A DNA stretch of 64,000 bases from an uncultured delta proteobacterium. Lineage in GTDB: Bacteria; Desulfobacterota; Binatia; UBA9968. The stretch covers positions 401,533 to 465,532 of the forward strand of contig CAVYDL010000005.1 of the NCBI GenBank assembly GCA_963767275.1, given 5' to 3'. The translations under genes were made by a program, and so were the position numbers. Numbering within the stretch: the first letter of the stretch is position 1; the number at the start of each line of letters is the position of its first letter. The notes beneath the pieces are model-generated. The model saw only the letters and a program-made list of their open reading frames with translations. It did no database searches and had not been told where the DNA came from. This document shows, one piece after another, positions 1-64,000 of this stretch.

Positions 1-69
1 GTCGAGATCCCTCGCTGTGCTCGGGATGACAGGAACGGGATGTTCCGATCATCATCCTGAACTAATTCC

Positions 70-402
70 TTGATCAGGATCTTTGCCGTGGAAACAAAGA
101 ATCTATTCGCCAATCTCGCGAACGCGCAGAGCGGTGAAGAATTTCTGACGCTATTCGACAATGCCAACGTCAAGATCGAACGCATCGTTTCGCATGCCAA
201 TCCGAGCCCGGCGGGTTTCTGGTACGATCAGGACGAAGACGAGTGGGTCGTGGTCTTACGGGGCTCGGCGACTTTAGAATTCGCCGGCGGCGAGCAAGTG
301 GAACTGCAAGCAGGCGATTACCTAACGATTGGCCGCCATGTGCAGCATCGCGTCGCCCGCACTAGCGAAGAGACGGTCTGGCTGGCGGTTCATTTAAAAT
401 GA
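70..402 (+). CDS. cupin domain protein (TTG start in track)
   Basis: 110 aa; small beta-barrel cupin-like sequence with a conserved His/Glu pattern near GDYLTIGRHVQHRV; start codon uncertain. Confidence 0.55.
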   Translation: MIRIFAVETKNLFANLANAQSGEEFLTLFDNANVKIERIVSHANPSPAGFWYDQDEDEWVVVLRGSATLEFAGGEQVELQAGDYLTIGRHVQHRVARTSEETVWLAVHLK

Positions 403-404
403 AT

Positions 405-510
405 CGCGGTTCAAGGTTCAAACGTTCAAGAGTGCAACGTCGGATGAAGCGATGTGGTTGCAGATTCCGAATCGTTGAACGCGTTGAACCTTGAACTTTT
501 GAACGATGTT
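405..510. repeat. GTTCAA-hexamer cluster repeat, inverted pair (REP-like) between convergent cupin and MFS genes
   Basis: Left arm gttcaa-g-gttcaa-ac-gttcaa; right arm reads ttgaac-gcg-ttgaac-c-ttgaac-ttt-ttgaac; together they can form a long hairpin. Confidence 0.8.
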
Positions 511-1762
511 ATTGCGGCTTCGGCCTCACCCAAGGCTTTTCCAACAGGTTGTAGAAAATCCCGGCGAGAAAAAACATCACCATCAGTCCCCACAGCAACG
601 GCTCGTAGGTCTGCCAGCGGTCCCAGATGGCGCCGGCGACCACCGGGCCCGTGACGCTGCCCCAGACGTAAAACACGCTCATGTAACCGCGGATCTTGGC
701 GAAGTGCTTGCGGCCGAAGATGTCGCCGACCATCGCCCAGGCAACCGGATAGGTCGCTTCCACACTGGTGAACAGCAGCGTGAAGAGCAACAAAGGCGCC
801 ATCGATGCGCCGAAGATCGGCAGCAGGATCGAGCCGCCGGCGACGAAAAGGATCACTGAAATCATCCGCGGCTTGTTCATCGAGTCGGCGAGCCAGCCCA
901 ATAAAACCGTCGACGTGAAACCAAGGAAGGCGAAGGCGCTCAAGAGCAAGGTAGCCTGCTGCGGGCTCATGCCTTTCCAAATCATCATTGGAATGAAGTG
1001 GGTGGAGATCGCATGATAGGAGGCATTGCGCACGGCGGCGCCGAACACCAGGGCCCAGAAGGCGAACGAGCGCATCGCCTGGCGCGGCGTGATCGCGACT
1101 TCACTCACGGCGTGTTGCGCGTTGGTGCGATCGTGAAAAGCTTGTTGGCTTTCGCCGTCCGGCAATAATCCCATGCTTTCGGGAGAACGGCGGATGGTGA
1201 GACAAAGCGGGATGCCAAAAATCAGAAAGGACACTCCGGCGAAGGCCGCGCCCCAGCGCCACCCCCAGCTATGCACGATCATGCTCAAGATCGGCGCGAT
1301 CAGCACGCCGCCGAGCCCGTAGGCCGCGCTGTTGATGGTCATGGCGCGGGCGCGCCAACGGATGAACCAAGTATTGATCAAGGTCATCGGCGCGTGCATG
1401 AAGCCGCCCGAATGGGTGAGCGAGATCAGCACGGTATAAACCAGCACAAAACTCCAGTAACTCTCGACCTGCGACAATAACAGATAGCCGATGCCCATGA
1501 GCGTCACCGTGGCGATCATCACCGGCCGCGGCCCGTAGCGGTCGAGTAAATGGCCGACGATGGGCCCTTCGATGGCGCCCTCGGCGCGCGCCAAGGAAAA
1601 CGCGAACGATGTCGCGGTGCGGCTGAGGTTCAATTCTTGACTGAGCGGCAGAAAGAACACCGTGAAGCCGTAACTATGCAGGCCCGCGCCGAGCAAGCGC
1701 ACCGCCGCGGAAGCGCCGACCATATGCCAGCCGTAGAAAAGGCTGGGGAGCTTTTTGAACAT
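509..1762 (-). CDS. MFS transporter, OFA (oxalate/formate antiporter)-like
   Basis: 417 aa with 12 predicted TM helices; OFA-like motif GFTVFFLPLSQ...DRYGPR; paralog of 4555..5811. Confidence 0.75.
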   Translation of the reverse strand: MFKKLPSLFYGWHMVGASAAVRLLGAGLHSYGFTVFFLPLSQELNLSRTATSFAFSLARAEGAIEGPIVGHLLDRYGPRPVMIATVTLMGIGYLLLSQVESYWSFVLVYTVLISLTHSGGFMHAPMTLINTWFIRWRARAMTINSAAYGLGGVLIAPILSMIVHSWGWRWGAAFAGVSFLIFGIPLCLTIRRSPESMGLLPDGESQQAFHDRTNAQHAVSEVAITPRQAMRSFAFWALVFGAAVRNASYHAISTHFIPMMIWKGMSPQQATLLLSAFAFLGFTSTVLLGWLADSMNKPRMISVILFVAGGSILLPIFGASMAPLLLFTLLFTSVEATYPVAWAMVGDIFGRKHFAKIRGYMSVFYVWGSVTGPVVAGAIWDRWQTYEPLLWGLMVMFFLAGIFYNLLEKPWVRPKPQ

Positions 1763-1870
1763 CTGATCAAAAGAAGGACAAATTGAAAATGAAGAAAGGA
1801 GAATCGAGACTGGAAATTAAAACTTCAATGTCGGTGGCGGCAATCAATCATTATCAGGTTTCCATTGATT

Positions 1871-2950
1871 TCATTCCGACTCGCCGTTCTCCGCGGCTCT
1901 GAGGCGGCGTTGGCGCACGGCATCGGCAAAGTTTTCGATCAAGGCGCGGCTGTCTTCCCAGCCGACGCAGGCATCGGTGATGCTCTGGCCGTAGAGCAGC
2001 GCCTTGCCCGGGAGGAGATCTTGGCGGCCGGCTTTAAGATGGCTTTCGATCATGACGCCGAAGATGCGTGCGTCGCCGGCGGCGACCTGCCCGACGATAT
2101 CCTGACCGACGTCGATCTGCTTGGCCGGCTCCTTGCCGCTATTGCCGTGACTGCAGTCGATCATGATCCGGGCGGCGATGCCGGACGCCGCCAGGCTCTT
2201 GGCCGCGGCATCGACATTGGCGGCATCGTAGTTAGGCTGCTTACCGCCGCGCAGAATGATGTGGCAGTCTTCATTGCCTAGGGTCGAGACGATGGCGGAA
2301 TGGCCGTCCTTGGTTACCGACAGAAAGTGATGCGGTGCCTGTGCCGCGCGGATGGCGTCCATGGCGATGCGCACGTTGCCGTCGGTGCCGTTCTTGAAGC
2401 CGACGGGGCAGGACAGGCCGGAGGCGAGTTCGCGATGCACTTGACTTTCGGTGGTGCGCGCGCCGATGGCGCCCCAGGAGACCAGGTCGGCGGTGTACTG
2501 CGGCGTGATCATGTCGAGAAATTCGCAACCGGCGGGCATGCCCGATTGGTTCAACTCGTGGAGCAATTGCCTGCCGATGCGCAGTCCTTCGTTGATTTGA
2601 AAACTGCCGTCGAGATTGGGATCGTTGATCAAACCCTTCCAGCCCACCGTGGTACGCGGCTTTTCAAAATAGACGCGCATGACGATCAACAAATCGGCGG
2701 CGCAACGTGCTTTGACTTCCTTCAAACGCGCGCCATACTCCTGCGCCGCTTTGACGTCGTGGATTGAGCAGGGACCCATGATGACCAACAAGCGGTCGTC
2801 CGCGCCATGGAGAATACGGTGAATGTCGCGGCGGGCTTCGAACACGGTCTGCGCGGCTTTGTCGCCGATCGGGATGTCGGCCAGCAGCCGTCCCGGCGGA
2901 AGTAGTTCTTTGATCTCTTTGATTCGGAGATCGTCGGTTTGATATTTCAT
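1871..2950 (-). CDS. aroG: 3-deoxy-7-phosphoheptulonate (DAHP) synthase, class I
   Basis: Motifs KPRTTVGWKGLINDP, IGARTTESQVHRE and GFKNGTDG are typical of AroG/AroF; likely start is MKYQTDDLRI at 2950 (track ORF extends to 2965). Confidence 0.9.
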   Translation of the reverse strand: MKYQTDDLRIKEIKELLPPGRLLADIPIGDKAAQTVFEARRDIHRILHGADDRLLVIMGPCSIHDVKAAQEYGARLKEVKARCAADLLIVMRVYFEKPRTTVGWKGLINDPNLDGSFQINEGLRIGRQLLHELNQSGMPAGCEFLDMITPQYTADLVSWGAIGARTTESQVHRELASGLSCPVGFKNGTDGNVRIAMDAIRAAQAPHHFLSVTKDGHSAIVSTLGNEDCHIILRGGKQPNYDAANVDAAAKSLAASGIAARIMIDCSHGNSGKEPAKQIDVGQDIVGQVAAGDARIFGVMIESHLKAGRQDLLPGKALLYGQSITDACVGWEDSRALIENFADAVRQRRLRAAENGESE

Positions 2951-3154
2951 GGCGATACGTCTCAAGATTCGATCACGACATTATAGCCAAAAATCTTCGG
3001 AAATCTATCGACCGAATCGGCAGTGGGAGTTCGTTGGTGATCCGGTGACTCGAGCAAGAGAGATTTCTCGCTGCGCTCGAAATGACAGACTAAGACCGCT
3101 GTCATCCCGAACGGAGAGAGGGATCTCGCCAAATCGAATCACTGCCGCCGCAGG

Positions 3155-4441
3155 TTACTTTTCAAGGGTCTCGCGCGCCATGACGGCGAGCAGCAGCGCC
3201 GCGAGAATCAATAACGGCGCATAGGCGAGGAAGGGCACGCCCGGACTGAACTTATCGACCAAATAGCCGCCGATCAGCGGCGCGCTGACGCCGCCGATCT
3301 CGGCCAGAGTCCGGCGCAGCGCCTGTAAGCGGCCGCGGGCATGGAGCGGCACGACGTCGAAGGTCGAAGTGGCTAACGAACCGAGCGATAGCCCGTTGGC
3401 GATACCGAGAAACGACAGCAGAACTGCGAGCTGGAAAAAACTATCGGCGAAGGGAATCAATAGAAACGCGATAGCAGGTATCCCCGTACTTGGCACCGTG
3501 GCCCACTTGCGGCCGACTTTGTCGATGACGAAACCGGCGGGCAAGATCATTGCGAAGACCGAGAGACCGGAGATGGTAAACAGCAAGCCGATGTCCTTGG
3601 GCGTTAAGTGAAGGACCTCGCTGGCGAATACCGGCACGATGCTTTGGGTCGTCACCCGGTGGGCGAAACTGGTGAAGGTCGCGAGCACGAGGACGATGTA
3701 GGTGGCGCGCAGCTCGGGACGAATCTCGTGGAACAGCTCTCTGATGCCGCGCAGCCGTTGGCCGAACGCTTTGATACTCCACTCCATTGGTGCCGGCCGC
3801 GCGTGCGGTGGCGGAACGGAATGATGACTGGCTTCAAGCTGCCAACCGATCAGGGTCGATATCCCGGCGCAGGCGGCGTAGGCGATAAACACCGAGCGGA
3901 AGCCGATCTGCTCGGTGAGCAAACCACCGATCAGCGGCCCGAAGGCGAGGCCCAAATAGTTGATGCCGTGAAAGCCGCTCAAGACTCGGCCGCGCTGATC
4001 GGCGCGCACCAGATCGACTCCGGCGATTTCGCGGGCGATCACCCAAATACTGTCGGCGATGCCGATGAAAAATACCGGTATTAAAATTAACGTGAACCAA
4101 GGCATGAACGCGGCGAGGATCGCCGCTAGGCAGGCGATCAGCGGTCCGGCGATCAGCGCCGTACGCGCGCCGAAGCGGTCGAGAACAAAGCCGCTGATCG
4201 GCATGCCGGCGAAGCGGCCCACGGAAAGGGCGGTGATCACCTGCGCCGCGGTGCCGGGAGTGATGGCAAAATGTTTGGCGAGCACCGGAATCGTCGGCAC
4301 CACCATCGCCCACATGCCCGCCATCAGCGTGCTGGTGTAAAGCGTGATCAGTGCGCGAGTCGTCGGTGCGAGCGGCATGGGAGTCGTTGCCAGGAGTTGG
4401 TTGAAACAAACTGCAGTGCTTCGGTAGACATCATTTTCCAA
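3155..4441 (-). CDS. MFS transporter
   Basis: 428 aa; two 6-TM halves with DRFGAR and GRK motifs. Confidence 0.7.
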   Translation of the reverse strand: MENDVYRSTAVCFNQLLATTPMPLAPTTRALITLYTSTLMAGMWAMVVPTIPVLAKHFAITPGTAAQVITALSVGRFAGMPISGFVLDRFGARTALIAGPLIACLAAILAAFMPWFTLILIPVFFIGIADSIWVIAREIAGVDLVRADQRGRVLSGFHGINYLGLAFGPLIGGLLTEQIGFRSVFIAYAACAGISTLIGWQLEASHHSVPPPHARPAPMEWSIKAFGQRLRGIRELFHEIRPELRATYIVLVLATFTSFAHRVTTQSIVPVFASEVLHLTPKDIGLLFTISGLSVFAMILPAGFVIDKVGRKWATVPSTGIPAIAFLLIPFADSFFQLAVLLSFLGIANGLSLGSLATSTFDVVPLHARGRLQALRRTLAEIGGVSAPLIGGYLVDKFSPGVPFLAYAPLLILAALLLAVMARETLEK

Positions 4442-4554
4442 TACGGAGACACGAAATAGGCGCGAAAATTATTCGCGAGGGCATCGAAAGCTGCGGGTCT
4501 TTCGTGGCGATCGAATCCGCCGAGGGCACGACCGCTGTGGCAGCATGGCCATTG

Positions 4555-5811
4555 TCATTGCTTGCGCCCGGTGGCGCGCTGCCAGGAATGGGACAGACTG
4601 GCGAAGAAAATCCCGCCGCCGGCGAAGACCCCGACCAGTCCCCAGAGCAGCGGTTGGTAGGTTTGCCAGCGATCGAACACGGCGCCGGCCATCACCGGCC
4701 CCAAGACGCCGCCCCAGGTGTAAAATAGTCCCATATAGCCGCGAATCTTGGCGAAATGTTTGCGGCCGAACAGATCGCCGGCGATGGCCCAGCCCACGGT
4801 GTAGGTGGCTTCAACGGTGGCGAATAGCATGGTGAATAGCGCCATGAGCCAGAAGGAGCTGGTGTAGAGCGGCAGCACCATGGCGATGGCAGTGCCGAAT
4901 AAGATCATCGCGCACAGCCGCGGCTTGTGGGCATGGTCGGCGTACCAACCGAAGACTAACGTCGAGGCCATGCCGAGGAAAGCGAAGGCGCTGAGCAACC
5001 AGGCTGCTTCGTATTGGCTCAAGCCTTTCCAAACCATCAGCGGAATGAAATGCACGGACACTGCATGATAAGAGGCGTTGCGCACGCCGTTGGCGAGCAC
5101 CAAGCCCCAGAAGGCAAACGAGCGCAATGCTTCAGCGAGGGTGACTTCGACTTCAACGATTCTTCTTTGACCGCCGTCTCCCGCTGCGTCCGGTGGCGCG
5201 TCGCCATCGGGTAATAATCCCATGCTTTCGGGCGAGCGGCGGATGGCCGAACAGATCGGTATGCCGATGACGAGGAACGTGATGCCCGCCACCGCGGCGC
5301 CCCAGCGCCAGCCCCAGGCTTGAACCACGAGACTCAAGAGCGGTGCGATGAGCACGCCGCCCAGGCCGAACGCGGCGCTATTCAAGGTAATCGCCCGGGC
5401 TCGCTGGCGAATGAACCAGGTGTTGATCAGTATCATTGGCGCGTGCATGAAGCCGCCGGCATGGACCAATGATATGATGCCCAGATAGACCACTAAAAAA
5501 CTGGCGTAGCTGTCGACTTGGGAGAGGATCAAGTAACCGACACCCATGAGCAACGCCGCCGTCAGCATAATCGGCTTGGGACCGTAACGGTCGAGCAGAT
5601 GTCCGACGATCGGCCCCTCGATGGCACCCTCGGCGCGGGCCAGGGAAAATGCCAGAGAGGTCGCGGTGCGATTGATGTTCAAGTCTTGGCTGAGCGGTAA
5701 AAAGAAAACCGTGAAGCCGAAACTATGCAGCCCGGCGCCGAGCACGCGCAAGGCCGAGGCGACAGCGACCATGCGCCAGCCGTAGTAGAGCCCGGAAAAT
5801 TTAGCGAGCAA
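4555..5811 (-). CDS. MFS transporter, OFA-like (paralog of 509..1762)
   Basis: 418 aa, collinear and strongly similar to 509..1762 throughout. Confidence 0.75.
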   Translation of the reverse strand: MLAKFSGLYYGWRMVAVASALRVLGAGLHSFGFTVFFLPLSQDLNINRTATSLAFSLARAEGAIEGPIVGHLLDRYGPKPIMLTAALLMGVGYLILSQVDSYASFLVVYLGIISLVHAGGFMHAPMILINTWFIRQRARAITLNSAAFGLGGVLIAPLLSLVVQAWGWRWGAAVAGITFLVIGIPICSAIRRSPESMGLLPDGDAPPDAAGDGGQRRIVEVEVTLAEALRSFAFWGLVLANGVRNASYHAVSVHFIPLMVWKGLSQYEAAWLLSAFAFLGMASTLVFGWYADHAHKPRLCAMILFGTAIAMVLPLYTSSFWLMALFTMLFATVEATYTVGWAIAGDLFGRKHFAKIRGYMGLFYTWGGVLGPVMAGAVFDRWQTYQPLLWGLVGVFAGGGIFFASLSHSWQRATGRKQ

Positions 5812-5946
5812 GAAAATTGTCCTGTCTGGCGAATTGGCAAATCACGAATCATTCTGACTTAGCACGAGGTTGTCTAAAAAGGGAAGAACCAGACGAGGTG
5901 GAACGTCGGAAATTCGACTCAGACATTGAACTTTGAAGCCGCGGAA

Positions 5947-7389
5947 TTAAAACTCCGCGTTGCCCGGGGTGCGCGGGAAGGGGATAACGTCGCGAATGTT
6001 TTTCAGGCCGGTCAAGTACATCATCATGCGTTCGAGGCCGAGACCGAATCCGGCGTGGGGCACCGAGCCGTAACGGCGCAGGTCCAGGTACCACCAGTAG
6101 GGTTTTTCGTCCAACCCGCTAGCGCGCAGCCGTTCGGTCAAGACATCGTGGCGCTCTTCGCGCTGGCTGCCGCCGATTATCTCACCGACCCGCGGCACGA
6201 GCACGTCCATGGCGCGCACGGTTTTGTCATCGTCGTTGACGCGCATGTAAAAAGCTTTGATGTCTTTCGGGTAGTCGGTGACGATCACCGGTTTCTTGAA
6301 AATCTCTTCCGAAAGAAATCTTTCATGCTCGGTTTGTAAATCGCAGCCCCACTCGACGGGAAACTCCCAAGTCTTGCCCGATTTTTTAAGTTCGGCGACG
6401 GCGTCGGTATAAGTGATATGGCCGAAGTCGGACTGAGCGACATGCTCGAGGGTCGCCAGGACTGTCTTCTCGATGAACTGGTTGAAGAATTCCAGATCCT
6501 CTCGGCAATGTTCGAGGACGTAACGGATGGTGTACTTCAAGAACTCTTCGGCGAGCCGCATGTTGTCTTCAAGCTCGTAAAAGGCCATCTCCGGCTCGAC
6601 CATCCAGAACTCGGCTAGGTGGCGCGGCGTGTTGCTGTTCTCGGCGCGGAAGGTCGGGCCGAAGGTGTAGACTTTTGAGAACGCGGCCGCGAAAATTTCC
6701 CCTTCGAGCTGGCCGCTGACCGTGAGAAAAGCCGGCTTGCCAAAGAAGTCCTTCTGCCAATCTATTTTGCCGTCTTCGGTGCGCGGCGGCTGCTGCATGT
6801 TCAACGTCGAGACGGCGAACATCTGGCCGGCGCCCTCGCAATCCGAAGTGGTGACGATCGGCGTGTGCACATAAATGAACTCGCGCTCTTGGAAGAACCG
6901 ATGGATCGCGTGGGTCAAAGCGTTGCGCAGGCGGAACGCGGCGCCGAAAGTGTTGCTGCGAACTCTAAGATGGGAGATTTCGCGGAGGAACTCCAGGGTG
7001 TGGCCTTTTTTCTGCAGCGGATAGGTTTGCGGATCGGCGCCGCCGTAGAGATGAATCGAGGCTACTTTTAATTCCACGGCCTGTCCCTTGGACGGCGACT
7101 CGACCAGTGTTCCCGTCGCCGCCAGGCTGCTGCCGGTGGTGATCTGCTTCAAGGTCTCTTCTGGAATCGTTCCCGCGTCGACGACCAGTTGCATGCTTTT
7201 GAAGCGCGAGCCATCGTTCAACTCGACGAAAGTGACGCCCTTGGAGTCGCGCCGCGAGCGCGCCCAGCCGCGCAGGGTTAACTCGGTGCCGACGGCCAAA
7301 TTGTAAGCCTGTTTGACCGAAAAGAATTGCGGTGCCATAGAGTCGAAGTATCGGATAACCGTTCGAGTTGTCAACCGTGGAGTCGACAA
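5947..7389 (-). CDS. asnS: asparagine--tRNA ligase
   Basis: Class IIb aaRS motifs [19 protein letters not shown] and [13 protein letters not shown]; N-terminal OB fold; start may be M18 at 7338. Confidence 0.9.
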
Positions 7390-7598
7390 CTGTAGCTTTG
7401 AGCGAGGAGAGGGTTTGGAGAAGACTTGGAATAACCGGCGAGGGTTCTTACCCTGTCGAGGAGCCTAGCCTGGAGATATCACCGACCTGTAACTAATTAT
7501 ATGGCGCTGGCCTTTCGCCAGCAGGGCTCAGCCGGAAACCGCGTTGCGTCACTTGCTTGGCGCACGGTACCTGCAAGAGGATACGGCGGATTATCAAG

Positions 7599-7889
7599 TT
7601 AGCCTTTTTTCGCTTTCTTTGGCTTCGTGTTCTGGGATTTAGATATGGGCTGACATTGTTGCTGGATCAAGATTGCCAGGGCTTTGCCGAGTGGAAACTT
7701 CTGTACGACAGATTGGATAACATCTTGCAGCTGCTTTTCGCTACAAGTAAAGGCACGTTTTCCGTTGGAGACAGGAAGGGCGAGATCGAGTGCGTCGAAA
7801 CCGATCGAATGCCGAGGTAGACATTCTTTCAAAAGCCTGAATTCGTCAGTCGGCAGAATAAAAAAGAAGTCCCGAACCCGTTGAGTCAT
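7599..7889 (-). CDS. hypothetical small protein with basic C-terminal tail (in AT-rich segment)
   Basis: 96 aa ORF in a locally low-GC stretch; C-terminus is KPKKAKKG; no recognisable domain. Confidence 0.3.
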   Translation of the reverse strand: MTQRVRDFFFILPTDEFRLLKECLPRHSIGFDALDLALPVSNGKRAFTCSEKQLQDVIQSVVQKFPLGKALAILIQQQCQPISKSQNTKPKKAKKG

Positions 7890-8066
7890 TCTACCGGCGA
7901 GTTAATACCAAATCAGCAGAATAGCAAGTCCCCGCGCATGGGTCTGCCGTCCGACACGAGAAAAACGTTAGTTCTCCTCGAGACAAATTGCCATACTGCA
8001 GTCTCAGCCCAGCGTGCGGACGGACGCAGGCCATAGATGAGTTATCCCTCCAATGCGCTGACCGCA

Positions 8067-8684
8067 TCAGTTGCCGCCACTGTCACCGCCGCCGCGTCGC
8101 GCCGATTCGTCACGGCGGGCACGGTCGATCTCCTCGTCGAAGTCTTTGCCGATTTGTTGTGCCGCTATAACGAGCTGGTTGTTATCCGACTTGTTGGACA
8201 GGGCACTTTCGATGTCTCGACGTATCGACCTGCCGCTATCCCAGGCCAGGCCATGGATAGGGTCCGCCGCGATATATTCGATGGTTTCGTGGATGCTCTT
8301 GAGACCGGCTTCGATTTCTTTTGAACCGCGATCACTGTCGCCGGTGCGTAGCAAGGCCAAGCCCAGATAGAGATGGGCCAAAGCGTCGTCTTTGTTGATG
8401 CTCACGGCTTTTTCCAGGGTAGTCAGCGCTTCCTTGTCTCTGCCGGTCTCATAGTAGGCTCGGCCTAGATAGGTGAGGACACTTTCCCCGACCCTGGAGG
8501 GGATGCGATATGTAGGGTCGAGGTCAGCGGCGCGCATGAGATAACCCACCGCGTCGTTGGCGCGGCCGGTTTGCAGGGCCGTACGCCCGGACTGAACGTC
8601 GCTGCCGACTTGCCAGCTGGCACAGCTGGAAAAATAAATTAGCGCGGCCAAACAGCTCGGAACCAACAACATACCTGTCTTCAT
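8067..8684 (-). CDS. TPR-repeat lipoprotein
   Basis: Internal start MKTGMLLVPSC at 8684 preceded by a GGAGGA RBS; signal peptide and lipobox; TPR-like motifs AYYETG, LGLALLRTGD. Confidence 0.65.
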   Translation of the reverse strand: MKTGMLLVPSCLAALIYFSSCASWQVGSDVQSGRTALQTGRANDAVGYLMRAADLDPTYRIPSRVGESVLTYLGRAYYETGRDKEALTTLEKAVSINKDDALAHLYLGLALLRTGDSDRGSKEIEAGLKSIHETIEYIAADPIHGLAWDSGRSIRRDIESALSNKSDNNQLVIAAQQIGKDFDEEIDRARRDESARRGGGDSGGN

Positions 8685-8965
8685 GTGACATCCTCCTGGG
8701 TTTTTGGCTACCGCCTTCGGGACTCGTAGCCTGCCGGCGCGCCGCAGAAGATGCAGCGATCGGCAATCTCGTGATCGACAATAGGTGCCAACAATAGCTG
8801 AAGCAACAGTAGGCACCGAGTTCGTATTCATACTCGAGATGGACGCTTCGACGGTTGTGTCTCTTGGCACCAATGCGCCGGTGCAGGACCGCTGAGTTAT
8901 GCAGCTTTGGCGGTCCGACAAACCTCGGATCACGGTCATGAGACTTCCGGTAGAGCTTTTCAGCC

Positions 8966-9052
8966 CCGTTCAAAGCGTACAGACCGTCCGAATCCGATTA
9001 ACGATTTGAACGGAGCGCAGCGATTGAACGGCTTGAACGATTTGAACGAATC
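8966..9052. repeat. GTTCAA/TTGAAC hexamer-cluster repeat
   Basis: One gttcaa at 8968-8973 followed by ttgaac-...-ttgaac-ggc-ttgaac-gat-ttgaac overlapping the 3' end of msrQ. Confidence 0.75.
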
Positions 9053-9674
9053 AACTTTCCGACCGCACCGCGGCCGGCTTGCCGGAGAGTTTTTGTTTCA
9101 GAACCGGCGCCAGCTTGAATGCCAGACGAGAGCCCAATAACACCGTGAGTACGGCGCCATATTGCACCGGACGGCGTATGTCGGCTTTGACCAGCCAGTA
9201 GAAATGCAGTACGCCGAGGATCGCAATTCCATAAACTAGATAGTGCAGTTGCTGCCAGCGCTTGCCAAGGCGGCGGATCATTCCAGTCGTTGAGGTGACG
9301 GCCAGCGGAATCATCAGCACAAAAGCGCTGAAGCCCACAGTGATATACGGTCGCTTGAGAATATCTTTGGCGATAGCGGAGAAATCGAAAAATAAATCGA
9401 GCACCATATAAGTCGAGAAATGTAGCGCGGCGTAGCTGAATGCGAACAGGCCGAGCATGCGGCGCAGTTTGATCACTTCGTTCCAGCCGGTGAGGCGGCG
9501 CAGCGGCGTGACGGTCAGACTGGCAAGCAAAATAAATAACGACCACGAACCGGTGAAGCGGGTGATGTATTCGATCGGGTTGGCGGTCAGATCGTCCGAA
9601 TAATAACGGTAACCAAGCTGGCCCAGGGGAATCAGGCAGACAATGAATGCCGCGGGCTTTAGATAAACAAGCAT
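9051..9674 (-). CDS. msrQ: protein-methionine-sulfoxide reductase heme-binding subunit MsrQ (YedZ)
   Basis: Six-TM ferric-reductase-like protein starting MLVYLKPAAFIVCLIPL; lies downstream of msrP; track ORF 9051..10016 has a spurious N-terminal extension overlapping msrP. Confidence 0.8.
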   Translation of the reverse strand: MLVYLKPAAFIVCLIPLGQLGYRYYSDDLTANPIEYITRFTGSWSLFILLASLTVTPLRRLTGWNEVIKLRRMLGLFAFSYAALHFSTYMVLDLFFDFSAIAKDILKRPYITVGFSAFVLMIPLAVTSTTGMIRRLGKRWQQLHYLVYGIAILGVLHFYWLVKADIRRPVQYGAVLTVLLGSRLAFKLAPVLKQKLSGKPAAVRSES

Positions 9675-9751
9675 GGGAGATAAAAATATAAAATTAAATC
9701 GATAAAAATAGGACCAAGGAACGCCGGCGGATTGGCATTTTACACGTTTGC

Positions 9752-10714
9752 TCAATAATATTTCTTCAGATCCATTCCTTTGTACAAGCTTGCGACTTGC
9801 TCGCCGTAGCCGTTGAACATCAAGGTTTTGCGCCGGCGGAATTCGCCGATCCGCCGTTCGCTTGCCTGGGTCCAGCGCGGATGGTCGACTTCGGGATTGA
9901 CGTTGGAGTAAAAGCCATACTCCTGCGGCTGCATGATGTTCCAGGAGGCCGCCGGCTGTTTCTCGACGAAGCGAACCTTGACGATCGACTTGATGCTTTT
10001 GAAACCGTACTTCCACGGTACGACGAGACGGATGGGCGCGCCGTTTTGCGCCGGCAGGACTTCGCCGTAAAGACCCACGGAAAGAATCGTCAGCGGATGC
10101 AGCGCTTCATCCATGCGCAACCCTTCGACATAAGGCCATTCCAACGTCGGCAGCTTTTGTCCCGGCAGCCGCTTGGGGTCGTTGAGGGTGACGAACTGAA
10201 TGAACTTGGCGTTGCCGGTGGGTTCGGCGAGCTTGATCAATGCGCTCAGTGGAAAGCCGATCCACGGGATTACCATGGACCAGGCTTCGACGCAGCGCAG
10301 CCGATAAATCCGCTCTTCCAACGGTGCCAACTTGATCAGCTCCTCGATGTCGTAGGTCTTGGCTTTTTTGACTTCGCCTTCCACAGCGACCGACCATGGA
10401 CGGGTGGTTAGATATTTGGCATTCTCCGCCGGATCCTCTTTGTCGGGGCCGAGTTCGTAGAAATTATTGTAGCTGGTGATCTCCTTCAGCGTGTTGAGCT
10501 TTTCATTGGTGCTGAAATTACTTTTCTTGACGTTGGCGAGTTTCTCGGCGCCATAGGCGATGCTCGATTCTGTGGCCAGCTCCAAGCCGCCAAGCATGGC
10601 GCCGCTGCTGAGCGCCAGGGCCGTTGCCGAAACCATGAACTGGCGGCGGTTCAGGTAGTGCTCTTTAGGGGTGATCTCCCCTGTTTTGATATCGGCTGGC
10701 TTCTTGATGAGCAT
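9752..10714 (-). CDS. msrP: protein-methionine-sulfoxide reductase catalytic subunit MsrP (YedY), molybdopterin
   Basis: Tat signal [12 protein letters not shown]; YedY-type sulfite-oxidase-fold motifs; strong RBS GGAGGAG before the ATG at 10714. Confidence 0.85.
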
Positions 10715-10905
10715 GGATTCTCCTCCTCGATTTAGGCGCACGGATATTCGCCAAACAGTTGTTTGATCGTCGTCTCGGTTTTGCCGTAGGCGCCTTCGCC
10801 ACTATGGCTGTAGCGGATTGAGCCCTTTTTGTCGACCAGCATGCAGGTACTGAGATTTGCATTACAACGATGCTCTGTCAGGCAAAGTTCCCGCGAGCTG
10901 TCGCG

Positions 10906-10942
10906 GTGACAAAAGGCGCCGGGGTCCGTGGGACCCCGGCCG
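10906..10942 (-). terminator. rho-independent terminator after the small gene 10956..11168
   Basis: GC hairpin CCGGGGTCC-GTG-GGACCCCGG followed on the minus strand by TTTTGTC. Confidence 0.6.
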
Positions 10943-10955
10943 CGGTGGTAGGCAA

Positions 10956-11168
10956 CTAGTGGATGAGTTGGGAGAGCGGTGCAAGGATTTCTAATTCCTG
11001 ATCTAAATCGAGTGGCTGGCTGCGTTTCTTGATCATCTCCAACAGAGCCAGCTGGGCTAGATTGTAGGCGTCTTTATCGTTGTTGGAGTATTCGAATGCG
11101 ATTTCACTGGCGGCGGCGATCAAATCCCCCAAGCTGGTGTCGATTCTGCGGCTTATGGGTTTTTCCAT
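10956..11168 (-). CDS. hypothetical small protein
   Basis: 70 aa; AAAGGAG RBS 9 nt upstream; followed by a terminator hairpin. Confidence 0.5.
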   Translation of the reverse strand: MEKPISRRIDTSLGDLIAAASEIAFEYSNNDKDAYNLAQLALLEMIKKRSQPLDLDQELEILAPLSQLIH

Positions 11169-11282
11169 GGTTGGCGGCTCCTTTCTGCCTTGGTTAGTTA
11201 GACGATGGCAGCGAAAAAAGGATGTAGCTAATGGTTAAGCCAAATTTAATCTCCGCGGATGCTTGCGGCGGGCGCGCCAAGT

Positions 11283-12050
11283 TTACTCTGCCGGAGGCGG
11301 ATCGATTTCAGCCTCCTTAAGCTTACTGGCTGGCGCGAGCTTTTGGGCGTCGCGATTTTCGCTCTGGCTCAAGTAGCCGACACTGGCGAGGCGGCTCAAT
11401 ATGATATTGCGCCGGGCGGCCAAGCTGCGCTCCCTGGAGTTGCGCGGGCTCGGCAGCAGGGCGGCCAAAGTCGCGGCTTCGACCAGATCGACGGCGCCGG
11501 CGGATTTGCCGAAATAGTGGCGCGCCGCCGCTTCGACGCCGTAAATATTGTGGCCCAATTCGACGACATTCAAGTAAACCTCGAAAATGCGGCGCTTCGG
11601 CAGAGCATGTTCAAGCTGGTGAGCGATGATGATTTCCTTCAATTTGCGCAGAGGATTCTTTGACGGGCTGAGATAGAGGTTCTTGGCCAGCTGCATGGTG
11701 ATGGTGCTGCCGCCGCGACTAAAGCTCAGGGTTTCAAGATCCTTCTTGAATGCGGCCTTAAGCTCGTTGACGTCAACGCCTTTGTGACTGTAGAACCCGG
11801 CGTCCTCGCTGATCAGGACGGCTTTTTTAATATGCTCCGAGATCGCGCCGTAGGGCACCCAGATTTGTTGGCGCCGTCCCCGTGAGTTTTGCTTGTTGTA
11901 CTCTTGGTCGCGCAAGCGCATGAGCGCGGTGCTACTAGGATTCTTCTGCTTGAGCGCCGAAACGTCAGGCAACGAAAAGTAAAAATAGTAACCGGTGCCG
12001 ACCAGGAGAGTCGCGAATAGGGTGCTAACCAGGACTCTTTTCATGTTCAA
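11283..12050 (-). CDS. mtgA: monofunctional biosynthetic peptidoglycan transglycosylase
   Basis: GT51 motifs EDAGFYSHKGVD, GGSTITMQLAKN; N-terminal TM anchor. Confidence 0.85.
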   Translation of the reverse strand: MNMKRVLVSTLFATLLVGTGYYFYFSLPDVSALKQKNPSSTALMRLRDQEYNKQNSRGRRQQIWVPYGAISEHIKKAVLISEDAGFYSHKGVDVNELKAAFKKDLETLSFSRGGSTITMQLAKNLYLSPSKNPLRKLKEIIIAHQLEHALPKRRIFEVYLNVVELGHNIYGVEAAARHYFGKSAGAVDLVEAATLAALLPSPRNSRERSLAARRNIILSRLASVGYLSQSENRDAQKLAPASKLKEAEIDPPPAE

Positions 12051-13071
12051 TAAACAACTTGATAGCCTTGTCGGTCATCGACGAGGTGGGATAACGATGG
12101 AGTTGGGTCGGTACGATCCAACGCCAGCCGGGTGGCAGGCTTTGCTTCAGCGGCCAACGGTAGAGTAAGACCGGCGCATGAATGCGCCGATCGGTGATGC
12201 TATGGCGCAGTTCGCCCAAGCGCTGCGGCCGTAGACGGGTGACGGAAAGCGGTCTGAGTTGCTTGCGAATCGCCGCCTCTGGTGTTGCCGTCGCGGCGAT
12301 TTCGCCGCCGGGGAGTTCCCACAATTTAGCCAGCAAGCCGTCGGCTTGGCGGCGTCGCAGCAGTATCTTGCCGTGATAGTCGACGATCGCCAACGGCCAG
12401 GTGACGTTGCGAAAATAGGCTTTTGGCCGCGGTGCGGAATGTCGCAGCCGGTTTCGGCTCCGGCAGTCCAAAGTGAGCGGACAGTCGCCGCAGCGCGGCT
12501 CTTTCGGCGTACAGACCGTGGCGCCGAGCTCCATCAAGGCTTGGTTGAGATTTCCCGGTTGTGAGGTTTGCGCTAGTTTGCCGGCGGTCTCGCGCACCGC
12601 CGCTTCGGTGGTCGTGTTCAATAGCCGGTTAAAGACGCGCCGTACATTGCCGTCGACGGCGGGATATTTTTCGTCGAAGGCGATGCTGAGCAGCGCTCCG
12701 GCGGTGTAGTCGCCGATACCAGGGAGAGCTCGCAGCAGTTGATACTCACGCGGTAGATTGCCGCCATGGTGGGCAACGATCTGGCGCGCGGCTCTGTGTA
12801 AATTCTCGGCGCGCCGGTAGTAGCCCAGTCCTGACCACAAGCGCAGCACCCGCGGCAGCGGCGCGCCGGCGAGGGCTTGCACGGTCGGCAATGCGTCTAA
12901 GAAGCGCGCATAGTAGGGCAGCACGGTCTTTACTTGGGTTTGCTGCAGCATGGTCTCCGAGATCCAGATGGCGTAGGGATCACGCGAACGACGCCAGGGT
13001 AAATCTCGCTGATTTTTTCGATACCAGTTAAGCAGCCGGCGCCGCAGCAGAGAAAGATTTACTTCAGCCAT
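12025..13071 (-). CDS. mutY: A/G-specific adenine DNA glycosylase
   Basis: HhH-GPD fold (LPGIGDYTAG); 4Fe-4S cysteine cluster CTPKEPRCGDCPLTLDC; C-terminal NUDIX-like domain; overlaps mtgA by 26 nt. Confidence 0.85.
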   Translation of the reverse strand: MAEVNLSLLRRRLLNWYRKNQRDLPWRRSRDPYAIWISETMLQQTQVKTVLPYYARFLDALPTVQALAGAPLPRVLRLWSGLGYYRRAENLHRAARQIVAHHGGNLPREYQLLRALPGIGDYTAGALLSIAFDEKYPAVDGNVRRVFNRLLNTTTEAAVRETAGKLAQTSQPGNLNQALMELGATVCTPKEPRCGDCPLTLDCRSRNRLRHSAPRPKAYFRNVTWPLAIVDYHGKILLRRRQADGLLAKLWELPGGEIAATATPEAAIRKQLRPLSVTRLRPQRLGELRHSITDRRIHAPVLLYRWPLKQSLPPGWRWIVPTQLHRYPTSSMTDKAIKLFIEHEKSPG

Positions 13072-13146
13072 GAATGCAGTCGGGCGGGGTTTCAGTTATA
13101 ACGCACTGTAAATGAAATCAGCTTTGAAGGGAACTCGCTGCGCGCC

Positions 13147-14013
13147 GTGCTGCCAATTTTATTTGGGCTGTTAACTTCACTTTGCTTCGCGGTGGCGAGT
13201 TTGCTGGCGCAACGCGGCTATCATATCGGGCCGGCGCCCTGGGGCGCGTGGATCACCATCGCCGCCAACGCCGCGTTTCTCTTGGGCGGCCATTTACTGA
13301 TCGAGGGCGACACGCGAATTTTCATAGCCGACAACTTGATCTTCGTTGCCGTCGGTCTGTTCGTCCCGGGAGTCACCCGGGTGCTGAGCTTTCGCGGCAT
13401 CCGCACCATGGGCAGCTCGATCACCTCCACCATCGTCAATACCACGCCGATGTTTTCCACCGTATTGGCGATGCTCATACTTGGCGAGCGACCGAGCGCG
13501 TTGGTCCTCGGCGGTGTGCTGCTGACCGTCGGCGGATTGATCACCGTGTCCTGGGGCGGCGAGAAAGCGTCCTATTCAAAGATCGAACTGGTGTTTCCGT
13601 TTCTCTGCGCATTGTTGTTCGCGATGAAAGATATTTCGGTGCGCTGGGGCTTGAGCGGCGGCGGTGGCCAGCCGATCCTCGCCGCTGGAATCGCGGCGCT
13701 GACTTCTACCGTCGAAATTTTTCTGGTTACGCGTTATGGCCAGGGGGTGAAGTTCGCGCTGCCGCGCTTGCCGGTGTTGCGCTGGTTCGTCTGGTCGGGA
13801 ATTTTTACCGGTGGCGCGTTTTTATTCATGTACATCGCCTTCAGCCTGGAGCGGGTATCGATCGTCGCGCCGCTGGTGAACAGCTACACGGTCTTCGTTG
13901 CCATGCTCACACCGTTCATGGCGCGCCAGATCGAAAAGCTGACGCCGCGCAAACTGGCTGGCGCTGCTTTGGTGGTTGCCGGGATTTTTGCGGTGTCGCT
14001 CGGCAAGGATTAG
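13147..14013 (+). CDS. EamA/DMT family transporter
   Basis: 288 aa, 10 TM; two EamA-like halves. Confidence 0.7.
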   Translation: MLPILFGLLTSLCFAVASLLAQRGYHIGPAPWGAWITIAANAAFLLGGHLLIEGDTRIFIADNLIFVAVGLFVPGVTRVLSFRGIRTMGSSITSTIVNTTPMFSTVLAMLILGERPSALVLGGVLLTVGGLITVSWGGEKASYSKIELVFPFLCALLFAMKDISVRWGLSGGGGQPILAAGIAALTSTVEIFLVTRYGQGVKFALPRLPVLRWFVWSGIFTGGAFLFMYIAFSLERVSIVAPLVNSYTVFVAMLTPFMARQIEKLTPRKLAGAALVVAGIFAVSLGKD

Positions 14014-14068
14014 AGCGTCTAGGGTCGGCGATGGAATCTAGCGATCTTCCACCGACTATCGCCATTGT

Positions 14069-14473
14069 CTATTTACTTCCGACACCGCCGACAGTCATAG
14101 ATAGGACAGTGTCCGTGTCTTGCTTGCTGACGCCGATGAGCAGGGTCGTGCCCTCTTTGCTGTAGGCAAGCATGGCGCCGCCGCTAAGTAGCTTCAGGTT
14201 TTCCTGCCAGCCACGCGCCGGCAGTTCCTTTTTGTAAAACTCGACGAGTTCGGCGCTCTCCATGGTGCCATGAAAGGTCGCTTGGCCGGCGCCAAATCCT
14301 AGGATCGATACCTCCAAAGGTTTTTCCGCGCTCTTCTTCATGGCGCTCGGCACGGGAACGGTTATGCCGCCGATGGTTTCGTCCCGTGAGCCAGCGCAGG
14401 AGCTGGCCAATATGACCAGCAAGAGGACGGTATGTGAAAAACGGAACTGTGTGGAATTCAATCTCGAGCGCAT
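14069..14473 (-). CDS. hypothetical lipoprotein
   Basis: Signal peptide plus lipobox LASSC. Confidence 0.5.
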   Translation of the reverse strand: MRSRLNSTQFRFSHTVLLLVILASSCAGSRDETIGGITVPVPSAMKKSAEKPLEVSILGFGAGQATFHGTMESAELVEFYKKELPARGWQENLKLLSGGAMLAYSKEGTTLLIGVSKQDTDTVLSMTVGGVGSK

Positions 14474-14514
14474 CGGACCTCCGGAAACTCCAACTCAATC
14501 TGGCAAACCATGAT

Positions 14515-15696
14515 TTATGAATTGGCCTCCGGCGGCACCGGCAGGCCGACAAAAAACCACAGGATCAGCAAAGCAACGCCGACGAATTCGGGCAGCGCCG
14601 GCGAGATATGGGTCAATGCGCCGCCGAGCATGCCGCCGAGGGACGAGCCGATGAAACCGAAAGAGTTGTAAACGCCACTCGCGGTGCCCCGTCCGCCGGC
14701 GGGCACTTGATGGGTGAGAAACGTTGGTAGCATCGGCTGGTAGATGCTGTAGCCGAAGAAATACGCCGCGCCGCTGATATAAAGAAGCAGCTCGTATTGG
14801 GCATTGGCGCCGACCAAATAAATCGCGTAGCCCACCGTCGCCGCGAACCAGCCGATCATGATCGGCCGGCGAAAGCGTCCGGCTTTTTCGGCGCGGCGCA
14901 TATAGGGGAAGACTAACAAGACGCTGGGCAGAAAAATGATCGAATAGACCTGCCAAAGGTTGGCCTTTTCGAAACCGATTTCGGTCCAGCTTAACGGGTA
15001 GGTGAAGAAAAATAAATTCAAGGTAAAGGAAAGCACGAAAGCGGCCGTGAATATCGGACGCAATTTCTCTTGGGCGAGAACCGCTTTGAACGTAATCGGC
15101 GTTTCGGCGCTGGCGCCGCGCCGATCGGGGGGAAATGACGTAGCGGTCAGGATCATGGCGAGAAATCCCAGCCCCGCCAACAGGTAGAACAAACCGTTGA
15201 GGCCGATGGTAGCGGCGAGCAGCGGCCCGGCGAGCAGGCCGATCATGAACGACGCGCCGATGGCGATGCCGGTGATGGTGTAAGCTTGAGCGCGCACGCT
15301 TGGCCGAGTGAGATCGGCGAGCACCGCGAAGGCGACGGCGCCTACCGCGCCGGTGCCCTGGAGAGCGCGCGCTAAAATGAGACCATAGATGTCGGTTGCC
15401 CAGGCGCAGGCGATACTGCCGAGGCTAAAAAGCAGCAGGCCGACGAGGAGCACGGGTTTGCGTCCCCAACGGTCGCTTGCCCAACCGAGCGGAATCTGGA
15501 AGACACACTGAATCAGCGCGTATATGCCGAAGGCGACGCCGGCGAGGCCGGCCGATGCGCCCGGATAGCGCACCGCATAGGCACTGAAGATCGGCAGCAT
15601 GAGGAAAATCCCGAGCAAGCGCAGCGCCGAGATCAAGCTGACGGTAATAACCGGCGCGATCTCTTCGCGCGTGAAGGAGTGAGCACTATCAGCCAA
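14515..15696 (-). CDS. MFS transporter
   Basis: 393 aa, 12 TM; motif GWASDRWGRKP. Confidence 0.75.
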   Translation of the reverse strand: MADSAHSFTREEIAPVITVSLISALRLLGIFLMLPIFSAYAVRYPGASAGLAGVAFGIYALIQCVFQIPLGWASDRWGRKPVLLVGLLLFSLGSIACAWATDIYGLILARALQGTGAVGAVAFAVLADLTRPSVRAQAYTITGIAIGASFMIGLLAGPLLAATIGLNGLFYLLAGLGFLAMILTATSFPPDRRGASAETPITFKAVLAQEKLRPIFTAAFVLSFTLNLFFFTYPLSWTEIGFEKANLWQVYSIIFLPSVLLVFPYMRRAEKAGRFRRPIMIGWFAATVGYAIYLVGANAQYELLLYISGAAYFFGYSIYQPMLPTFLTHQVPAGGRGTASGVYNSFGFIGSSLGGMLGGALTHISPALPEFVGVALLILWFFVGLPVPPEANS

Positions 15697-16026
15697 TGTG
15701 AAGCGTGATCTCCGATGCCGTTGGGATAGACCGTTAAATTACATGCTTTGCCGGAAATAGGAAGAGGGCGTCGTTGGCGATGCCGTCAGATTAACGCTTT
15801 TTGCACCATGGCAATTATCTTCATTCGAACTCCATACTACGATCCGTGATAGTTTGCGTGGCTTGCGCAGTTACTCGATACGTTAAGAGGAGAGCGCGGG
15901 TTTTCAAGCCTGCCGCGATAACTGCCGATGCTTTTTTGCGCCTCTGCGTTCTTTGGCGATTGTTATTTTCGCTTGCGGCTTGCCGCGCTAGACTCTTCGT
16001 GCTCTCCCGGTGAATGCCTCGAAGAT

Positions 16027-16920
16027 TCATGCCGGCGTTGCCGGAACCGTGCCTTTGGTTGCGGCGCGGCGCGGCGCGTTGGCTAGTTCGACGCCTTCAC
16101 TGTCGAAGGCCTTCTTTAGGCGGCGGCGATATTCGCGGCCGATCGCATACTGCTGGGCGGGTTGGGTTTTGAACCGCGCCTTGATCGTTACGGCGGCCTC
16201 GGTGAAGCTGTCGACGCCGTAAATTTCGATGGGTTCGATCATCGCCCGGCCGTATTCCGGCTCTTTTCGCATGTCGTCCGCGACTCGCCGCATGATATCG
16301 ACGATGCGGTCGGTATCTTCGTTGTAGGAGACGGTGACGTCGATGACATACGCCGACCAGTCCATGGTGGCGTTGGCCAGGGTCGTGATCGAGCCGTTGG
16401 GAAAGACATAGACGACTCCCGATTGATCCCGTAAAGCGACGGTGCGGAAGGTAACTTCTTCGACCGTACCGCCGGTGCCGTTGACGATCGCGATATCGCC
16501 GACCCGAATCTGATTCTCGAGCAGGAGAAAAAAACCGCTGACCAGATCGCGCACCAGATGCTGGGCGCCGAAGCCGACGGCGAGGCCGACGACACCCGCC
16601 CCGGCAAGGATCGGGCCGATGTTGACGCCGATCTGGCTGAGCGTAATCAATACCACGACAAACCACAGCAGTCCGCTGCTGATGGTCCAGAGCACGCTCG
16701 ATAAAGTCTTGATGCGTTTGGCGGCGGCGCCCGGATAGATCTCGTCGTAACTGGTGGTGCGGATCAGGAATGCTTCAAATTGCCTTAAGGCAGCGCGCAG
16801 TAGTTTGACGACGACATAGGCGGCGGCCACGATCACCGCAATCCGGATGGTCCCTTGGACGGCGTTAACCCCGACGGCCATGATCCTCATGACGAAAGAC
16901 TCCCAGGCGATTGGCGACAT
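16027..16920 (-). CDS. mechanosensitive ion channel, MscS family
   Basis: Three TM helices then an MscS beta domain (LENQIRVGDIAIVNGTGGTVEEVTFRTVALRD); likely start MSPIAWESF at 16920. Confidence 0.8.
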   Translation of the reverse strand: MSPIAWESFVMRIMAVGVNAVQGTIRIAVIVAAAYVVVKLLRAALRQFEAFLIRTTSYDEIYPGAAAKRIKTLSSVLWTISSGLLWFVVVLITLSQIGVNIGPILAGAGVVGLAVGFGAQHLVRDLVSGFFLLLENQIRVGDIAIVNGTGGTVEEVTFRTVALRDQSGVVYVFPNGSITTLANATMDWSAYVIDVTVSYNEDTDRIVDIMRRVADDMRKEPEYGRAMIEPIEIYGVDSFTEAAVTIKARFKTQPAQQYAIGREYRRRLKKAFDSEGVELANAPRRAATKGTVPATPA

Positions 16921-17219
16921 GTTGGTTTCCCCCTTGAGCGATAGTGCTGGAACTTTTGTCGCAAGAAATCGGTGCGGATACCAGGCCGAGCGGCCAATCG
17001 GTCGGTGAAACATTTCTTGACTGGTAGTCAGCCTGGAAAAAGTTTGCTCGAATCCTCAAGTTGGCGGAGGGATTTCCGCCAGAAGCAATCGAGTGACAAA
17101 CCGTCGATGAGAGTTACCGATGTTCCGGCGCCAGAGGGGTTCTTGCGCTACGGGGAAACATAGGGATACGCTCGAATGCCTGACATGAGTTTCATGTTGG
17201 AGACCACGTAGAGATTAGC

Positions 17220-17621
17220 ATGCGTTCCCTGGTTCTGGCTTTCGTTCTCATCGCCGCGAGCGTTCTAAACTCACACGCGCAACCTCATCCGCTGGTCGGC
17301 ACTTGGCGATCCTCGGCGATTACTCAGGCCGGCGAGCAGCAAGTCGAAATCGTGATTCAAGCCAACGGAACCTATAGCCAACAGTGGCGCGGCCGGAACG
17401 TCTTGAACACCTACACCGGCCGGTGGCGAGTGTTGGACGGTGGGCTCGTCCGTTTCGATATTAACGACTGGCAGCCCAAAGAATGGTGCGGGCCTCTCGG
17501 CTGCACCAAGATCCTGCGCCCGCCAGGCACTACGGCTCGCATCCAATTTCAGGGAGCGAACCGCTTCCGAGCGACGCCCATGGATGGGAGCGCGAGTTTA
17601 GTCTATCAACGGGCGGGCTAG
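17220..17621 (+). CDS. secreted hypothetical protein
   Basis: Signal peptide MRSLVLAFVLIAASVLNSHA. Confidence 0.5.
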   Translation: MRSLVLAFVLIAASVLNSHAQPHPLVGTWRSSAITQAGEQQVEIVIQANGTYSQQWRGRNVLNTYTGRWRVLDGGLVRFDINDWQPKEWCGPLGCTKILRPPGTTARIQFQGANRFRATPMDGSASLVYQRAG

Positions 17622-17843
17622 ACGGCATTGGTTTGCGATGGGGCGGTATCGTACGCAGCGGTAGAATAGAGGTTCGGTCTCGTTTCATCGTCTTAGCAGG
17701 TGATCCACCATCTATCTCCTCCGAGCTGCGGTGCGACGGGTAGCGAAATAGTCGGCTGCTGGACGCGGCACTTTCGATGCAGCGCCGGCAGTTGGTTTTG
17801 CTTCCCGTCTCAGAGCCTCATAACCGGGCGACGCCGACAAGGC

Positions 17844-18647
17844 CTAAGGCGACTGCGGCGAATTCGACCGGCTGAGTAACGCATGGGCGCTTTCGAGCCC
17901 AGGATCGTTGGCGATAAGCCGGCAGAAATTGCTATGCACCAGCGATTCTATTTTCTCCGGATTCGTTTGACGCAATATCGCCAGCGCCTCGACGACGTCG
18001 TTGAGCGCTGCCGGCATGCCGACCTCATCGTTTTTCTTCAACCACCTGAGCGCGCCGGGATTATCCGTTTCGGTGAGCAATAAATGATCGGGCACCGCCT
18101 TGGCGATTTCTTTGATGTAGTCGGAATAAAGTACTTCGACGCCGATGGTAAAATAACAGCCGAAGTCGATCATCGCGGCTAGAACATCCATCGGTCCGGA
18201 GTACCAATGGACGATGGCGCGGCGGACGTCATACTTTTCCAATAGATCGAGAATTTCTTTTTCACCGGCTTTGGTGTGCAGATTGACAAACTTGTTTTGT
18301 TCGCCGGCGGCGGCGATGAAGTAGGCCAAGACTTTTCGCTGCGCCGGATAGGTCGTTGCGTCTTTCACCCAATGGAGATCCAGACCGATCTCGCCGATGG
18401 CAGGGCTTCTCTCTATATGACGGCTGAGGTCCGCTAAACAATCCGCGTATTCGGCAGCGCGCCGGGGATGGATGCCGAAGGTTGGCAGAACCAGCTCGGA
18501 GCGCTCACCGATCTTTTGCAGCTCCAAGTAGGACGGCACATCCATCGCCGTGGCGACGGTAAAGATTTGCTGTTCGGCGATCTGCTGTAGCGCGCGATCG
18601 AGTAGAGCGCCGTATTTATCCAAATGAACGTGGGCATCGATGAGCAT
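17844..18647 (-). CDS. TatD family hydrolase
   Basis: Starts MLIDAHVHLD; TatD metal-binding motifs (EIGLDLHW, HTK, TETD). Confidence 0.75.
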   Translation of the reverse strand: MLIDAHVHLDKYGALLDRALQQIAEQQIFTVATAMDVPSYLELQKIGERSELVLPTFGIHPRRAAEYADCLADLSRHIERSPAIGEIGLDLHWVKDATTYPAQRKVLAYFIAAAGEQNKFVNLHTKAGEKEILDLLEKYDVRRAIVHWYSGPMDVLAAMIDFGCYFTIGVEVLYSDYIKEIAKAVPDHLLLTETDNPGALRWLKKNDEVGMPAALNDVVEALAILRQTNPEKIESLVHSNFCRLIANDPGLESAHALLSRSNSPQSP

Positions 18648-18786
18648 GGTTGTTTCCGTGTTGGGTTGGCAATCGGCGGCGATCATAATTCCCGCCGCGG
18701 CTGTGCGCAAGCGTGTAGGTCAACGCCTTGAGCCGGTTTGACCCAGCGTGTATCATCCGGCGATGTTTGCCGTGTAAGGAATTAAC

Positions 18787-19746
18787 TTGATGAAGATTTT
18801 CGTTGTTTTGTTGCTTCTGCTCGCCGCCGCGGTGCCTTGCCAAGCGCGCAAGGTGTCGGTGGCTATTCCGGTCGTCGACGTGACCCAGAGTGCGCTTTAT
18901 GTCGCGCGCGACCGCGGCTACTTTCACAAGGAAGGGCTCGAAGTCGACTTCGTGTTGATGCGCGGCGGGCTGGCGAACCAGGCGTTGATCACCGGCAATG
19001 TCGATTTCACCACGGTGCCGACGGCGGCGCTGCAAGCGGGTCTGCAGGGCGCGCCGGTGAAGGTATTGCTCAGCACTTTTCACAAGCCGATGTTCTGGCT
19101 GTATGCGCGCCCGGCGATTCGCACGGCCAAGGATCTGAGCGGCAAAAAGGTCGCGGTGTCGAGCTTGGGCGCGGCGGGGGACTCGGCGCTACGCGAGTGG
19201 CTCAAGAATAACGGCATGGATGAAAATCGCGAAGTGGCGATCCTCGCCATCGGCACCACGGCGACGCGGCTTGCCTCTCTCGCCACCGGGGTCGTCGACG
19301 CCGCGATGATGACCTTTCCGCATAATATCACCGCCGCCGAGCAGGGCTTTCGCGAGCTGATATCGTTCATCGCCTCGGATATCATCCAGTTACAGGGCGC
19401 CATCGTGACCCATGACGGCCTGCTAAAATCGGATCCGAGCACGGTCGAGAAGTTTCTTCGCGCGACGATTCGCGGGCTGATTTACTACTCGACCAATCGT
19501 AGCGGCGCCGTGCCAATCCTGGCGCGCAACGCCAGGTCGTCGGAAGATCTGGCGGGCAAGGTTTATGATCTGGTCAAACCGGCGCTGACGCCGGACGGGA
19601 TTCTCAACGACGATTTGCAAAAGCGCGTCATGAGCCCGCTGTTGGAGCGGGTCGGGCGCAAGGATGTTGCTATCGCCAGGTTTTTTGATTTTGCTCTAGC
19701 GCGCAAGATCAATGCGGAGCTCAAGGCCGAGGGGTCAAAGCCTTAG
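18787..19746 (+). CDS. ABC-type substrate-binding protein, NMT1/THI5-like (SsuA/TauA/NitT family)
   Basis: Signal peptide; class II SBP fold similar to sulfonate/nitrate SBPs; no permease or ATPase adjacent. Confidence 0.7.
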   Translation: MMKIFVVLLLLLAAAVPCQARKVSVAIPVVDVTQSALYVARDRGYFHKEGLEVDFVLMRGGLANQALITGNVDFTTVPTAALQAGLQGAPVKVLLSTFHKPMFWLYARPAIRTAKDLSGKKVAVSSLGAAGDSALREWLKNNGMDENREVAILAIGTTATRLASLATGVVDAAMMTFPHNITAAEQGFRELISFIASDIIQLQGAIVTHDGLLKSDPSTVEKFLRATIRGLIYYSTNRSGAVPILARNARSSEDLAGKVYDLVKPALTPDGILNDDLQKRVMSPLLERVGRKDVAIARFFDFALARKINAELKAEGSKP

Positions 19747-19751
19747 GCCGA

Positions 19752-19797
19752 TCGTTCAAATCGTTAGATCGCTACGCTCCGTTCAAGCCGTTCACAA
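19752..19797. repeat. GTTCAA hexamer-cluster repeat (degenerate)
   Basis: gttcaa-atc-gttaga...gttcaa-gcc-gttcac between convergent SBP and Rieske genes. Confidence 0.6.
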
Positions 19798-19840
19798 GGT
19801 TTTCGCAGCGCCGGGCCGTAGCATTTTCCTGCACAGACAA

Positions 19841-21118
19841 TCAGCGCAGAACTTCGAGCCTGCTCTTCCAGTGCTCCTGCCAGTCGGCGCCGGGGGCGAG
19901 AACTTCGGACTCCACAGTGAGTTGCGGGAAGCGGTTGGCATCCGGCGCACGGATGACATGGGGCCCTTCGCGGCCGGCTTCGACGTCGCGGATCGCCCGC
20001 AAGAGCTGGCGGCGCGCGACGATGATGGCTTTGTCGCTAGGGCCTAGGAATTCCTTGCTGCGGTCGACGATCTCGCCGCAGCCTTCGACGATGGCGACAT
20101 CGTGCACATTGAAGATCCGTCCCATGCCGGAGAAGCTCCAGTTCTTCATCGCTTCGCGGTCCTGCAGGTAGCGGTTGCTTTTGTTGCGTTTAGGCCGGTA
20201 GCCGGGGCCGAGCTCGTCCAAGATTTCCCGATCGCGCTCGATGTCGCGCTGCTCCATGGGCGCGCTGCGGCGGAACACGAAGTCGTAGCGCCAATGGTGC
20301 GTGTCGTCGATGGGAACATGCCAGTAAAGATTATAACCGTCGCCCGACATCGGACCCGGGATCGTCGCCTTGTTGGGAAACACGTAGTTGGTGACGCGGA
20401 AAAAAGTCCGTCCGTCGACGTCGCGCAGGGAAAAGATGCGCACGCCGTAATCGGTTTCTTCGGCGTCGATGCGCGGCGCCATGTCGGCGTCATAGAGCGC
20501 TAGAGGCAGCTTGCCGTCGCTGCCGGTGACGGTGCGTTTCAAATTATCCGGCACGTTGGCTTGGCGGTGCAGATAGGAAACATGACTGGGGTCGAGATTT
20601 CCTTCGTTGGCCTGAAAGAAATTGCACTCATGATAGAACTTGGAGGCCAGCACATGGCCCGCCGGCGCCACCAGCGGTTCATAGTTGGGCAGGAGCGGCG
20701 GCTCGCCCGGTCCCAGGTAGGCGAAGACAGCGCCGGCGCGTTCCTGGCAGGGGTAGGCGGGATGGCGCACCTTCTCGCAAAAGCGCCGGTCCGGCGGTTC
20801 GCAGGGCTGTTCGATGCAGCGGCCTTGACGGTCGAACAACCAGCCGTGATACAGGCAGCGCAGGCCGCCGTCTTCCACACGGCCATAGCTCAAGTCGGCG
20901 CGTCGGTGCGAGCAGTATTGGCCGATCAAACCGAGCTGGCCGTCGTTGCCGCGAAACAGAACCAGATCTTCGCTCATGATCTTGACCGGCAGCGGCGCGC
21001 CGTCACGCGGCAGCTCCTCGACGAGGGCGACAGGGTGCCAATGGCGCCGCAATAAATTTCCTCCCGGCGTGCCGGGACCGGTGTGGGTGATTAGGTTGTT
21101 GTCTTCCTGGGAAAGCAT
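19841..21118 (-). CDS. Rieske [2Fe-2S] non-heme iron oxygenase, alpha subunit (phthalate-family, alpha-only type)
   Basis: Rieske motif CSHRRADLSYG...CLYHGW; C-terminal catalytic domain. Confidence 0.75.
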   Translation of the reverse strand: MLSQEDNNLITHTGPGTPGGNLLRRHWHPVALVEELPRDGAPLPVKIMSEDLVLFRGNDGQLGLIGQYCSHRRADLSYGRVEDGGLRCLYHGWLFDRQGRCIEQPCEPPDRRFCEKVRHPAYPCQERAGAVFAYLGPGEPPLLPNYEPLVAPAGHVLASKFYHECNFFQANEGNLDPSHVSYLHRQANVPDNLKRTVTGSDGKLPLALYDADMAPRIDAEETDYGVRIFSLRDVDGRTFFRVTNYVFPNKATIPGPMSGDGYNLYWHVPIDDTHHWRYDFVFRRSAPMEQRDIERDREILDELGPGYRPKRNKSNRYLQDREAMKNWSFSGMGRIFNVHDVAIVEGCGEIVDRSKEFLGPSDKAIIVARRQLLRAIRDVEAGREGPHVIRAPDANRFPQLTVESEVLAPGADWQEHWKSRLEVLR

Positions 21119-21317
21119 CTGGTCATTTCCGATTTTAGTCTGGGGCGCCGCTGTTCAATTATCGAAGTGGTTTTATCACCATTCCTGCATTGGTCGCAAT
21201 CATCGTTGGTCTGCCATTTTATCTGGCGGCGACTGGCGATCGTCTTTATAGCTAATCACGGAACAGGTTGCAGAGCGGTCTTCAATTCAATAGAAAAGTG
21301 ACGTGAAATAAACGGGG

Positions 21318-22034
21318 GTGACCATGGCTAACAATTGGGCAAATGCTCGAGTCGATAACAGCGACATGCCGATTTACGTGACTCTGCCGGCGAGCGATCG
21401 GACCGTGCCGGGTATCGTTGTCGTCCACGGACGCTCGGGTCTGGAAGATTTCATCAAGGATACGACGCGGATGTTTGCCCAGCTGGGTTATGCCGCGGTG
21501 GCGCCGAGTCTCTATCATCGCGATGGGCCGGATTGCAAAGACGACAACGAAGTGCGCAAGGCGCGCCTGCGCGATCCGTCGATCATTCGTGACATCGAAG
21601 GCGCGATCGGCTTTCTCAGAAATCACCCGCAGGTCGACGGTGGCAGGCTCGGCATCGTCGGCTTCTGCATGGGCGGGCGGTTAGTTTATTTGATGTCGGC
21701 GGCGAGCAAGGATTTGAAAGCCGGCGTGATGTTCTACGGCAGCAGCACCATGGAACCTTACGGTGAAGCCGGACCGACCCCGTTCGACCGCACGCGCGAC
21801 ATCAATTGTCCGATCCAAGGCCATTTCGGCGCCGACGATCAAAATCCCTCGCCGGAAGACATGCGCAAGCTCGACGCCGAGCTGAGCAAGTTCGGCAAGC
21901 CCCACGAATTTCACAGCTACGCCGGCGCGGCGCACGCGTTCGTCAATTCAGGCTCGGGAAATTATCGGCCCCATGCTGCGGCGCTATCCTGGCCCAAGGC
22001 GATGGAGTTTTTTGCCCGGCATTTGGTGGGGTAG
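21318..22034 (+). CDS. dienelactone hydrolase family protein
   Basis: Alpha/beta hydrolase with nucleophile motif GFCMGG. Confidence 0.7.
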   Translation: MTMANNWANARVDNSDMPIYVTLPASDRTVPGIVVVHGRSGLEDFIKDTTRMFAQLGYAAVAPSLYHRDGPDCKDDNEVRKARLRDPSIIRDIEGAIGFLRNHPQVDGGRLGIVGFCMGGRLVYLMSAASKDLKAGVMFYGSSTMEPYGEAGPTPFDRTRDINCPIQGHFGADDQNPSPEDMRKLDAELSKFGKPHEFHSYAGAAHAFVNSGSGNYRPHAAALSWPKAMEFFARHLVG

Positions 22035-22044
22035 CGGAGAGACG

Positions 22045-22080
22045 GCGTTCAAAACGTTCACGCCGTTCAAATCGTTGTTG
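22045..22080. repeat. GTTCAA hexamer-cluster repeat
   Basis: gttcaa-aac-gttcac-gcc-gttcaa-atc-gtt, followed by TTGCGAATTGCGAAC / ATTAATTGCGAAAAC motifs. Confidence 0.7.
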
Positions 22081-22490
22081 CGAATTGCGAACATAATCGC
22101 GATTAATTGCGAAAACTTTTGACGAGAATATTCTTAATTGTGCGCGACGCCGTTGAAACTAAAGAGTTGGACGCCTGTTTTCGACCTATGCTTTGATCTG
22201 TTCCTGACCCCACCGAAGAGCTGCTTGTTTGGTCTCTCCTCGGCTGTTGTGGCCTTCTAATTCGCCCATATCACACAGAGTTCTCTCGGGATTTGTAGTA
22301 TCGGACCTATCCAAAACGTTCGCCTTCCAGAGCCATTCTGCCGCGCTATGATGATGTCGATTGTGTAATCTCTGTATGCCTTCTTCATGTGGCTGCTACG
22401 TATCATCCGCTCCCACGTAATTAAAACCTAAGCGTACGGTTGCTTTCTCTCTGTGATGTGCGGTAAAAAAAGCTCCTTTGAGGGAGCGTT

Positions 22491-22715
22491 ATGCAACAAT
22501 TTTACAAAGGTCATACGATTAAAACCTCAGCCCAGCATTTACGCGACACGCAACAATGGCAACCCGTGCTTCAAATAATAATTTGGAATTACAACCAGAA
22601 CTTATTCAAACCTTTCAGCGCAACCGAATGTTTTTCAACACGGGAGCAAGCTGAAAGTGAAGGCCTAATAATCGCTAAAAAATGGATCGATGACGGCAAG
22701 CCCGGCGTCTCCTAA
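22491..22715 (+). CDS. hypothetical small protein (YKGHTI...AKKWIDDG)
   Basis: 74 aa; lies in the low-GC island. Confidence 0.4.
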   Translation: MQQFYKGHTIKTSAQHLRDTQQWQPVLQIIIWNYNQNLFKPFSATECFSTREQAESEGLIIAKKWIDDGKPGVS

Positions 22716-22999
22716 TCCGCTCTCGCCACGAGATCATCCGGCGGCCTCTCCGGCGTCAATTCTCCCGCCTTGAGTTATCTATGGCACGTGCTGTAAACGG
22801 TGCATGCCATACGCTATTCGGTTTACTCTTTTCCTACTTGCCGCGCTCTCTGTTACCGGGGTGCTCGGGTATCGTAGCGGTTTCGCCGGGTCTGGGCGGT
22901 CGTGCTCGTAATTTTGGTCATGATCCCGCTTATCATCGAATTCGGCGCGAGGTGTTGAAGCGGGACAGGCTATAGACTTCAACAAGCGCCGGCGGCAGG

Positions 23000-23290
23000 C
23001 TACTGTTTCATATTGTTAGTCACAAAATCGTTCCATTCGCTAGTCGCCTGACTCAGGACGCGTTGGTGATTTTTGATGGCTTCTTCCTGCTGACGGATAA
23101 ATCCCTCGATACATGATCTATACTTATTCACAGCGTCGTTAAATTTGTCTGCGTCTGGTTGGGTTTTAATCTCAGACGCCTTACCTGGACCATGACATGC
23201 GTGAGATGGGGCAGAAGCGTCAGCGTAGACGAGCGGAGTGGCAAGCATCAAAGATGCAAAAACCGACATATTGAAAAGGTTTACGATCAT
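23000..23290 (-). CDS. secreted hypothetical protein
   Basis: Signal peptide MSVFASLMLATPLVYA. Confidence 0.45.
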   Translation of the reverse strand: MIVNLFNMSVFASLMLATPLVYADASAPSHACHGPGKASEIKTQPDADKFNDAVNKYRSCIEGFIRQQEEAIKNHQRVLSQATSEWNDFVTNNMKQ

Positions 23291-23403
23291 GGCTCCTCCA
23301 GGAGATATGACTTTATCGCATGATATTCTGCTGCCTACTTGTCAACGGGACAACTCCGCGTTGCTTGGCAATACCATGCAAGTGGAAAGGAGCAGTGTGA
23401 GAT

Positions 23404-24381
23404 TTAAGGACGAAGCTTCCTGCGGAAGTTTTCGTAGAGATCATCGAATATCGCAGTGGCACGCGCAAGCCGCGCGTCGTCATCTCTATGTGCCATAGCG
23501 ATTCCGTCGATCAGTCGGGCTATGCCTATAGTTTCTTCCCGTTCAAACTTCGAGTCTTTCAGGTCGATGTCGTGGACAATTTCGGCGATCCTAACGAGGC
23601 CAGGATCACGAATCCCCGTTCGCATCATTAATACTTCCATTGAACAGCAGTCGTTCTCATGTGTGAACTCCGCCTCAAACATATCGAATCGGATTTCATC
23701 GTGTAGCGGCGTGTATCCTTTGGCGGGAACGAACTTGATGCGAGCTTCAGGATCGATGAAGCGCCGGACTACCCAGGCGGTAGCCATTCGATCGACATGG
23801 ATACCCGTTCGGGTTACCCAAGTCTTACCTCGTAAATCATTAATGTTTGTTTTGCCCTCGGATGTCGGGCCAGCTTTATTGTCGCGCAAGCGCGCCTCGA
23901 TGCCGGAGAGCAGCCCAGTTGCCGCCTCACGGCCGGGCGCGCCAAAGAAATCGATGGCAACCGCTTCATCCAGGTGGCGCTTTAGTCGCGCGAGGTCGAG
24001 TTCAAGCTGCGGCCGATTCTTTTTACCGAGCTTCCCTTGGGGACTGACAGTCTTGGCTATCCGGCGCGCACCCTCGGCGATCTGGTCGTAATCGGCCGTG
24101 CGAGATACTTGGAACAGTGCTTCGACTTCATCATCGTTAATCCCATCAACCAACCGCGCCTCACACAGCGTGCCGTCTCCGCCACCTTCGACGATCTCGC
24201 GCAATACCCATTGGAAGTCTTCTTGCGACTGATCGCTTTTAGGGAGGACGTATACGGAATTTTTGATAGCTACCGCGCCGAGCCGTTGCAGGCGGCGCCA
24301 AATTTTGACGCGTAGGTAACTCGGCTTTGGCGGGATCTGGTGAATCAATAATAACCAGCGGATGTCGTCGGATTCTTTCAT
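23404..24381 (-). CDS. chrB: chromate resistance protein ChrB
   Basis: N-terminal WLLLIHQIPPKPSYLRVKIWRRLQRLGAV...VYVLP; divergent from chrA. Confidence 0.8.
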   Translation of the reverse strand: MKESDDIRWLLLIHQIPPKPSYLRVKIWRRLQRLGAVAIKNSVYVLPKSDQSQEDFQWVLREIVEGGGDGTLCEARLVDGINDDEVEALFQVSRTADYDQIAEGARRIAKTVSPQGKLGKKNRPQLELDLARLKRHLDEAVAIDFFGAPGREAATGLLSGIEARLRDNKAGPTSEGKTNINDLRGKTWVTRTGIHVDRMATAWVVRRFIDPEARIKFVPAKGYTPLHDEIRFDMFEAEFTHENDCCSMEVLMMRTGIRDPGLVRIAEIVHDIDLKDSKFEREETIGIARLIDGIAMAHRDDDARLARATAIFDDLYENFRRKLRP

Positions 24382-24492
24382 TGATTTTCTTGACAGGAGA
24401 AACAGTTGTTATATACGTGATACATTCGTCCTATGCACCCATCGCTAGTTTATACTGTCTCGACCTTTAACTGAAACAGGGAATGTTCTGCG

Positions 24493-25731
24493 ATGGAACC
24501 TTTAGGCCGGCAAGCCCAAGTGGCAGGCAGCGCGGCTTTTATAGCGCCCGATCCGCGAATCCGCTTGTGGTCGCTCATCGGCTACTTCCTCAAACTAGGC
24601 ACTATTGGTTTTGGCGGACCAGTGGCATTGGTCGGTTTCATGTACCGTGACCTAGTCGAGCGTCGCGGTTGGATCACCGAGGATACCTACAAGCTTTCCC
24701 TCGCGCTGGCGCAGATAATGCCCGGGCCGCTGGCTGCACAGACGGCGATTGCGATCGGATATTTCGAGGGAGGCATTCTCGGCGCCACGCTGGTTGGTCT
24801 CGCGTTCATTATCCCGTCGTTCCTGATGGTCGTCGGGATTTCGCTTGCCTACGTCGCCTACGGCGGTCTTTGGTGGATGCAGGCGCTTTTCTATGCGATC
24901 GGCGCCACCGTGATTGCGATCATCGCCATTGCGGCCTACAAGCTCGCGCGCAGCACCAATAAACGCGAGCCGTTGCTTTGGGCCATTTTCGCCGTTCTGA
25001 CGGTTGTTACGGTATGGGCGCAGGCCGAGCTGGCGGAGTTCTTTATTGTTGCCGGTCTTGTCATGCTGCTCTCCCATGCGTGGCCTGGTTGGCGTGTTGG
25101 TTCGCTCATGACGTTGGGCGCGGCAACTCTGGCGGCTACGATTTGGCTGCTTGAGGCCTGGCTGCGTCAAGCCGGCACCACGGCCGGTTCCCAAGATTTA
25201 CTTGTGCAGATACTCTTATTCTTCACTAAAGCCGGCGCTTTTGTATTTGGCAGCGGGCTGGCAATCATTCCATTTTTGCAACAGGGTGTCGTACAGCAGT
25301 TCGGCTGGCTGAACCAGCACCAATTCCTCGACGCCGTCGCGGTCGCGATGATCACCCCCGGGCCAGTCGTCATCACCGTCGCTTTCATTGGATTTCTGGT
25401 AGCCGGCTTCGCAGGCGCGGTGATGGCCTCGATCGGTATTTTTCTGCCGGTATATGTCTTCACGATCGTGCCAGCTCCGTGGTTCAAACGACATCGCGAT
25501 AATCCGCAGCTCAAGGCCTTCGTCGATGGCGCCACGGCCGCTGCAACGGGAGCGATTACCGGCGCAGTCATTGTTCTCGCAATGCGCGCGATCACCGACT
25601 GGACAACGGCGACCATCGCACTTGTCAGTTTTGCTGTGCTCTGGCGCTACAAGATTTCCGAGCCGATTATCGTAACGATCTCAGGCGTGATCGGTTTGAT
25701 TCTTTGGCCACTGCTGCGCGGCGGGTCATAG
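24493..25731 (+). CDS. chrA: chromate ion transporter ChrA (CHR family)
   Basis: Two CHR half-domains with GTIGFGGPVA and AFVFGSGLAIIPFLQ; about 12 TM. Confidence 0.85.
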   Translation: MEPLGRQAQVAGSAAFIAPDPRIRLWSLIGYFLKLGTIGFGGPVALVGFMYRDLVERRGWITEDTYKLSLALAQIMPGPLAAQTAIAIGYFEGGILGATLVGLAFIIPSFLMVVGISLAYVAYGGLWWMQALFYAIGATVIAIIAIAAYKLARSTNKREPLLWAIFAVLTVVTVWAQAELAEFFIVAGLVMLLSHAWPGWRVGSLMTLGAATLAATIWLLEAWLRQAGTTAGSQDLLVQILLFFTKAGAFVFGSGLAIIPFLQQGVVQQFGWLNQHQFLDAVAVAMITPGPVVITVAFIGFLVAGFAGAVMASIGIFLPVYVFTIVPAPWFKRHRDNPQLKAFVDGATAAATGAITGAVIVLAMRAITDWTTATIALVSFAVLWRYKISEPIIVTISGVIGLILWPLLRGGS

Positions 25732-25740
25732 GCAGGAAGC

Positions 25741-26868
25741 ATGTCTCACGGAAAGAGAAACTCTATGGCACACGATGTCTGCGAACGCATTGCAGTTGTC
25801 TACCCTGGTGATTATGCGGAAAGAACGAAGGCAACAGCCGAAAATAACCGGTTCATAGACTTGTTCGGAGCCTTTGCCGCCCAAGGGATACATGCGGTAC
25901 CGGCGGTTTACCGTGATGATTTTAGCGCGGAAGTTCACGCTCAACTGATGCGCGTAGACGCCGTTCTCGTCTGGGTCAATCCTATTCAGGACGGGCGCAA
26001 TCGGTCTGTTCTCGATGCCATGCTTCGCGAGGTGGCCACTGCAGGAATTTTTGTCAGCGCGCATCCCGACATCATCCTGAAGCTGGGCACGAAGGAAATT
26101 CTATACCGAACGCGCAATATGGGGTGGGGGAGTGAGACTTATCTCTATAACAGCATGGAACAAGTGCGTCAGGAATTGCCCGCTCGCTTGGCAATCGGAA
26201 AAGCCCGCGTACTCAAACAATACCGCGGTAACGGCGGATCTGGCGTTTGGAAAGTGCAATTGCCGATGGGCGACTTTACGAGCGCTGAACAAGGTAGTGT
26301 CGGGCCTTTGCAGGCTGAAACGATCGTTCGCGTCCGCCATGCACAACGCGGCTGCAGTGAAGAAGAGATCATGTTAGGCGAATTCTTTGCACGATGTGAG
26401 GAATATTTTCTCGCGGACGGCCGGATGATTGACCAGGCGTATCAAGAACGGCTCCCCGACGGCATGATTCGCTGTTATCTCGTGCAGGAAAAGGTGGTCG
26501 GATTTGGCCACCAGGCTATCAACGCATTATTCCCCGCGCCTTCCGGCGCAGCGCCGACAGACGCCCCCCAACCTGGACCCCGCTTATACCATCCGCCCAC
26601 CAAGCCGGAATTCCAGGCTCTGAAACAGAAGTTAGAGCATGAGTGGTTACCGGCGCTGCAGCAGCTACTTGAAATCAACACCGAGAGCCTTCCCATTCTT
26701 TGGGATTGCGATTTTCTCCTCGGGCCGAAGGACGAATCCGGCGAAGACAGGTATGTGCTTTGCGAAATCAACGTCAGCAGTGTTGCGCCGTATCCTGAAT
26801 CTGCGGTGCACTACATCGTTGATGCGACGGTGGCTCGGGTACAATCGACGAGACAGAGACGCGTTTGA
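25741..26868 (+). CDS. ATP-grasp domain protein (RimK-like ligase fold), function unknown
   Basis: Motif VLKQYRGNGGSGVWKV and C-terminal LCEINVSSV resemble ATP-grasp signatures; 10 nt downstream of chrA. Confidence 0.45.
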   Translation: MSHGKRNSMAHDVCERIAVVYPGDYAERTKATAENNRFIDLFGAFAAQGIHAVPAVYRDDFSAEVHAQLMRVDAVLVWVNPIQDGRNRSVLDAMLREVATAGIFVSAHPDIILKLGTKEILYRTRNMGWGSETYLYNSMEQVRQELPARLAIGKARVLKQYRGNGGSGVWKVQLPMGDFTSAEQGSVGPLQAETIVRVRHAQRGCSEEEIMLGEFFARCEEYFLADGRMIDQAYQERLPDGMIRCYLVQEKVVGFGHQAINALFPAPSGAAPTDAPQPGPRLYHPPTKPEFQALKQKLEHEWLPALQQLLEINTESLPILWDCDFLLGPKDESGEDRYVLCEINVSSVAPYPESAVHYIVDATVARVQSTRQRRV

Positions 26869-27521
26869 ATGTCTAAAACCTCCGGGCAGGATATCGCTTC
26901 AAACGCGGCCTTCTCTTGGGCGCATTGATCGCCGTGTATCCGAGAAGATCAAAAGGATGGTGATTACTTGGTTGAAACGGTTTGCTAATTAACCAGACGC
27001 GAGCGCCGTCACTTTGGGCTCGGCGCCTTAAGGGTTTCATTGCTGCAATTTCGTCATCGCGCGCCTTGGCCTGTTGACGCGGTTGCGCAACACCTTTGTC
27101 TGTTCGTCGGCTATGACCATGCGGCCTGTTGCACCGGGCGCCTCGGTCTTGTACCGGACCGCAATATTCATGTCTCCGCTCGCCATGGATTGCACAGTTA
27201 TCGACTCAACCGATGGCTAAGTCTTTCCACTGTTAATCGGTGCTTCACTTCCGGCCCTCCCCGGTTTTTGTAGCTTTTAATTCGCGTTGATCGCGCAAAT
27301 CAATCTTACCCGGCTATAAGGTTTTACGAAGTCTCCGGGCGCGCATGCCCAATTTTCACCGGCATTTTAGGAGCCGCACTCACTATTCTGTGGCACACAT
27401 GCTGCGTTGACTTTCTTTAGTCAGCGCCCGGAGTTAGCTCGTCGTAAGTTCATCAACTTTTGGTTTTGGAGTCGGCATTCGCCGTGTATTAGTTAACAGC
27501 GAAAATGGAGTTATTATCACG

Positions 27522-28019
27522 ATGCAAGCCTGGTATGTCATTTATACAAAAGCGCAGAAGGAAGAGCTCGCGCAATTCCATTTGAAATTGAAGAATCTCG
27601 AATCGGTTTTTCCCAGACTCTTGCTACCGCTATTTTCGCGTAAGCAAAAGCGAATTGTTCCGCTATTCCCCAACTATCTTTTTGTTCGGATTGATTTCGA
27701 GAAAGAGTATGACTTTGTGCGTTGGTCGCCCGGTGTGAAGTGTTTCGTTAGTTTCAATGACAGGCCGCATCCTTTGGAAGACGGTGTGGTCGAATATCTT
27801 TTGGATCGGGCGGATAAGAACGGGATCATTGCCGCGCGGCCTAACCTAAAAAAAGGCCAAGAGGTACGAATTTGCGGTGGTCCTCTGGCTGGGCTAGATG
27901 GAATTATTCAAAATCCTCCTGATGCAAAAGGGCGAGTGACAGTGCTATTGAGCCTTTTTAACCGCAACGTCGAAGCAGGGGCGCGGTTAGAGCACATCGA
28001 GAGTAGTTGGCTGAAATAA
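27522..28019 (+). CDS. NusG-paralog transcription antiterminator (UpxY/LoaP/RfaH-like)
   Basis: NGN domain WYVIYTKAQKEELA...YLFV; KOW motif GQEVRICGGPLAGLDGII. Confidence 0.7.
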   Translation: MQAWYVIYTKAQKEELAQFHLKLKNLESVFPRLLLPLFSRKQKRIVPLFPNYLFVRIDFEKEYDFVRWSPGVKCFVSFNDRPHPLEDGVVEYLLDRADKNGIIAARPNLKKGQEVRICGGPLAGLDGIIQNPPDAKGRVTVLLSLFNRNVEAGARLEHIESSWLK

Positions 28020-28176
28020 GCTTTCTAAGTAGGTTTGTCGTTACCGGCGGCGTTTCTTTCGGGCTCGGCACCGTTTTATAAAGTTAAATAGACTAAATAT
28101 GCGACAAAAAACTGACAGGATAATGCCAAAGATACCCGCTACGAATCCTCAAAAATTCATCGGCGGACGCTAGCGT

Positions 28177-28365
28177 CTACGGATTGAGCGCAATGTCGTC
28201 TACATATCCGCACTCTGTGCATCGCGCTCGGAGACAGTCCTTCCAGACCGAAGGATCAAGCGGTGTAGTATTGGGTATTAACTTCATCACACCATTGCCG
28301 CACTTCGGACACGTACTATTTGGTTTGACCATATCGTCACACCTTTCTTGTTCGTGAATTTGCAT
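28177..28365 (-). CDS. zinc-ribbon small protein
   Basis: CPKCG...CTECG, two CxxC pairs. Confidence 0.45.
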   Translation of the reverse strand: MQIHEQERCDDMVKPNSTCPKCGNGVMKLIPNTTPLDPSVWKDCLRARCTECGYVDDIALNP

Positions 28366-28604
28366 GCGAAACGATGGCGTAATCAGGCATGCACGAGCCC
28401 TAGTCCCATTTACCGACTATGTCAAAGCCAATATCGGATGGGGTGTAGGCTCGACGCCCCCATTTGTTTCTGTACAGAAATGGGTGGGAGAGGTTGAAGG
28501 CGAACCGCCCAATTTATGATTTCTAAGTTGTGGGACGAGATTCGGATCGTTGCGTGGACGCGATGCTGCTTGGGGACGAAGCAAAAGCAGGAGGGCTATT
28601 CTGA

Positions 28605-28859
28605 CTAAAGGTCACCTAGCAAGCCGGCGTCTCTGAGCCCTTGACGGATCCGTTTTATTGCCTCGGGGCAATGCTCTCTGGCGATGGATAATAATTGGAA
28701 TGCATGATCTTCGTTGCAATGAATAGCGTTGGTAGGCCAACCGGTAGATTGAAGTTGGGATCCGGAGTTGAGCAGCATTATTCCGAGTGCGGAGCTGCGC
28801 TCAATGTGCCTGAGAAAACAGTCTACATCGGCTGAGGAAAGCTCAATGATAATCTCCAT
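28605..28859 (-). CDS. hypothetical protein
   Basis: 84 aa ORF in the island. Confidence 0.3.
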   Translation of the reverse strand: MEIIIELSSADVDCFLRHIERSSALGIMLLNSGSQLQSTGWPTNAIHCNEDHAFQLLSIAREHCPEAIKRIRQGLRDAGLLGDL

Positions 28860-29263
28860 CGTGCTGCCTCCGCGGCGCCCAAGATCATAGGGGCCACTCC
28901 GATATTAAGTATTAGTAGTTTCTGTGAGTTATCGCTGTCAGATAACAGACAACGTTCGTTTTTACCGATGTCAGGTCCGTGATGGATGGCTGCTCGCCGA
29001 ACGGAAACATCGTGACGCCGCGATCTTCGAGAGCCCAGGGGGGCGTGACGTTTTTCGGCTTGGCGGCCCGCCTTTTGATATTTCTCCGCTAGGGAAACAA
29101 CTGGCGCCAAAATTGGAATCTTTTGAGTTTATCTTTGTGCGGTAATAGTCCCATTAGGGTGAAACTATTTCATACTGTCCGGCCCATGGGACGAACGGCA
29201 ATCCTAGACAGGTTAATTCCCCATCACATTTTCGCGCATGGCGGATGCGCTCGCTCGAACCGT

Positions 29264-30322
29264 TCAGCGCGGCGGCAGCGGCCCGGCCCCGTTGATCTTT
29301 TTGAACAGATCGATGATTTCCGGGTCGCGCGGCAAATCTTTCACCAGCTTTTCCATCTCTTCCGGCAATATCGGCGTCGGTTCTTCGCCGACCATTTTTT
29401 TGTATTCCTTGTGAAACTCCGGGTCGTTGAAAGTTTTGCTAAAAGCTTGGCGCAGAACTTTTAACTGCTCGACGGAAGTTCCCGGCGGCAGAATATAGGG
29501 CGAGCCGACTTGCCTGAAGGCGCGAACCATTGACGTCAATCGCCGTTCGCGCGCCGTCTTGGCAAATTCATCGATCTCGGGCAGACGGTCGAAGCCGGAT
29601 TGTTTTAGTCCGCGCGGAACCTCCATGATCGCGTGAATGTCGATCATGCCTTTGGCGAGCATATCGGCGTTGCGCCGCACCAGAGTATCGGGATTGTTTA
29701 CGCGGCCGTCGATTTCTCCTCTGGCTAGAGCGATGTCTTGCTCATTTCCTGAATAGCCAACCAGCATTTTCGGCTCTTTGATGCCTATCAGCCAGGCAAA
29801 CAGGCGGCCGACGAAATAATTGGAATGGCCCACGGCCTGGGCGCCGATGCGTATGCCGGGCGCTTGGCGCAGCGCTTCCAAGGTGCCGAAGCCGGCGTCG
29901 CGGCGGGTGATAAAAACCCAGTGGTAGGTGCTGTGGGCGGAGCCCAGATAAATCAGTTTGTCGAGATCGTAAAGGACGCCGGCTTCTTTCAACGCGGCAT
30001 TGGCGACCAGGCCGCCGCCGATGCGGCCGATGGTGAGCCCGTCAGGTTTGGTGTTATGAAAGATATGGTTGGCGGCCTTGGTGCCGCCGCCTCCGGGCAT
30101 ATATTGGTATGCGATGGTCGGCTCGCCGGGAATATGCTTTCTCAAGACCGGGATCGTCGCCCGGACCATCGTATCGGAGGTGTCCCCGGGATCGGAGGAC
30201 TGAAGGATCGTCAGAGTCTTCCCCTGATAGAATGGCGCCTGCGACAGTGCGGGGAACGGCCACCACAGGCTTAGCAACGCTACCAGCATCAATCGTCGGA
30301 AGTCATAATTCGTTGGGAGCAT
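29264..30322 (-). CDS. Bug family (TctC-like) tripartite tricarboxylate transporter substrate-binding protein
   Basis: Signal peptide; Bug-family length; motifs PGGGGT, GYSGNEQD. Confidence 0.8.
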   Translation of the reverse strand: MLPTNYDFRRLMLVALLSLWWPFPALSQAPFYQGKTLTILQSSDPGDTSDTMVRATIPVLRKHIPGEPTIAYQYMPGGGGTKAANHIFHNTKPDGLTIGRIGGGLVANAALKEAGVLYDLDKLIYLGSAHSTYHWVFITRRDAGFGTLEALRQAPGIRIGAQAVGHSNYFVGRLFAWLIGIKEPKMLVGYSGNEQDIALARGEIDGRVNNPDTLVRRNADMLAKGMIDIHAIMEVPRGLKQSGFDRLPEIDEFAKTARERRLTSMVRAFRQVGSPYILPPGTSVEQLKVLRQAFSKTFNDPEFHKEYKKMVGEEPTPILPEEMEKLVKDLPRDPEIIDLFKKINGAGPLPPR

Positions 30323-30490
30323 TCAGCATCTCCTGCATCGACGCCCGTGTCAGTTCGCCGCTGGCGCGTAATATCGCGCAGCCGCGCAAGCGATGTCAAT
30401 GCGGATATGGTTATAATTGGTTTGCTGCCGGTCGGGGTTGACATTATCAAACCGCTTGGAGCAAATAGGCGATAACACAAGGAGGTCTTT

Positions 30491-30928
30491 ATGGGACTAT
30501 TAAAAATCGAAGGGGTGACGCATTGGTCGATTCCGGTCAACAGCTTGGACGAATCGGAGAAGTTTTATGGCGATCTGCTCGGACTGAAGCATCTTGGCCG
30601 CCTTGGTAATTCCGGTATGTCATGCTTCAACGTTGGCGATCACAACATTCTTCTCTGCGAGCGCTCGAAGGAAGTGGACAAGGCCCATGTCGAGGAGCGC
30701 AACGTCCATCATTCGTTTACGGTGGCGCCGGAGACGATTCCCCAGGCGTGCAAGATTTTCAAAGAGAAGAACGTAAAGATCGAGGAGCTGTACTACCGCA
30801 AAGGCGGCTACTTCCCGGGACGGGAGCTTTACTTCTTCGATCCCAGCGGCAATCGGTTGGAATTGCGCGATCCGACCTGGAAGGCGGGGATGCCGGAACC
30901 ATCCTTCGACGAAGTCGCCGGTCAATAA
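30491..30928 (+). CDS. VOC family (glyoxalase/bleomycin resistance/dioxygenase) protein
   Basis: Beta-alpha-beta-beta-beta modules with His/Glu metal ligands. Confidence 0.65.
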   Translation: MGLLKIEGVTHWSIPVNSLDESEKFYGDLLGLKHLGRLGNSGMSCFNVGDHNILLCERSKEVDKAHVEERNVHHSFTVAPETIPQACKIFKEKNVKIEELYYRKGGYFPGRELYFFDPSGNRLELRDPTWKAGMPEPSFDEVAGQ

Positions 30929-30938
30929 CCGGCGACTT

Positions 30939-30970
30939 CGGTTCAAGAGTTCAAAGGTTCAAGGTTCAAT
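30939..30970. repeat. GTTCAA hexamer-cluster repeat
   Basis: gttcaa-ga-gttcaa-ag-gttcaa-g-gttcaa. Confidence 0.75.
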
Positions 30971-31044
30971 TAGATAAGACATCGGCTCCGCCGGTTCTGA
31001 CCCAAACAGATACGGCTTGGATGATGCGAATTGCTCGCATCATC

Positions 31045-31160
31045 CAAGCCGTTTGTACTGCGCGATTCTGCTAGCTACTTCTTCGCCGCGATCGGCACTC
31101 CGGGCAGCTTGGTTTTCTCGTCGTAATACTCTTGAGAAAATTCCGGGGTTTGCGCCGTGC
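31045..31160. repeat. Direct repeat copy A; contains a 3' fragment of an enoyl-CoA hydratase gene
   Basis: About 115 nt, roughly 95% identical to 33836..33946; minus strand encodes PEFSQEYYDEKTKLPGVPIAAKK*; preceded by a perfect 16-bp-stem hairpin at 31021-31057. Confidence 0.85.
31076..31150 (-). pseudogene. enoyl-CoA hydratase 3'-terminal gene remnant (about 24 codons)
   Basis: Identical C-terminal peptide to the intact gene at 33865..34707, with no upstream reading frame. Confidence 0.7.
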
Positions 31161-31219
31161 CTAGATTTTCTGAACGGCCAATAATCCTGGCAGGGAGTTC
31201 GAGCCGAGATTGTTATTAT

Positions 31220-32782
31220 TCATTTGTTGTCGACCGATTTGCTCCCTGGAGTCGGTGCGGAGGTATTGTCTTGAGTCATATCGCCTAAGTATTGAGGTAA
31301 CTCAATACCGGCCATGGCGGCGACGTCGTGCAGCGGTGGCAAACTTTTGATCAGCCCGGCGAGGAAATTGGCTGTCGAACTGCCATCCTTTCCATTGCTG
31401 GTGCCGGAATCCCAAACCGTAACCTTATCGATTTTGATACCTTTAATCGCCTCCACCTGCAGGTGGACGATTTGTTCGATCTTTTCCGTCATTAACAGAG
31501 TTGCCGCGGCTTTCGCGTCGCCGTTGCAGCCACGAACGAGTTCCAGGTAGCCGGCTGCTTTGCTGTCGAGAACCTTGCGGATGCCTTCGGCTTCGGCGTC
31601 GTACTTTAGCAAGATGGCGTCAGCCACGCCCTTGGCTTCGCGCCGGGTCTTCTCGGCTTCGGCTTCGGCGGCAATCTCGATCTTGCGTTTCTCGATCTCC
31701 TGGGGCACTACCTCGGCCGCGGTCAGTCGTTCTTGCTCGGCCTTGGCCTGGGCCTTTTGAATCTCCGCTTCGGCTTCGCGCTTTGCCACCTCGCCACGCT
31801 GTAATGATTCGGCCTGCTTGACGGCTAGTTCGGCGTTGTAGGCGGCAATATTGGCCTTAGCCATGTTCTCACCCGCGATGGCTTGAGCTTCCTGTCCCTG
31901 GATAAAAACCCGCCGGTCGGCTTCCGCCTGTTTTTTGCCCTTTTCCGCTTCGGCGACATTTACCGCTACGCGAATTTCCTTTTCCCGATTGGCGGTGGAT
32001 TCGCCGATGGTTGCCGTTGTCTCTTGCTGCTGGACGAAAATTCGCTGGTCGGCTTCAGCGCTCTTTTTCCCTTTCTCCGATTCGGCGACGTTTTCGGCGA
32101 CACGGATGGTTTTCTCGCGGGTCGCTTCGGCCTCACCGATGGCGCCCTTCTTGTCCTGTTCGGCGACGTCGACCTTGGCCTGGTTGATCGCTTCCGACGC
32201 CGCTTTTTTGCCGATTGAATCGATGTAGCCCGACTCGTCGGTGATGTCCGTAATGTTGACGTTGATCAAGTAGAGACCGATTTTGTTTAGCTCCGGCGCG
32301 ACGTTTTTGCGGATCGACTCGAGGAACGATTCGCGATCCTGGTTGATCTGCTCGATGGTGAGCGAAGCGACGGTCAGGCGGAGCTGGCCAAAGATAATCT
32401 CGCGGGCCATCTCTTCGATCTGGTTTTGGGTCTGATTGAGCAAGCGCTCGGCGGCGGCGGTCATGATCGTCGGATCGGTGCTGATGCCGACGGTAAAAGT
32501 GGAGGGAACATTGATCCGAATATTCTGCAGTGATAACGCCTTCTGGAGTGGAATGGGAATGGTCATCGGCGTTAGGCTCATGTAAGCGTAATCTTGGATC
32601 AGCGGCCAAATCAACGTGCCGCCGCCGTGGATACAATTTGCCGATTGTCCTTGTCCGACCTTGCCGTAAACTACGAGAATCTTATCCGAGGGACACCGTT
32701 TGTAGCGGCTGGCGAGGAAACTGATGGTCGATATGACCAAGATGAGGAGAGCGCCGATGGGGAGAATCCAGAAGTCAAACAT
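31220..32782 (-). CDS. flotillin-like SPFH/band-7 protein (YqiK/FloT-like)
   Basis: N-terminal TM; SPFH domain; long Ala/Glu/Lys-rich coiled-coil with internal EA repeats. Confidence 0.8.
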   Translation of the reverse strand: MFDFWILPIGALLILVISTISFLASRYKRCPSDKILVVYGKVGQGQSANCIHGGGTLIWPLIQDYAYMSLTPMTIPIPLQKALSLQNIRINVPSTFTVGISTDPTIMTAAAERLLNQTQNQIEEMAREIIFGQLRLTVASLTIEQINQDRESFLESIRKNVAPELNKIGLYLINVNITDITDESGYIDSIGKKAASEAINQAKVDVAEQDKKGAIGEAEATREKTIRVAENVAESEKGKKSAEADQRIFVQQQETTATIGESTANREKEIRVAVNVAEAEKGKKQAEADRRVFIQGQEAQAIAGENMAKANIAAYNAELAVKQAESLQRGEVAKREAEAEIQKAQAKAEQERLTAAEVVPQEIEKRKIEIAAEAEAEKTRREAKGVADAILLKYDAEAEGIRKVLDSKAAGYLELVRGCNGDAKAAATLLMTEKIEQIVHLQVEAIKGIKIDKVTVWDSGTSNGKDGSSTANFLAGLIKSLPPLHDVAAMAGIELPQYLGDMTQDNTSAPTPGSKSVDNK

Positions 32783-32794
32783 AGAAATGCCTTT

Positions 32795-33391
32795 CTAGTT
32801 AATTCGCTCAACCACCATAATATTTGCATCGACTCGGACGACACGGATCGGCGTGCCAGTGCGCAGCTCTGACCCATTGCTTTCAATGGCGTCGAATTCC
32901 CGCAGATGGTTTCGGAAATCGATGTTGACGCGTCCGGTGCCGTTTGCCGGAATGGTGAGATAGACGATGCCGGTGCTGCCGACGGCGTCCGCCGTCTGGA
33001 GGTTGCCGCTCGCCTGGAGGCCAGCGGCCCATTGAAAAAGCTTGCCAATGATCCAGACGGCGACCATTCCGGCGATGGCGGCGCCAGCAATGGATAGTGC
33101 CAATCCAGAGCGGCTTTGTCGGTAGAGAGCAAGGCCAACCAGACCGAACATCATTAAAAAGGCGCTGAAGCCGTGCAGAGAAAGGAAGCGGAACCCTACG
33201 TCGGAGTCGACGTGCTGGCCATCGAAATCGATGTCAGTGTCGATGCTGGCGCCAAAATGGCCGCCCATGAATTGGAGGATCAGCTTGACCACGACAAAAA
33301 AGCCGCCGATGAGGGCACAGCCGAGAAACGTATACTCTAGTCCGTTAAAACTGGAAAAGGCGTTTTCCACTGTAGTTCTCCTAAGCAACAA
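32795..33391 (-). CDS. NfeD-like membrane protein (YqiJ-like flotillin partner)
   Basis: Multi-TM N-terminus plus C-terminal OB-fold segment (TGIVYLTIPANGTGRVNI); immediately upstream of the flotillin gene on the same strand. Confidence 0.65.
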   Translation of the reverse strand: MLLRRTTVENAFSSFNGLEYTFLGCALIGGFFVVVKLILQFMGGHFGASIDTDIDFDGQHVDSDVGFRFLSLHGFSAFLMMFGLVGLALYRQSRSGLALSIAGAAIAGMVAVWIIGKLFQWAAGLQASGNLQTADAVGSTGIVYLTIPANGTGRVNIDFRNHLREFDAIESNGSELRTGTPIRVVRVDANIMVVERIN

Positions 33392-33835
33392 TTTCTGAAA
33401 TCACGAGCATGCCGCTTTCGGAATGAGCATTCGTCGACTGCCGAAGCCCTTGTGGCCGCGAGTTTGGGCGCGGATGATCCCTGACCTTATCGCCGCTTAA
33501 CCAGACACGTTTCGCGATTGTACCTGCTTGCAGCTTGGATTGTCTACGGACGAGATGGTAACTGTGTGGCTGCGAAAATAGATAAGGCGGGAAATCAATT
33601 GGAGATCCACTCAAGCGGGTAAGCCATGATTGAGAGCGTGTCTGCGTCTGGCTATCGCCGCAATGCTGACAGCTTATGGGTGATTGGACCGGCATTCCCG
33701 CGATCGGGTGAACCCCGGTAATTGTCCACGGGGAAGTGATCCAACGATTAGGGTGGCAACGGGCGAGGAGGAATCTGCTAGTAACGGATTGAAACGCACA
33801 GAATCGGCTTGAACGATCTGACCAGTCAAATCGTT

Positions 33836-33946
33836 CAAGCCGTTTGCACTCGCGATTCCGCTAGCTACTTCTTGGCCGCGATCGGCACTCCGGGCAGCTT
33901 GGTTTTCTCGTCGTAATACTCTTGAGAAAATTCCGGTTTGCGCCGT
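33836..33946. repeat. Direct repeat copy B (3' end of the intact enoyl-CoA hydratase gene)
   Basis: Matches 31045..31160; preceded by a hairpin ggcttgaacgat...atcgttcaagcc of the GTTCAA family. Confidence 0.85.
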
Positions 33947-34707
33947 TCGGAAAATGCGGCTGAACCTTCGTCGTAGTCTTTGCTGCTGCGCAGGTGGGCG
34001 TAGAATTCCCGGTGCACTTCGAAGCCCTTTTCCCATCCCTGGATCTCGTAGAGAAACTTGTCTTCGATGAACTCGATGGTGTGCTGGGCGATCAGCCGGC
34101 CGTTGCGGTTGATCGTCGTGGCCAGCTCGATGCAGTCGTCCAACAGCTTTTCCGGTTCGCAGATCTTCTGGACCAGACCTAAACGGAACGCCGTGTCGGC
34201 GTCGATCATTTGGCCGCTGAGGGCGAACCAGTAGGCCCAACCGCTGGGCAGCTGGGCGACATAGCTCGGCCACGCCGCCAAATGCGACCAGCGCACCTCG
34301 GAGCAACCGAACTTGGATGCGGGCACGCAATAGCGGATATGGCACGACAACGCCAAGCTAAAGCCGCCGCCGACCGCGTAGCCGTTGATGGCGGCGATGA
34401 TCGGTTTGTGCATCTGCAGCGGGCGCAGACTGGAGTAGCCGCGCGGGCCGGAGCGCGGTCCGGTCATTTCACCTCTGGCGAAGGCGATGTTTTCTTTCAA
34501 ATCGCCGCCGACGCAAAAAGCATCGGCAGTGCCGGTCAGGATAATCGACCAGACATCGTCGTCGGATTTAGCTTTTTGCCAACATTCGTCGAGCGCCCAG
34601 TAGAGGTCGCGGCTGATGGCATTTTTTTTCTCCGGGCGATTGAGCTTGATGATCGCGATATGGGGATCGCGCTTCTCGTAAATACATAGGGGTCCTGCTT
34701 CGGCCAT
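33865..34707 (-). CDS. enoyl-CoA hydratase/isomerase (crotonase family)
   Basis: Motifs AFCVGGDLKE, INGYAVGGG; start MAEAGPL at 34707 with GAGGAGGAA RBS. Confidence 0.85.
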   Translation of the reverse strand: MAEAGPLCIYEKRDPHIAIIKLNRPEKKNAISRDLYWALDECWQKAKSDDDVWSIILTGTADAFCVGGDLKENIAFARGEMTGPRSGPRGYSSLRPLQMHKPIIAAINGYAVGGGFSLALSCHIRYCVPASKFGCSEVRWSHLAAWPSYVAQLPSGWAYWFALSGQMIDADTAFRLGLVQKICEPEKLLDDCIELATTINRNGRLIAQHTIEFIEDKFLYEIQGWEKGFEVHREFYAHLRSSKDYDEGSAAFSERRKPEFSQEYYDEKTKLPGVPIAAKK

Positions 34708-34817
34708 GTGTTCCTCCTCTTGGAAGTGGAAAATTGACAATGGAAAATTGAAAATGTCGGAGCGGTGCTAAGCTTAAGCGGATTCGTTTTCAATTCTCAA
34801 TTTTTAATTTTCAATTG

Positions 34818-36026
34818 TTAATAGAGCACCTTCTCTTCGTCCAATTTTTTGATTTGGTCGTCGCTGAGACCGAGCAAGTTACGAGCGATCTCGTGGGTAT
34901 GCTCGCCCATGAGCGGGGCGACACCGCGGACTTTTCCCGGCGTCAACGACAGGCGCATCGGGACGTTTTCAGTGACGACATCGCCGGCCTCGGGCTCGGT
35001 CATGTTGACGAGAAAACCGGTGGCGGCGTATTGCTTGTCGTTCTTGAACTGGTCTTCGACATCCTGCACCACGGCGGCACAGACGTCGACGCCTTGGACC
35101 AGTTCCATTACTTCGTAGGGATCGTGCTGCAGCGTCCAGTCGGTCACCCACTTGTCGAGCTCGTCTTTGTGGCGCACCCGTTGCCAGTGGGTGGCGAAAT
35201 TGGCGCTGCGCTTGAGCCCTGATTTTTCCACCAGGCCGGCAAAGCGTTCCCACTCGTCCTGCGTATAGGCGGCGATCACGCACCAGCGATCATTGCCTTT
35301 GCATTGGTAGGGTCCGTAGGGCGAGGCGACGAGACTGCGGTTGCCTTCGGGCTGGGGCTCGCGCTTGTTGACGGTGTATTCGAGATAACGCGGTCCGAGC
35401 AGGGCGGCACCGATCTCCTGCTGGGCGTTGTCGATCCACTGGCCGCGGCCGGTCTTTTTTCTTTCCATCAGGGCTAGGACGACGCCGAAGGCGCCGGTGA
35501 CGCCGCCCATGAAGTCGGGATGCTGGGTGCGCGGTTCGGCGGTGGCCGTGGTCGCGCCGGGGTAGTTCCACAAATAAGTCGTCGCCATGGTGTTGCCGAC
35601 GTTGGGACCGTAGGTGAGATCGGTGGCGTGGGGCCCGGAGCAGCCCATGCCTTTGACGCGGATCAAGATCATGCGCGGATTGATCATTTGAAGGTCGGGC
35701 CAATTGAGGCCCCACTTTTCCAAGATGCCCAGCCCGAAATTTTCCACCAGCACGTCGGACTTTTTCACCAACTCTTTGACTAGATCGCGGCCCTTGGCAG
35801 TCTGCATGTTGACCGTGAAAGATTTCTTGCCCCGTTGCAGCTTCATGAAGTCGGGCTTCTTGTTCCACAGCTTGGGATCTTCGCCGCGATGGCCATCGCC
35901 GCGCAGACGGGTCTCGCAGCGGATCACCTCCGCGCCAAATTCACAGAGCACCCGCGCGACAGTGGGGCCGGCGGCGCCGGTGGTAAGTTCGATAACGCGA
36001 ATGCCTTCAAGGGGTAATTGGCTCAT
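34818..36026 (-). CDS. CoA-transferase family III (CaiB/BaiF) protein
   Basis: N-terminal GIRVIELTTGAAGP Rossmann-like motif; interlocked family III architecture. Confidence 0.85.
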   Translation of the reverse strand: MSQLPLEGIRVIELTTGAAGPTVARVLCEFGAEVIRCETRLRGDGHRGEDPKLWNKKPDFMKLQRGKKSFTVNMQTAKGRDLVKELVKKSDVLVENFGLGILEKWGLNWPDLQMINPRMILIRVKGMGCSGPHATDLTYGPNVGNTMATTYLWNYPGATTATAEPRTQHPDFMGGVTGAFGVVLALMERKKTGRGQWIDNAQQEIGAALLGPRYLEYTVNKREPQPEGNRSLVASPYGPYQCKGNDRWCVIAAYTQDEWERFAGLVEKSGLKRSANFATHWQRVRHKDELDKWVTDWTLQHDPYEVMELVQGVDVCAAVVQDVEDQFKNDKQYAATGFLVNMTEPEAGDVVTENVPMRLSLTPGKVRGVAPLMGEHTHEIARNLLGLSDDQIKKLDEEKVLY

Positions 36027-36143
36027 AAAATATTCACCTGCTGGTTAAATGGTTGGAGTGATGGAGTGGTGGATAATGGAGTGTTGGTCGGAACTGGAAC
36101 CCATCACTCCGATACTTCAGTCCTCCAGCTCTCCAATTCTTTT

Positions 36144-37349
36144 TCAGATCACTCCCTCGGCTTGCAGGGCGACCAGGTCGTCCGTGGTCATGCCGAGATC
36201 GCCGATGTAGATGTCCCGGTTATGCTCGCCCAAGAGCGGCGCGGGGCGGAAGATGCCGCCGGGTGTTTCCATCAGCAGCGGCACCGGGCCGAATTGTTTA
36301 TATTTGCCGACTACCGGATGCTCCATGTCGACAAACAAGCCGCGCGCCTTGGTCTGTTCCATCTCGACGAATTCGCCGGCGGTATTGATCGGGGTAACGG
36401 CGATGCGGCGCTTTTGGCCTTCTTCGTAAAGTTCTTCCTTGGTATAGCGCGCGCAGAACTCGGCGACGGCGCCGACGACGATTTCCGGGTGTTTACGCCG
36501 GTACGCCATCTTTTCGAATTCCGGGCCGGAGATCGACGGCGGGCTGCCCATCCACTCGACCAGGCGGCGCCATTGTTCGACGGGTATGATAAAAATGCGC
36601 GCGTAGCCGTTCTTGGTTTTGTAAGGATCGTAGAGGTCGGTCTCTTCGCCCTTGCGCGACGCGCGCGCCGGTTTGTCGCCGGTGTAACCGTAGTTGGGAA
36701 TAAAATAGCCGGCGATATGGCCGCCGCATTCATGCATCGATACGTCGATATGCTGGCCCTTGCCGCTGTCGAGGCGGTGGTACAGCGCCACGGCGATGCC
36801 GAAGGCGCCATAGGTCGACGCCATGCCGTAAGCGATCTCACCCGGCGGCTGCAGCGGCGGCTCTCCCGGTTCGCCGGCGAGATAGAGCAAGTTGCCCAGC
36901 GCGATGCCGGCCATGTCGTTGGCTTTGTAGTCTTTCCATGGGCCGTTTTGGCCGAAGGGCGTGATCGAAGCGACGATCAATGCCGGATTGACCGCGCTCA
37001 GATCCTGATAAGTCAGCGCCAATTCCTTGGCGCGCGCCGGCCGATAGGTTTCGATGATCACATCGGCTTTTTTGCACAGTTCCAGCAGTATCGCCCGGCC
37101 GTCGGGTTTTTCGACGTCGAGGGTAATGCCGCGTTTGTTGGTGTTGAAGTGAAGAAAGTACAGACTCTTTTCCGGATGCGCCTGATCGTCTTTGAACGGC
37201 GGCACGCGGCGCGATTCGTCGCCGCCAGGCGCTTCGATTTTGATCACATCGGCGCCCATGTCGGCCAAGAGCTTGGTGCAGTGCAGACTGAGCGGCCCGC
37301 CTAGGTCGAGCACGCGGTAACCGGTCAACGGTCCTGTTGGTGTTGCCAT
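36144..37349 (-). CDS. CoA-transferase family III (CaiB/BaiF) protein
   Basis: GYRVLDLGGPLS...; tandem paralog of the previous gene. Confidence 0.85.
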   Translation of the reverse strand: MATPTGPLTGYRVLDLGGPLSLHCTKLLADMGADVIKIEAPGGDESRRVPPFKDDQAHPEKSLYFLHFNTNKRGITLDVEKPDGRAILLELCKKADVIIETYRPARAKELALTYQDLSAVNPALIVASITPFGQNGPWKDYKANDMAGIALGNLLYLAGEPGEPPLQPPGEIAYGMASTYGAFGIAVALYHRLDSGKGQHIDVSMHECGGHIAGYFIPNYGYTGDKPARASRKGEETDLYDPYKTKNGYARIFIIPVEQWRRLVEWMGSPPSISGPEFEKMAYRRKHPEIVVGAVAEFCARYTKEELYEEGQKRRIAVTPINTAGEFVEMEQTKARGLFVDMEHPVVGKYKQFGPVPLLMETPGGIFRPAPLLGEHNRDIYIGDLGMTTDDLVALQAEGVI

Positions 37350-37767
37350 GAAGTTCCTCGGAGCGAAATTAAACTTGATTTGCCGAGATTCTTACTTGGA
37401 TGAAAGTAGGGTGTCAAGGCGGCGACCTCGAAGTCTCCGGTTTTGCGTTGCAAGTTTTAGCAATTTTGCTGAAATTTGAATTCATCCAGAGGCATGGCGC
37501 GCGCAAAAACTAATTTGTAAATGCTCTCGGCGCGCTCTGTATTACCACAGTGATAGTTTGCGCGGCGTGGCAGATTTCGCCAATGGTGAGAAGGCCGGTT
37601 TGAACCCGCTCCTTCAACTGTCGAATGTTTCTTGCGCCCCTTGCGTTCTTTGCGGCCATTGTTCTTTTCAGTCGCGGCTTCGGCAGGTTCTGTTCTTCGC
37701 GGTGAAATCTTTTAGGTTTACAAATCGTCGCCGGCTTGATTAGTATCGCAATCATGGAGAGTGAACC

Positions 37768-38775
37768 ATGATCCGTTGTGTCATCGCTTTGGTGTCCTTG
37801 ATTGCAGTTTCATTGCCGGCTTCGGCCCAGACGCTGGCGCAGATCGTCGAAGGGGCCAAAACGGAAAAGGAACTGCTCACCTACGCGACCACCCAGGCGC
37901 CGGTGATGAATCGCTTGGTGCAGGGGTTCAATAAAAAATATCCGTTTGTCAAAGTCGAGTACTATCGCGCCGGCGCGGAAAAGATCGCCCAGCGTTTCGA
38001 CACCGAGGCTGCCGCGGGACGCCACGTTGTCGATGTCGTCAACTTGAGCGGCTCGGAGATGTACTGGACGGCCAAGAAAGGCAACTTCGCGGTTTACGAT
38101 TCGCCGGAAAGAAAAGCGATTCGCCCAAGTTATAAAGACAAGCAGGGTTTGTGGACGGCGCAGTACTCGACCATCGCGGTGATCGGCTACAACCGCAAGC
38201 TGGTGGCGGCGGCCGACGTGCCGAAATCCTATGACGATCTGCTCCTGGCAAAATGGAAAGGCCACATCGGGTTGGATCAAACCGACGACGATTGGTACAT
38301 GGTGCTGGTGCATGTGATGGGCGAGAAGAAAGCGGCGGAGTTCATCCGCGCTTTGGCCAAGCAAAATGTCGAATTTCGCCGCGGCCGCCAGCTGGCGGCG
38401 GAGCTCCTCGCCGCCGGCGAGTGGGCGATGGCGCCGACCATGCGCATCGCCGCCGGCGAAGAGATTCGCCGGAAAGGCGCGCCGGTGGATTGGGTCGCCA
38501 TGGAACCGCTTTTCCCCAATCCGCCCAACGCGCTGGCGCTGGCGCGCCGGGCGCCCCATCCCAACGCCGGCAAGCTGTGGATCGATTACATTCTTTCGAA
38601 AGAAGTTCAGGATTATTACGCCAACGAAGTCGGCGTCAGCGTCGGCCGCGCCGACATAACTCTAGCCAACGAACGGCTGCGCAAGCTGCGCTACGGCGAG
38701 ATCGACTGGCCGGTGTATCTGGAAAAGCTGCAGCACTATCAGAACGAGTGGCGCAAAGTCATGAAGCCTTATTAA
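37768..38775 (+). CDS. ABC-type Fe3+/solute-binding protein family 1 (FbpA/AfuA-like) SBP
   Basis: Signal peptide; motifs YYRAGAEK, HPNAGKLWIDYILSKE. Confidence 0.7.
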   Translation: MIRCVIALVSLIAVSLPASAQTLAQIVEGAKTEKELLTYATTQAPVMNRLVQGFNKKYPFVKVEYYRAGAEKIAQRFDTEAAAGRHVVDVVNLSGSEMYWTAKKGNFAVYDSPERKAIRPSYKDKQGLWTAQYSTIAVIGYNRKLVAAADVPKSYDDLLLAKWKGHIGLDQTDDDWYMVLVHVMGEKKAAEFIRALAKQNVEFRRGRQLAAELLAAGEWAMAPTMRIAAGEEIRRKGAPVDWVAMEPLFPNPPNALALARRAPHPNAGKLWIDYILSKEVQDYYANEVGVSVGRADITLANERLRKLRYGEIDWPVYLEKLQHYQNEWRKVMKPY

Positions 38776-38794
38776 CCTAGTCGGATCATCCACG

Positions 38795-39778
38795 ATGAAA
38801 ACAAAAATTTTGATATTGACCGCTATCGCATTATTTTGCGCCGCGGAATTGGCGCTTGCCGCCGATAAGCTGCGGGTCGCCTACGTCAGTCCGAGCGTCT
38901 CGCAGTCCCTGCCTTGGATTGCCAAGGAGCTGGGCATTCTCGCCAAGCACGATTTGGCCGTGGAAAATCTGTTGATCACCGGCAGCCCGCGTTTGGTCCA
39001 GGCGCTGATCGCCGGCGATGTCGATGTGATTTTCGCCGGCGTGACGGCGATGACCCGCGCGCGCATGCGCGGCGCGGACGTGGCGATACTCGGCGCTTCG
39101 GCGAATCTTTCCAGTCAAAAACTGATGGTGAGCCGCACATCGAAAATTCGCCGCCTCGAAGAAGTTAAGGGCGCGGTCATAGGCGTCTCGCAGTACGGTT
39201 CCGAGGCGGACACCTTCGCGCGCAACGCTCTGGCCAAAGTAAGCTTGAAGCCGGACAAAGACGTGACGATCATTCAGCTCGGCGGCCACCCCCAGGTCGC
39301 CGCCGCCTTGGCGGCGGGGAAACTCGAGGCGGGAATACTCGGCGGTTTGGCAATTCTCACCGCTGAGAGGTCGGGCGCGCGCTTCATCACCAGCGCCGCC
39401 GATCTGAAAATCCTCTCGCCCTCGGGCACCTTCGCCACCACGCGCGGCTATATTCAGCGCAAGCGCAGCGTCGTCGAGCGGCTGACCCGCTCCTTTGTCG
39501 AGGCGATTCACTATTTGAAGACCAATCGCAGCGGCGCGATTGTCTTGCTGCAACGATATCTTGGCGGCTTGAGCGCCGACGAGGCGAGTTATCTCTATGA
39601 CGAACAGGTCGAGTTTTTGGAGCGCATTCCCGGCCCCAATGAGAAAGCGCTCGCCGCGGTGCTCGAACGGGAGAGCGATCCCAAGATCAAGAGCCTGGCC
39701 ATCGGGGATTTTATCGACCCAAGTTTTTTTCGCGAGATTGAAAAGAGCGGATTGATCGAGCAACTGTATCGGAAGTAG
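38795..39778 (+). CDS. NMT1/THI5-like (SsuA/TauA-type) substrate-binding protein
   Basis: Signal peptide; paralog of 41114..42211. Confidence 0.75.
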   Translation: MKTKILILTAIALFCAAELALAADKLRVAYVSPSVSQSLPWIAKELGILAKHDLAVENLLITGSPRLVQALIAGDVDVIFAGVTAMTRARMRGADVAILGASANLSSQKLMVSRTSKIRRLEEVKGAVIGVSQYGSEADTFARNALAKVSLKPDKDVTIIQLGGHPQVAAALAAGKLEAGILGGLAILTAERSGARFITSAADLKILSPSGTFATTRGYIQRKRSVVERLTRSFVEAIHYLKTNRSGAIVLLQRYLGGLSADEASYLYDEQVEFLERIPGPNEKALAAVLERESDPKIKSLAIGDFIDPSFFREIEKSGLIEQLYRK

Positions 39779-39862
39779 GTTTGTCGATCTGGAGAAGTTG
39801 CGGGTCTGTCGGCACAGGGACACAGGACAAGCCGTCGCATTACCGAATGGAGCCGATGATTT

Positions 39863-40918
39863 ATGACTCTACGCAGCTGGAAACTTTCGCAGGGGATTGC
39901 GGCCTTGCTTCTGCTGGTCTGCTGCGATGTTAGCTGGGTCGCCGCACAAGCGCCGTTCTTCGACGGCAAGACGATCCGCTTGCTCGTCGGTTATCCCGCC
40001 GGCACCACCCATGACATCTGGGCCCGAACGGTCACACCCTACCTGAAAAAATATCTCCCCGGCAATCCCGATTTCATCGTTCAGTCGATGGCCGGCGCGG
40101 GCTCCATGGTGGCGGTGAATTATCTCAACGGCGTCGCTAAGCCGGATGGCCTGACGCTGGCGACTTTTAACGCCGCGCTCTATTTCGAACAGTTGATCGG
40201 CCGCAAGGAAGTACAGTTCGACTGGCCCAAGCTCGCCTGGATCGGCAGTTCGACGCCGGCAACACGGCTTTTCTATATCCGCGCCGATCATCCCTTCGCC
40301 ACCATCGCCGATCTGCGCCGGGCCGGCGAGCCGGCGAAATGCGGCACGGCGGGGCGCGGCAACAGCGGCTATATCTTGCCCAAGCTGTTCGAGGAAACTC
40401 TCGGCCTCAAGCTGGCGATCGTTACCGGCTATCCGGGCGGCGGCGAGGTCGACCTGGCGATCGAAAAGGGCGAAGTACAATGCAACTCGACCTCGCTGTC
40501 GGTCTTCTTTGGCCGCGAACCGTTTCACAGCTGGCGCAAAAAAAATTTCGTCCGCGTGTTGATTCAGACCGGCAACAAGCGCGACCCGCGACTCGCCGAC
40601 GTGCCGACGATTTACGAACTCATGGAACAGTATAAGACGCCGGAGGCGAGCCGGCGTTTGACCACGGTATTTCTCGACGCCGGACGCTTTGGTTCCTGGC
40701 CCATCGCCGGGCCGCCGGGGCTTCCGGCCGAACGGATGAAAATGCTGCGCGAGGCTTTTGTCAAAGCGCTGAACGATCCGGCTCTGCTCGCGGAAGCCGC
40801 GAAGAAACAACTGGAGGTCGAAACGATACGCGGCGAGGAGCTTGAGAGCCTGGCCAAGGAAGTGATGGCTCAGCCCCGTGAGGTGGTCGAGCGCTTGAAG
40901 GACTTGCTGCAAAACTGA
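39863..40918 (+). CDS. Bug family (TctC-like) substrate-binding protein
   Basis: Signal peptide; Bug-family fold. Confidence 0.8.
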   Translation: MTLRSWKLSQGIAALLLLVCCDVSWVAAQAPFFDGKTIRLLVGYPAGTTHDIWARTVTPYLKKYLPGNPDFIVQSMAGAGSMVAVNYLNGVAKPDGLTLATFNAALYFEQLIGRKEVQFDWPKLAWIGSSTPATRLFYIRADHPFATIADLRRAGEPAKCGTAGRGNSGYILPKLFEETLGLKLAIVTGYPGGGEVDLAIEKGEVQCNSTSLSVFFGREPFHSWRKKNFVRVLIQTGNKRDPRLADVPTIYELMEQYKTPEASRRLTTVFLDAGRFGSWPIAGPPGLPAERMKMLREAFVKALNDPALLAEAAKKQLEVETIRGEELESLAKEVMAQPREVVERLKDLLQN

Positions 40919-41113
40919 CGGGCGAAGAATTGGCCGCAAAAGCGCAAACGGCGCAAAAAGGAATTCCAAATTGTCAGGGCGAGTTTACAACTGCCATCTT
41001 GGATTGTCCTTGCTGAAGATTCAGTACCACTTGTGCAAGCAGCCGATCTGTTCATGGAGGGTGAGTAAAGCGCGAACGGGTAATTTCTTACTGATGATTT
41101 CGGGACGTCGCCA

Positions 41114-42211
41114 ATGAGAAATACGGTGTTGATTATTGCCTTTCTGGTTTTCGTTTCATTTGCCACACCTGCGGTTGCCGCCGACAAGCTGCGCGTCGCC
41201 TTCGTCAGCCCGAGCGTCGCCCTGTCGCTGCCTTGGGTGGCCAAGGAGCTGGGAATTTTGGCCAAGCATGATTTGAGCGCCGAGATTTTGCTGATTACCG
41301 GCAGCCCGCGCCTGGTCCAATCGCTGATCGCCGGCGACGTCGACGTCGTATTTGCCGGCGTCACGGCGCTTACTCGGGCCCGTCTGCGCGGCGCGGAGGT
41401 GGCGATACTCGGCGCTTCGGCCAACCTTTCGAGCCAGAAGTTGATGGTCATTCGCAGCTCGAAGGTGCGCCGGCTCGAAGACTTGAAAGGCGCGACCATC
41501 GGCGTGTCGCAGTTCGGTTCCGAAGCCGACACCTTTACGCGCAACGCGCTGGCGACGGTGGGACTTCGGCCGGAACGCGATGTGACGATACTGCAGCTCG
41601 GCGGCCATCAGCAGGTTGCGGCCGCCATGGCGGCGGGAAAATTGGAAGCCGGCGGTTTGGGCGGTCTCGCGGCGCTCACTGCGGAGCGCGCCGGGGCGCG
41701 GCTTCTCAGCAGTGCTGCGGAGCTAAAGATTCTTTCGCCTGCCGGCACATTCGCCACCACCCGTGGATATATTCAGCGCAAGCGCAGCGTCGTCGAGCGC
41801 TTGATGCGCTCGTTCGTCGAAGCGATTCACTATCTGAAAACCAATCGCAGCGGCTCCATCGCGTTGCTGCAAAAGTATCTGGGCGGATTGAGCGCCGAGG
41901 AGGCAGCTTATCTTTACGACGAGCAGGCCGATCTGTTGGAACGTCTGCCGGCGCCCAACGAAAAGGCGCTTCAGGCCGTGCTCGGGCGCGAGAACGATGC
42001 TAAGTTGAAAACGATGTCGCCGGCGGATTTCATCGACGCGAGCTTTTTTAGAGAGATTGAAAAGAGCGGCTTGGTCGAGCAGTTGTACCGGAAATGGATT
42101 TTAGCAAATTGGCGGCGTAACGTGCCACCAGAAGATGTCTCGCGCAACGGGCGCCAAGGACGCAAAGGTAATGACTTCAGAGAAGCTAGATCACGGGGAA
42201 TCCGGATGTAG
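41114..42211 (+). CDS. NMT1/THI5-like substrate-binding protein with about 40-aa C-terminal extension from stop-codon loss
   Basis: Collinear with 38795..39778 to ...EQLYRK; the TAG in the paralog is TGG here. Confidence 0.75.
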   Translation: MRNTVLIIAFLVFVSFATPAVAADKLRVAFVSPSVALSLPWVAKELGILAKHDLSAEILLITGSPRLVQSLIAGDVDVVFAGVTALTRARLRGAEVAILGASANLSSQKLMVIRSSKVRRLEDLKGATIGVSQFGSEADTFTRNALATVGLRPERDVTILQLGGHQQVAAAMAAGKLEAGGLGGLAALTAERAGARLLSSAAELKILSPAGTFATTRGYIQRKRSVVERLMRSFVEAIHYLKTNRSGSIALLQKYLGGLSAEEAAYLYDEQADLLERLPAPNEKALQAVLGRENDAKLKTMSPADFIDASFFREIEKSGLVEQLYRKWILANWRRNVPPEDVSRNGRQGRKGNDFREARSRGIRM

Positions 42212-42320
42212 CGGCAGGATTTCCGAAACCTGCCCTCTTAGAATCGTCGCAAATGCAAAGCTGATTCGAAGTTGACGAAGGAATATTAACCCGGCCTCCA
42301 AAACATGAAGGGAGAATAAC

Positions 42321-42683
42321 ATGGCACGCATAGGGCATATCGCATTACTGACGAAGGACACCGAAAAACTCGCCGAGTTTTACAGGACCTCTTTCGGTCT
42401 CAACGAGGTCGCGCGCAGCGGCGAAGCCAGCGAACATGGCAAAGCGATCTATCTCTCCGACGGCCATATCAATTTGGCGATCCTTCCCGCGCGTAACCGC
42501 CGCGAGGGGATCTATCATTTCGGCATGCAAGTCGAAGACGTCAAGGGCGCCACGCAAACCGCGCTGGCCGCCGGCGCCACCGGCGGCACGGCGAATCTCC
42601 CCAAGGATGGCCGTTTTGCCGAAACCTTCGTGCTCGATCCGGTGGGCACGCGAGTGGATTTGTCGCCGGGTTGGAAAGTGTGA
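42321..42683 (+). CDS. VOC family protein
   Basis: Glyoxalase-like fold. Confidence 0.65.
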   Translation: MARIGHIALLTKDTEKLAEFYRTSFGLNEVARSGEASEHGKAIYLSDGHINLAILPARNRREGIYHFGMQVEDVKGATQTALAAGATGGTANLPKDGRFAETFVLDPVGTRVDLSPGWKV

Positions 42684-42784
42684 CCTAACGGTACATAGAG
42701 TGTTAGGATTTTGGCCTTCGACTGCCGCAGTTGATTGAATGAGCGATGTGATTCATCGTTCGTTAGCTTCTCGGTTTAGGTAGA

Positions 42785-43804
42785 ATGATTGAGCAGGTTA
42801 TGCGAACGAACAATTTCATCAAGCTCTGCTTGTTCACAGCTCTCGGTTTATTGGTTGCGCGTGCACAACTCCATGCACAGCCGGCGCTCGAGCGAATCAA
42901 CGCGATTTATGCATCGCTGGCCGGCGATCACGCCGCGCTTTACGTGGCGCAGGAGATGGGCTTGTTCCGTAAGTACGGTCTCGATGTCAATCTCAGCTAC
43001 ACCGCCGGAGCGGCGCAAGTGATCCAGACCATGATGGCCGGCGAAAATCAGATCGCGACGGCTGGCGGCAGCGGCGTGGTCGACGCCGATATCGCCGGGG
43101 CGGATCTGGTCGCGGTGGCGGGCATGGTGAATATGCCGGCCTTCTATATCGTCGTCCAACCGGAGATTAAGTCGATTCAAGATTTGCGCGGCAAACCGGT
43201 AGGTGTCACTCGCTTCGGCTCGTCCACCGATTTCACCATGCGCTATATCTTGAAGAAGGCCGGCCTCGAGCCCGACAAAGATGTGCCATTGCTACAAATG
43301 GGCGGCCAGCCGGAACTCGCGGCGGGGATCGAAACACGGCGGATATTTGCCGCGCCGATGACGCCGCCGGCGCTACAGAAGACGCTCAAAGCGGGAGCGC
43401 GAATCCAGATCCCGCCGAAAACCATCGGTCTTAGTTTCCCTCATGTCGGCATCGTCGTGCGCAAGACTTATCTAGCCGCGCACCGTCAGGTGGTGAAGAA
43501 TTTCATCGCCGGCTATTCCGAAGGCGTCGCCATGCTGCAAAGGGACAAAGAAGGCAGCAAGAAAGCGATCGCCAAGTTTCTCCAGACCGCCGACCCCGAG
43601 GTTCTCGAAGCGAGTTGGCAGTTCGGCGTCGATGTGATCGAACGCATCCCCAATCTCGATCCCGAAATGTTCAAACTCGTCCTCGAAGAGCGCGCCCAAA
43701 CCCGTCCCGAAGTCAAGAAATTTAAACCGGAACAGTTTTTTGACGACAGCGTGGTGAAGGAACTGGAAAAGGAAGGGTTTTTCAAGAAGCTTTTTGCGCG
43801 GTAA
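42785..43804 (+). CDS. NMT1/THI5-like substrate-binding protein
   Basis: Signal peptide; SsuA-like. Confidence 0.7.
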   Translation: MIEQVMRTNNFIKLCLFTALGLLVARAQLHAQPALERINAIYASLAGDHAALYVAQEMGLFRKYGLDVNLSYTAGAAQVIQTMMAGENQIATAGGSGVVDADIAGADLVAVAGMVNMPAFYIVVQPEIKSIQDLRGKPVGVTRFGSSTDFTMRYILKKAGLEPDKDVPLLQMGGQPELAAGIETRRIFAAPMTPPALQKTLKAGARIQIPPKTIGLSFPHVGIVVRKTYLAAHRQVVKNFIAGYSEGVAMLQRDKEGSKKAIAKFLQTADPEVLEASWQFGVDVIERIPNLDPEMFKLVLEERAQTRPEVKKFKPEQFFDDSVVKELEKEGFFKKLFAR

Positions 43805-43982
43805 GACGTTGCGGTGACGGGGCGGCAGTAAATCTACGAAAGATCCCTGCGCCAATAACAGCGCATGAATTCCATTCGAATATCGCTACAGAGTGACTGT
43901 AGGATCAGGTCATGCGATCGCCTCTTTTCAGAGTGCGACCGCATGAGCCGCCTGATAACCGAACTCACTCATGAGTTCAGTT

Positions 43983-44273
43983 CTATTTTACTTCGTAACG
44001 CTTGACGGTGGCGCGTCCGCCTTGCAAACCGCGTGAATGTTTTTGAATTTCCGTATGGGCGTCGCTTTTGCGGTACTTGTCGATATTCGCCTGATTGTCC
44101 CACTCGGAATAGGAGATAAACTCGCCGGGTGCATCGGCGCATTCCAATAGTTTCTCGGACAGACATCCCGGCTGCTTGATCATGAGCGGAGCGCAGTGGT
44201 TTTTCCAAAGACTGATTGCCTGCGAAACCTGATCCGGCTTTACGGTAACGAAAATCATTCTGACAATCGACAT
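43983..44273 (-). CDS. antibiotic-biosynthesis-monooxygenase (ABM/Dabb) family protein
   Basis: About 96 aa ferredoxin-like fold; start MSIVRMIF at 44273 with AGGAGG RBS. Confidence 0.6.
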   Translation of the reverse strand: MSIVRMIFVTVKPDQVSQAISLWKNHCAPLMIKQPGCLSEKLLECADAPGEFISYSEWDNQANIDKYRKSDAHTEIQKHSRGLQGGRATVKRYEVK

Positions 44274-44744
44274 AATAACCTCCTTGTTAAATAATCGAAG
44301 CAAACTCGCATCCGGTAGATTGTGCCGCGAAATATCAAACTGCTTCTGTCCCTCCTTTCGCATGCAGTCGTTGAACAACCTCTAGCACCAGACTAGCAAA
44401 TAAAATTTTTCATTTCACCAGCGATTCTGAAGTTTCGCTGGGGAATTTTTACCGGCGATAATTCGACGATTCATAATCGTTCCGCAACCGCATCGGGGTT
44501 GAAACGCCGGGCGTCGATCGATCCGGCACAACGCTGGCGATGATGACTAGCGATAACTTGATTGCCTGCAGAATTTAGGGATAAATCGCTCAGCGTTCAG
44601 TTTGCGACATTCGAAGGTAGTTTTACGTGCGCAGCGATATTCAAAACGAACAAGCACTTTACCGGTCGCTCGTTCCGACTGTGATCGGTTACCGCTTGAT
44701 GGTTCGGTATCCAGGCCATCTTTGGCGCCTTTTTACTCGGGGCG

Positions 44745-45209
44745 ATGATTCCCCGCGACAGCGCCCTGGGACGAGCCCTCGTCAGTCAGCTCGATAAGGT
44801 TGTCACCATCCTGCTTCTCCCGGCGTTCTTCGCATTGACGGGCATGGGGACGCGAATCGACTTGCTATATGAGCCGTGGCAGTGGCTGATTTGTGCCGTC
44901 ATCATTGTGACAGCCGTGGGCGGGAAGTTTGGTGGCACACTGGTTGCCGCACGCCTGACCGGGTTGCGCTGGCGCGACGCGGCGATTCTCGGCACGATGA
45001 TGAACACCCGGGGGCTGATGGAATTGATCGTTCTAAACGTCGGGCTGGACTTGCAGGTCATAACGCCCACGCTCTTTGCAATGATGGTATTGATGGCCCT
45101 GGTAACCGCTATGATGACAGCGCCGGTGGTGCGGTTGCTAGATCCGCGGCCCGCCCTCGAAGAGGAGCCGGAGACGATAATGGAACATGGGCTACGAAAC
45201 CTGCGATAG
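44745..45209 (+). pseudogene. C-terminal fragment of a cation:proton antiporter (CPA/KefB/NhaP-like)
   Basis: Frame continues upstream (GIQAIFGAFLLGAMIPRD) to an in-frame TGA; no N-terminal part in any frame. Confidence 0.65.
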
Positions 45210-45248
45210 GTTGGTGACTAGATTCGCACTTCCTGTCAGCGTTGGCTA

Positions 45249-46034
45249 TTACCGCCGGGAGTCGTTAGCCGGCTCGCCTTCATCGATCGGGTAGATGTGC
45301 GGCGTAAAGTAGCGACCCACGGGCTGCTGCCCGATGAAGTTTTCGAAGTACTCGTGCCAGCGCATCGCAGCGACCCAGATCGCCTCCGGACACGAGGCGC
45401 GTGACTCGAGGCCGGGCGTTAGATCAAACTTGGCTGCTGCGCAAGCGATCTCGAGCATGCAGGCGCTCGGCAGCCCAATTCCATCAGTGAGCGGATTGGG
45501 AGTTCGCGCGGCCCCCCAGGCGAAAGCCAGCCAGCGCAGTATGTGCTCAAGGGCGTCGAGCGTCCCGCGCGAGCGCTTGAAGGTTTCAACTTTTTCCAGG
45601 ATCTGTGTCTGCGCTATGGGCAGAGCGATCAGCGCAATGTTGGGCCAGTGGTCCGGGTCGGCGAAGTCGCGCATGGGCCGGTCGACGACGCCGTTGGTGC
45701 GGGTGGCAAACACGCCCTGCGCCGGCTGCAGAAGCGGCACGTGCAGTGCCCGGGCGCGCGCCACTCTTTCGCCGCGCAGGCGGGCGAGAACGGCTTCCGA
45801 CCAGTACGAGGGCAGCATGTCACTACGCAAATGCGACTGCGCAACGCGCAGGCGGAAGGACAGTGTATCGTTCCCGCCGAGCAGCACGACGTAGGTCCAA
45901 CCGTCGGACCCGCCCGTGCCCATATCGGCGACAGCGCGCGTTCCCCATTGCAAGTTGTCTTCGTTCTTGAGCCGCGTCAGCGGCTTGAGCAACTGGTTCT
46001 TGGTTTTGCTCGTAGATTGAAGTTGACGCAGCAT
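45249..46034 (-). CDS. hypothetical protein (third gene of lipase-PhoD operon)
   Basis: Start MLRQLQ at 46034 with GGAGA RBS, 19 nt after the PhoD-like stop. Confidence 0.5.
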   Translation of the reverse strand: MLRQLQSTSKTKNQLLKPLTRLKNEDNLQWGTRAVADMGTGGSDGWTYVVLLGGNDTLSFRLRVAQSHLRSDMLPSYWSEAVLARLRGERVARARALHVPLLQPAQGVFATRTNGVVDRPMRDFADPDHWPNIALIALPIAQTQILEKVETFKRSRGTLDALEHILRWLAFAWGAARTPNPLTDGIGLPSACMLEIACAAAKFDLTPGLESRASCPEAIWVAAMRWHEYFENFIGQQPVGRYFTPHIYPIDEGEPANDSRR

Positions 46035-46053
46035 TGGTTGGGTCTCCGTGGGG

Positions 46054-47526
46054 TTAATAGGGTAACAGCGGGAACGGTCCGGCGGTCTCCGGTTGCGCAA
46101 CCTCCGGGTCGGCGTGAATCGCGTGATAACTCACCTGCATTTCGAGCCCGCGCCCGGCGCGACTGAACTGCACAAGGGCCACCTGATCGCCGCGACGGTG
46201 GAACACTTTGATCGGAGTAAACTGCCGCCCGCGACCAAAGCGACTCGGCGGGTTCGGCGGTTCGGGGTGTCGCGGCCAAGTCTCAGCGCGGCCAAAAATG
46301 CCGCGCAGGCTGTTCCCGACTAGCGCTAATTGATCCGTGCCGGGCGTGTCGATCAGGCGCGATGGCGAACAGATCACCTCGTACAGCATTGCGCGGCCGC
46401 TGGGCATGTGCACGGCCTCGGCGATGCGGCCCCAATGCACGTCACCGGTGAGAAAGATCACCGGCACGCCCGCGGTCGCCAGGCGCTCAAGCGCGCCCTC
46501 CACTCGATCGAACTCCTCGTAGTTGGCAAGCTCCGCGTCCTTCCAGCGAGCCGCGCTATCCTCGGGCAGATCCACAAACAGCGCCTGCCCTGCCGCAAGC
46601 AGGCCGATCACAGGCTTGCCTGCCGCGAGCGCCGCGGCCAGATCGGTTTCCCAAGCGAGGAGCGCCGCTTTGGCTTCGGACGCCATCAGTCCAGCCGCGG
46701 CAGCGAAGTCGCCGCCCCTGCGGCAGCGAGTGTCCAGTATCAGCATGCGCAGCGGGTCGATGTCGATACGCCAACTCGACGCAGCGCTGCCGGGAGGACC
46801 TCCTTGCTGGTAGTCCTCGTACAGCGACTGGGCAGCCGCACACCAGCGGGTGCGACCGTCCTCGGCCCACGTGCCCGGTAGCTGTGCCTGCTTGAACGGG
46901 TAATTGTTCCAGAACTCGTGGTCGTCGGGGATGCACAGCGCAGGTGCTCGGGTGAGCAGCGCATGCAGCCCTGCGATCCCAAGTGTTTCCGACAGCCAGT
47001 TGCGCCGGTACTTGTCGCCGAGAAACTGCGACAGCGCGGGTTCGCTCTCGGGCAGGTCTTCGAAGAGCGGCAGGTCCAGGTAAACCTGATCGCCGGCCAG
47101 CAGCGTCATGTGCGGGCGAATTGGCAATTGCGCGACAATGTTGCCGAGCATGCCGCCGCTGTCTTCGGGCTGAAAGTAGCACGACGCGAGCAACAGATTG
47201 AAAGTTCCATCAAGCTTGGCGGGCACAGCGGATGGCAGCGAATGGACGATTCGCTCGATACGGTCGCCGCCTGCGCGCACAGCGACAAGGTGGGGTCGAT
47301 CGGGACCCCGCGCGGCAAGGCGGAACACGCCCTGGTGATTGAGTGGCAAGCCGCGTGGGCCTGTCTGACGGTCTCGAATCGGGTTGAGCTGCGGCGTACC
47401 GATGGGCAGCGCCGCTTGGCCGCCGATCTCGAAGGTCGGCATAGGCGGCTGCTCGCTACCGAAGATACCGATCCAGAGCTGGAGCTCATCCGCGGCGCCG
47501 ACCTGAGGCCATGCGGCGAGCATCAT
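46054..47526 (-). CDS. PhoD-like phosphatase / metallophosphoesterase
   Basis: Motifs LLAGDQVYLD and IPDDHEFWNNYP; start MMLAAWPQ overlaps the upstream stop (ATGA); track ORF has an Arg-rich spurious extension. Confidence 0.55.
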   Translation of the reverse strand: MMLAAWPQVGAADELQLWIGIFGSEQPPMPTFEIGGQAALPIGTPQLNPIRDRQTGPRGLPLNHQGVFRLAARGPDRPHLVAVRAGGDRIERIVHSLPSAVPAKLDGTFNLLLASCYFQPEDSGGMLGNIVAQLPIRPHMTLLAGDQVYLDLPLFEDLPESEPALSQFLGDKYRRNWLSETLGIAGLHALLTRAPALCIPDDHEFWNNYPFKQAQLPGTWAEDGRTRWCAAAQSLYEDYQQGGPPGSAASSWRIDIDPLRMLILDTRCRRGGDFAAAAGLMASEAKAALLAWETDLAAALAAGKPVIGLLAAGQALFVDLPEDSAARWKDAELANYEEFDRVEGALERLATAGVPVIFLTGDVHWGRIAEAVHMPSGRAMLYEVICSPSRLIDTPGTDQLALVGNSLRGIFGRAETWPRHPEPPNPPSRFGRGRQFTPIKVFHRRGDQVALVQFSRAGRGLEMQVSYHAIHADPEVAQPETAGPFPLLPY

Positions 47527-48380
47527 GGCCAGAAGGCTCGCACGTAGTTGACCGGCGCGTGGTCGGCGAGGTCGCGCGAGAGCACGGTGCCGAAGCGGAA
47601 CGCATGCTGCGCGAGGTAATCGATCCGGGCCTGAAGCCGGTCGGCATTGATGAATTCCGTCGCCGCGTCGGCGGCGACGCCGCCATTGCGATCGATGTAA
47701 GTCAGTCGGCCGGCATGCTCGAAGCCGGCCTGCGTCGGCGGAATCTCGGTAACCACATCGCAACAGTCTACGATGCGCGTCACTTCGAGCCCCAGTGTAG
47801 CCGTGATGCCGGCTGCAAAAGTCGCGTCCCCGACCCGAGGGGAGCCGATCGTGATCAGATGAGTAGCCTGGGCCGGCCGCGCCAGTAGTGTGGCGATGGC
47901 AGCGCCCAAGCTGTGGCCGCAGACCATCAATCCTTGGCGTCGCCGCGCGGGTCCATCGAGCCAGGCATTTACTTCGGGCCACAGGCTCAGCGCCGTTCCG
48001 CGAAAGCCTGCATGCACCTGACCGGCACCGTGGTCCAAAGGGCTGAACACGAAGCCGAGGTCAGTGGCGAGATCGCCAAGTCGGTCGGGTTGAGTGCCGC
48101 GGAAGACGAGCAAGCCGAAGCCGTCGGTTCGAAGTGCGCCATAGCCCTGGCCGTCAGTGGCCGGATCGTTAAAGAGAGCGGGCGGGTCGAAGCCGGCCAA
48201 CGCCAACGCCGCGGCCAAGCGGTCACGCTCGGCCTGTGACTCTTCCACACGCAAGTAGGCGAGCCTTGCAGCTTCAGCCGCGAGCGCTTCGGCACTCGCC
48301 GGCGGGCCATCTCGGAACACGGTGTCGCGGCGTTCCGGCTGTAACAGTGCGATCCGGCTTGGATCGTAGGCGATAGGCAT
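47523..48380 (-). CDS. class 3 lipase family alpha/beta hydrolase
   Basis: Nucleophile elbow VCGHSLGAAIATL; no signal peptide. Confidence 0.65.
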   Translation of the reverse strand: MPIAYDPSRIALLQPERRDTVFRDGPPASAEALAAEAARLAYLRVEESQAERDRLAAALALAGFDPPALFNDPATDGQGYGALRTDGFGLLVFRGTQPDRLGDLATDLGFVFSPLDHGAGQVHAGFRGTALSLWPEVNAWLDGPARRRQGLMVCGHSLGAAIATLLARPAQATHLITIGSPRVGDATFAAGITATLGLEVTRIVDCCDVVTEIPPTQAGFEHAGRLTYIDRNGGVAADAATEFINADRLQARIDYLAQHAFRFGTVLSRDLADHAPVNYVRAFWP

Positions 48381-48503
48381 TGCAAATTGTTTTACTCGAA
48401 AACGCGAATTCGGTAAATATGTCGGAGCCGTAGTTTGGCACCATTGTCCTAGCAGACAACGATTTGCATTCGTGGTAAATGAGCCGGTGGAGGAACAGTC
48501 GAA

Positions 48504-49514
48504 ATGAATAAACCGCAGTTGATGGCGGCCTGGGCGTTTATCTTAGGATGCGCATGCATATGCCCTTGGACTTCATTCGCCGCCGAGTGGAAGGACAAAG
48601 CCGAGGCGGAGGGAAGGTTGGTTTTCTACACCACCGCCAACACGGCGGATACGAAAGCCCTCACCGACAGCTTCAAGAAACTCTATCCGAAGGTCGATGT
48701 GCAGTTCGACCGCACCACCGACTCCCAGATGATGGAGAAGATACTGATCGAAGCGCGGGCCGGAAGATCGCAGTGGGATGTGGTTTCGACGACGGGGTTT
48801 TATGGATACCTGCTAAAAAAACGCGGACTCCTGGCCGCCTACGATTCCCCGGAACGAAAATACTTCCGCGTTGGTTTCAAAGATCCCCAGGGATTTTGGA
48901 CTTCGAACTATACCACCTACGGAGTTTTTGGTTTCAATACCAAACTCGTGTCAAAGGCAAACGTTCCGCGATCCCATGAAGATCTGCTCAAGCCCGCCTG
49001 GAAAGGCCAGGTCGGCATCGAAAGCCGGGCCTATGAATGGTTTACCGCGACGATCAGCGGCATGGGACGAGAAAAAGGACTGAGCTTCATGCGTGCGCTC
49101 GCGGCTCAACAGCCCAGCCTGCGCAGCGGCAGAACCCTATTGGCCCAGTTGGTTGCCGCCGGCGAGTTCAACGGCGCACTGACTTCCTATATGCACAACT
49201 TCGATACGTTGAAGGCCGGCGGCGCGCCGGTGGATTGGGTCCCGCTGGCACCGTCCTTCGCTAACCTTCATCCGGTGGGACTTTCCGCGAAAGCGCCCCA
49301 TCCAAACGCGGGCAGGCTGTTTATCGATTTCATGCTTTCCCAGAGGGGACAGGAAGTCGTGCGTGCTCTTAAACGCATTCCGGATCGCCGCGATACGCCG
49401 CCGGACCCGCCGACTTTGCTGCAAGGAGTGACGCCGGCGTTTACCGCACCCGAGATGTATGACGACTTCGATCGCTACATCAAGCTCTATCAAGAGATAT
49501 TCGGCGTCAAGTGA
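48504..49514 (+). CDS. ABC-type Fe3+/solute-binding family 1 SBP
   Basis: Signal peptide; paralog of 37768 and 56364. Confidence 0.7.
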   Translation: MNKPQLMAAWAFILGCACICPWTSFAAEWKDKAEAEGRLVFYTTANTADTKALTDSFKKLYPKVDVQFDRTTDSQMMEKILIEARAGRSQWDVVSTTGFYGYLLKKRGLLAAYDSPERKYFRVGFKDPQGFWTSNYTTYGVFGFNTKLVSKANVPRSHEDLLKPAWKGQVGIESRAYEWFTATISGMGREKGLSFMRALAAQQPSLRSGRTLLAQLVAAGEFNGALTSYMHNFDTLKAGGAPVDWVPLAPSFANLHPVGLSAKAPHPNAGRLFIDFMLSQRGQEVVRALKRIPDRRDTPPDPPTLLQGVTPAFTAPEMYDDFDRYIKLYQEIFGVK

Positions 49515-49578
49515 AATAATGGTTGGGCTGGCGATGGGTTTTTCTCACAGAGCGATCAGCGTCGTTTGTCAGCGGGCG

Positions 49579-49652
49579 AATCGATCATTGAATCGATCTT
49601 GCAATCGATCTTGCAATCGATCTTAGAATCGGTCTTGGAATCGGTCTTGGAG
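49579..49652. repeat. 12-nt tandem repeat (AATCGATCTTGC x about 6, degenerating)
   Basis: Sits directly upstream of the VOC gene start. Confidence 0.85.
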
Positions 49653-49657
49653 GGATT

Positions 49658-50023
49658 ATGTCGATCAAGCTGAATCACACGATTGTGCCGGCTAAAGACA
49701 AAGACGCCGCGGCGCGATTGTTCGCGAAGATTTTTGGCCTCACCTACGATGGACCGATGGGCCATTTTGCCCCGGTGCGGATTAACGACGAGCTGACACT
49801 GGACTTCGATAATGCCGATTCCTTCGAGCCGCATCATTACGCCTTTCATGTCAGCGACGAGGAATTCGATGCGATCTTTCGGCGCATCCAAGATACCGGC
49901 CTGACCTGGGGCAGCGAGCCGCGGAGTCCCACCAACGGTCAATTGAATACTCGAAAGGGCGGCCGCGGCATATACTTTCATGGACCCGACGGCCATTTGC
50001 TCGAGCTGCTCACACGGCCGTGA
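49658..50023 (+). CDS. VOC family protein
   Basis: Glyoxalase-like fold. Confidence 0.65.
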   Translation: MSIKLNHTIVPAKDKDAAARLFAKIFGLTYDGPMGHFAPVRINDELTLDFDNADSFEPHHYAFHVSDEEFDAIFRRIQDTGLTWGSEPRSPTNGQLNTRKGGRGIYFHGPDGHLLELLTRP

Positions 50024-50169
50024 GTGAGTGGGAAATCACCGCATTCCTGCCAGCTCATATTGAGCAGTGATTGCCCAACTCTGCGTGGTGCTCGACATCA
50101 CAGCGGGTTTTCATGTTATATGAAAAGCGAATTGCCAGTTTTGAAAGGAAAACCGGAGCTAAAATAATC

Positions 50170-51168
50170 ATGATTTACCGGAACATTGCTTGTTATTGCT
50201 TCACCTTGGCGTTGTTGTTTTCGGGAGTCGGGTTCGCCCAGGAGAAAAAACTCGACCGCCTGCGCGTCGGCGGCGGTTCGGCGTCGGCGGCGCAGATGGC
50301 GATCTGGTTCGCTAAAGAAGGCGGGTTCTATGAGAAGCATGGGCTCAATGTCGAGGTGATCAGCATTCCGGGCAGTTCGCTGGCGATACAAGCCATGTTG
50401 TCGGGGGAGTTGCCGATCATTCAAGCCGGCGGCGCCGGCCCGATTCAAGTTGCCCTGTCGGGCACCGACACGGTGATTCTCGCGACCATCGTGAAAAAAT
50501 TTAACTGGTGGATTTTCGGCCAACCGAATATTGCGCGAGTGGAGGACTTGAAGGGGAAGATTTTTGGCGTCACCCGCTTCGGCACGCAGTCCGATTTGGC
50601 GTCGCGCATTGCGCTGCGCAAGGCCGGACTCGAGCCCGAGCGGGATGTCACGATGATTCAAACCGGTGGACCGGCGGAAACCGTCACCGCCATGGCTGCG
50701 GGCCGGGTCAACGCGGCGGCGATCAGCCCGCCGGCGACGCTGCAAGCGAAGCGATTGAAGCTCAAGGATTTGATGGATCTGACCACCCTCGATGTCGAAT
50801 ATCACGTCAACGGCGTGGTCACGACCCGGCGCTATTTGAAGTCCAACGAAGACATCGTCCGGCGCTTTCTGCGCGCCTATACCGAAGGCGCGGTGCGCGG
50901 CATGAAAGACAAGGCCTTCGCGATCAAGACCATGGGAAAATATTTTCGCACCGACGACAAAGAGGTGCTCGACGAAACCTACGAGCTCAGCATCAAGACC
51001 GGCTTCACCGTGCCGCCGTACCCGGCGGGCATTGCCGGTCTGTTGCAAGACTTGGAAAAAACCACGCCTAAAGCCAAAACCGCCAAGCCCGAGGAGTTCA
51101 TCGACAATCGCCTGGTGCGTGAAATGGATCAGAGCGGCTTCGTGAAGTCGCTGCTGGCGGCGAAATGA
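50170..51168 (+). CDS. NMT1/THI5-like substrate-binding protein
   Basis: Start MIYRNIACYCFTLALLFSGVGFA (signal peptide) after a GGAG RBS. Confidence 0.7.
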   Translation: MIYRNIACYCFTLALLFSGVGFAQEKKLDRLRVGGGSASAAQMAIWFAKEGGFYEKHGLNVEVISIPGSSLAIQAMLSGELPIIQAGGAGPIQVALSGTDTVILATIVKKFNWWIFGQPNIARVEDLKGKIFGVTRFGTQSDLASRIALRKAGLEPERDVTMIQTGGPAETVTAMAAGRVNAAAISPPATLQAKRLKLKDLMDLTTLDVEYHVNGVVTTRRYLKSNEDIVRRFLRAYTEGAVRGMKDKAFAIKTMGKYFRTDDKEVLDETYELSIKTGFTVPPYPAGIAGLLQDLEKTTPKAKTAKPEEFIDNRLVREMDQSGFVKSLLAAK

Positions 51169-51295
51169 GCCGACGATAGTAAACGCCCAAGACTCACGAC
51201 GAAGACGCCAAGGCCACCGAGGGTTTTGAAAAATTTGATGCTTAAGTTTCTCCCACTTGATTGCCTTGCTGGTGAAACGGAGTTCGCTGTAGGAG

Positions 51296-52195
51296 TTGTC
51301 GGTGGCGCAATCGACTGACGATAAATTTCGCGTGACGCTGCTCGGCACCGGTGCGCCGCCGCCGCGCTTGGATCGATTTGGGCCTAGCACATTGGTCGAA
51401 GTCGGCCAGCAGAAATTTATTTTCGACGCCGGCCGCGGTGCGATGCAGCGGCTGCATCAATTGGCCATTCCGTTCAGCGATATCACCGGCCTTTTTCTCA
51501 CCCATCATCACTCGGATCATGTCGTCGGCTTTCCCGATCTCTGGCTCACCGGATGGATCGGCCGGCCCTGGGGACAGCGTGCGCAGCCGTTGCCGGTGTA
51601 CGGTCCAGTTGGAACGCGGCAGATGATGGAGCATCTGCCGCTGGCTTTCCACGTCGATATCCGCGTGCGCAGCCGCGTTTATCCGCCGGACGGCGTCAAA
51701 TTGGACGCCTGCGAGATTAGCCAAGGCGTGGTGTTCGATCATGCTGGGGTCAGGGTCAGTGCGTTCGAGGTCGACCATGGCGGCGAGGAATTGCCGGCCT
51801 ATGGTTACCGCATTGATTATCAAGGGCGCTCGGCGGTGCTTTCCGGCGATACCACCTTCAATGAGAATTTGATCGATCATGCCCAGGGTGCCGATTTACT
51901 GGTGCATGAGGTCACGGCGCTCGCCGGCAGCGCGGCCGAAGATCCGCAACAATTGAAAAGAATCGGCGCCAACCACACCACGCCGGAGCAGGCCGGTGAG
52001 GTGTTCGCGCGGGTGCGGCCGAAGCTGGCGGTGTTTAATCACCTACTGCTGTTCGGCAGCGCGCAGCCCAGGGACTTGATACCGGCGACGCGAAAAAATT
52101 ATGACGGGCCCTTGATCGTCGGTGAGGACTTGACGCAAATAGAAATCGGCAGCGAGATTCGCACCCTACCGTTCCAGCCCAAGCTGGGTCAGTGA
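51296..52195 (+). CDS. MBL-fold metallo-hydrolase
   Basis: HxHxDH motif LTHHHSDHVVGF. Confidence 0.7.
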   Translation: MSVAQSTDDKFRVTLLGTGAPPPRLDRFGPSTLVEVGQQKFIFDAGRGAMQRLHQLAIPFSDITGLFLTHHHSDHVVGFPDLWLTGWIGRPWGQRAQPLPVYGPVGTRQMMEHLPLAFHVDIRVRSRVYPPDGVKLDACEISQGVVFDHAGVRVSAFEVDHGGEELPAYGYRIDYQGRSAVLSGDTTFNENLIDHAQGADLLVHEVTALAGSAAEDPQQLKRIGANHTTPEQAGEVFARVRPKLAVFNHLLLFGSAQPRDLIPATRKNYDGPLIVGEDLTQIEIGSEIRTLPFQPKLGQ

Positions 52196-52349
52196 CTAGG
52201 GTAGCGCAGCTCGTTGTTCGGCGCCGCAAGCCCACCTGCGGGTTGGAATTTATCGCGACGGTGAGCGCAGGAAATGCTGGATATCGGCTCAAAGCTGTTG
52301 ACGAGCGGTGAGTCGCTGGGATAACCCAATCTAAGGAACTATCTTTTCA

Positions 52350-53345
52350 ATGAGAATAATTTTTATATGGCTATTGTGCTGCGGCTGGCTCGGGCTCACG
52401 CCGGTCGCTTTTTCGGCTGCACTCGAGCCGGTCACCATCGGTTACTCGACGTTTGCCGGCGCCTATCTGCCACTCTGGATTGCCATCGAAGAACGATTGG
52501 GGAGCAAATACGGTCTCGATCTGCGCGCGATCTATGCCGGCCGCATCAGACCGCAACAGCTTCTGGCGAGTAACGAAGTGCCGTTTGTCATGGCTTCAGG
52601 CACCGGCGCGATCACTTCACATATTCTCGGTATCAAGGACCAAGCGATTATCTTGGTCACGATCAACAAGGTTAATTCGGCGATATTCAGCAAGCCGGAG
52701 ATCAAACGGGCCGAGGATCTACGCGGTAAAACCATTGCCACCGGCCGCCCCGGCGCCTTCGGCGATACCATGGTGCGCTACGTCTTGCGCGCTAAGCTTG
52801 GGCTCGTGCCGGACCGCGATGTGAAGATGTTGCCGATCGGCGAAGCGCAGCTCGCTTTCCCGGCGCTCGAGCGCGGCGTCGTCCAGGCGGCGTCGTTGAC
52901 CCTTCCTTTTACTTTGATCGCCAAAAAAATGGGCTATCGGGAGTTGATCGATTACGACCAGGCAGGCGTCGTATATCCGTACAATACCGTTACCGCGCTG
53001 CGCCAGACGGTGGTGAAGCATCCCGATCTCACCGAGCGGGTCTTAAAGACGCTCATCGAAGGCAGTCATATCGCCACGACCGATCGGGAAAAAAGTTTGA
53101 CGGTGATGAAAAAATACCTGCGCGGAACCAGCGACGATATCCTGGACGAAACCTATCGCTACACCAAGAGCGTCACCGAAGAGGTGCCGACGCCGTCGCT
53201 GGAAATCACCAAGGCAGCGCTGGAAATTCTCTCCTATGAATACCCCAAAGCGAAAGACACCGACGCCAACCTGATCATCGATACGACGATCATGAAACGC
53301 ATAGAACAGAGCGGCTTCATCAAAGCCTTGTATAAAAATAAATGA
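52350..53345 (+). CDS. NMT1/THI5-like substrate-binding protein
   Basis: Signal peptide; tandem paralog of the next gene. Confidence 0.75.
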   Translation: MRIIFIWLLCCGWLGLTPVAFSAALEPVTIGYSTFAGAYLPLWIAIEERLGSKYGLDLRAIYAGRIRPQQLLASNEVPFVMASGTGAITSHILGIKDQAIILVTINKVNSAIFSKPEIKRAEDLRGKTIATGRPGAFGDTMVRYVLRAKLGLVPDRDVKMLPIGEAQLAFPALERGVVQAASLTLPFTLIAKKMGYRELIDYDQAGVVYPYNTVTALRQTVVKHPDLTERVLKTLIEGSHIATTDREKSLTVMKKYLRGTSDDILDETYRYTKSVTEEVPTPSLEITKAALEILSYEYPKAKDTDANLIIDTTIMKRIEQSGFIKALYKNK

Positions 53346-54409
53346 CGAGAGCATACACAATGGCCGGGTCACGGTGTAGACGGCGGTGTCGGGTCAAACC
53401 AAAAAACCGACTTCGCTGGGTCGCAACCGCCATCGCACTGTTGCCGCTATGGATGGCCGCCGCCTCGACGGTCTCGGCGGCGGCCAAGTTAGAAACCCTC
53501 ACCGTCGGTTATTCCAATTTTACCGGCACCTATGCGCCGCTCTGGGTGGCCGTCGAAGAGAATCTTGGCGCTAAGTATGGATTGGATTTGAAAGCGATCT
53601 ACGCCGGGCGGATCCGGCCGCAGCAGTTGCTCGCTATCGGTGAAGTGCCGATCGTGCTCGCCACCGCCACCGGGACGATTACCTCGCATATTCTCGGCGT
53701 GAAAGATCATGTGTTGGTGGCGACGATCACCAACAAAGTCGGCACGTCGATATTCGCCCGCGGCGATATCAAAAGCGTCGAAGATCTCAAAGGCAAGACC
53801 ATCGCCACCGGCCGGCCCGGAGCGTTCTTGGACGCGACCGTGCGCTACGTGCTGCGGAGCAAATTCAACCTGATGCCGGACCGCGATGTAAAACTATTGC
53901 CCACCGGCGAGCCGTCCCTCGGTTTGCAGGCCCTGGAACGGGGCGTTGTCGAAGCGGCGGCGATGTCGAGCCCGCATATGTTTGTCGCGCGCAAAGCGGG
54001 ATTCAGGGAGTTGGCCAGCTTCGACAAGTTGGGCGTCGAATATCCTTACACCAGTGTCGTGGTGCTGCGTCAAACGGTGGTGAAGAGCCCGGACTTGATC
54101 GAGCGCTTCCTAAAGACCATCGTCGAGGGAATTTATGTCTTCAAGACTAATAAGGCGAAGACCTTGGCGGCGTTCAAGCGCTACATGAAAGGCGCCGACG
54201 ATGAGATCCTCGAAGCAACCTACCAGCATAGCCGCGCGACGTTGGAAGATGCGCCCCATCCGACCCTCCAGTCGGTGAAGGTGGCGTTGGAAATGTTGGC
54301 GCTGCAATACCCGCAAGCGAAGCAGACCGACCCGAATCTCATCGTCGAGCCGATGTTTATGAAAAAGATCGAAGACAGCGGTTTCATCCGCGCGCTGCAC
54401 AAGAAATAA
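53342..54409 (+). CDS. NMT1/THI5-like substrate-binding protein (tandem duplicate)
   Basis: Collinear similarity to 52350..53345; start uncertain. Confidence 0.7.
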   Translation: MTRAYTMAGSRCRRRCRVKPKNRLRWVATAIALLPLWMAAASTVSAAAKLETLTVGYSNFTGTYAPLWVAVEENLGAKYGLDLKAIYAGRIRPQQLLAIGEVPIVLATATGTITSHILGVKDHVLVATITNKVGTSIFARGDIKSVEDLKGKTIATGRPGAFLDATVRYVLRSKFNLMPDRDVKLLPTGEPSLGLQALERGVVEAAAMSSPHMFVARKAGFRELASFDKLGVEYPYTSVVVLRQTVVKSPDLIERFLKTIVEGIYVFKTNKAKTLAAFKRYMKGADDEILEATYQHSRATLEDAPHPTLQSVKVALEMLALQYPQAKQTDPNLIVEPMFMKKIEDSGFIRALHKK

Positions 54410-54414
54410 ACACC

Positions 54415-55293
54415 ATGGCCGACAGCGACGAGATTCTCTATGACAAGCAACGTCAGGGCGTGCTGATCACGCTCAATCGTCCGGCGGCGATGAACGCGGC
54501 GACCCGGCCGATGTTGCACAAGCTCGGCGCGGCGCTCGACGATGCCGTCGCCGATCCGCAAGTGCGCGCCATTGTCCTGACCGGCTCGGGACGGGGCTTT
54601 TCCACCGGCATGGACCAGGGCGGCGGCGCGGCGCACCGGCGCGACATGGACTGGCCCTACGGCGTGCGCGCCGGTGAGAACGCGGCGGACTTTATCGACA
54701 ACTACCGCGGCCATGAGGCGATCTTCATGCGCATCTTCGAATGCTCCAAGCCGGTCATTGGTGCGATCAACGGTTGGGCCATGGGCGTGGGCTCATGGAT
54801 GTCGTTGTTCACCCATATCACCATCGCCTCGGAGCAGGCGGTGTTCGCCCAGCCGGAAGTGCGTCACGGCTCCAACACCGGATTTATCTGGACACTGCTC
54901 GCCGGCTTCAAAGACGGCCTGCGTTACTCCCTCACCGGCGACCATATCGACGCCCAGGAGGCGTTGCGCATCGGCCTGGTCAACCAAGTCGTGCCCGGCG
55001 ACCGGCTGCTCGACGAGTGTTTTGCGATTGTCGAACGGATCGCCATGGTGCCGCCGGAAACGGTCAAGCTCAATCTCCAACTGGCCACCATGGGCATGCA
55101 GATGATGGGCTTCAAAGACGCCTGGACGATGGATGGACAATTGTCGGCGGCGGCGCACACGCTGCTGCGCGAAGAGTTGCGCCGTCCGCTCGATGAAAAA
55201 CGAAAGTCCGAAGGAACCAAAGCTTACTTGCAGATGCGCGATGGGCCGTTTCAACCGGAGCCGTTTGGGCCGCGGGCGAAGCGGCGCGATTAA
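54415..55293 (+). CDS. enoyl-CoA hydratase/isomerase family protein
   Basis: Crotonase fold; motifs VLTGSGRGFSTGMD, INGWAMGVG. Confidence 0.8.
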   Translation: MADSDEILYDKQRQGVLITLNRPAAMNAATRPMLHKLGAALDDAVADPQVRAIVLTGSGRGFSTGMDQGGGAAHRRDMDWPYGVRAGENAADFIDNYRGHEAIFMRIFECSKPVIGAINGWAMGVGSWMSLFTHITIASEQAVFAQPEVRHGSNTGFIWTLLAGFKDGLRYSLTGDHIDAQEALRIGLVNQVVPGDRLLDECFAIVERIAMVPPETVKLNLQLATMGMQMMGFKDAWTMDGQLSAAAHTLLREELRRPLDEKRKSEGTKAYLQMRDGPFQPEPFGPRAKRRD

Positions 55294-55302
55294 GCGCGCC
55301 GC

Positions 55303-55410
55303 TGGTTCAAAACGTTCAAGCCGTTCAAATCGTTCAAAATGTCGGAGAAGCGGGCTCCGATAACCTCCGAGACGACTTGAACGATTTGAACTTTTTGAAC
55401 GGCTTGAACT
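55303..55410. repeat. GTTCAA/TTGAAC hexamer-cluster inverted repeat (best copy)
   Basis: gttcaa-aac-gttcaa-gcc-gttcaa-atc-gttcaa, about 45 nt spacer, then ttgaac-gat-ttgaac-ttt-ttgaac-ggc-ttgaac. Confidence 0.85.
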
Positions 55411-55434
55411 CCGGGAGAATGAAAGAAAACGATT

Positions 55435-56298
55435 GTGGCCAACTTCGAAACGATTCTGTTCGAAAAACAGCGCTGCGGCGTATTGATCACCTTCAATCGG
55501 CCGGCGCTGCGCAATGCGCTCAACCAGCGCTTGAAAGACGAGTTGCGGGCGGCCTTGGAGCTGGCGCGCGATGATGAAGCGATTCGTGCCGTGGTGCTGA
55601 CCGGCGCGGGCGGGGTGTTTTCCAGCGGCGACGATATGAACGAGTCAGTAGCCGGCAAGCCGGCGTGGCCCTATGCCATCGCCGAGGGCAGCGCCCTGGC
55701 GGATGTTTATAATCGGCTGCGCGACCGGGCCCGGCAGGAAAAGATCGACGAACAGCTTTATCGCTGGCAGTTTCCCAAGCCGATCATCGCGGCGGTCAGC
55801 GGTTGGTGTCTCGGTTCGGCTTCGTGGCTGGCGTTGTCGTCTCATCTGACGATTGCCGCCGATGACGCCGTCTTCGGTCAGCCGCAGGTGCGCCATAGCG
55901 ATGGCGCGGATTTTATCTGGACCGTTTTGGGCAAGTTCAAGAACGCTCTGCGCTATGGCCTCACCGGTGATCCTGTCGACGCCAAGGAAGCGTTGCGCTT
56001 GCGCCTGGTCAACAAAGTTGTGGCGAAAGACCGGCTGCTCGACGAATGTTTCCAGCTGGTCGAGCGTATTGCCCTGGTGCCGCCGGAGACCGTAAAGATC
56101 AATTTGCAAAAAGCCACTTCCGGGTACGAGATGATGGGTCTCGGCAAGGCCTGGTCGCTCAATGCCGAACTGTCGGCGATGGCACAGTTGTCGCGCCGGG
56201 AGGAGTTTTATCAGCCGTTGGAAGCGGCGCGCGAGCACGGCGGTTGGAAAGCTTTTTTTGCCGCCCGCGATGCGCCGTTTCGCGATCAAAAGAAATAA
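55435..56298 (+). CDS. enoyl-CoA hydratase/isomerase family protein (tandem paralog)
   Basis: Motifs VLTGAGGVFSSGDD, VSGWCLGSASW. Confidence 0.8.
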   Translation: MANFETILFEKQRCGVLITFNRPALRNALNQRLKDELRAALELARDDEAIRAVVLTGAGGVFSSGDDMNESVAGKPAWPYAIAEGSALADVYNRLRDRARQEKIDEQLYRWQFPKPIIAAVSGWCLGSASWLALSSHLTIAADDAVFGQPQVRHSDGADFIWTVLGKFKNALRYGLTGDPVDAKEALRLRLVNKVVAKDRLLDECFQLVERIALVPPETVKINLQKATSGYEMMGLGKAWSLNAELSAMAQLSRREEFYQPLEAAREHGGWKAFFAARDAPFRDQKK

Positions 56299-56363
56299 GC
56301 AGGATTGGTTCAAGTCGGTCAAATACTTGAAAACGTTAAGATCGTTTCGCATCGAGAAAGGAG

Positions 56364-57398
56364 ATGCTGATGGGATACTTGAAGTTTCGTTGCCTGCTGG
56401 CGGTTACTCTGTGGTTCATCTCCTTTGAGAACTATTGTCAGGCGCAGGCGAGCGATCCCAAGATCGTCGAGGCGGCGAAGAAGGAAGGCGGCGAGATCGA
56501 GGCTTACGTCACCCTGCGCACCGATACGGCGCAATATATTTGGAAGATGTTCGAAGCCAAATATCCGTTCGTAAAAGTGAAGCAGTACAAGGCTGACAGC
56601 GACAAGATGCTGCAACGCTTGGCCACGGAATATCGCGCAAAGAAGTATCTCGTCGATGTGCTCAATTTTGGCGGCGGCTTTCACACTCAGGTATTGATCG
56701 AGCATGGCATCGCCGGGGCTTACCTGTCGCCGGAGACGAAACACTTTGCGCCGGCGTTCAAAGAGAAGAACGGTCTGTGGACGACGCTCTATTACAACCC
56801 GCTGACGATCGTTTACAATACCAAAATACTAGCGCCGCAAGAACGGCCCAAAGAGTGGTTCGATCTCTTGCATCCGCGCTTCAAAGGCCGCTTGGCCATC
56901 GAGCAGGAGCAGGTCACTTGGTACGCCGGTATGTTGAAACGCTACGGCGTGGAGAAGGGCAAACAGTTCATGCAGGGACTGGCCAAACACGATCCGCGTC
57001 CCGAGCAGTCGTCGCGCGGCAATGCGCTGCTCGCCGCCGGCGAGTTTGCCGCCTACATCGGCCGCGGCCATGTGGCGGAGATGTTCAAGAAAAAAGGCGC
57101 GCCGGTGGACTGGATCAAAAATCCCGATCCGCTGGTCGTCCAGCCGGCGACGGTGCAGATCGCCAAGCACGCGCCCCATCCAAACTCAGCCAAACTTTTG
57201 ATCGACTTCATGTTATCGGAACAAGTTGGCGAACTCTTGGCCAAAGAGCAGCGTTTGCCGGGGCGCAGCAATGCCGCCGGCCTCGATCCGGCTTTTAAAG
57301 AGATCAACGCCGATAAAATTTTGCCTTTATCGATGGAAGAGGTGCAGGCGAACTTTCGAAAATATTTGGAAGAGTATAGAACATATTTCGGCAAGTAA
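56364..57398 (+). CDS. ABC-type Fe3+/solute-binding family 1 SBP
   Basis: Signal peptide; motifs YKADSDKM, HPNSAKLLIDFMLSEQ. Confidence 0.7.
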   Translation: MLMGYLKFRCLLAVTLWFISFENYCQAQASDPKIVEAAKKEGGEIEAYVTLRTDTAQYIWKMFEAKYPFVKVKQYKADSDKMLQRLATEYRAKKYLVDVLNFGGGFHTQVLIEHGIAGAYLSPETKHFAPAFKEKNGLWTTLYYNPLTIVYNTKILAPQERPKEWFDLLHPRFKGRLAIEQEQVTWYAGMLKRYGVEKGKQFMQGLAKHDPRPEQSSRGNALLAAGEFAAYIGRGHVAEMFKKKGAPVDWIKNPDPLVVQPATVQIAKHAPHPNSAKLLIDFMLSEQVGELLAKEQRLPGRSNAAGLDPAFKEINADKILPLSMEEVQANFRKYLEEYRTYFGK

Positions 57399-57413
57399 CC
57401 GAGCGGGTGGAAA

Positions 57414-57797
57414 ATGGGCAAGGCAACGGAAAGAGCAAAAACCGGTAATGTGACGATCGCCACGGTGCGACGGTCCGACGAAGCGCGCCAGGTCGCGGCG
57501 CGGCTGGAAGCCGCGGGTATCGAATGGGGCATCGTCGAAGAACGGCGGACGGTGCTCGCCAGCGGCGGCGGGTACCGCGCCGGCGGCATCAAAGTGCAGG
57601 TCGACCGCAACGACGCCAAGCGGGCCGTCGAGCTGTTGCGTGAACGGCGCGACGCGGCGCCAGCGCCGGAGGATCGCACGTTCCATGTCGGCGCCAAGCG
57701 TCAAGTGCGGGCGGTTAGATGGTGGCGCACGGCTCTCGAAGCGGGCGCAATTCTTGCCTTGGCGTCGTTGTTGGCGCTAGGGTTTTTTGTCGATTAA
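57414..57797 (+). CDS. DUF2007-like small protein with C-terminal TM helix
   Basis: 127 aa; C-terminal hydrophobic ILALASLLALGFFV. Confidence 0.4.
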   Translation: MGKATERAKTGNVTIATVRRSDEARQVAARLEAAGIEWGIVEERRTVLASGGGYRAGGIKVQVDRNDAKRAVELLRERRDAAPAPEDRTFHVGAKRQVRAVRWWRTALEAGAILALASLLALGFFVD

Positions 57798-57828
57798 ATT
57801 TTTTTATTTATAGGAAGAGAGACATTCA

Positions 57829-58869
57829 ATGCTCGATGGAAAGCTGCGCATTGCGCCGACCTGTTACCATGTGCTGCATCAAGTGCCGGTGATGACGGCC
57901 CATGAATTGAACTTTTTCTACGACGAGGGCCTTAAGACCGCCGACGGTTCCCTCGGCTACGAAATCCTCACCGACGCGATGGTGCCGTTCGGCTTGGAAA
58001 AGCTCGGCATCTCCCAGGCGATGAAGGAAAAATCGGTGGACATCGCCCTCGACGTGCAGTCGCGTACGGTGTTTTACCAGCGCGCCCGGGGGGCGGATCT
58101 CTACGTCATCTCCGGCTGGCGCAACCAGCATACCAACGTCTGGGTCGCGCCGCCGCATATTAAGTCCCTCAAGGAATTGAAGGGCAAGCGGGTTGGCATC
58201 AGCGATTTCAACAGCATTCGCCACTGGGCGATTCAGATTCAATTGAAAAAGGCCGGCCTCGATTTGGACAAGGACATCGAGTGGGTGCGCATCGGCGTCA
58301 ACTCGCGGCTGCATCTAGACGCGATCCGCAGCGGTCGAGTCGAATGCGCGCCGGTGCCGCCCTGGTATGCCAAAGAGTTGCAGGCCGAGGGATGTAATGC
58401 GCTGGTGTCGCCGGCGGATCAGTACCCCGACGGCCGGCCCGAGCGCATCATCGCCGCCACCGGCCGGATCCTCGAAGAGCGGCCCGACTTGGTCAAGGGG
58501 TTTCTTAAAGCGATGATCCGCTCCTATTGGTTCGTGCGCGATATGCCGAAGAACTACGAGTATATTTCCAACCTGGAAAAACGGCTGCGCTTGCGCAGCC
58601 CCGATCCCGAAGAACGTATCGTCAAACATATGCGTTCGGCTCAGGATTTAGAAGCGATGCCATTCCCATTGGACGGACGCGCCACCGGCTTTGAAGACAT
58701 GCTCAAGGAAGAAGAGCGGCTGGGCGAGCTTAATTACGAGGTCCCGGCAATCGGCGATGTAGTGGCCCAGGACTTGGTCGATGAGGCCTATCGCGAGCTG
58801 CGCGGGCGCAAGGATTTGGATGAGGAGTTTGAACGTTTAAAGGTGATTGAAAAACGCTGGGGATATTAG
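57829..58869 (+). CDS. NMT1/THI5-like domain protein lacking a signal peptide (cytoplasmic)
   Basis: SBP-like class II fold; N-terminus MLDGKLRIAPTCYHV has no hydrophobic leader. Confidence 0.55.
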   Translation: MLDGKLRIAPTCYHVLHQVPVMTAHELNFFYDEGLKTADGSLGYEILTDAMVPFGLEKLGISQAMKEKSVDIALDVQSRTVFYQRARGADLYVISGWRNQHTNVWVAPPHIKSLKELKGKRVGISDFNSIRHWAIQIQLKKAGLDLDKDIEWVRIGVNSRLHLDAIRSGRVECAPVPPWYAKELQAEGCNALVSPADQYPDGRPERIIAATGRILEERPDLVKGFLKAMIRSYWFVRDMPKNYEYISNLEKRLRLRSPDPEERIVKHMRSAQDLEAMPFPLDGRATGFEDMLKEEERLGELNYEVPAIGDVVAQDLVDEAYRELRGRKDLDEEFERLKVIEKRWGY

Positions 58870-58964
58870 CTATTAGCGTGTTTATTTAATGTGTTCCATG
58901 TATAATTTTTAAAGCGTTTTCACCTGGTTTCCTTAACCGCAGTTAATAAACGAAAGAGAGTCTA

Positions 58965-60008
58965 ATGAGAGCAAGGCCTTATAAATATTTTCAAATTCTA
59001 TCGGTGTTATTCCTGTGCAGTGGGAATATTTCTGCCGTCCACGCGCAGAACGCGAAAAGCTTTCTTGACGGTAAAACCATTACTTTTCTGGTCGGCTCGT
59101 CGGCCGGCGGCGGCACGGATGTGACGGCGCGGTTGATCGCGCGCCACATCGAACGCCATTTACCAGGCAAGCCGCGTATCGATGTCGCCAACAAACCGGG
59201 GGCGGGCGGCATGATCGCGGCCAATGAGCTTTACAATTTGAAGAAGCCCGACGGTTTGAGCATCAGCACGCTCAACACCGGCGCGCTGTTCGCGACCGCC
59301 ACAGCCAACGACGCGATCAAGTTCGATCTGCAAAGGTTTCTCTGGGTCGGCCAAGCCTTCGATGACGCTCAGGTGCTGTATCTCAAGACTTCGACGCCCT
59401 ACACCAGCTTCGATTTGATCAAAAAAGCCAATCGCGAAGGCAAGCAGCCCAAGATGGGCGCGCAGGCTCTCGATCACACCAGCAATGTCGTGGTAAAAAT
59501 CGCCGAGCAAATTTTCGGCTTGGACTTCACGGTGATACCGGGCTATCCCGGCACGCCGCAGATTCTCCTCGACATCGAGCGCGGCGCTCTCGATGGCCGC
59601 GCCCAGGGCATCGGCTCCCTGATGTCGACCCGGCGCGAGTGGATCAAAAGCGGCTATATTAAAATCTTGGCCACCTCCAAGCGGCGCCGCGACTCGCGCG
59701 TCCCGGATGTCGCTGCCATGGAAGAGATCGCGCCGGCAGGCAGCAAAGGGCTGCTCAACGCGCTATACGCCGGACAAAACCTCGCCCGCTCAGTGGTCTT
59801 GCCGCCGGGCGTGCCGGCGGATCGGCTGAAAATCTGGCGCGATGCTTTCGCCGCCATGACCAAAGACGAGGCCTTCAACAAAGAGGCCGAGAAACTCGGC
59901 CTCGAAGTCGAATTGATCCGCGGCGAAGAGATGAATCGCGACATCGAAAGCACGCTCCGGGATAAGCGGCTGATGGATCTCTACCGCATGATCGCCTCGG
60001 CGAAATAA
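58965..60008 (+). CDS. Bug family (TctC-like) substrate-binding protein
   Basis: Signal peptide; Bug-family fold. Confidence 0.8.
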   Translation: MRARPYKYFQILSVLFLCSGNISAVHAQNAKSFLDGKTITFLVGSSAGGGTDVTARLIARHIERHLPGKPRIDVANKPGAGGMIAANELYNLKKPDGLSISTLNTGALFATATANDAIKFDLQRFLWVGQAFDDAQVLYLKTSTPYTSFDLIKKANREGKQPKMGAQALDHTSNVVVKIAEQIFGLDFTVIPGYPGTPQILLDIERGALDGRAQGIGSLMSTRREWIKSGYIKILATSKRRRDSRVPDVAAMEEIAPAGSKGLLNALYAGQNLARSVVLPPGVPADRLKIWRDAFAAMTKDEAFNKEAEKLGLEVELIRGEEMNRDIESTLRDKRLMDLYRMIASAK

Positions 60009-60039
60009 GCCAAGCAAAGGGAAAGAACAAAAGTATAAA

Positions 60040-60075
60040 TGCATAAACAGGCTCGTAAGCGGGGCAAATGTTTTG
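60040..60075 (+). terminator. weak rho-independent terminator
   Basis: GGGGCAAA-TGT-TTTGC followed by TTTTTC. Confidence 0.4.
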
Positions 60076-60103
60076 CTTTTTCACTTTTACCTTTTGACCT
60101 GCT

Positions 60104-61540
60104 TTGAAATCTCCCGCCCTTCTCATCGATTTCGGCAGCACGTTTACCAAAGTCAGCGCGGTGGATCTGGTCAATGCCGAGCTGCTGGGGCGCAGCCAAT
60201 CGCCTTCCACGGTGCTCACCGACGTGCGCGAGGGACTGTTGCGCGCGCTGGTTTCCCTGCACGAGCGTTATCGGCTCTTCGATAAAGTCCCGCGGGATTT
60301 ATCTATTCTCAACGATAGATTCGTTTTGGCGTCGAGCAGCGCCGCCGGCGGATTGCGTATCATCGTCGTCGGCAACGTTCCCGGCTTGACCGTCGAAGCG
60401 GCCAACCAGGCGGCCCTCGGTGCCGGCGCCAAAGTCGTGGGCGCGGCGGCATTCAAGTTGACCGCGACCAAGCTGGCCGAGCTCGCGCTGCTGCGCCCCG
60501 ACATGATTTTGCTGACCGGCGGTGTCGATGGCGGCGATGGGGCGACGATTCTGCACAATGCGGCTCTCCTAGCGCAGTCATCCCTGGCGGTGCCGATCGT
60601 GGTTGCCGGCAATCGCGCGGCGGCGGAGGTCGTCACCGATCTACTGCGGCGCGGCGCCAAGGAAGCGCTCTGCGTCGCCAACGTCATGCCCCGCGCCGGC
60701 AAGCTCGACGTCGAGCCGGCGCGCGAGGCGATCCGGCAAATCTTCATGGCGCGGATCACCCAAGCCAAGGGACTCGACGGTTTGTCGGGCATCGTGCCGG
60801 TGGTGTTGCCGACACCGATGGCGGTGCTGGAGGGAGTGCGCCTCGGTGCCGAAGGCGCTGCGGCTGAACCCGGTTGGGGCGATATGCTGGTGGTGGATGT
60901 TGGCGGAGCGACCACCGATGTTCACTCCATCGGTTACGGCAATGCCGGCGGCGAGAACGTGATCGTTCAAAGCATGGCCGAAGCCTATGCCAAGCGCACC
61001 GTCGAAGGCGACTTGGGCATCCGCTACAACGCCGGCACGATTTTCGAACGGGTCGGTGCGGCAACGCTACTGGATGATTTACAGCGCGGCTTCGGTTACA
61101 GCGCGGTGACCGGCGCAATGCTGCGCGGCTACGTCGACCAAATCGGCCATGACACGAGCACGCTGCCGCAAGCCGACTGGCATGGCGCCGCCGATGCGGT
61201 GCTGGCCCGCGCCGCGGTGGATATCGCGATTGCGCGTCATGTCGGCCGGCGCGAACGGATCGTCGCCCGCGAAGGCGAGGCCTGGCTGCATTACGGCAAA
61301 GACATGCGCGATACGCACACGCTGATCGGCACCGGCGGTGTGTTTGTTCATAACCCGAGCGCGGCCTTCGTTCTTGCGCAGCGCGAGCAGTCGGATGACC
61401 GTGTGCAGGCGCTGCGGCCGCGCCAACCAAGAATCTATCTGGACACCTCTTATCTGCTCTATGCCGTGGGTTTGCTCGCCCAGGACTATCCGTCGGTTGG
61501 ACTGCGGCTGTTTCAGCAGCATATGCAACAGATTGGCTGA
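60104..61540 (+). CDS. GlmL/MutL-like ASKHA-superfamily protein (mutase accessory/reactivase-like); TTG start
   Basis: Motifs LLIDFGSTFTKV, SSSAAGGLR, VDVGGATTDVHSI, AKRTVEGDLG, IGTGGV. Confidence 0.55.
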   Translation: MKSPALLIDFGSTFTKVSAVDLVNAELLGRSQSPSTVLTDVREGLLRALVSLHERYRLFDKVPRDLSILNDRFVLASSSAAGGLRIIVVGNVPGLTVEAANQAALGAGAKVVGAAAFKLTATKLAELALLRPDMILLTGGVDGGDGATILHNAALLAQSSLAVPIVVAGNRAAAEVVTDLLRRGAKEALCVANVMPRAGKLDVEPAREAIRQIFMARITQAKGLDGLSGIVPVVLPTPMAVLEGVRLGAEGAAAEPGWGDMLVVDVGGATTDVHSIGYGNAGGENVIVQSMAEAYAKRTVEGDLGIRYNAGTIFERVGAATLLDDLQRGFGYSAVTGAMLRGYVDQIGHDTSTLPQADWHGAADAVLARAAVDIAIARHVGRRERIVAREGEAWLHYGKDMRDTHTLIGTGGVFVHNPSAAFVLAQREQSDDRVQALRPRQPRIYLDTSYLLYAVGLLAQDYPSVGLRLFQQHMQQIG

Positions 61541-61544
61541 TTTG

Positions 61545-61580
61545 CGTTCAGGCGGTTTCCGCTCAAAGCCGCTTTGAACG
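61545..61580. repeat. GTTCAA-family palindromic repeat
   Basis: cgttcaggcggtttccgctcaaagccgctttgaacg between convergent genes. Confidence 0.65.
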
Positions 61581-61783
61581 TGTTTTGTTTACTACAGTTT
61601 TAGACCCCCGCGTCGTTGCCGTGACAACGAAAATCCGGGGCGAACATCCTTCGGCTCACTCAGGACAGGCTCCGGTCCGTTTGGACGGGGAGACCTGGAT
61701 TCCCGCGTACGCGAGAATGACGGCAGTCGGAATCTTCTCACGTTCGATAAACCCAGGACCAGATAGTTCGAGCCAACCGTTGG

Positions 61784-62659
61784 TTATTTGAACTTCGCCG
61801 CGATTTCGGCGAGCCGATCCATCTGGTCCAAGTCTTCGGCGCACGGGCGCAGGATGAATTCGTCGACGCCCATGTCGGCCTGGCGCTGGATCGCCGTGCG
61901 CACGGCTTCATGGGAGGCGGGTAGAGTGCGCAATCGTTTGGCGGCGAGCTCGGGATTATAACCGTAATTGTGGTTTATGTAGTGATTCGCGTGATCCTGA
62001 GCTTTGGGCCCGAGGGCGAAATAGCTGGCGCCGACCCAACGCGGCCGGCCTTGACGCTTATGCTCTTGCCACGCTTGTAAAATATTTTGCCAGGTCTTGA
62101 GCAGCGCTTCCGGCTCGCCGCCGCCGGGGGCCATGTAGCCGTCGCCCCAGCGAGCGATGCGTTGGACGATCGCCGGCACATAACCGCCGACCAGCAGCTC
62201 CGGACCGCCGGCGCGTACCGCCGGCGGTCCAATCGGGCCGGTGTCGGCGGACAAATCCGCGCCGGACCAAAGTTTGCGGAGCAGTTCGTATTGTCTCTCC
62301 GAACTGCGTCCGCGCCGGTGAAAGTCGGTGGCGCTGGCGAGATAATCGTTTTTGCGCACACCGATGCCGACACCGAGTATCAAGCGGCCGCCGGACAGGG
62401 TGTCGATAGTCGCGGCCTGGCGCGCTAACAAAGTTGTCTCGCGGGTCGGGCCGATGACTACGCTGGTCATCAGGCCTATGCGTTTGGTCGCGCCCGCCGC
62501 CATGGCGAGCACAGCGAGCGGCTCCAGCGCCTGCGAAACGACTCGATCGGTTACCGCCACACTCGAGAACGGTCCGGCGTCGGCGCGGCTGATCCATTCC
62601 AACATCATCTCGCCCGATGCCGAGGTGACCCGGCTGGGTAATCCTAGTGCGATATGCAT
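61784..62659 (-). CDS. LLM-class (luciferase-like) flavin-dependent oxidoreductase
   Basis: TIM-barrel LLM motifs; start MHIALGLP at 62659 with GGAG RBS. Confidence 0.7.
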   Translation of the reverse strand: MHIALGLPSRVTSASGEMMLEWISRADAGPFSSVAVTDRVVSQALEPLAVLAMAAGATKRIGLMTSVVIGPTRETTLLARQAATIDTLSGGRLILGVGIGVRKNDYLASATDFHRRGRSSERQYELLRKLWSGADLSADTGPIGPPAVRAGGPELLVGGYVPAIVQRIARWGDGYMAPGGGEPEALLKTWQNILQAWQEHKRQGRPRWVGASYFALGPKAQDHANHYINHNYGYNPELAAKRLRTLPASHEAVRTAIQRQADMGVDEFILRPCAEDLDQMDRLAEIAAKFK

Positions 62660-62809
62660 AGAATCTCCGTTAAAGCTTTTCCTCACGATGCCCAGCTGAG
62701 CGCGCTTAAGTCAAACTATTTCACCGGCAATTTTTAGTAACTCCGCCGGCCATGCTATTCTGGAATTGGTGAACTCATTGCCGCCATCGATCATGTCCGG
62801 GGCCACTCG

Positions 62810-64000
62810 ATGAAGGGTCTGCTACAGCAATTCAACGAGCTGCGCTATTCGTTCGTGCACACGCCGCAGGCGATTCGCTTTGTCTGGCGCGGCAATCGTT
62901 GGGGCATCGTCGGCTTGGGGGCGCTCACTTTGGCCGGCGCATTGTTGCCGGCGGCGCAGGCTTGGGTCGGCAAGCTGATCGTCGACGGCGTGGTGGCGGC
63001 GATCCAGCATGGCCAGGCGCATGAGCAGGCTAAATCGGTTTTTTACTATCTGCTTGTCGAACTCGTACTGATTCTTTTCAGCACCGGGGTGATCCAGGCG
63101 CGCCGGCTGATTCAGCAGCTCACCCAGCTCAAGCTCGCCAACCAGATTCGCGGGGAAATCATCGCCAAGGCGCTGACCCTGGACTTGGCGTTTTTCGAGC
63201 ACCCGGAGTATTACGACAAGCTGCAAAACGCCCGGCGCGAGGGCGGTTACAAACCGGTGGAGCTGATCAACGATACCTTTCAGATCGTCCAGAATGCCAT
63301 CACCCTGGCGTCCTTCGCGGTGCTGCTCCTGCGTTTCAGTCCGTGGCTGGTGGCGATTCTGGTTTTGACCAGCATCCCGGCGTTCATCGCCGAGACCCGC
63401 TTCTCGGGCCAAGGCTTTCGCCTGTTGAGCCGGCGCGCGCCCGAGAGCCGGCAGATCAACTATTTGTCCCGGCTGTTGACCGAAGACTCCTCGGCCAAGG
63501 AGATCAAACTTTTCAACTTGGGCGGCACGCTGTTGACGCGCTACCTGACGCTGTTCGAGAAGTTTTTCCACGAGGATAAGGCGCTCGCCCGCCGGCGCGC
63601 CGTTACTGGTTTCAGCCTCGGGTTGGTGGCGACTCTCGGCTTCTATGGCTCCTACGCCTGGATCGTCTGGCATACGGTGCAGCATAGGATCTCTCTCGGC
63701 GACATGACGCTCTATCTGGCGATCTTTCGCCAGGGCCAGACGACCTTTCAAACGATTCTCTACGCCGTCGGCAGTATTTATGAGAACAATCTATTCATGT
63801 CGAACTTCTTCGAGTTTCTCGATATGACGCCGCAATTGGCGATCGCCGCACAGCCCAAAGTATTGCCGGCGACATTGCGCGAAGGCATCGAGTTTCGCGA
63901 TGTCGGTTATCGTTATGCCGACAACGACGCATGGGCGCTGCGCGGCATCAATCTGATTATCCGGCCAGGCGAGAAGGTCGCCCTGGTCGGCCACAACGGC
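62810..64000 (+). CDS. ABC transporter, fused permease/ATP-binding (type I exporter), 3'-partial
   Basis: My own + strand translation from ATG 62810 gives about 6 TM then ...RPGEKVALVGHNG (Walker A start); open to the window end; not in the ORF track. Confidence 0.75.
   Translation, partial: MKGLLQQFNELRYSFVHTPQAIRFVWRGNRWGIVGLGALTLAGALLPAAQAWVGKLIVDGVVAAIQHGQAHEQAKSVFYYLLVELVLILFSTGVIQARRLIQQLTQLKLANQIRGEIIAKALTLDLAFFEHPEYYDKLQNARREGGYKPVELINDTFQIVQNAITLASFAVLLLRFSPWLVAILVLTSIPAFIAETRFSGQGFRLLSRRAPESRQINYLSRLLTEDSSAKEIKLFNLGGTLLTRYLTLFEKFFHEDKALARRRAVTGFSLGLVATLGFYGSYAWIVWHTVQHRISLGDMTLYLAIFRQGQTTFQTILYAVGSIYENNLFMSNFFEFLDMTPQLAIAAQPKVLPATLREGIEFRDVGYRYADNDAWALRGINLIIRPGEKVALVGHNG

Follow-up and report, generated by a model that had tools for sequence, protein, structure and literature searches.

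The segment at positions 22077–29260 of the DNA stretch that we analysed (the window, 64,000 nucleotides from an uncultured Binatia-type bacterium) lies between a dienelactone hydrolase (DLH) gene on one side and a TctC-like binding-protein gene on the other. It is present in four near-identical strain assemblies, namely the window, L001, L002 and L003, whose copies are 97–99.7% identical. The features of the segment and its left border are listed below, with the strand given where one applies.

22047–22076: tandem CGTTCAnnn repeat just past the DLH stop codon, conserved flank at the left junction
22077–29260: the segment (islet), 7184 bp, 52.2% GC, in this species only
22078–22113, plus: TTGCGAA cluster, an imperfect palindrome (I9) in the first bases inside the island
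22491–22715, plus: 74-aa protein with a weak CV_2116-domain match, GC3 0.45
23000–23290, minus: 96-aa protein with a signal-peptide-like N-terminus, GC3 0.485
23404–24381, minus: chrB, chromate-responsive regulator (ChrB_C 2.6e-42, ChrB_N 1.4e-14)
24493–25731, plus: chrA, long-chain CHR-family chromate efflux transporter (two Chromate_transp stretches, 3e-76)
25741–26868, plus: Cj0069-family/DUF6815 protein, starting 9 bp after chrA
27452–27521, plus: native upstream DNA of the NusG paralog, ~70 bp
27522–28019, plus: RfaH-like specialised NusG paralog, 165 aa, intact frame (Pfam NusG 1e-15)
28177–28365, minus: 62-aa zinc-ribbon ORF with a CxxC...CxxC pattern (CPKC...CTEC)
28509–28518: strain-variable breakpoint, short form in the window and L002
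28605–28859, minus: 84-aa protein with a 41% identical paralog in the extra DNA of L003
29155–29177: second strain-variable point, where L003 has ~640 bp extra encoding a CusF-like 94-aa protein

Composition and small genes

A sequence-only reading had described 22035–29263 as an island in which GC falls from about 64% to about 50%. The drop is real, but its size was overstated. These positions have 52.2% GC and are the minimum among all 7.2-kb stretches of the window (mean 57.2%, sd 1.8%), against a background of ~58% rather than 64% (58.1% outside the island, 60–62% just upstream). Nor is GC a uniform ~50% within the island; it is 46–50% at the two ends and 54–59% at the chr centre. Codon usage likewise departs from the surroundings, with a GC3 of 0.45–0.67 in island genes versus 0.731 ± 0.040 in 37 background genes, and z-scores of −3.6 to −7.0 for all island genes other than chrA, which hardly deviates (z = −1.5). 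Dips to 52–53% GC also occur in other 1-kb windows of the 64-kb stretch.

At the left end lies the ORF-free AT-rich stretch noted earlier (22077–22490; 414 bp, ~47% GC), which does contain the TTGCGAA motifs: three copies fall within 36 bp, versus eight in the whole window. Among the 128 loci compared, tandem TTGCGAATTGCGAA is confined to the strain copies. The cluster could be a putative operator/promoter region for the small downstream gene, whose 74-aa product is 97–100% identical among strains and scores 50.6 bits against NF046097, under the cut-off of 58. The small secreted and zinc-ribbon proteins predicted earlier are recognisable in the 96-aa and 62-aa products. The zinc-ribbon protein is 100% identical in the four strain copies, while the DNA around it is 97.6% identical in L003. 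Neither the 96-aa nor the 84-aa protein has a match in Pfam, NCBIfam, PHROG or PADLOC.

The chromate cassette

The chrBA genes of the sequence-only reading are confirmed by profile matches. ChrB exceeds the cut-offs for both ChrB_N and ChrB_C and is encoded next to chrA, as expected of a ChrB regulator, and ChrA scores 359 bits against TIGR00937 (cut-off 171.7), which places it in the long-chain CHR superfamily. The two genes are divergent, with a 111-bp gap between them. In this arrangement ChrB would be the chromate sensor and regulator and ChrA the proton-motive-force-driven chromate exporter, and from these assignments we infer that the cassette confers chromate efflux.

The third gene, probably co-transcribed with chrA, had been called an ATP-grasp gene. 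It encodes a clear member of the Cj0069/DUF6815 family (NF033816, 346 bits against a cut-off of 150; DUF6815, 3.3e-33) for which neither an ATP-grasp family of Pfam nor any PDB sequence gave a match. The ATP-grasp label comes down to weak fold matches of a low-confidence model (mean pLDDT 58): at E <= 0.001 Foldseek gives six matches, four of them to ATP-grasp enzymes (two D-Ala-D-Ala ligases, RimK and PurK), with TM scores of only 0.22–0.42. The protein is probably ATP-grasp-like; a more speculative possibility is that it acts alongside ChrA in chromate resistance as an ATP-dependent ligase. The gene adjoins chr genes in all five metagenomic contexts and in four of the seven plasmid contexts examined, and by this gene order it is the usual last gene in this type of chr cassette. 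In the literature searched, we found no paper linking the family to a chromate-resistance cassette.

DNA homology between the window and other chr cassettes spans only 23431–26870. Within it, ChrA is 86–89% identical to its counterparts in the cassettes L042–L044, and ChrB is 62–68% identical to those of L042 and L043. Fuller cassettes consist of chrB, chrA, sometimes a DUF1080-like gene, an Fe/Mn-SOD gene and then the Cj0069-family gene; the window cassette is without the two genes (SOD and DUF1080-like) of its closest relatives. Judging from their settings, the fuller cassettes move between lineages and occur on plasmids. In L044, a cassette of 52–57% GC abuts DNA of 68–72% GC. In Novosphingobium p4, the same gene order adjoins Tn3 transposase and resolvase genes, and in Sphingomonas pR1b it adjoins the same resolvase gene.

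The plasmid cassettes with the order chrB-chrA-SOD-Cj0069 (Novosphingobium sp. ES2-1 p4, Sphingomonas sp. R1 pR1b and pTiKerr27) end in the Cj0069-family gene, as does that of the window, and pTiKerr27 shares the tight spacing from chrA (a 4-bp overlap). They differ in that their Cj0069 homologs are just 43–51% identical to the window protein and in that the window cassette has no transposase or resolvase. TnOtChr, organised as chrB-chrA-chrC-chrF, resembles the window in its ChrB regulator and long-chain ChrA (PMC3817168). In TnOtChr and the plasmid determinants, however, chrB and chrA are co-directional rather than divergent, and the SOD (ChrC-like) and DUF1080-like genes of its closest relatives are absent from the window cassette. 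We also considered whether the Cj0069-family protein corresponds to ChrF of TnOtChr, and rejected this because ChrF is a 17-kDa protein (PMC4779226) and thus not of the Cj0069 family.

The RfaH-like NusG paralog

The gene at 27522–28019 had been read as an orphan NusG-like antiterminator, and both parts of that description hold. Its product contains an NGN domain and a borderline KOW motif, and no homolog of the polysaccharide-export genes occurs in the 64-kb window. Compared by sequence with the PDB, it matches E. coli RfaH best, over the full length (3.5e-14). It scores under the cut-offs of the RfaH models (TIGR01955, 96 bits against 144.5; NF006534, 84.6 against 124), of UpxY (54 against 100) and of LoaP (57 against 125). 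A housekeeping NusG identity was rejected, as TIGR00922 gives 52 bits against a cut-off of 135.7. Three of the five AlphaFold models were poor; in the model used, the C-terminal domain is predicted as a helical hairpin (helices 121–130 and 135–145, pLDDT ~66–69), and the best structural matches of this model are to autoinhibited RfaH (8pib, 5ond and 2oug; target-normalised TM 0.70–0.77). Of the RfaH residues that contact ops DNA (PMC7593976), K10 is kept and R73 is replaced by Pro70. At the residues involved in RfaH autoinhibition, E48 falls in a gap, I93 is Val and F130 is Ile.

Elsewhere, the family stands at the head of operons. Export-type genes (Poly_export/SLBB, Wzz-kinase or AAA_22) lie downstream on the same strand in 26 of the 27 informative contexts, those in which 2.5 kb or more of sequence follows the gene. 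As first genes, these paralogs resemble the operon-embedded Bacteroides UpxY, Bacillus LoaP and Myxococcus TaA; UpxY has this placement in capsule operons (PMC11685472, PMC7593976). The window copy does not hold this operon-head position, and no UpxZ-like partner is seen for it. Its homology to the operon-head paralogs spans only 27452–28031, starting at 27452–27459 in comparisons with L040, L041 and L128; with the L128 locus, whose operon-head copy is 88% identical, it reaches no more than 70 bp beyond the gene at one end and 12 bp at the other. The conserved native leader blocks of the family have no match in the window. These limits suggest that the gene derives, by copying or relocation, from the first position of a polysaccharide-export locus in Binatia, and that it kept ~70 bp of upstream DNA while losing the conserved leader and the operon. 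Family comparisons place the origin of the paralog within Binatia. Low GC is a trait of the family (47% in loci of 54–55%) rather than a sign of a distant donor, and it therefore tells nothing about foreign origin.

The detached gene nevertheless shows signs of purifying selection, a reading based on only 3–4 nucleotide differences from L001 and L003, every one of them synonymous. All of the family's 27 invariant and 27 nearly invariant positions are retained, and in the comparison with L003 no other island gene is as well conserved (99.2%, versus 96.1–98.2% for the others). From this pattern we infer that the paralog is still functional. With no operon in cis, it might, as a tentative proposal by analogy with RfaH, whose targets are unlinked to its gene (PMC7593976), act in trans on a polysaccharide operon at another site in the genome. 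We looked for the host's own polysaccharide locus and did not find it. Like E. coli RfaH, the paralog has the same length and two-domain layout and is not beside any export operon within 64 kb, and polysaccharide loci, the targets of its family, are one of RfaH's target classes (PMC7593976). It differs in that its host belongs to Binatia whereas that of RfaH is proteobacterial, in that its family is otherwise operon-head-encoded, and in that RfaH is recruited at ops sites, with no ops-like site seen for the paralog.

If the gene were a functionless leftover from a polysaccharide cassette since deleted, with disabling mutations still to come, this would account for the missing native leader and downstream operon, for the deletion hotspot right after the gene and for the failure to find a sigma-70-like promoter upstream on its strand. 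The intact frame with 54 of 54 conserved family positions kept, the solely synonymous strain differences beside more divergent neighbour genes, and the precedent of RfaH functioning unlinked to its targets (PMC7593976) speak against such a remnant, and we consider it rather unlikely. A further proposal, that the paralog is in transition from an operon-embedded to a free-standing regulator, detached, selected and acting in trans through an autoinhibited, fold-switching C-terminal domain, is speculative and doubtful.

Borders, strain variation and origin

We compared the segment with loci recovered through the flanking DLH gene; the relatives are all metagenome-assembled genomes, and presence or absence was judged at the recovered loci. 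The island genes occur in none of the 35 other DLH loci, which are from Binatia-type genomes, so that the segment is far from being conserved in all relatives. Homology with the sister species L005 stops at 22076 and restarts at 29261, with ~98 bp of intergenic DNA in the islet's place, and homology to L006 and L004 likewise ends at 22076. The flanking genes are adjacent or nearly so in three sister species. A 352-aa binding-protein gene directly follows the DLH gene in L005 and L006, as a glyoxalase gene does in L004 and L032; the content of the interval from the DLH gene to an enoyl-CoA hydratase gene differs from species to species. The GTTCAA repeat proposed as the left border does exist, as three GTTCA cores within 22047–22071, but it is nearly unchanged in the island-free L004, L005 and L006 and is therefore flank DNA, not an island end.

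The four strains share these junctions but differ inside them. At 28509, L001 has 1105 bp extra, with a DUF3800-like gene, and L003 has 6665 bp extra, with a DUF3800 remnant, the paralog of the 84-aa gene, a response regulator and a PAS-GAF-GGDEF protein; microhomology at the 28509–28518 junction is just 1–2 bp. By this comparison deletions are eroding the islet, and the strain indels represent ongoing decay. The description of the island as decayed is thus sound: 1.1 kb or 6.7 kb missing from the window survive in its sister strains, its chr cassette is without two of its relatives' genes, and its NusG paralog is without leader and operon.

Like a classical genomic island, the segment has a deviant composition (52.2% versus 58.1% GC, and the GC3 z-scores) and is found in some genomes but missing at the corresponding site in close relatives. 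It is without the other hallmarks: insertion next to a tRNA or tmRNA (ARAGORN finds none in the 64-kb window), a mobility gene (no match among the island ORFs, and, among the called genes of L001–L003, no Pfam domain of an integrase or transposase either inside the segment or up to 10 kb away) and flanking direct repeats such as att sites or a target duplication (no direct or inverted repeat pair spans the two ends). The sequence-only reading had likewise seen no integrase or tRNA. Classical islands measure 10–200 kb; the segment has 7184 bp here and ~14.5 kb in L003. "Islet" fits it better. Genomic islets, which are strain- or species-specific and lack mobility genes, are alike in size (<10 kb), deviant composition, accessory cargo, absence from close relatives and variable neighbourhood, and show no essential difference from the segment. 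Since tRNA, integrase, transposase and terminal repeats were all searched for and not found, no entry mechanism is visible; entry was presumably by recombination rather than site-specific integration.

The segment is not one unit but a mosaic of at least three modules, which comprise a reduced chromate-resistance cassette (about 23431–26870), the stand-alone RfaH-like NusG paralog (27452–28031) and low-GC filler with small ORFs (the CV_2116-like, secreted 96-aa, zinc-ribbon and 84-aa proteins). Taken together, 22077–29260 is very probably a species-specific mosaic genomic islet without mobility genes that is being cut down by deletion. Sequence comparison supports the horizontal acquisition proposed earlier; "old" applies in a relative sense, as the gain is later than the split from species ~85–89% identical in flank DNA. 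The DLH identities suggest that the island-bearing species is nested among island-free species.

Arrival in a single event of a pre-assembled element, such as a decayed transposon or integrative element out of a plasmid metal-resistance region, with the heterogeneity arising later, is unlikely. All modules do occur together in all four strains, the long form in L003 and the metal-resistance context of cassette L042 each include a CusF-like gene, and Cj0069-bearing chr cassettes adjoin Tn3-type transposase and/or resolvase genes on plasmids. Such an element, however, has left no transposase, resolvase, inverted repeats or target duplication, and no other locus compared combines the chr genes with this paralog. 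The paralog is moreover of a Binatia chromosomal type, its 88% identical counterpart lying in a syntenic UbiD-...-polysaccharide locus, and the abrupt ends of its homology are hard to square with a plasmid-derived block. Independent losses from relatives of a segment ancestral at this site are very improbable: the plastic neighbourhood and the deletions visibly under way within the species are in keeping with them, but they would require loss in all 35 other sampled lineages, with clean short junctions in three sister species, and they leave unexplained the GC3 of the island genes, strongly off that of the host, and the fact that the chr cassette is also met on plasmids and in unrelated genomic settings. 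A local compositional quirk or assembly chimera has next to no probability. In its favour, the drop is modest (5–6 points) and other 1-kb windows dip to 52–53%; against it, four long, independent assemblies share the junctions, absence from relatives is independent of composition, and no other 7.2-kb stretch of the window is as extreme.

As an island, the segment is ordinary: small, decaying accessory DNA in an uncultured soil bacterium. Its genes are of wider interest. For the Cj0069/DUF6815 family, with its thousands of members, the chromate cassette gives a testable functional context. The RfaH-like paralogs form a large family, encoded at the start of polysaccharide-export loci of Binatia and further soil lineages, and the copy separated from its operon is a natural experiment in how cis-encoded antiterminators could become trans-acting. 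If the proposed transition to a free-standing regulator is true, it would represent an independent, non-proteobacterial route to RfaH-like regulation.

Extent, boundaries and composition of the islet

Three long metagenomic contigs from near-identical strains (L001-L003) encode the exact protein of the NusG paralog and keep the gene order of the window at 97-99.7% DNA identity. Scanning the flanking dienelactone hydrolase (DLH) protein against one genome per species yielded 35 loci, nearly all from Candidatus Binatia or uncultured delta proteobacterium MAGs, and tblastn with 18 window proteins found island genes at none of them. Directly after the DLH gene, the empty sites L005 and L006 (sister species) carry a 352-aa TctC-like binding-protein gene, and L004 (also a sister species) and L032 a glyoxalase gene. 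At the DNA level, the window and L005 are homologous up to 22076 and again from 29261, which places the islet at 22077-29260, where 7184 bp replace ∼98 bp.

The sequence-only reading had taken a GTTCAA repeat as the left island boundary. This repeat is a short tandem CGTTCAnnn array (22047-22076) directly 3′ of the DLH stop codon, and it is nearly base-for-base conserved in three other species while the remaining intergenic DNA diverges. Because it is conserved in island-free sites, it belongs to the flank and does not mark the boundary. Just inside the junction, TTGCGAA occurs three times within 36 bp, versus eight times in the entire window; among the 128 loci compared, this tandem is found, besides the window, only in the strain copies. 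A search of 21800-29500 for direct or inverted repeats joining both ends returned chance-level pairs only. The reported lack of an integrase or tRNA was confirmed: scanning the window for RNA genes gave no tRNA, tmRNA, or Rfam family, and the domain records within 10 kb list neither an integrase nor a transposase.

The segment 22035-29263 has a GC content of 52.2%, against a window mean of 57.4%, and is the minimum among all 7.2-kb windows (mean 57.2%, sd 1.8%). The GC drop claimed earlier is therefore real, but it amounts to ∼6 points rather than 14. It is also uneven, with 46-50% GC at both ends of the segment and 54-59% in the middle. The identities originally assigned to the island genes held, and their GC3 values are listed here.

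GC3 of islet genes (reference: 37 background genes, 0.731 ± 0.040)
CV_2116-like gene: 0.45
96-aa secreted protein gene: 0.485
NusG paralog (27522-28019, plus strand): 0.49
Zinc-ribbon ORF: 0.51
84-aa ORF: 0.53
Cj0069: 0.58
chrB (23404-24381, minus strand): 0.59
chrA: 0.67

The islet varies among strains. At window position 28509, L001 is longer by 1105 bp, which encode a DUF3800-like protein, and L003 by 6665 bp, which hold a DUF3800 copy with a frameshift, a paralog of the 84-aa gene, and genes for a response regulator and a PAS-GAF-GGDEF protein; at 29155, L003 gains another 640 bp with a CusF-like gene. The window and L002 thus represent the most reduced form. The junction at 28509 shows microhomology of just 1-2 bp. 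Neither PHROGs nor PADLOC matched the small ORFs, the DUF3800-like gene, or the Cj0069 protein. The spacer between Cj0069 and the NusG paralog holds a 52-aa ORF (27037-27195, minus strand) that is a gene call in all three strain assemblies and likewise lacks a PHROGs or PADLOC match.

A second strain-variable islet (31159-33829), absent from L001 and L002, lies nearby and contains:
31220-32782, minus strand, flotillin/SPFH gene
32795-33391, minus strand, NfeD-like gene
a 104-aa ORF

On either side lies one copy of a 153-bp imperfect direct repeat (31006-31158 and 33798-33946, 87% identical), made up of the duplicated 3′ end of an enoyl-CoA hydratase gene and a hairpin. The same repeat pair in L004 (11428-11526 and 20050-20158) surrounds 8.5 kb of other cargo, namely arylsulfotransferase, NMT1, creatininase, a GAF histidine kinase and a sigma-54 regulator. 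No integrase is present in either cargo. This repeat-flanked location looks like a cassette-exchange site.

A mobile chr cassette ending in Cj0069

The chr part of the islet belongs to a recurrent cassette. Close homologs of the Cj0069-family (DUF6815) protein, at 75-84% identity, end a chr cassette in five of five independent metagenomic contexts, where the usual order is a divergent chrB, chrA, sometimes a DUF1080-like gene, an Fe/Mn-SOD (ChrC-like) gene, and Cj0069. Window DNA is homologous to these cassettes over 23431-26870 only; the two middle genes (DUF1080-like and Fe/Mn-SOD) are missing, and chrA and Cj0069 are separated by 9 bp. One metagenomic cassette (L044, 1-12350), of 52-57% GC, directly adjoins DNA of 68-72% GC, a clear example of a cassette in a compositionally foreign host. 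The contrast indicates that the chr cassette moves between lineages.

Plasmids carry the same association. The Cj0069 family is annotated on 28 records of a plasmid collection, and chr genes are directly adjacent in four of the seven contexts inspected and partial in two. The order chrB-chrA-SOD-Cj0069 adjoins a resolvase gene on Sphingomonas pR1b and both resolvase and Tn3 transposase genes on Novosphingobium p4, and on pTiKerr27 chrA and Cj0069 overlap by 4 bp. No paper linking Cj0069 or DUF6815 with chromate was found in the literature searched. Identity with chrF of TnOtChr was considered and rejected; ChrF is ∼17 kDa, and the two are therefore different genes.

The ‘ATP-grasp’ label given to this gene on first reading is weakly supported. 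The protein has no Pfam ATP-grasp match and no PDB sequence match. Its structure model is of low confidence (mean pLDDT 58) because the alignment is shallow; its six Foldseek matches at E ≤ 0.001 include four to ATP-grasp enzymes, namely two D-Ala-D-Ala ligases, RimK and PurK, all with low TM scores.

chrB is unbroken in the window and is represented by two gene calls in each strain assembly (L001 5873-6852, L002 5882-6860, L003 5874-6852). The splits are caused by one or two indels at sites that differ per strain, and could reflect long-read homopolymer errors or independent pseudogenisation.

Origin of the NusG paralog within Binatia

The 165-aa NusG paralog aligns along its full length with Escherichia coli RfaH (E = 3.5e-14) and scores under the curated cut-offs for RfaH, LoaP, UpxY and NusG, marking it as an RfaH-resembling specialised paralog rather than an RfaH equivalog. 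A generic antiterminator family was its sole match in a PHROGs scan. It has at least 349 homologs. Family contexts in three long contigs and 80 metagenomic loci were screened with the export proteins of Binatia loci headed by a paralog (L039-L041); among the 27 loci with ≥2.5 kb of downstream sequence, 26 carry same-strand Poly_export/SLBB, Wzz-GNVR kinase or AAA_22 genes downstream, whereas the 64-kb window contains no homolog of any of them. The description of the paralog as an orphan is thus correct, and this state is atypical for its family. A search with the L039 export protein for the polysaccharide locus of the host itself gave no match that could be placed on the host contigs; the top match was L128, from a different sample.

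The nearest operon-head copies, in L128 (88%) and L039 (86%), lie inside a syntenic UbiD - HTH_17 - ... - paralog - export locus. These copies have 47% GC and a GC3 of 0.48-0.51 within loci of 54-55% GC, so that low GC is a trait of the family and not the mark of a distant donor. One NusG cluster has a member named ‘Candidatus Binatia’, the other member names being almost uninformative on taxonomy. The paralog originated within Binatia, which corrects the initial picture.

Window homology to the operon-head copies extends only from ∼27452 to 28031. Upstream of the operon-head paralogs, by 200-500 bp, lies a leader of ∼300 nt with a mean identity of 87% across five Binatia loci (9501-9800 in each of L039, L040 and L041; L047 3691-3990; L128 4844-5143), a level that holds even when identity of the paralog genes is just 68%. 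A conserved-block search and a profile built from the leader showed it to be wholly absent from the window, and the profile had no match among the other loci compared. An Rfam scan of the operon-head loci, leader included, was empty. The leader may serve a swappable polysaccharide cassette as its conserved promoter and recruitment region, or it may be a structured RNA. In the window, promoter-like sites were fewer than in shuffled sequence, and the scan showed no convincing terminator.

Two types of C-terminal domain occur in the family, ‘...NPPDAKGRVTLLLSLFKR...’ and ‘...ADAKGRVKILMQLLSRK...’ (alignment A3; L040 and L041 compared with L039, L128 and the window), and they are joined to differing N-terminal-domain types. 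In L040 the N-terminal half is L128-like and the C-terminal domain is of the other type, and P0026, P0029 and P0033 join a window-type C-terminal domain to a divergent N-terminal half. Such mixed combinations suggest recombination at the domain level.

State of the paralog and nature of the segment

In an alignment of 31 family sequences, 27 positions are invariant and 27 nearly so, and the paralog keeps all of them. Its protein is identical across the four strain copies, which differ by three or four nucleotides, every one synonymous, and no other island gene is as well conserved relative to L003 (99.2% for the paralog versus 96.1-98.2% for the others). Of the RfaH signature residues K10, R73, E48, I93 and F130 (PMC7593976), K10 is kept, whereas R73 is Pro, E48 is deleted, and I93 and F130 are Val and Ile. 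The AlphaFold model (pLDDT 73, pTM 0.72) has a C-terminal domain of two helices, at pLDDT 66-69, and no KOW barrel; its best structural matches are autoinhibited RfaH (target-normalised TM 0.70-0.77), a hint that the predicted domain may resemble that state. We tentatively conjecture that the paralog is still functional; any action it has would be in trans, as there is no operon in cis. That it is a remnant whose degradation is still to come is almost as likely.

The original interpretation is upheld: the segment is accessory DNA of low GC that was acquired horizontally, is decaying and has no mobility genes. Four points are corrected: the GC drop is smaller than claimed, the boundary repeat is flank DNA, the segment is of mosaic origin, and the paralog comes from within Binatia. 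As a whole, the segment is a typical genomic islet, and all its components come from known families. Two side results are of interest: the tie between Cj0069 and chr cassettes, and a natural case of an operon-embedded NusG paralog turned free-standing.

Follow-up and report, generated by a model that had tools for sequence, protein, structure and literature searches.

What is the role of a gene for a specialised NusG paralog that has no operon behind it? Such a gene lies in the DNA analysed here, a 64-kb stretch from an uncultured delta proteobacterium that we refer to as the window (Table 1). The upstream gene, a member of the Cj0069/DUF6815 family, ends at 26868 and is followed by a long leader in which all ORFs are short (40-117 aa) and without a family match; on conspecific contigs, gene callers placed at most one minus-strand ORF of 44-54 aa in this region. 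Downstream, positions 28020-29263 hold no more than two minus-strand ORFs, a zinc-ribbon-like one of 62 aa and another of 84 aa, after which a 352-aa minus-strand gene begins, and the ORF listing contained no same-strand operon behind the gene. A previous sequence-only reading of this DNA had described a leader of about 650 bp free of ORFs and, in the next 1.2 kb, nothing except small minus-strand ORFs; this description was accurate. The other neighbors in the window are chromate-resistance and metabolic genes, and the secE-nusG-rplK context was not observed. We detected neither EPS genes nor remnants of them in the 64 kb when 16 EPS proteins encoded at three related loci (L001-L003) were used as tblastn queries (all E>0.1). 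No tRNA genes were found in the window, and Rfam searches gave nothing at gathering thresholds over the 64 kb and nothing at E<=1 over positions 26800-29300.

Table 1. Location of the features discussed in the text (window coordinates).
Feature	Position	Strand	Basis or remark
Intergenic leader, 653 bp	26869..27521	+	Gap between the end of the DUF6815/Cj0069 gene and the ORF start
Candidate replacement sigma-54-type promoter, TGGCACacatgCTGCG	27391..27406	+	GG/GC intact; 9/11 consensus positions, two mismatches
Segment homologous to the operon-linked sister	27439..28014	+	blastn to L091 9920-10493, 83.9%
Degraded relic of the family sigma-54 promoter, CGGCATtcgccGTGTA versus TGGCATttaccTTGCT in relatives	27473..27488	+	Alignment; GC at -12 lost
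Gene for RfaH-like specialised NusG paralog, 165 aa, ATG start	27522..28019	+	ORF listing, Pfam, NCBIfam, RfaH alignment
Weak terminator-like hairpin, TGTCGTTACCGGCGGCG then TTTCTTTCGG	28036..28061	+	17 nt past the stop codon
Divergence junction	28509..28512	.	~490 nt 3' of the gene; conspecific and near-conspecific contigs differ (megablast, blastn)

The encoded protein consists of an NGN domain (approximately residues 3-91) and a KOW-like C-terminal domain (approximately residues 106-160). The former was clearly recognized by the Pfam NusG/NGN model (E=1e-15, 58.5 bits versus a cut-off of 22.2), and the Pfam KOW model scored 20.5 bits, slightly below its cut-off of 22.3. Thus, of the two motifs named in the sequence-only reading, NGN is well supported and KOW falls just short, although the alignment with RfaH covers the full length: in the PDB sequence search, residues 1-153 of E. 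coli RfaH aligned end to end with residues 1-153 of the window protein. RfaH was also the top match in NCBIfam and in the fold search (Foldseek of the AlphaFold model). NCBIfam scores were 96 bits for RfaH, 57 for LoaP, 54 for UpxY and 52 for housekeeping NusG, and none reached a curated cut-off (for the RfaH equivalog models, 96.0 versus 144.5 bits with TIGR01955 and 84.6 versus 124 with NF006534; for LoaP, 57 versus 125 with NF033641; for UpxY, 54.4 versus 100 with NF033644; for NusG, 52.2 versus 135.7 with TIGR00922). The earlier assignment to the specialised rather than the housekeeping NusG proteins agrees with the difference between the RfaH and NusG scores, and the UpxY-like label that came with it is contradicted by the difference between RfaH and UpxY. 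The prediction of an ORF without disabling mutations was also borne out, as the protein keeps 19/19 invariant columns of a 50-sequence family alignment, against which neither a frameshift nor a premature stop was found; G124, R138 and R148 of the C-terminal domain, which are invariant in the family, are retained. By these comparisons, the window gene codes for an intact specialised NusG paralog, and of RfaH, UpxY, LoaP and housekeeping NusG it is RfaH to which the protein is closest.

RfaH (TIGR01955; PDB 2OUG, 5OND, 8PFG) and the window protein have in common a length of ~160 aa, the NGN plus KOW-like organization and the conserved K10 and H20. However, their identity is ~25-30% and several functional positions differ. 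In RfaH, ops is read by K10, H20, R23, Q24 and R73, and the flipped-out T6 of the ops hairpin, whose loop is GGTA, enters a pocket formed by H20, R23, Q24 and R73 (PMC5995543). The window protein has L23, K24 and a proline in place of R73, so that three of the five ops-contact residues, those of the T6 pocket, are changed. At the autoinhibition interface of RfaH, E48 is opposite a gap in the window protein, which has V for I93 and I for F130; the HTT motif of RfaH is absent. Because the scores are below the cut-offs, R23, Q24 and R73 are replaced and E48 is missing, the protein is classified as an RfaH-like specialised paralog that is not an RfaH equivalog and is not UpxY-like. The best Foldseek matches of the AlphaFold2 model were to closed, autoinhibited RfaH (TM 0.70-0.72), with the C-terminal domain modelled at low confidence (pLDDT 31-63; mixed strands and one helix at 135-145). 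We dropped a call on the alpha or beta state of this domain, as confidence was too low. RfaH-like autoinhibition, which makes trans action specific, may be a property of the window protein.

A protein search identified 351 relatives, the nearest of which are annotated as Candidatus Binatia, and the window protein is 52-95% identical to 350 of them. They form a large, undescribed family that occurs mostly in Candidatus Binatia MAGs, several of which carry two or three paralogs each. The usual order in this family is a sigma-54 promoter, the nusG paralog, a covarying hairpin with the element GGCGGAGCTaT|R, and an XrtA/PEP-CTERM-type EPS export and biosynthesis operon; promoter, element and EPS operon occurred together in 41 of 62 non-redundant family loci. 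The promoter, TGGCAY-N5-TTGCW, is located 45-110 nt upstream of the conserved Trp4 codon and was identified in ~50 loci; almost all members of the family have it, at 50-96 nt in the comparison with distant RfaH-like control loci, all 25 of which are without it. Neighborhood analysis and tblastn placed same-strand genes for a Wza-type exporter, an AAA ATPase and Wzz/tyrosine-kinase proteins after most family members. NCBIfam names these downstream genes, at scores below equivalog cut-offs, as XrtA/PEP-CTERM EPS export protein, associated ATPase, chain-length determinant and autokinase. IS21 fragments were seen flanking related loci.

Matches to the export, ATPase, chain-length and kinase models relate the downstream genes to the PEP-CTERM/exosortase EPS regulon, which is under PrsK/PrsR sigma-54 control (PMC1569441). 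Sigma-54 control of PEP-CTERM systems, with sigma-54 sites in long intergenic regions, has been described previously (Haft 2006, PMC1569441) and agrees with the promoters of the family; that paper mentions no NusG- or RfaH-like component. Besides the window, four family loci (L030, L032, L044 and L057) have no promoter, no element and no EPS genes, and therefore unlinked members arose more than once.

The element is found downstream of the gene. On the coding strand, GGCGGAGCTA with at most one mismatch was present after the gene in 49 of 59 loci, compared with ~0.6 expected by chance, and the complete signal, the hairpin with GGCGGAGCTAT, usually lies 43-66 nt past the stop codon. In a 52-sequence alignment GCGGAGC is invariant, and the flanking G, the next T and the T at position 11 are near-invariant. 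A hairpin of 5-7 bp ends 3-5 nt upstream of the element core; it reaches -3 kcal/mol or lower in 44 of the 52 sequences, with a mean of -5.6 versus -2.5 for shuffles. Its stem covaries, with double changes in 5 of 6 pairs and none of 500 shuffles reaching the observed value, counts that were made on a model-fitted alignment and are somewhat biased by the fit to the model. RNAalifold, applied to the ungapped alignment, missed the upstream hairpin owing to register shifts. A covariance model of the hairpin plus element gave 59 matches in 1.36 Mb of loci. The element was not found in Rfam or in the literature that we searched, and Rfam detected only one tRNA in the loci of nine relatives.

The family element, GGCGGAGCTAT|R, matches E. 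coli ops, GGCGGTAGCGT|G, in length and in the layout of the consensus pause. The two share GGCGG.....T|G/R, and each allows a 2-bp mini-hairpin; in the family element this possible fold has a 3-nt GGA loop. Unlike ops, the family element lacks T6 and has a covarying hairpin in front of it. From its position, its invariance and its resemblance to ops, we infer that the element is the recruitment site for the family proteins; it could also be read as RNA, in a LoaP-like manner, or be bound by another factor. The loss of T6 in the DNA and the three replaced pocket residues in the protein are suggestive of a linked change.

The window copy lacks these features. The TGGCAY-N5-TTGCW promoter was not found 45-110 nt before its Trp4 codon, where the corresponding sequence is mutated to CGGCATtcgccGTGTA. 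The covariance model had no match in the window at E<=10, and the best PWM score there was 12.7 bits, compared with a family minimum of 16.8; we consider this hit, at 28785 (+), a chance match, as it is below the family range and inside a minus-strand ORF. E. coli ops, GGCGGTAGnnTG, occurred twice in the window with at most one mismatch (3.6 expected) and not in the leader, and neither an ops-like element nor an Rfam family was detected in positions 26869..27521. The proposal that the leader holds the recruitment element thus did not hold, since the leader has no ops match and the family element, itself unmatched in the window, sits downstream of the gene. We also rejected a possible ops-like relic in the leader, GCCCGGAGTTAGC (27424-27438), because its alignment with L091 was too poor for a claim of homology.

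Expression of the window gene may depend on another sigma-54-type motif, TGGCACacatgCTGCG, which is located 116 nt before the ATG and 82 nt upstream of the mutated ancestral promoter. It is conserved in all four unlinked copies (the window, L007, L093 and L094), with a sole substitution in the spacer of L007, and the chance of a sigma-54-like match of this kind in 260 nt is ~0.03. Similar matches number 17 in the 64-kb window (both strands), and a 1-mismatch search does not single out the one at 27391. The motif overlaps a weak hairpin, and a terminator scan flagged 27389-27406. We keep it as a candidate replacement promoter for the window gene. A sigma-70 promoter scan gave no plus-strand site upstream of the gene. 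Conservation of the leader in L007, a more distant unlinked copy, is limited to the proximal ~210 nt (27310-27521), and positions 27200-27280 are absent from L093 and L094 (95% identical to the window). The leaders of operon-linked relatives are long, highly conserved among themselves over ~380 nt and unrelated to the window leader.

On the other side of the gene, the weak hairpin listed in Table 1 corresponds in position to a strong intrinsic terminator in the closest operon-linked orthologs. A terminator after the gene was rejected as a feature of the family, as it is a rule only in the closest clade (L001, L008-L011) and was seen in 12 of 61 loci overall. Homology of the window ends at 28031 in comparison with L001 and at 28046 in comparison with L007. 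Further downstream, at the divergence junction, insertions of 1.1 kb and 6.7 kb are present in L004 and L006, respectively, and the sequence of L093 is unrelated to the window.

A protein identical to that of the window is encoded on three large contigs, all of which have the window's upstream genes. One of them, ena:ERZ25039516:contig_213 (2,354,978 bp), is 99.0-99.7% identical to the window and carries the gene at ~1.84 Mb (L005). The same contig has a second family member at ~0.05 Mb (L091, 42,904-63,401), approximately 1.8 Mb from the unlinked copy; this sister locus is thus known from the contig of a 99%-identical strain and not from the window sequence itself. The sister protein (P0256) is 86% identical to the window protein, and its gene is directly followed by genes for Poly_export/SLBB (Wza), an AAA_22/DUF8082 PEP-CTERM ATPase and a HAMP protein, after which the operon continues with chain-length and kinase-like genes, polysaccharide deacetylase, PHP, ATP-grasp and sulfatase. 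A sigma-54 promoter, TGGCATTTGAATTGCG, is present at 9581 of the L091 locus, 420 nt before the start codon of the sister gene, and an ops-like element (9867-9906, 27.2 bits) lies between the promoter and this gene; the module between the sister gene and wza is a degenerate copy. The same layout was observed in L092, from sample ERZ25039511, which also gave the unlinked copy on L006.

The segment shared with the sister comprises the gene and 83 nt upstream of it, and similarity ends at the stop codon; with L092, blastn aligned window positions 27447-28014. Residues 1-31 and 63-80 are identical in the window and sister proteins, and these segments cover the positions with which RfaH reads ops (PMC5995543). 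The changes specific to the unlinked clade (D95, K99, Q130, V141, N147 and K165) cluster in the linker and the C-terminal domain.

A neighbor-joining tree resolved the unlinked clade (window and L007), the sister L091 and the linked orthologs L001/L008/L011 only as a near-trichotomy; dS was 0.46-0.67, and hence the duplication is old. dN/dS was 0.106 between the window and the unlinked L007 and 0.114 between the window and the sister, compared with 0.07-0.24 among linked copies. The unlinked type is intact on at least four diverged contigs, the surroundings of which vary. The DUF6815 neighbor is shared by L094; in L007 the gene lies between an SRAP gene (upstream) and a ligase-like ORF (downstream), and in L093 it is followed by other genes. 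As judged from dN/dS of ~0.11, the unlinked lineage is under purifying selection. The low dN/dS and the identical surfaces argue for a maintained, functional gene whose product reads the same signal as its sister.

We consider it rather probable, on the strength of these comparisons, that the window gene arose by duplication of a cis-encoded antiterminator, acts in trans in the manner of RfaH and provides a second input to EPS operons located elsewhere. In such a model, an operon-encoded antiterminator would have been duplicated, and the window copy would have kept only the gene and ~83 nt upstream, with the ancestral promoter in mutated form and neither element nor operon. Its protein would be made from its own monocistronic unit and would load in trans onto RNA polymerase paused at one or more ops-like elements elsewhere. 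The first target would be the element before the sister copy and its EPS operon, ~1.8 Mb away; our scan for ops-like elements in this genome type covered the 64-kb window plus 20 kb. Once loaded, the protein would suppress pausing and termination across the long EPS operon, and EPS expression would gain a second, separately regulated input.

The sequence-only reading had left two options, loss of the target operon or action in trans. The latter fits the data best, and the former proved misleading, given a sister with a full EPS operon on the 2.35-Mb contig and an old lineage (dS of ~0.5-0.6 from any linked copy) under purifying selection. A remnant whose own EPS operon was deleted at this site, and which persists only for lack of time, would explain why the match to linked copies breaks off precisely at the stop codon, why a strain-variable junction lies 0.5 kb downstream and why the canonical promoter has decayed, and IS21 fragments beside related loci would fit such an event. 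Lack of time is, however, difficult to reconcile with dN/dS of ~0.11 over dS of 0.2-0.6, which indicates that selection has long been at work, or with a gene still intact on four or more diverged contigs whose flanks differ. Moreover, EPS gene remnants are missing from the window, and the same genome, as seen in the 99%-identical strain, still has the linked sister and its operon. We therefore regard a remnant as quite unlikely; the window gene most likely acts at a distance and is not the leftover of a lost operon.

If the gene is functional, its product might also oppose the sister rather than support it, by binding RNA polymerase or the element without promoting elongation. UpxZ-type cross-inhibition acts among Bacteroides capsule loci and would be the analogy for such a competitor or modulator. 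The C-terminal domain is the effector domain in NusG proteins, and the pattern of identical DNA- and RNA polymerase-facing N-terminal segments, with substitutions clustered in the linker and C-terminal domain, could be read in this way; however, that domain keeps the family-invariant G124, R138 and R148. We know of no precedent for a NusG paralog acting as such a competitor, and this role, which is pure inference, appears very unlikely. A different question is how a trans-acting protein would be recruited. [quoted passage not shown] Yet the core, GGCGGAGCT, is invariant and does not covary, and together with the conserved T at +11 it parallels the DNA hairpin of ops and the consensus pause, whereas the upstream hairpin can equally be explained as a pause-stabilising RNA hairpin. 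Recruitment by RNA thus seems unlikely, and we favor the trans-acting duplicate described above with an ops-like DNA signal.

Known systems provide parallels for different parts of this arrangement. [quoted passage not shown] Like RfaH, the window gene is monocistronic and away from its presumed targets; in contrast to RfaH, the family genes are driven by sigma-54 and most members are cis-encoded at the head of an operon. In this respect most members, including the sister, resemble UpxY of Bacteroides capsule operons (NF033644), in that they stand first in a polysaccharide operon and occur as several paralogs per genome. The window copy differs from UpxY in that it is not in an operon and no upxZ-like partner was seen, and the phylum and promoter type are different. 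LoaP (NF033641) and Myxococcus TaA are also specialised paralogs encoded in cis, and they help transcription to read through long operons; in the case of LoaP a leader hairpin belongs to recognition, as the family hairpin may; their targets, however, are polyketide clusters and not EPS operons, and the window copy is unlinked. A further parallel is provided by the Shewanella 'CL7' RfaH-like genes, which are embedded in putative exopolysaccharide operons (PMC7593976). Among the distant relatives that we recovered were Shewanella loci in which Wza-like genes lie 1-2 kb downstream, but identity was only 32-34%, and there was no sigma-54 motif and no GGCGGAGCTAT element.

Among regulators of this known kind the window gene is unexceptional. 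Its family has an undescribed ops-like signal and is consistently controlled by sigma-54. Specialised NusG paralogs control capsules, toxins, conjugation and antibiotic clusters, and their recruitment signals are largely unknown outside RfaH (PMC7593976). The family offers a strong, testable candidate for such a signal, with ~50 independent loci, an invariant core resembling ops and a covarying hairpin, and its association with sigma-54 promoters and PEP-CTERM-type EPS operons is consistent, within a phylum that is uncultivated. With regard to annotation, an 'orphan' NusG paralog need not mean a lost operon.

Linked and unlinked copies that coexist in one genome amount to a useful natural experiment and provide a setting in which to ask how trans regulators such as RfaH evolved from operon-resident ones. 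It is possible, with a likelihood that we place somewhat short of even, that a cis-to-trans transition in specialised NusG paralogs has been caught here: one genome would hold an operon copy and its stand-alone descendant with identical DNA-reading surfaces, an undescribed recruitment signal (the hairpin plus GGCGGAGCTAT, an ops variant without the flipped-out T6) and sigma-54-dependent expression. If true, this would be a natural test of the origin of RfaH-type regulators from UpxY/LoaP-type cis regulators, and of the co-evolution of ops specificity with the residues of the NGN pocket, in which R23, Q24 and R73 are replaced.

The region 3' of the window nusG paralog differs among closely related genomes. 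A common point of divergence, at window 28509-28512 between two small minus-strand ORFs, was shared by three related contigs, namely the conspecific L004 and L006 and the 95%-identical L093, which carries an unlinked copy of the gene. At this junction the insertion in L004 is 1.1 kb long and encodes a 254-aa ORF without a family match. The one in L006 measures 6.7 kb and contains PAS and GGDEF genes, and L093 continues into unrelated small ORFs. The 62-aa ORF was not called by gene callers on related contigs, and the 84-aa ORF had no family match. The 0.5 kb that follows the window paralog is enclosed by two near-identical 14-nt sequences, TAAGCTTTCTAAGT at 28017 and TATGATTTCTAAGT at 28515; this may be a chance occurrence.

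Features of the window and of related loci
Feature	Locus	Coordinates	Strand	Remarks
62-aa ORF	window	28177-28365	-	two CxxC pairs; zinc-ribbon-like; weak Pfam and NCBIfam matches
84-aa ORF	window	28605-28859	-	called by gene callers; adjoins 62-aa ORF
ChrB gene	window	23404-24381	-	intact, 325 aa
Strong intrinsic terminator	L001; L008; also L011	10538-10585 (L001); 4681-4730 (L008)		between nusG paralog and wza
IS21-family fragments	L003; L001	10827-11096 (L003); 8888-9397 (L001)		IstB, and weak transposase match; directly adjoin nusG-paralog genes

Two other differences between the window and related contigs were detected. Direct repeats of 86 nt, 98% identical (31061-31146 and 33851-33936), flank a 2.7-kb segment with genes for a 520-aa flotillin/Band_7 protein and a 198-aa NfeD-like protein. 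This segment is missing from L004 and L005, contigs that are elsewhere 99% identical to the window, which indicates a strain-level insertion or deletion between the repeats. On each of the conspecific long-read contigs L004-L006, the ChrB gene is broken up and reads as two or three ORFs; this is probably a frameshift error of those assemblies rather than biology.

Within the family, the closest operon-linked orthologs (L001, L008 and L011) form the only clade with a strong terminator (TTTCCGAAGCATACGCTTCGGAAG followed by T-runs) located after the antiterminator gene and before the ops-like element. RNA polymerase must get past this terminator before it reaches the presumed loading site, and the simple antiterminator-loading model leaves such an arrangement unexplained. 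In the sister loci L091 (9581-10650) and L092 (2584-3650), a module composed of a terminator-like T-run, a hairpin and an ops-like element precedes the nusG paralog, which is followed by a degenerate version of the module. This layout resembles what would remain if the gene and its module had been duplicated in tandem and one of the two genes had then been lost or had moved elsewhere. The window copy could have arisen in this way.

In a sub-group of the family, seen in L035, L036 and L057, Wza and the ATPase are replaced 3' of the paralog by a gene for a response regulator and by rfaE/hldE, which encodes heptose-7-phosphate kinase (368 bits to TIGR02198 in L036); the ops-like element is kept in L035 and absent from L036 and L057. 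These paralogs may be linked to LPS-core or heptose synthesis. The L002 paralog (10001-10501) has the look of a chimera: over the first ~120 codons it shares 82-84% DNA identity with the window/L008 group, but in the C-terminal domain it matches L003/L012 instead, which suggests recombination among paralogs. In addition, the IS21 fragments in two relatives hint that mobile elements play a part in rearrangements at these loci.

What the first reader, a model, noticed from the sequence alone, without database searches (positions are those of the whole stretch)
31045..33946. Flotillin-NfeD module flanked by 115-bp direct repeats that duplicate the 3' end of an enoyl-CoA hydratase gene
31045-31160 and 33836-33946 are about 95% identical. 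Copy B is the true 3' end of the crotonase gene 33865..34707. Copy A is an orphan fragment encoding the same last 23 residues plus stop. The flotillin and NfeD genes lie exactly between the two copies. Each copy is immediately preceded by a GTTCAA-family hairpin. The hairpin is a perfect 16-bp stem at 31021-31057. This looks like an insertion or recombination event that carried or duplicated the gene end. The repeat hairpins may be the recombination substrate.
Basis: seen in the sequence. Interest (0 to 1): 0.75.

Follow-up and report, generated by a model that had tools for sequence, protein, structure and literature searches.

The report
Strain-variable flotillin operon insertion
A 2.8-kb two-gene membrane-scaffold operon (NfeD + flotillin) has been inserted behind an enoyl-CoA hydratase gene in some strains of an uncultured soil bacterium (class Binatia). 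The incoming DNA carried its own copy of that gene's end, which is why the gene end is present twice. It is a real but fairly ordinary strain-specific insertion.

Summary
The repeat is real. Copy A (31039-31158) and copy B (33830-33946) are about 95% identical, share an identical 62-nt core, and bracket NfeD-flotillin exactly.

Evidence that it is a genuine, derived insertion:
- The filled arrangement occurs in three independent assemblies, and short-read contigs support it.
- Nine contigs of the same species carry the empty site (crotonase, hairpin, then the VOC gene).
- None of 42 related Binatia species has flotillin or NfeD at this site.

Both ends of the inserted DNA carry crotonase-3'-like sequence found only in filled alleles. 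One end has a different terminator hairpin (hpB) and spacer. The other end has 12 crotonase-like bases plus a 2-nt insertion. This is the footprint of a single crossover (Campbell / ends-in type) inside the shared 62-nt core. It rebuilt an intact crotonase gene and left an orphan 23-codon fragment.

The cassette is ten times less diverged between two carrier strains than its flanks are, so it spread recently within the population.

No integrase or transposase lies in the cassette or anywhere in the 64-kb window, so the recombinase is unknown.

The hairpins are conserved terminators of a dispersed GTTCAA palindrome family. They are not the crossover sites.

Interest is modest: a new example of a known kind of event.

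The parts
30491..30928 (+). VOC/glyoxalase-family gene. It is the native convergent neighbour of the crotonase gene in empty-site strains.
   Evidence: Pfam Glyoxalase 2.8e-09. It lies directly next to the crotonase gene in L001 and 8 other contigs.
30940..30969 (.). Four GTTCAA units in the native spacer between the VOC stop and hairpin A.
   Evidence: Sequence. The same units occur in L077.
31012..31052 (.). Hairpin A (hpA): the species' native crotonase/VOC terminator hairpin, with a perfect 18-bp stem. It now lies downstream of flotillin.
   Evidence: centroid -34.4 kcal/mol, z -7.1. All nine empty-site alleles read through the hairpin, plus the partial contig L071 (which ends inside it), carry the hpA type right after the crotonase gene.
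31075..31158 (-). Copy A: an orphan crotonase 3' fragment. It holds the stop codon (31075-31077), 23 codons (31078-31146), a 2-nt insertion within 31145-31148, and 10 further homologous bases to 31158.
   Evidence: The 2-nt insertion is present in all three filled alleles and in no empty allele.
31085..31146 (.). The 62-nt core that is 100% identical between the copies (copy A side). This is the inferred crossover interval.
   Evidence: It is bounded by the substitution at 31084/33874 and the indel at 31145-31148.
31159..31219 (.). Cassette-specific spacer J between the end of crotonase homology and the flotillin stop codon.
   Evidence: It matches only filled alleles L002 and L051. No terminator of its own was detected.
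31220..32782 (-). Flotillin (SPFH2 / YqiK / FloT-type) gene, 520 aa.
   Evidence: Band_7 3.6e-30 and Flot 4.2e-06. Thousands of homologues at about 80% identity or more.
32795..33391 (-). NfeD-like partner gene. The longest ORF is 198 aa. Homologues are 191 aa, which would place the start at 33370.
   Evidence: NfeD C-terminal domain 1.2e-04, 22.6 bits, below Pfam's 29.1 cut-off. Homologues are named 'NfeD family protein' or 'membrane protein implicated in regulation of membrane protease activity'. It ends 12 nt upstream of flotillin.
33392..33796 (.). Cassette-specific upstream region P, with a sigma70-like promoter match (TAGACA-18-TACAAT, 33546 to 33517 on the minus strand).
   Evidence: 1 match found against 1.6 expected, so weak evidence. 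The region matches only filled alleles, apart from 118 nt shared with L062.
33802..33845 (.). Hairpin B (hpB): a terminator hairpin of the consensus 'GCTTGAACGATTTG' type, brought in with the cassette. It now terminates the crotonase gene.
   Evidence: -35 kcal/mol, z -5.2. It is found only in filled alleles within the species. Its stem matches that of other Binatia species.
33830..33946 (-). Copy B: the functional crotonase 3' end (stop codon 33865-33867), followed downstream by the cassette-derived spacer. It contains the identical core 33875-33936.
33865..34707 (-). Enoyl-CoA hydratase (crotonase) gene, intact. Its protein is identical in filled and empty strains.
   Evidence: ECH_1 4.8e-39. 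An exact protein match lies on the empty-site contig.

Best explanation
The feature is a strain-variable 2.79-kb insertion in one Binatia species. It carries an NfeD-flotillin operon with its own upstream region.

The ancestral locus reads: crotonase, terminator hairpin hpA, then the convergent VOC gene.

The incoming DNA came from a related lineage and already carried a crotonase-3'-end segment. One arm held the post-stop spacer and a different terminator hairpin (hpB). The other arm held a decayed piece of the crotonase end, with a 2-nt insertion.

A single reciprocal exchange took place between this segment and the chromosomal crotonase 3' end, inside the 62 bases where the two are identical. 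This is Campbell-type, or 'ends-in', integration. The result has three parts:
(i) An intact crotonase gene whose last bases, spacer and terminator now come from the cassette (copy B + hpB).
(ii) The operon.
(iii) An orphan 23-codon crotonase fragment joined to the native hairpin hpA (copy A). hpA now serves as the terminator for flotillin and VOC.

The same repeats allow precise loss of the cassette.

Shown: the insertion is real and derived, both arms are foreign, the cassette is polymorphic and spread recently, and no recombinase gene is present. Inferred: the single-crossover topology, RecA-type homologous recombination as the agent (no recombinase gene was found), and the terminator roles of the hairpins.
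For: Empty sites:
- L001 is 99.66% identical to the window over 20 kb. The two alignment blocks overlap by 117 bp exactly at the repeat.
- Eight further contigs with the identical VOC protein are also empty.
- Empty and filled alleles co-occur in samples ERZ25039485 and ERZ25039511.

Polarity:
- 42 species loci share the CoA-transferase, CoA-transferase, crotonase gene order. None has flotillin or NfeD within 7 kb, and 11 have VOC directly downstream.

Real, not an artefact:
- L051 spans both junctions collinearly (14.9 kb, 98.5%). L002 covers the left junction. Illumina contigs L052 and L053 are 100% identical across part of the cassette.

Foreign arms:
- Every empty allele has hpA after the crotonase gene.
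- hpB, the 'CGAGTGC' spacer and the 2-nt insertion next to the 31158/31159 junction occur only in filled alleles.
- The hpB stem matches the consensus of other species. The inner stem of hpA resembles L010, whose VOC is 96.5% identical.

Recent spread:
- Window versus L051 shows 1 substitution in the 2692-nt cassette (0.04%) against 36 in 9045 nt of coding flanks (0.40%), Poisson P = 2.6e-4.

No recombinase or transposon features:
- Pfam scans of the cassette and of all larger ORFs of the window found none. The precomputed Pfam table for +-10 kb of L001 lists none.
- The cassette ends carry no terminal inverted repeats.

Composition:
- Cassette GC is 55.1% against 57.4% for the window, which fits a related donor.
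Against: - No donor genome with crotonase, hpB and NfeD-flotillin as its native order was found. The closest flotillin elsewhere (96% aa, 89% nt, L003) sits in a different context, and its homology ends at the CDS.
- No circular or excised form can be seen in assemblies.
- How a small circle, or a linear piece with both ends in the same homology, would arise and enter a cell is unexplained.
- 62-120 bp is short for efficient RecA-dependent exchange.
- A trans-acting site-specific recombinase cannot be excluded, because only 64 kb of the genome was visible.
- The low-divergence tract shared by the window and L051 could be up to about 3.6 kb (30934-34565). Ordinary allelic replacement by flanking homology could therefore explain the spread between strains. 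That would leave only the original event to the proposed mechanism.
Confidence: 0.6

Rival explanations
1. The repeats are attL/attR sites of a site-specific (tyrosine or serine) recombinase encoded elsewhere in the genome. The cassette would then be an integrase-less, cis-mobilizable remnant (CIME-like) that such an enzyme moves in trans.
For: - The architecture is that of islands which insert into a gene's 3' end and rebuild it: direct repeats with an identical core, diverged arms and an intact target gene.
- CIMEs are defined as elements that lost their integration genes but kept attL and attR (PMC5704250).
- The cassette spread recently within the population.
Against: - No integrase, excisionase, relaxase or pseudogene remnant lies in the cassette, in the 64-kb window, or within +-10 kb in L001.
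- None of 42 other species carries any other insertion with a crotonase-end duplication at this site, so it does not behave as a recurrent att site.
- No match was found in plasmid or viral collections.
Confidence: 0.15
2. Homology-facilitated illegitimate recombination of a linear fragment. One end recombined homologously within the crotonase gene. The other end (just downstream of the flotillin stop) was joined illegitimately to the chromosome at crotonase position -107, which duplicated the gene end as a by-product.
For: - One junction (31158/31159) is an abrupt loss of homology.
- The other side grades into host sequence.
- The mechanism needs no recombinase gene.
Against: - The 2-nt insertion 12 nt inside the homology on the copy A side is specific to filled alleles. 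The 12 bases beyond it are therefore best read as cassette-borne crotonase-like sequence, not host sequence.
- The donor's crotonase tract would have to be identical to the host's for at least 100 nt, then differ sharply in the next 60 nt.
Confidence: 0.12
3. The GTTCAA-family hairpins (REP-like palindromes) are the recombination substrate or target. This could work through a REP-associated or hairpin-recognising enzyme, or through template switching at palindromes.
For: - The hairpins belong to a dispersed palindrome family: 23 matches to the stem motif against 7.9 expected, with long examples at 400-510, 8960-9050 and 55305-55410, and copies in other loci.
- One strain (L081) has the hairpin loop inverted, which shows that palindrome-mediated events happen here.
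Against: - Neither junction of foreign and native DNA lies in a hairpin. Cassette-specific sequence begins at the post-stop spacer, about 5-10 nt upstream of the hpB stem, and the other junction is 107 nt inside the gene.
- The two hairpins differ at about 25% of their positions.
- A hairpin of the same family sits after the crotonase gene in the related species inspected, none of which has an insertion.
Confidence: 0.05
4. The filled arrangement is ancestral for the species and arose by in-place duplication. Empty strains would then be deletions between the repeats, and hpA would have diverged from hpB where it sits.
For: - Recombination between the repeats would give exactly the observed empty site.
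- The window's flanks are closer to the empty strain L001 than to the filled strain L051.
Against: - Outgroup species are all empty.
- Nine empty alleles from at least five samples, including diverged ones (L077, L081), all carry hpA.
- Cassette divergence between carriers is ten times lower than flank divergence.
- In-place decay cannot leave 62 nt identical next to a hairpin that is 25% diverged.
- The inner stem of hpA has counterparts at the same position in L010 and L032.
Confidence: 0.04
5. Assembly artefact: a chimeric join or collapsed repeat in a long-read metagenome assembly.
For: - Several contigs break exactly at the repeat (L002 at 33850, L052 at 33865, L053 at 33873).
- The long-read contigs contain frameshifts.
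Against: - Three independent assemblies give the same structure.
- L051 crosses both junctions.
- Illumina contigs are 100% identical over hairpin B, the promoter region, NfeD and part of flotillin, and run into the crotonase stop codon.
Confidence: 0.01

Closest known systems
Integrative genomic islands / ICEs / IMEs that insert into the 3' end of a gene and rebuild it (attL/attR direct repeats)
   Same: Direct repeats contain the target gene's 3' end. The target ORF is kept intact by element-borne sequence. An orphan gene-end fragment lies at the far border. An identical core is flanked by diverged arms. Strains of one species differ by presence or absence.
   Different: There are no integrase, excision or transfer genes. 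The element is only 2.8 kb and carries two cellular genes. The target is a crotonase gene that other cargo does not reuse in 42 related species.
CIME (cis-mobilizable element; PMC5704250)
   Same: It is flanked by att-like repeats and lacks recombination and transfer genes.
   Different: CIMEs are decayed ICEs or IMEs whose att sites are recognised by a related element's integrase. Here no related element or integrase is known, and there are no decay remnants.
Campbell-type / ends-in homologous integration (insertion-duplication, as with suicide plasmids)
   Same: A single crossover in a short cloned gene segment gives an insert flanked by a duplication of exactly that segment. Each copy is a hybrid of incoming and resident sequence. 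The event is reversible by recombination between the repeats.
   Different: This would be a natural event in an uncultured bacterium. The nature and origin of the circular or ends-in intermediate are unknown.
NfeD2-SPFH2 (p-flotillin) operons such as yqiJK of E. coli and yuaF-floT of B. subtilis (PMC2636767)
   Same: An NfeD-like membrane protein gene lies immediately upstream of a flotillin of about 510-550 aa with Band_7 and Flot domains. The family has a patchy distribution and reported frequent horizontal transfer.
   Different: Nothing unusual in the proteins themselves. Here the operon is caught as a within-species insertion with defined borders.
REP/BIME-type extragenic palindromes
   Same: The hairpins are dispersed intergenic palindromes built from a short unit (GTTCAA). 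They often lie between convergent genes and look like terminators.
   Different: The family is not described (no Rfam match). No associated RAYT-type gene was seen in the window. It has no demonstrated role in this insertion.

Membership tests
Integrase-driven integrative element (genomic island/ICE/IME) | Flanking direct repeats (attL/attR) that include the target gene's end | tested here: met
   117-120-nt repeats with a 62-nt identical core. The crotonase gene is intact.
Integrase-driven integrative element (genomic island/ICE/IME) | Integrase/recombinase gene inside the element | tested here: not met
   The cassette holds only NfeD and flotillin. The 104-aa ORF in the upstream region has no Pfam hit. 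No recombinase was found in the window.
Integrase-driven integrative element (genomic island/ICE/IME) | Excised circular form / attP junction | not testable with these tools
   This needs raw reads or PCR. Assemblies show only the integrated and empty states.
CIME (cis-mobilizable element) | att-like repeats kept, integration and transfer genes lost | tested here: met
   The definition is from PMC5704250.
CIME (cis-mobilizable element) | The repeats are substrates of an integrase from a related ICE/IME that uses the same site | tested here: inconclusive
   No other element occupies this site in 42 species loci and there is no crotonase-end duplication elsewhere. Whole genomes were not available.
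Insertion sequence / transposon | Transposase gene, terminal inverted repeats, short identical target-site duplication | tested here: not met
   No transposase. The best end-to-end inverted match scores 5 against a shuffle mean of 6.7. The repeats are about 120 nt and not identical.
Integron gene cassette | attC recombination site at the cassette end, promoterless ORF, nearby IntI/attI | tested here: not met
   No integrase in the window. The cassette has a 400-bp upstream region of its own. The hairpins are the locus's conserved terminators, also present in species without any insertion.
NfeD2-SPFH2 (bacterial flotillin) operon | Flotillin with SPFH/Band_7 plus Flot domain | tested here: met
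   Band_7 105.8 bits and Flot 27.3 bits (cut-off 27).
NfeD2-SPFH2 (bacterial flotillin) operon | NfeD-family partner gene immediately upstream in the same orientation | tested here: inconclusive
   NfeD C-terminal domain scores 22.6 bits, below Pfam's cut-off of 29.1. However, the homologues are named NfeD family, and the NfeD-then-flotillin gene pair is conserved in about 15 of the unrelated loci fetched.
REP/BIME-like extragenic palindromes (for the hairpins) | Short palindromic unit, intergenic, many dispersed copies per genome | tested here: met
   23 motif matches against 7.9 expected in 64 kb. Long palindromes lie at 400-510, 8960-9050, 22045-22080 and 55305-55410, and copies occur in other Binatia loci.

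The most novel reading that the evidence does not exclude
The cassette may be a minimal, recombinase-free mobile operon that 'homes' to one chromosomal site. It would carry a captured copy of the target gene's last ~100 bases plus that gene's REP-like terminator. Repeated cycles of excision and ends-in integration through that arm would move it among Binatia strains. The part of each arm that the host never refreshes would slowly decay, which would explain the 2-nt insertion and the degenerate bases next to junction 31158/31159. A more exotic version has an unknown enzyme that recognises the GTTCAA palindromes doing the work in trans.
Probability: 0.12. Interest if true: 0.6.

Novelty: new member of a known kind. 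Interest (0 to 1): 0.33.

Why it matters
It is a clean natural example of how a small accessory operon enters and leaves a chromosome in an uncultured soil lineage. Filled and empty alleles occur in the same communities, and both junctions are readable base by base. It shows that bacterial flotillin operons, already known for patchy distribution, can move as a tiny unit without any mobility gene. It also supplies a concrete pair of alleles for asking what flotillin contributes in Binatia. It does not reveal a new mechanism or a new kind of element.

Tried and rejected
- Rfam scan of the whole window: no family.
- Exact look-up of the window's flotillin protein: not on record. The cluster representative P0001 led to L002.
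- Donor search: the closest flotillin and NfeD relatives (L003-L008, L054-L070) share only coding sequence with the cassette, apart from 118 nt upstream of NfeD shared with L062. None has crotonase or hpB next to it.
- JGI metagenome scan with NfeD: only 65-67% relatives.
- Plasmid collection: three short 67-74% flotillin hits.
- Viral contigs: no exact hpB match.
- Other crotonase-end duplications in 43 loci: only L051, the filled allele of the same species.
- Terminal inverted repeats at the cassette ends: none.
- In-place tandem duplication: rejected. There is no flotillin within 10 kb in the empty strain, and hpA and hpB differ too much.
- Apparent small inversion or extra homology in 31159-31180 (a GTTCAG match in register): too weak to use, so treated only as suggestive.
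- Integrase or transposase hunt by Pfam over 46 ORFs of the window: none found.
Full report
**Observation.**
- The repeat finder reports an 86-nt direct repeat (31061-31146 and 33851-33936, 98%). A 21-nt extension lies one base out of register.
- The pairwise alignment extends high-identity homology to 31039-31158 and 33830-33946. That is 3 substitutions, a 1-nt indel and a 2-nt indel, about 95%.
- Below that level the similarity continues through both hairpins and about 15-20 nt of their tails (about 31007 and 33797).
- The perfectly identical core is 31085-31146 = 33875-33936 (62 nt).
- Copy B is the real end of the crotonase CDS 33865-34707 (ECH_1).
- Copy A keeps the stop codon and the last 23 codons, with one synonymous change. 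A 2-nt insertion at 31145-31148 then puts it out of frame.
- Flotillin (31220-32782) and an NfeD-like gene (32795-33391), both on the minus strand, fill the space between the copies.
Hairpin B is at 33802-33845. Both are very stable: -34 to -39 kcal/mol, z -5 to -7.

**Empty site.** The exact crotonase protein is encoded on ENA contig ERZ25039516:contig_213 (L001). There the crotonase gene is followed after 145 bp by the convergent VOC/glyoxalase gene, with no flotillin or NfeD.
- L001 is 99.66% identical to the window over 20 kb.
- The two alignment blocks (window 42096-33830 and 31158-22984) overlap by 117 bp in L001, exactly the repeat.
- A look-up with the VOC protein returned ten places. 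Eight are empty and two are filled.
- Both alleles are present in sample ERZ25039485 (contig_12563 and contig_28766 empty, contig_28765 filled). Both are also present in ERZ25039511 (contig_779 empty, contig_36303 filled).

**Not an artefact.**
- Contig_28765 (L051/L076) is collinear with the window across crotonase, hpB, NfeD, flotillin, copy A, hpA and VOC (14.9 kb, 98.5%).
- Contig_36303 (L002/L080) covers the left junction.
- Two Illumina-derived contigs (L052, L053) are 100% identical from inside flotillin through NfeD, the upstream region and hpB into the crotonase stop codon. They stop where the repeat becomes ambiguous.

**Polarity.** A scan of one genome per GTDB species gave 42 loci, mostly titled Candidatus Binatia or 'uncultured delta proteobacterium'. 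All share the CoA-transferase, CoA-transferase, crotonase gene order.
- A tblastn map finds flotillin or NfeD in none of them within 7 kb.
- VOC lies directly downstream in 11 of them.
- The empty arrangement is therefore ancestral, and the window carries a derived insertion.
- None of these loci has any other duplication of the crotonase end.

**What the hairpins are.** All 17 related loci whose sequence after the crotonase stop codon was inspected have a hairpin there. Most share the stem consensus GCTTGAACGATTTG...ATCGTTCAAGC, and some species show compensatory variants.
- The hairpin is thus a conserved terminator-like element between convergent genes.
- The same GTTCAA-unit palindromes are dispersed in the window: 23 motif matches against 7.9 expected, with long examples at 400-510, 8960-9050, 22045-22080 and 55305-55410. 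They also occur in other Binatia loci.
- This is a REP-like family with no Rfam entry.

**Which parts are foreign.** Within the species, all nine empty alleles read through the hairpin have hpA directly after the crotonase gene (L001/L073, L072, L074, L075, L077, L078, L079, L081). The partial contig L071 also starts hpA there and ends inside it.
- hpB, the spacer 'CGAGTGC' before it and the tail after it occur only in the three filled alleles.
- At the other border, the 2-nt insertion 12 nt inside the homology is also present in all filled alleles and in no empty one.
- So both ends of the incoming DNA carried crotonase-end-like sequence.
- Copy B is host sequence up to the core, then cassette sequence. 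Copy A is cassette sequence up to the core, then host sequence.
- The two substitutions nearest the core (33874, 33859) also segregate among empty alleles, so they are not diagnostic.
- The hpB stem is of the type common in other species. The inner stem of hpA resembles L010, whose VOC is 96.5% identical. This fits hpA and VOC being native and hpB being imported from a related lineage.
- Cassette GC (55.1%) is close to that of the window (57.4%).

**Mechanism.** This hybrid pattern is what a single reciprocal exchange produces between a chromosomal segment and a homologous segment on a circular molecule, or on an 'ends-in' linear one. It is Campbell-type integration, with the crossover somewhere in the 62 identical bases.
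- It explains why the crotonase ORF is intact and why an orphan end remains.
- It explains why each gene set ends up with a terminator hairpin.
- It explains why recombination between the repeats would regenerate the empty site exactly.
- The recombinase is not identified. Neither the cassette, nor 46 scanned ORFs of the 64-kb window, nor +-10 kb in L001 encodes an integrase or transposase. There are also no terminal inverted repeats.
- I therefore favour host homologous recombination. A trans-acting site-specific enzyme (a CIME-like situation) and a one-sided illegitimate join remain possible.
- The hairpins are not the crossover sites. They differ at about a quarter of their positions, cassette-specific sequence begins upstream of hpB, and the other junction is 107 nt inside the gene.

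**Population behaviour.** A three-way alignment shows that the window's flanks are closest to the empty strain L001, while the cassette is shared with the more distant L051.
- Window versus L051 differ by 1 substitution in the 2692-nt cassette (0.04%).
- They differ by 36 substitutions in 9045 nt of coding flanks (0.40%); Poisson P = 2.6e-4.
- The cassette has therefore moved between lineages of this species recently, rather than being inherited vertically and lost.
- The shared low-divergence tract is at most 30934-34565. The data do not distinguish re-integration through the repeats from replacement by short flanking homology.

**Cargo.** The genes are a standard NfeD-then-flotillin pair: Band_7 plus Flot domains, and an NfeD C-terminal domain below Pfam's threshold, with homologues named NfeD family.
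- The flotillin is highly conserved, about 80% identical across many Desulfobacterota-like MAGs.
- Hinderhofer et al. (PMC2636767) describe such SPFH2/NfeD2 operons as present in about 20% of genomes, with evidence of frequent horizontal transfer.
- The closest relatives outside this species share only coding sequence with the cassette, so no donor context was recovered.
- A sigma70-like match (33546 to 33517, minus strand) lies 125 nt upstream of NfeD. The scan is not above its background rate.

**Verdict.** The hairpin-substrate idea is not supported. This is a well-documented new example of a known kind of event: a small accessory operon flanked by a duplicated gene end, polymorphic in a natural population. 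Its only unusual aspect is the lack of any mobility gene.

Noticed in passing
window 400-510, 8960-9050, 22045-22080, 55305-55410; also L009 12833-12873, L014 932-988, L022 8403-8442: A dispersed family of intergenic palindromes built from GTTCAA units about 9 nt apart. An example is ggttcaaaacgttcaagccgttcaaatcgttcaa ... ttgaacgatttgaactttttgaacggcttgaac. The stem motif has 23 matches against 7.9 expected in the window. There is no Rfam family. It looks like a Binatia REP-like element, and in the examples inspected it lies in intergenic stretches.
   Followed up: partly
L081 (JGI 3300018432), hairpin after the crotonase gene, compared with window 31012-31052: In the crotonase orientation, L081 and L077 have the hairpin centre as GCGAATTGCTCGC, while the window's copy A and all other strains have GCGAGCAATTCGC. 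Only the inner part is inverted and the stems are the same. This is a flip of the palindrome centre between strains.
   Followed up: no
window 34729-34812: A second, A/T-rich imperfect inverted repeat made of GAAAATTGA-like units (26-nt arms, 85% complementary, 32 nt apart). It lies between the upstream CoA-transferase gene and the crotonase start, and could be an operator or promoter element.
   Followed up: no
window 42096-42302: An intergenic stretch of about 200 bp is non-homologous between the window (and L051) and the otherwise 99.7%-identical L001. This is a second strain-variable replacement in the same 20 kb.
   Followed up: no
window 35994-36381: A cluster of about 10 substitutions plus a 6-nt insertion (36069-36074) is private to the window (L001 = L051). 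It spans the junction of the two CoA-transferase genes and looks like a short recombination patch.
   Followed up: no
L051 10589-12067 (window 31360-31361): The flotillin gene of the filled allele in contig_28765 has a 2-nt deletion, so a 492-aa product was called. This is either a long-read error or the start of decay of the cargo.
   Followed up: no
L003 9777-11285 (GCA_030688735.1): The closest flotillin outside the species (96% aa, 89% nt) is in another Binatia MAG, beside a Gp49/HTH toxin-antitoxin pair, MerR and MutS. No NfeD was detected upstream, and its first ~80 nt are unrelated. The operon has evidently been rearranged there.
   Followed up: partly
window 38852-39774 vs 41171-42093; window-wide: The region is packed with paralogous solute-binding genes (NMT1/TctC/SBP families; two NMT1_2 paralogues are about 78% identical in nucleotides), family III CoA-transferases, and three crotonase genes (33865-34707, 54415-55293, 55435-56298).
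   Followed up: no

Follow-up and report, generated by a model that had tools for sequence, protein, structure and literature searches.

How a bacterium uses a crowd of periplasmic solute-binding proteins (SBPs) whose genes have no importer genes beside them is the question raised by a locus of an uncultured Binatia (Binatota) metagenome-assembled genome (MAG, ERZ25039516), the source being a soil bacterium. The original prediction counted 14 SBP genes between positions 37768 and 60008 of a 64 kb stretch (the window, meaning all of the DNA that was analysed), divided into nine NMT1/THI5-like, three Fe3+-type and two Bug-type genes. Using Pfam and tblastn searches in which every SBP served as a query, we found exactly 12 in that span, and 14 only as the total of the whole window. 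The three SBP_bac_6 (Fe3+/PhnS-type) and two TctC genes agreed with the predicted split, but the NMT1/SsuA-like genes numbered seven and not nine; window-wide there were eight NMT1, three SBP_bac_6 and three TctC genes. All 14 ORFs were intact, and tblastn detected no SBP fragments or pseudo-copies in the window. SBPs make up 12 of the approximately 27 genes of the span, far over the frequency in any ordinary genome; a high SBP density is, however, usual next to this gene module throughout Binatia and not a quirk of the locus.

The features described here lie on the forward strand unless stated otherwise. Two SBPs are encoded outside the span, an exported NMT1-like protein, N0 (18787–19746; Pfam NMT1, 100.5 bits; signal peptide), and an exported TctC-like protein on the reverse strand, T0 (29264–30322; signal peptide), which had no Pfam match at E<=0.01 yet matched T1 and T2 by blastp (3e-39 and 2e-37). 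N0 adjoins a LigXa-like Rieske oxygenase and a dienelactone hydrolase. Within the span, the exported SBP_bac_6 proteins are the FbpA/PhnS-type F1 (37768–38775; 55.4 bits; signal peptide), F2 (48504–49514; 66.7 bits) and F3 (56364–57398; 80.6 bits), and the exported TctC proteins are T1 (39863–40918; Pfam TctC, 47 bits; signal peptide) and T2 (58965–60008; Pfam). The exported NMT1-like proteins comprise N1 (38795–39778; Pfam NMT1_2, 65 bits), N2 (41114–42211; Pfam, blastp), N3 (42785–43804; Pfam NMT1, 87.4 bits), N4 (50170–51168; Pfam NMT1, 74.2 bits), N5 (52350–53345; Pfam) and N6 (53360–54409, with 53342 as the alternative start; Pfam; 57% identity to N5). The start of N4 is likely the ATG at 50170, though its ORF opens at 50071. 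N2, 77% identical to N1 and ending in a 38-aa read-through tail, is a recent duplicate of N1. The seventh NMT1-type protein, N7 (57829–58869; Pfam), had been predicted to lack a signal peptide. Calling signal peptides by eye and by hydrophobicity (an h-region and an AXA-type cleavage site), we likewise found none on N7, and a Sec-type signal peptide on the other 13 of the 14 SBPs. None of the SBPs reached a curated NCBIfam cutoff, so that no ligand can be assigned by family: the NMT1-like proteins scored 45–98 bits against SsuA_fam, their nearest model (cutoff 163.5), and F1 scored far under the cutoff of PhnS, its nearest model.

The whole 64 kb window contains no BPD_transp permease, importer ABC ATPase, TctA or TctB. 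The prediction had held that no membrane component is encoded between 22 and 62 kb, which is literally incorrect, as five membrane-type genes lie there (ChrA at 24493–25731, an NfeD-like protein, a flotillin, a Na+/H+ exchanger remnant and a tail-anchored 127-aa protein), but the importer components themselves are absent even window-wide. The sole ABC gene of the window (62810–64000) encodes the 5' part of a fused protein with ABC_membrane and ABC_tran domains; it is of the exporter type and not an SBP-dependent importer. Cognate permease or ATPase genes immediately outside the window, within the same operons, would mean that the SBPs are not orphans, and a layout of this kind could occur in the lineage, given that the locus of one relative, L010, places a NitT/TauT importer about 1 kb away from the array. 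However, the source contig holds no BPD_transp, importer ATPase, TctA or TctB in the 9.5 kb upstream or the 8.7 kb downstream of the window (83.5 kb in all), and we therefore consider this explanation very improbable. The flanks hold MFS genes, one exporter-type ABC gene and three further SBP genes.

The SBP genes have accumulated within a conserved catabolic module, in a gap that is prone to rearrangement; the module consists of a crotonase and two family III CoA-transferases at one end and N7, TctC and a GlmL-like ATPase at the other. The former (33865–37349, reverse strand; Pfam ECH_1, CoA_transf_3) keep the same order and orientation in many relatives as the left arm of the Binatia module. 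The two CoA-transferases (34818–37349) and this third crotonase, E0, lie just 5' of the span and not interleaved with the SBPs as had been described, but the other predicted neighbours were confirmed within it by Pfam: two VOC/glyoxalase-fold proteins (42321–42683, Glyoxalase; and 49658–50023, with orthologues in relatives), an ABM-domain protein (43983–44378, reverse strand; ABM), an MBL-fold hydrolase kept within the array (51296–52195; Lactamase_B_2) and the crotonase-family genes E1 and E2 (54415–56298; ECH_1), between which there is a 105-nt hairpin of 9-nt repeats (55305–55409). The gene for the 127-aa protein (57414–57797), which matches no family and carries a single hydrophobic helix at its C terminus, occupies a conserved position just 5' of N7, and the conserved right arm includes a luciferase-like (LLM) oxidoreductase (61784–62659, reverse strand; Pfam, NCBIfam). 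The Na+/H+ exchanger remnant (44704–45221), identified by Pfam and by blastn/tblastn against L069, is a frameshifted 3' part that covers only positions 248–373 of Pfam Na_H_Exchanger, its 5' part being gone. Next to it lies a 3.2 kb GC-rich insertion (45222–48443, reverse strand), recognized by its composition, its Pfam content and a junction with L069 (964/1086); it is not present in L069 and encodes an uncharacterized 283-aa protein, a PhoD-like phosphatase and a class 3 lipase.

The truncated exchanger, the insertion and the read-through tail of N2 are scars of rearrangement, such as would be expected of an array made of duplicated DNA in decay or produced by faulty assembly. Against this, all 14 ORFs are intact, and gene order and reading frames are kept in independently assembled MAGs of other species; we give this possibility hardly any weight. 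The array running from N4 through the MBL hydrolase, N5, N6, the two crotonases, F3, the 127-aa protein, N7, T2, the GlmL-like ATPase and the LLM oxidoreductase to the ABC exporter recurs in three related loci (L006, L008 and L069) with 84–97% amino acid identity for SBPs and enzymes, the GlmL-like and 127-aa genes being lower. N4 is 97% identical to its orthologues in L006 and L069 (dN/dS about 0.1), F2 is 92% identical to that in L069 (dN/dS 0.065) and N3 85% to that in L015; dN/dS was 0.059 for F3. Against orthologues in other Binatia species, SBP values of 0.04–0.17, with the neighbouring enzymes in the same range, indicate that the SBPs are under purifying selection in conserved synteny.

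The N7 homologues and 80 genome loci collected for comparison came nearly all from Binatia or 'delta proteobacterium' MAGs. In 81 related loci (1.16 Mb) there were 208 periplasmic-type SBPs (80 NMT1-like, 66 SBP_bac_6 and 62 TctC) and only 11 BPD permeases, 6 importer ATPases, 8 TctA and 7 TctB, or roughly 10–25 SBPs per permease in a sample that, being centred on N7, is not an unbiased genome sample; leftover multi-TM ORFs were not importer permeases. A cognate-type component lay within 5 kb of 14 of 87 well-embedded SBPs, leaving approximately 84% as orphans. Translocons of all three matching types nevertheless exist in the lineage. By sequence similarity, tctA-tctB sit between the T2 orthologue (47–65% identity) and GlmL in six loci (L040, L044, L048, L074, L079 and L085), TctA and TctB each being Pfam-confirmed in one. 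Fused FbpB-like permeases occur near SBP_bac_6 genes in five loci (L011, L052, L056, L060 and L067; Pfam-confirmed in the first two), and an ABC_tran, BPD and NMT1 set is present in L034 and L010, in the latter about 1 kb from the N4 orthologue. A compact NitT/TauT permease-ATPase-SBP operon has a permease 83–90% identical over >120 clusters; the NMT1-like orphans of the window match its SBP with approximately 30% identity, over part of the length only.

Because relatives carry tctA-tctB after the T2 orthologue, FbpB-like permeases by SBP_bac_6 genes and the NitT/TauT operon, the sharing of transporters encoded elsewhere, one of the options originally proposed, is the best-supported reading, with support that is comparative and comes from the relatives' translocons, none of it from this genome. 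On balance, we favour the view that orphan SBPs have expanded specifically in this lineage and that they feed a handful of shared translocons, with N7 set apart as a non-receptor. Judged from sequence, the NMT1/SsuA-like, SBP_bac_6 (FbpA/PhnS-like) and TctC families all appear to have expanded as orphans. Each of the 13 exported SBPs would most likely bind, in the periplasm, a small organic anion distinct from those of the others, a ligand type that we infer, then dock on and pass its ligand to one of a few translocons (one conserved NitT/TauT-type ABC importer, FbpB-type ABC importers and TctAB) presumably encoded elsewhere in this genome, after which the adjacent cytoplasmic enzymes (CoA-transferases, crotonases, VOC, ABM and MBL proteins) would process the substrates.

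Such an expansion would extend the known Bug/TTT orphan pattern to two ABC families. Orphan Bug/TTT SBPs far exceed TctAB in Bordetella and Rhodoplanes (PMC5994714), and in a set of 49 model strains TctC alone was highlighted as being so extremely numerous (PMC9602780). The over-representation of orphan Bug/TctC proteins in Bordetella, Cupriavidus, Comamonas and Rhodoplanes (PMC5994714; PMC9602780) resembles the Binatia array in being a lineage-specific excess of SBPs, TctC included, over membrane components, in the dispersal of the genes beside catabolic genes and in the two hypotheses raised, a shared translocon or sensing; it differs in that here two ABC-type families co-expand with TctC, in the uncultured phylum Binatota and not in Proteobacteria. 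The NMT1-like proteins match the Pfam families NMT1/NMT1_2 as do those of SsuABC/TauABC (NitT/TauT), of which Binatia have a canonical permease-ATPase-SBP operon, but the genes of the window sit by CoA-transferase and crotonase and not by a sulfonate monooxygenase, with no adjoining permease or ATPase. Among ABC systems, AdcAII works with AdcCB. MppA, an orphan ABC SBP of E. coli, is reported to use the translocon of OppBCDF (PMC3173086). In both cases, as proposed for the array, an ABC SBP encoded apart from any permease is involved, and it uses a translocon that has its own SBP; those systems, however, have one or two extra SBPs per translocon, against the 10–25 per permease of our N7-centred sample, for which sharing is presumed.

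Alternatively, the exported orphans could be periplasmic sensors which, when loaded with ligand, bind sensor kinases or chemoreceptors and regulate the neighbouring catabolic genes without delivery for uptake. Certain SBPs are known to act in this way, among them a TctC protein (BctC-BctE), and the same has been proposed for orphan Bug proteins (PMC9602780, PMC5994714), and a kinase/regulator pair lies approximately 8 kb from N7 in L008 and L010. However, the window and the Pfam domains of the flank genes contain no histidine kinase or response regulator, so that the sensory role suggested in the prediction is without positional support, and the Pfam annotation of the examined genes included no chemoreceptor domain. 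Of 80 related loci, only about 8 carry kinase genes, and these do not adjoin the SBPs; relatives have the T2 orthologue in full tctCAB operons; we regard sensing as unlikely. We are somewhat more doubtful still that the exported proteins work without any membrane partner, as periplasmic buffers or scavengers of scarce organic acids or as periplasmic enzymes of the SBP fold, although the lack of partner genes over 83.5 kb and the use of the SsuA/THI5 fold by the enzymes THI5, DszB and MqnD fit this idea. The known enzymes of this fold that we found are cytoplasmic, few residues are invariant among the paralogues (16 columns in A1), as expected of diversifying receptors and not of a conserved active site, and the matching translocons exist in the lineage. 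The enzymatic role that had also been suggested is unlikely for the 13 exported proteins but a serious possibility for the cytoplasmic N7.

N7 is a member of a very conserved cytoplasmic Binatia family of the SsuA/THI5 fold and is not a transport receptor. The gene for the GlmL-like ATPase (60104–61540; Pfam MutL, PF13941, 477 bits; NCBIfam accessory_GlmL, 480.6, cutoff 475) is tightly linked to N7 orthologues in 24 of 26 loci. Cytoplasmic proteins with the same fold include the THI5 HMP-P synthase, the DszB desulfinase, MqnD and the CmpC/NrtC regulatory domain, but N7 has only 13–17% identity to these, and its context of GlmL-like ATPase, TctC and CoA-transferases is unlike theirs. N7 is probably an enzyme or a ligand-handling partner of the GlmL-like ATPase.

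Six-frame ORF calling, Pfam and a tblastn sweep with every solute-binding protein (SBP) revealed exactly 14 genes homologous to SBPs, 12 of them in the span 37768-60008 and two elsewhere in the 64 kb window. The 12 comprise seven NMT1/NMT1_2 (SsuA-like) genes (N1 at 38795, N2 at 41114, N3 at 42785, N4 at 50170, N5 at 52350, N6 at 53360 and N7 at 57829), three SBP_bac_6 genes (F1 at 37768, F2 at 48504 and F3 at 56364) and two TctC genes (T1 at 39863 and T2 at 58965), while the NMT1-like N0 (18787-19746) and the TctC-type T0 (29264-30322) are located outside the span. The original prediction had assigned 14 genes (9+3+2) to the span itself, a number that turned out to hold for the whole window (8+3+3). 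Pfam confirmed VOC (two genes), ABM, MBL hydrolase and crotonase (two genes) proteins interleaved with the SBPs of the span, whereas two family III CoA-transferases are found together with a third crotonase just upstream of it (33865-37349). All eight N-type proteins passed the Pfam NMT1 model (36-100 bits against a cutoff of 20.5), F1-F3 passed SBP_bac_6 (55-81 bits against 24.6), and T1 and T2 scored 47 and 51.8 bits for TctC, for which the cutoff is 27; T0 had no Pfam match, yet by blastp it matched T1 at 3e-39 and T2 at 2e-37. Identity between most paralogue pairs in the window was 22-41% by blastp, consistent with old paralogues except for two tandem duplicates, N1/N2 (77% identical) and N5/N6 (57%). 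We also noted that N2 (41114-42211) runs 38 codons beyond the stop of N1 into an Arg/Gly-rich tail, and its ancestral stop codon appears to have been lost. Since sigma-70 promoter and terminator scans gave counts not above those of shuffled sequence, no operon boundaries were drawn from them.

A Sec signal peptide with an AXA-type cleavage site, called heuristically from the n-region, the h-region and the site itself, was predicted on 13 of the 14 SBPs, including seven of the eight N-type proteins. The exception is N7 (57829..58869), which, as anticipated, has no signal peptide and begins at the first strand of the mature fold. None of the ten SBPs scanned could be assigned to a curated NCBIfam family. 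For the five N-type proteins among them the best match was SsuA_fam (45-98 bits against a cutoff of 163.5), and none reached the curated subfamily score of SsuA_fam, TauA or SaoX; the nearest models of the F-type proteins were 2-aminoethylphosphonate (2-AEP) SBPs, scoring 53-70 bits where the cutoffs exceed 310. These scores point to no particular ligand. In the PDB, the F-type proteins matched iron-binding proteins best by sequence, and also a PLP-binding and a 2-AEP-binding protein. In view of these mixed relatives and the sub-cutoff 2-AEP models, the earlier designation "Fe3+-type" stands for membership of the SBP_bac_6 family but not for iron as a function. N0 adjoins genes for a LigXa-like Rieske oxygenase and a dienelactone hydrolase (18787-22034), a neighbourhood which hints that some orphan SBPs serve the catabolism of aromatic or lignin-derived acids.

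Nowhere does the 64 kb window encode a BPD_transp permease, an importer-type ABC ATPase, TctA or TctB. An exact protein match assigned the window to contig_213 (2.35 Mb) of ENA ERZ25039516. The flanks, read on this contig for 9.5 kb before the window start and 8.7 kb past its end, contain MFS genes, one fused exporter-type ABC gene and three further SBP genes, of the TctC (a faint match), NMT1 and SBP_bac_5 families, and no importer component. When TctA, TctB, permease and ATPase seeds from Binatia were run by tblastn over 83.5 kb, the exporter nucleotide-binding domain alone was matched. Thus, the predicted lack of a permease, ATPase or TctAB partner was borne out across the window and flanks, permease and ATPase genes immediately outside the window having been looked for on both sides and not found, and 83.5 kb of the source contig holds 17 SBP genes versus zero importer membrane components. 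The N-type proteins lack a BPD_transp_1 permease and ABC ATPase partner in the window and flanks, and within the same 83.5 kb the F-type proteins lack an adjacent FbpB-type fused permease and FbpC ATPase and the TctC-type proteins lack tctA and tctB operon partners. The broader statement that no membrane component is encoded between 22 and 62 kb was incorrect, since this stretch holds ChrA, an NfeD-like protein, a flotillin, a Na+/H+ exchanger remnant and a tail-anchored 127-aa protein.

The homologues of N7 are named as "Candidatus Binatia" or "Deltaproteobacteria" MAG proteins, and a scan of one genome per species yielded 80 loci with the N7 family, whose labels are Binatia or uncultured delta proteobacterium in nearly every case. 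Their ORFs were annotated by phmmer with window-derived seeds plus seeds taken from the loci and checked by Pfam, which revealed a conserved core in which a crotonase and two CoA-transferase genes on one strand are followed by variable SBP genes and, on the other strand, by N7, TctC, optionally TctA and TctB, and a gene for a GlmL-like ATPase. In locus L004 the CoA-transferases directly adjoin the run of two crotonases, F3, the 127-aa gene, N7, T2 and the GlmL-like gene, and compared with this locus the window carries about 17 kb inserted at the CoA-transferase junction (37768-54409). The array extending from N4 through MBL, N5, N6, the crotonase pair (54415-56298), F3, the 127-aa gene, N7, T2 and the GlmL-like gene to an LLM gene and the ABC exporter is also present in L006, L008 and L069, where its SBPs and enzymes are 84-97% identical to those of the window at the amino-acid level; the GlmL-like gene, at 71-80%, and the 127-aa gene fall below this range. 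For SBP genes compared between the window and L008 or L069, dN/dS was 0.04-0.17, and the neighbouring enzymes were in the same range. The conserved array in these three loci together with the low dN/dS rules out that the orphan SBP genes are debris and indicates that they are functional and maintained. The 127-aa protein (57414-57797), which has a soluble N-terminal domain, one C-terminal hydrophobic helix and no family match, is conserved in about 14 related loci, each time as the gene just before N7.

An excess of SBPs over translocon genes is also seen in the loci sampled from these relatives. In a sample of 81 loci (1.16 Mb, overlapping ORF calls removed), which is centred on N7 and hence biased, we counted 80 NMT1-like, 66 SBP_bac_6 and 62 TctC genes, 208 SBPs altogether, plus 88 N7-like genes, compared with 11 BPD permeases, six importer ATPases, eight TctA and seven TctB. 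Only 14 of the 87 SBP genes situated at least 5 kb from a locus end (16%) had a membrane or ATPase gene of cognate type within 5 kb. Of 24 multi-TM ORFs that matched no seed, ten were examined with Pfam; they proved to be of rhomboid, TauE, EamA, TerC, MFS, Rce1-like and similar types, with no SBP-dependent permease among them. Loci with eight or nine SBP genes in 21 kb are common in this N7-centred sample, so that the window would stand at the extreme of a pattern shared across the lineage and would not be unique.

Judged by homology, cognate translocons for all three SBP families are present in the Binatia lineage. In six loci (L040, L044, L048, L074, L079 and L085) TctA and TctB lie between the TctC gene that follows N7 and the GlmL-like gene; these calls were confirmed by Pfam for TctA in L044 and TctB in L085 and were made by sequence similarity in the others. 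The best match of T2 is this post-N7 TctC of the six tctAB loci, at 47-65% identity, and in the window only a 95 bp gap separates T2 from the GlmL-like gene. Because these relatives have TctA-TctB exactly where the window's clade has 95 bp, we infer that tctAB was probably lost or moved in this clade and T2 left orphan. Many TctA homologues, a few of them named Candidatus Binatia, are about 680 aa long, carry both TctA and TctB Pfam domains and appear to be TctA-TctB fusions. Turning to the N-type, L034 contains an ATPase-permease-NMT1 set, and in L010 genes for all three components (permease, ATPase and SBP) are located about 1 kb away from the orthologue of N4. The permease of this NitT/TauT system shows 83-90% identity over more than 120 sequence clusters and in L086 and L087 belongs to a compact permease-ATPase-SBP operon set in unrelated genomic contexts, such conservation being as expected of a single housekeeping "gate". 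Fused double-BPD FbpB-like permeases of 560-590 aa were found near SBP_bac_6 genes in L011, L052, L056, L060 and L067, with Pfam confirmation in L011 and L052.

We favour, with some confidence, a model in which the exported SBPs, diversified in ligand, would each capture different small organic anions and deliver them to a few shared putative translocons encoded elsewhere, the imported compounds then being processed by the adjacent CoA-transferases, crotonases, VOC, ABM and MBL proteins. A shared translocon has already been proposed for orphan Bug proteins (PMC5994714), and for ABC importers a small-scale precedent has been demonstrated, MppA with Opp (PMC3173086). Alternatively, the exported orphan SBPs could have a sensory role; this finds no positional support, as the window and flanks contain no kinase or regulator gene, and the few such genes in related loci never adjoin SBPs. 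Shared import, our preferred reading, can be taken further to Binatia as a whole, where orphan NMT1/SsuA-like and FbpA/PhnS-like SBPs might be multiplexed on one conserved NitT/TauT and a few FbpB translocons while N7 and the GlmL-like ATPase form an undescribed enzyme or substrate-handling pair, a combined proposal that we put forward tentatively and regard as rather unlikely to hold in full. Dozens or more orphan SBPs would then use few gates on ABC importers as well as on TTT systems, and the N7/GlmL-like pair would sit at the core of a conserved pathway from carboxylates to CoA esters fed by TctC(AB).

N7 differs in kind from the exported SBPs. Its start lies 31 nt past the stop codon of the preceding gene, and the N7 homologues listed are mostly 346-348 aa long with the same N-terminus. 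Across 80 distinct sequences of 54-97% identity, conservation reaches 97% or more at 140 of 346 positions, versus only 16 invariant columns among the seven periplasmic N-type paralogues, and conserved residues include C12-Y13-H14-x-x-H17 after strand 1, H25, E26 and C173. The position of the C12 motif presumably resembles that of Cys27 in DszB, which we take as a lead only. N7 has the same SsuA/THI5 fold and cytoplasmic location as the cytoplasmic enzymes THI5, DszB and MqnD, and, having no export signal, N7 is excluded on function from the NitT/TauT binding-protein family. Several genomes carry four or five N7 paralogues, and L047 has three in tandem. Among N7 orthologues at least 76% identical, the GlmL-like ATPase gene is within 4 kb in 24 of 26 and TctC in 19 of 26, whereas distant N7 paralogues have a GlmL-like gene in three of 21. 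The GlmL-like protein (60104-61540) scored 480.6 bits against NCBIfam accessory_GlmL, a borderline pass just above the cutoff of 475, and 477 bits against Pfam MutL. True GlmL is an accessory protein of glutamate (methylaspartate) mutase; here the GlmL-like ATPase is linked to N7 instead, N7 and TctC being its constant neighbours in related loci, and no glutamate mutase gene (GlmS, GlmE) occurs among the window genes examined with Pfam or among the Pfam domains listed for the flanks. We suggest, with low confidence, that N7 acts as an enzyme or partners the GlmL-like ATPase in handling a ligand, within a conserved module for carboxylate uptake and CoA activation. In L069, N7 (10001-11041) is 83% identical to that of the window with a dS of 2.1, and the SBP, crotonase and MBL genes around it show 91-97% identity with a dS of 0.2-0.6, a pattern that suggests allele replacement or recombination among N7 paralogues.

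To our knowledge, orphan SBP expansion is a long-standing puzzle documented almost solely for TTT (Bug) proteins in a few Proteobacteria, and Binatota, a globally distributed phylum of soil and sediment, is without any cultured member that we know of. Over-representation of orphan TTT/Bug SBPs has been described in Bordetella, Cupriavidus, Comamonas and Rhodoplanes, the last with 434 copies (PMC5994714; PMC9602780), and among 49 model strains such numbers were singled out for TctC only (PMC9602780). The main published genome survey of Binatota is silent on SBPs and transporters (PMC8262859). In our literature search, NMT1/SsuA-like and SBP_bac_6 orphans were nowhere described as co-expanding in a comparable way, and no SBP or transporter analysis in Binatota and nothing relevant on GlmL together with SBPs came up. 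If the two ABC families indeed behave alike in Binatota, "one translocon, many receptors" would be a general and cheap way of widening substrate range, and SBP repertoires would tell more about the diet of these bacteria than transporter counts. The conserved NitT/TauT translocon offers a concrete basis for a docking test, and the N7/GlmL pair a well-defined target with a strong conservation signal.

The window also bears marks of rearrangement. A Na+/H+ exchanger pseudogene at 44704, frameshifted and without its 5' part, is directly followed by a 3.2 kb GC-rich insertion (45222-48443, about 65% GC) on the opposite strand, which carries genes for a 283-aa unknown protein, a PhoD-like phosphatase and a class 3 lipase; in L069 this insertion is missing and the exchanger gene immediately precedes the orthologue of F2. 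The two crotonase genes of the span are separated by an intergenic hairpin (55305-55409) with 9-nt periodic repeats, built of four GTTCAAnnn units, a spacer and four nnnTTGAAC units, with a predicted RNA fold of -53.9 kcal/mol (z = -5.6). The same architecture occurs at the same place in L008 and L030, with the hexamer changed to GTTCCA/TGGAAC. Because similar GTTCAA clusters recur between genes at three or more further sites in the window (~409-506, 8997-9050 and 30941-30969), the hairpin looks like a dispersed REP-like or regulatory element. Further repeats are a 12-nt tandem repeat, GAATCGATCTTG, of 6.2 copies between F2 and a VOC gene (49578-49651) and the 7-nt repeats GAAAATT / TTTTCAA between the upstream crotonase and the first CoA-transferase (34727-34822). 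Finally, the region 22000-30000 has a lower GC content (50-52%), encodes chrB-chrA chromate resistance, a DUF6815 protein and a stand-alone NusG-like paralogue (27522-28019), and may be another acquired segment.
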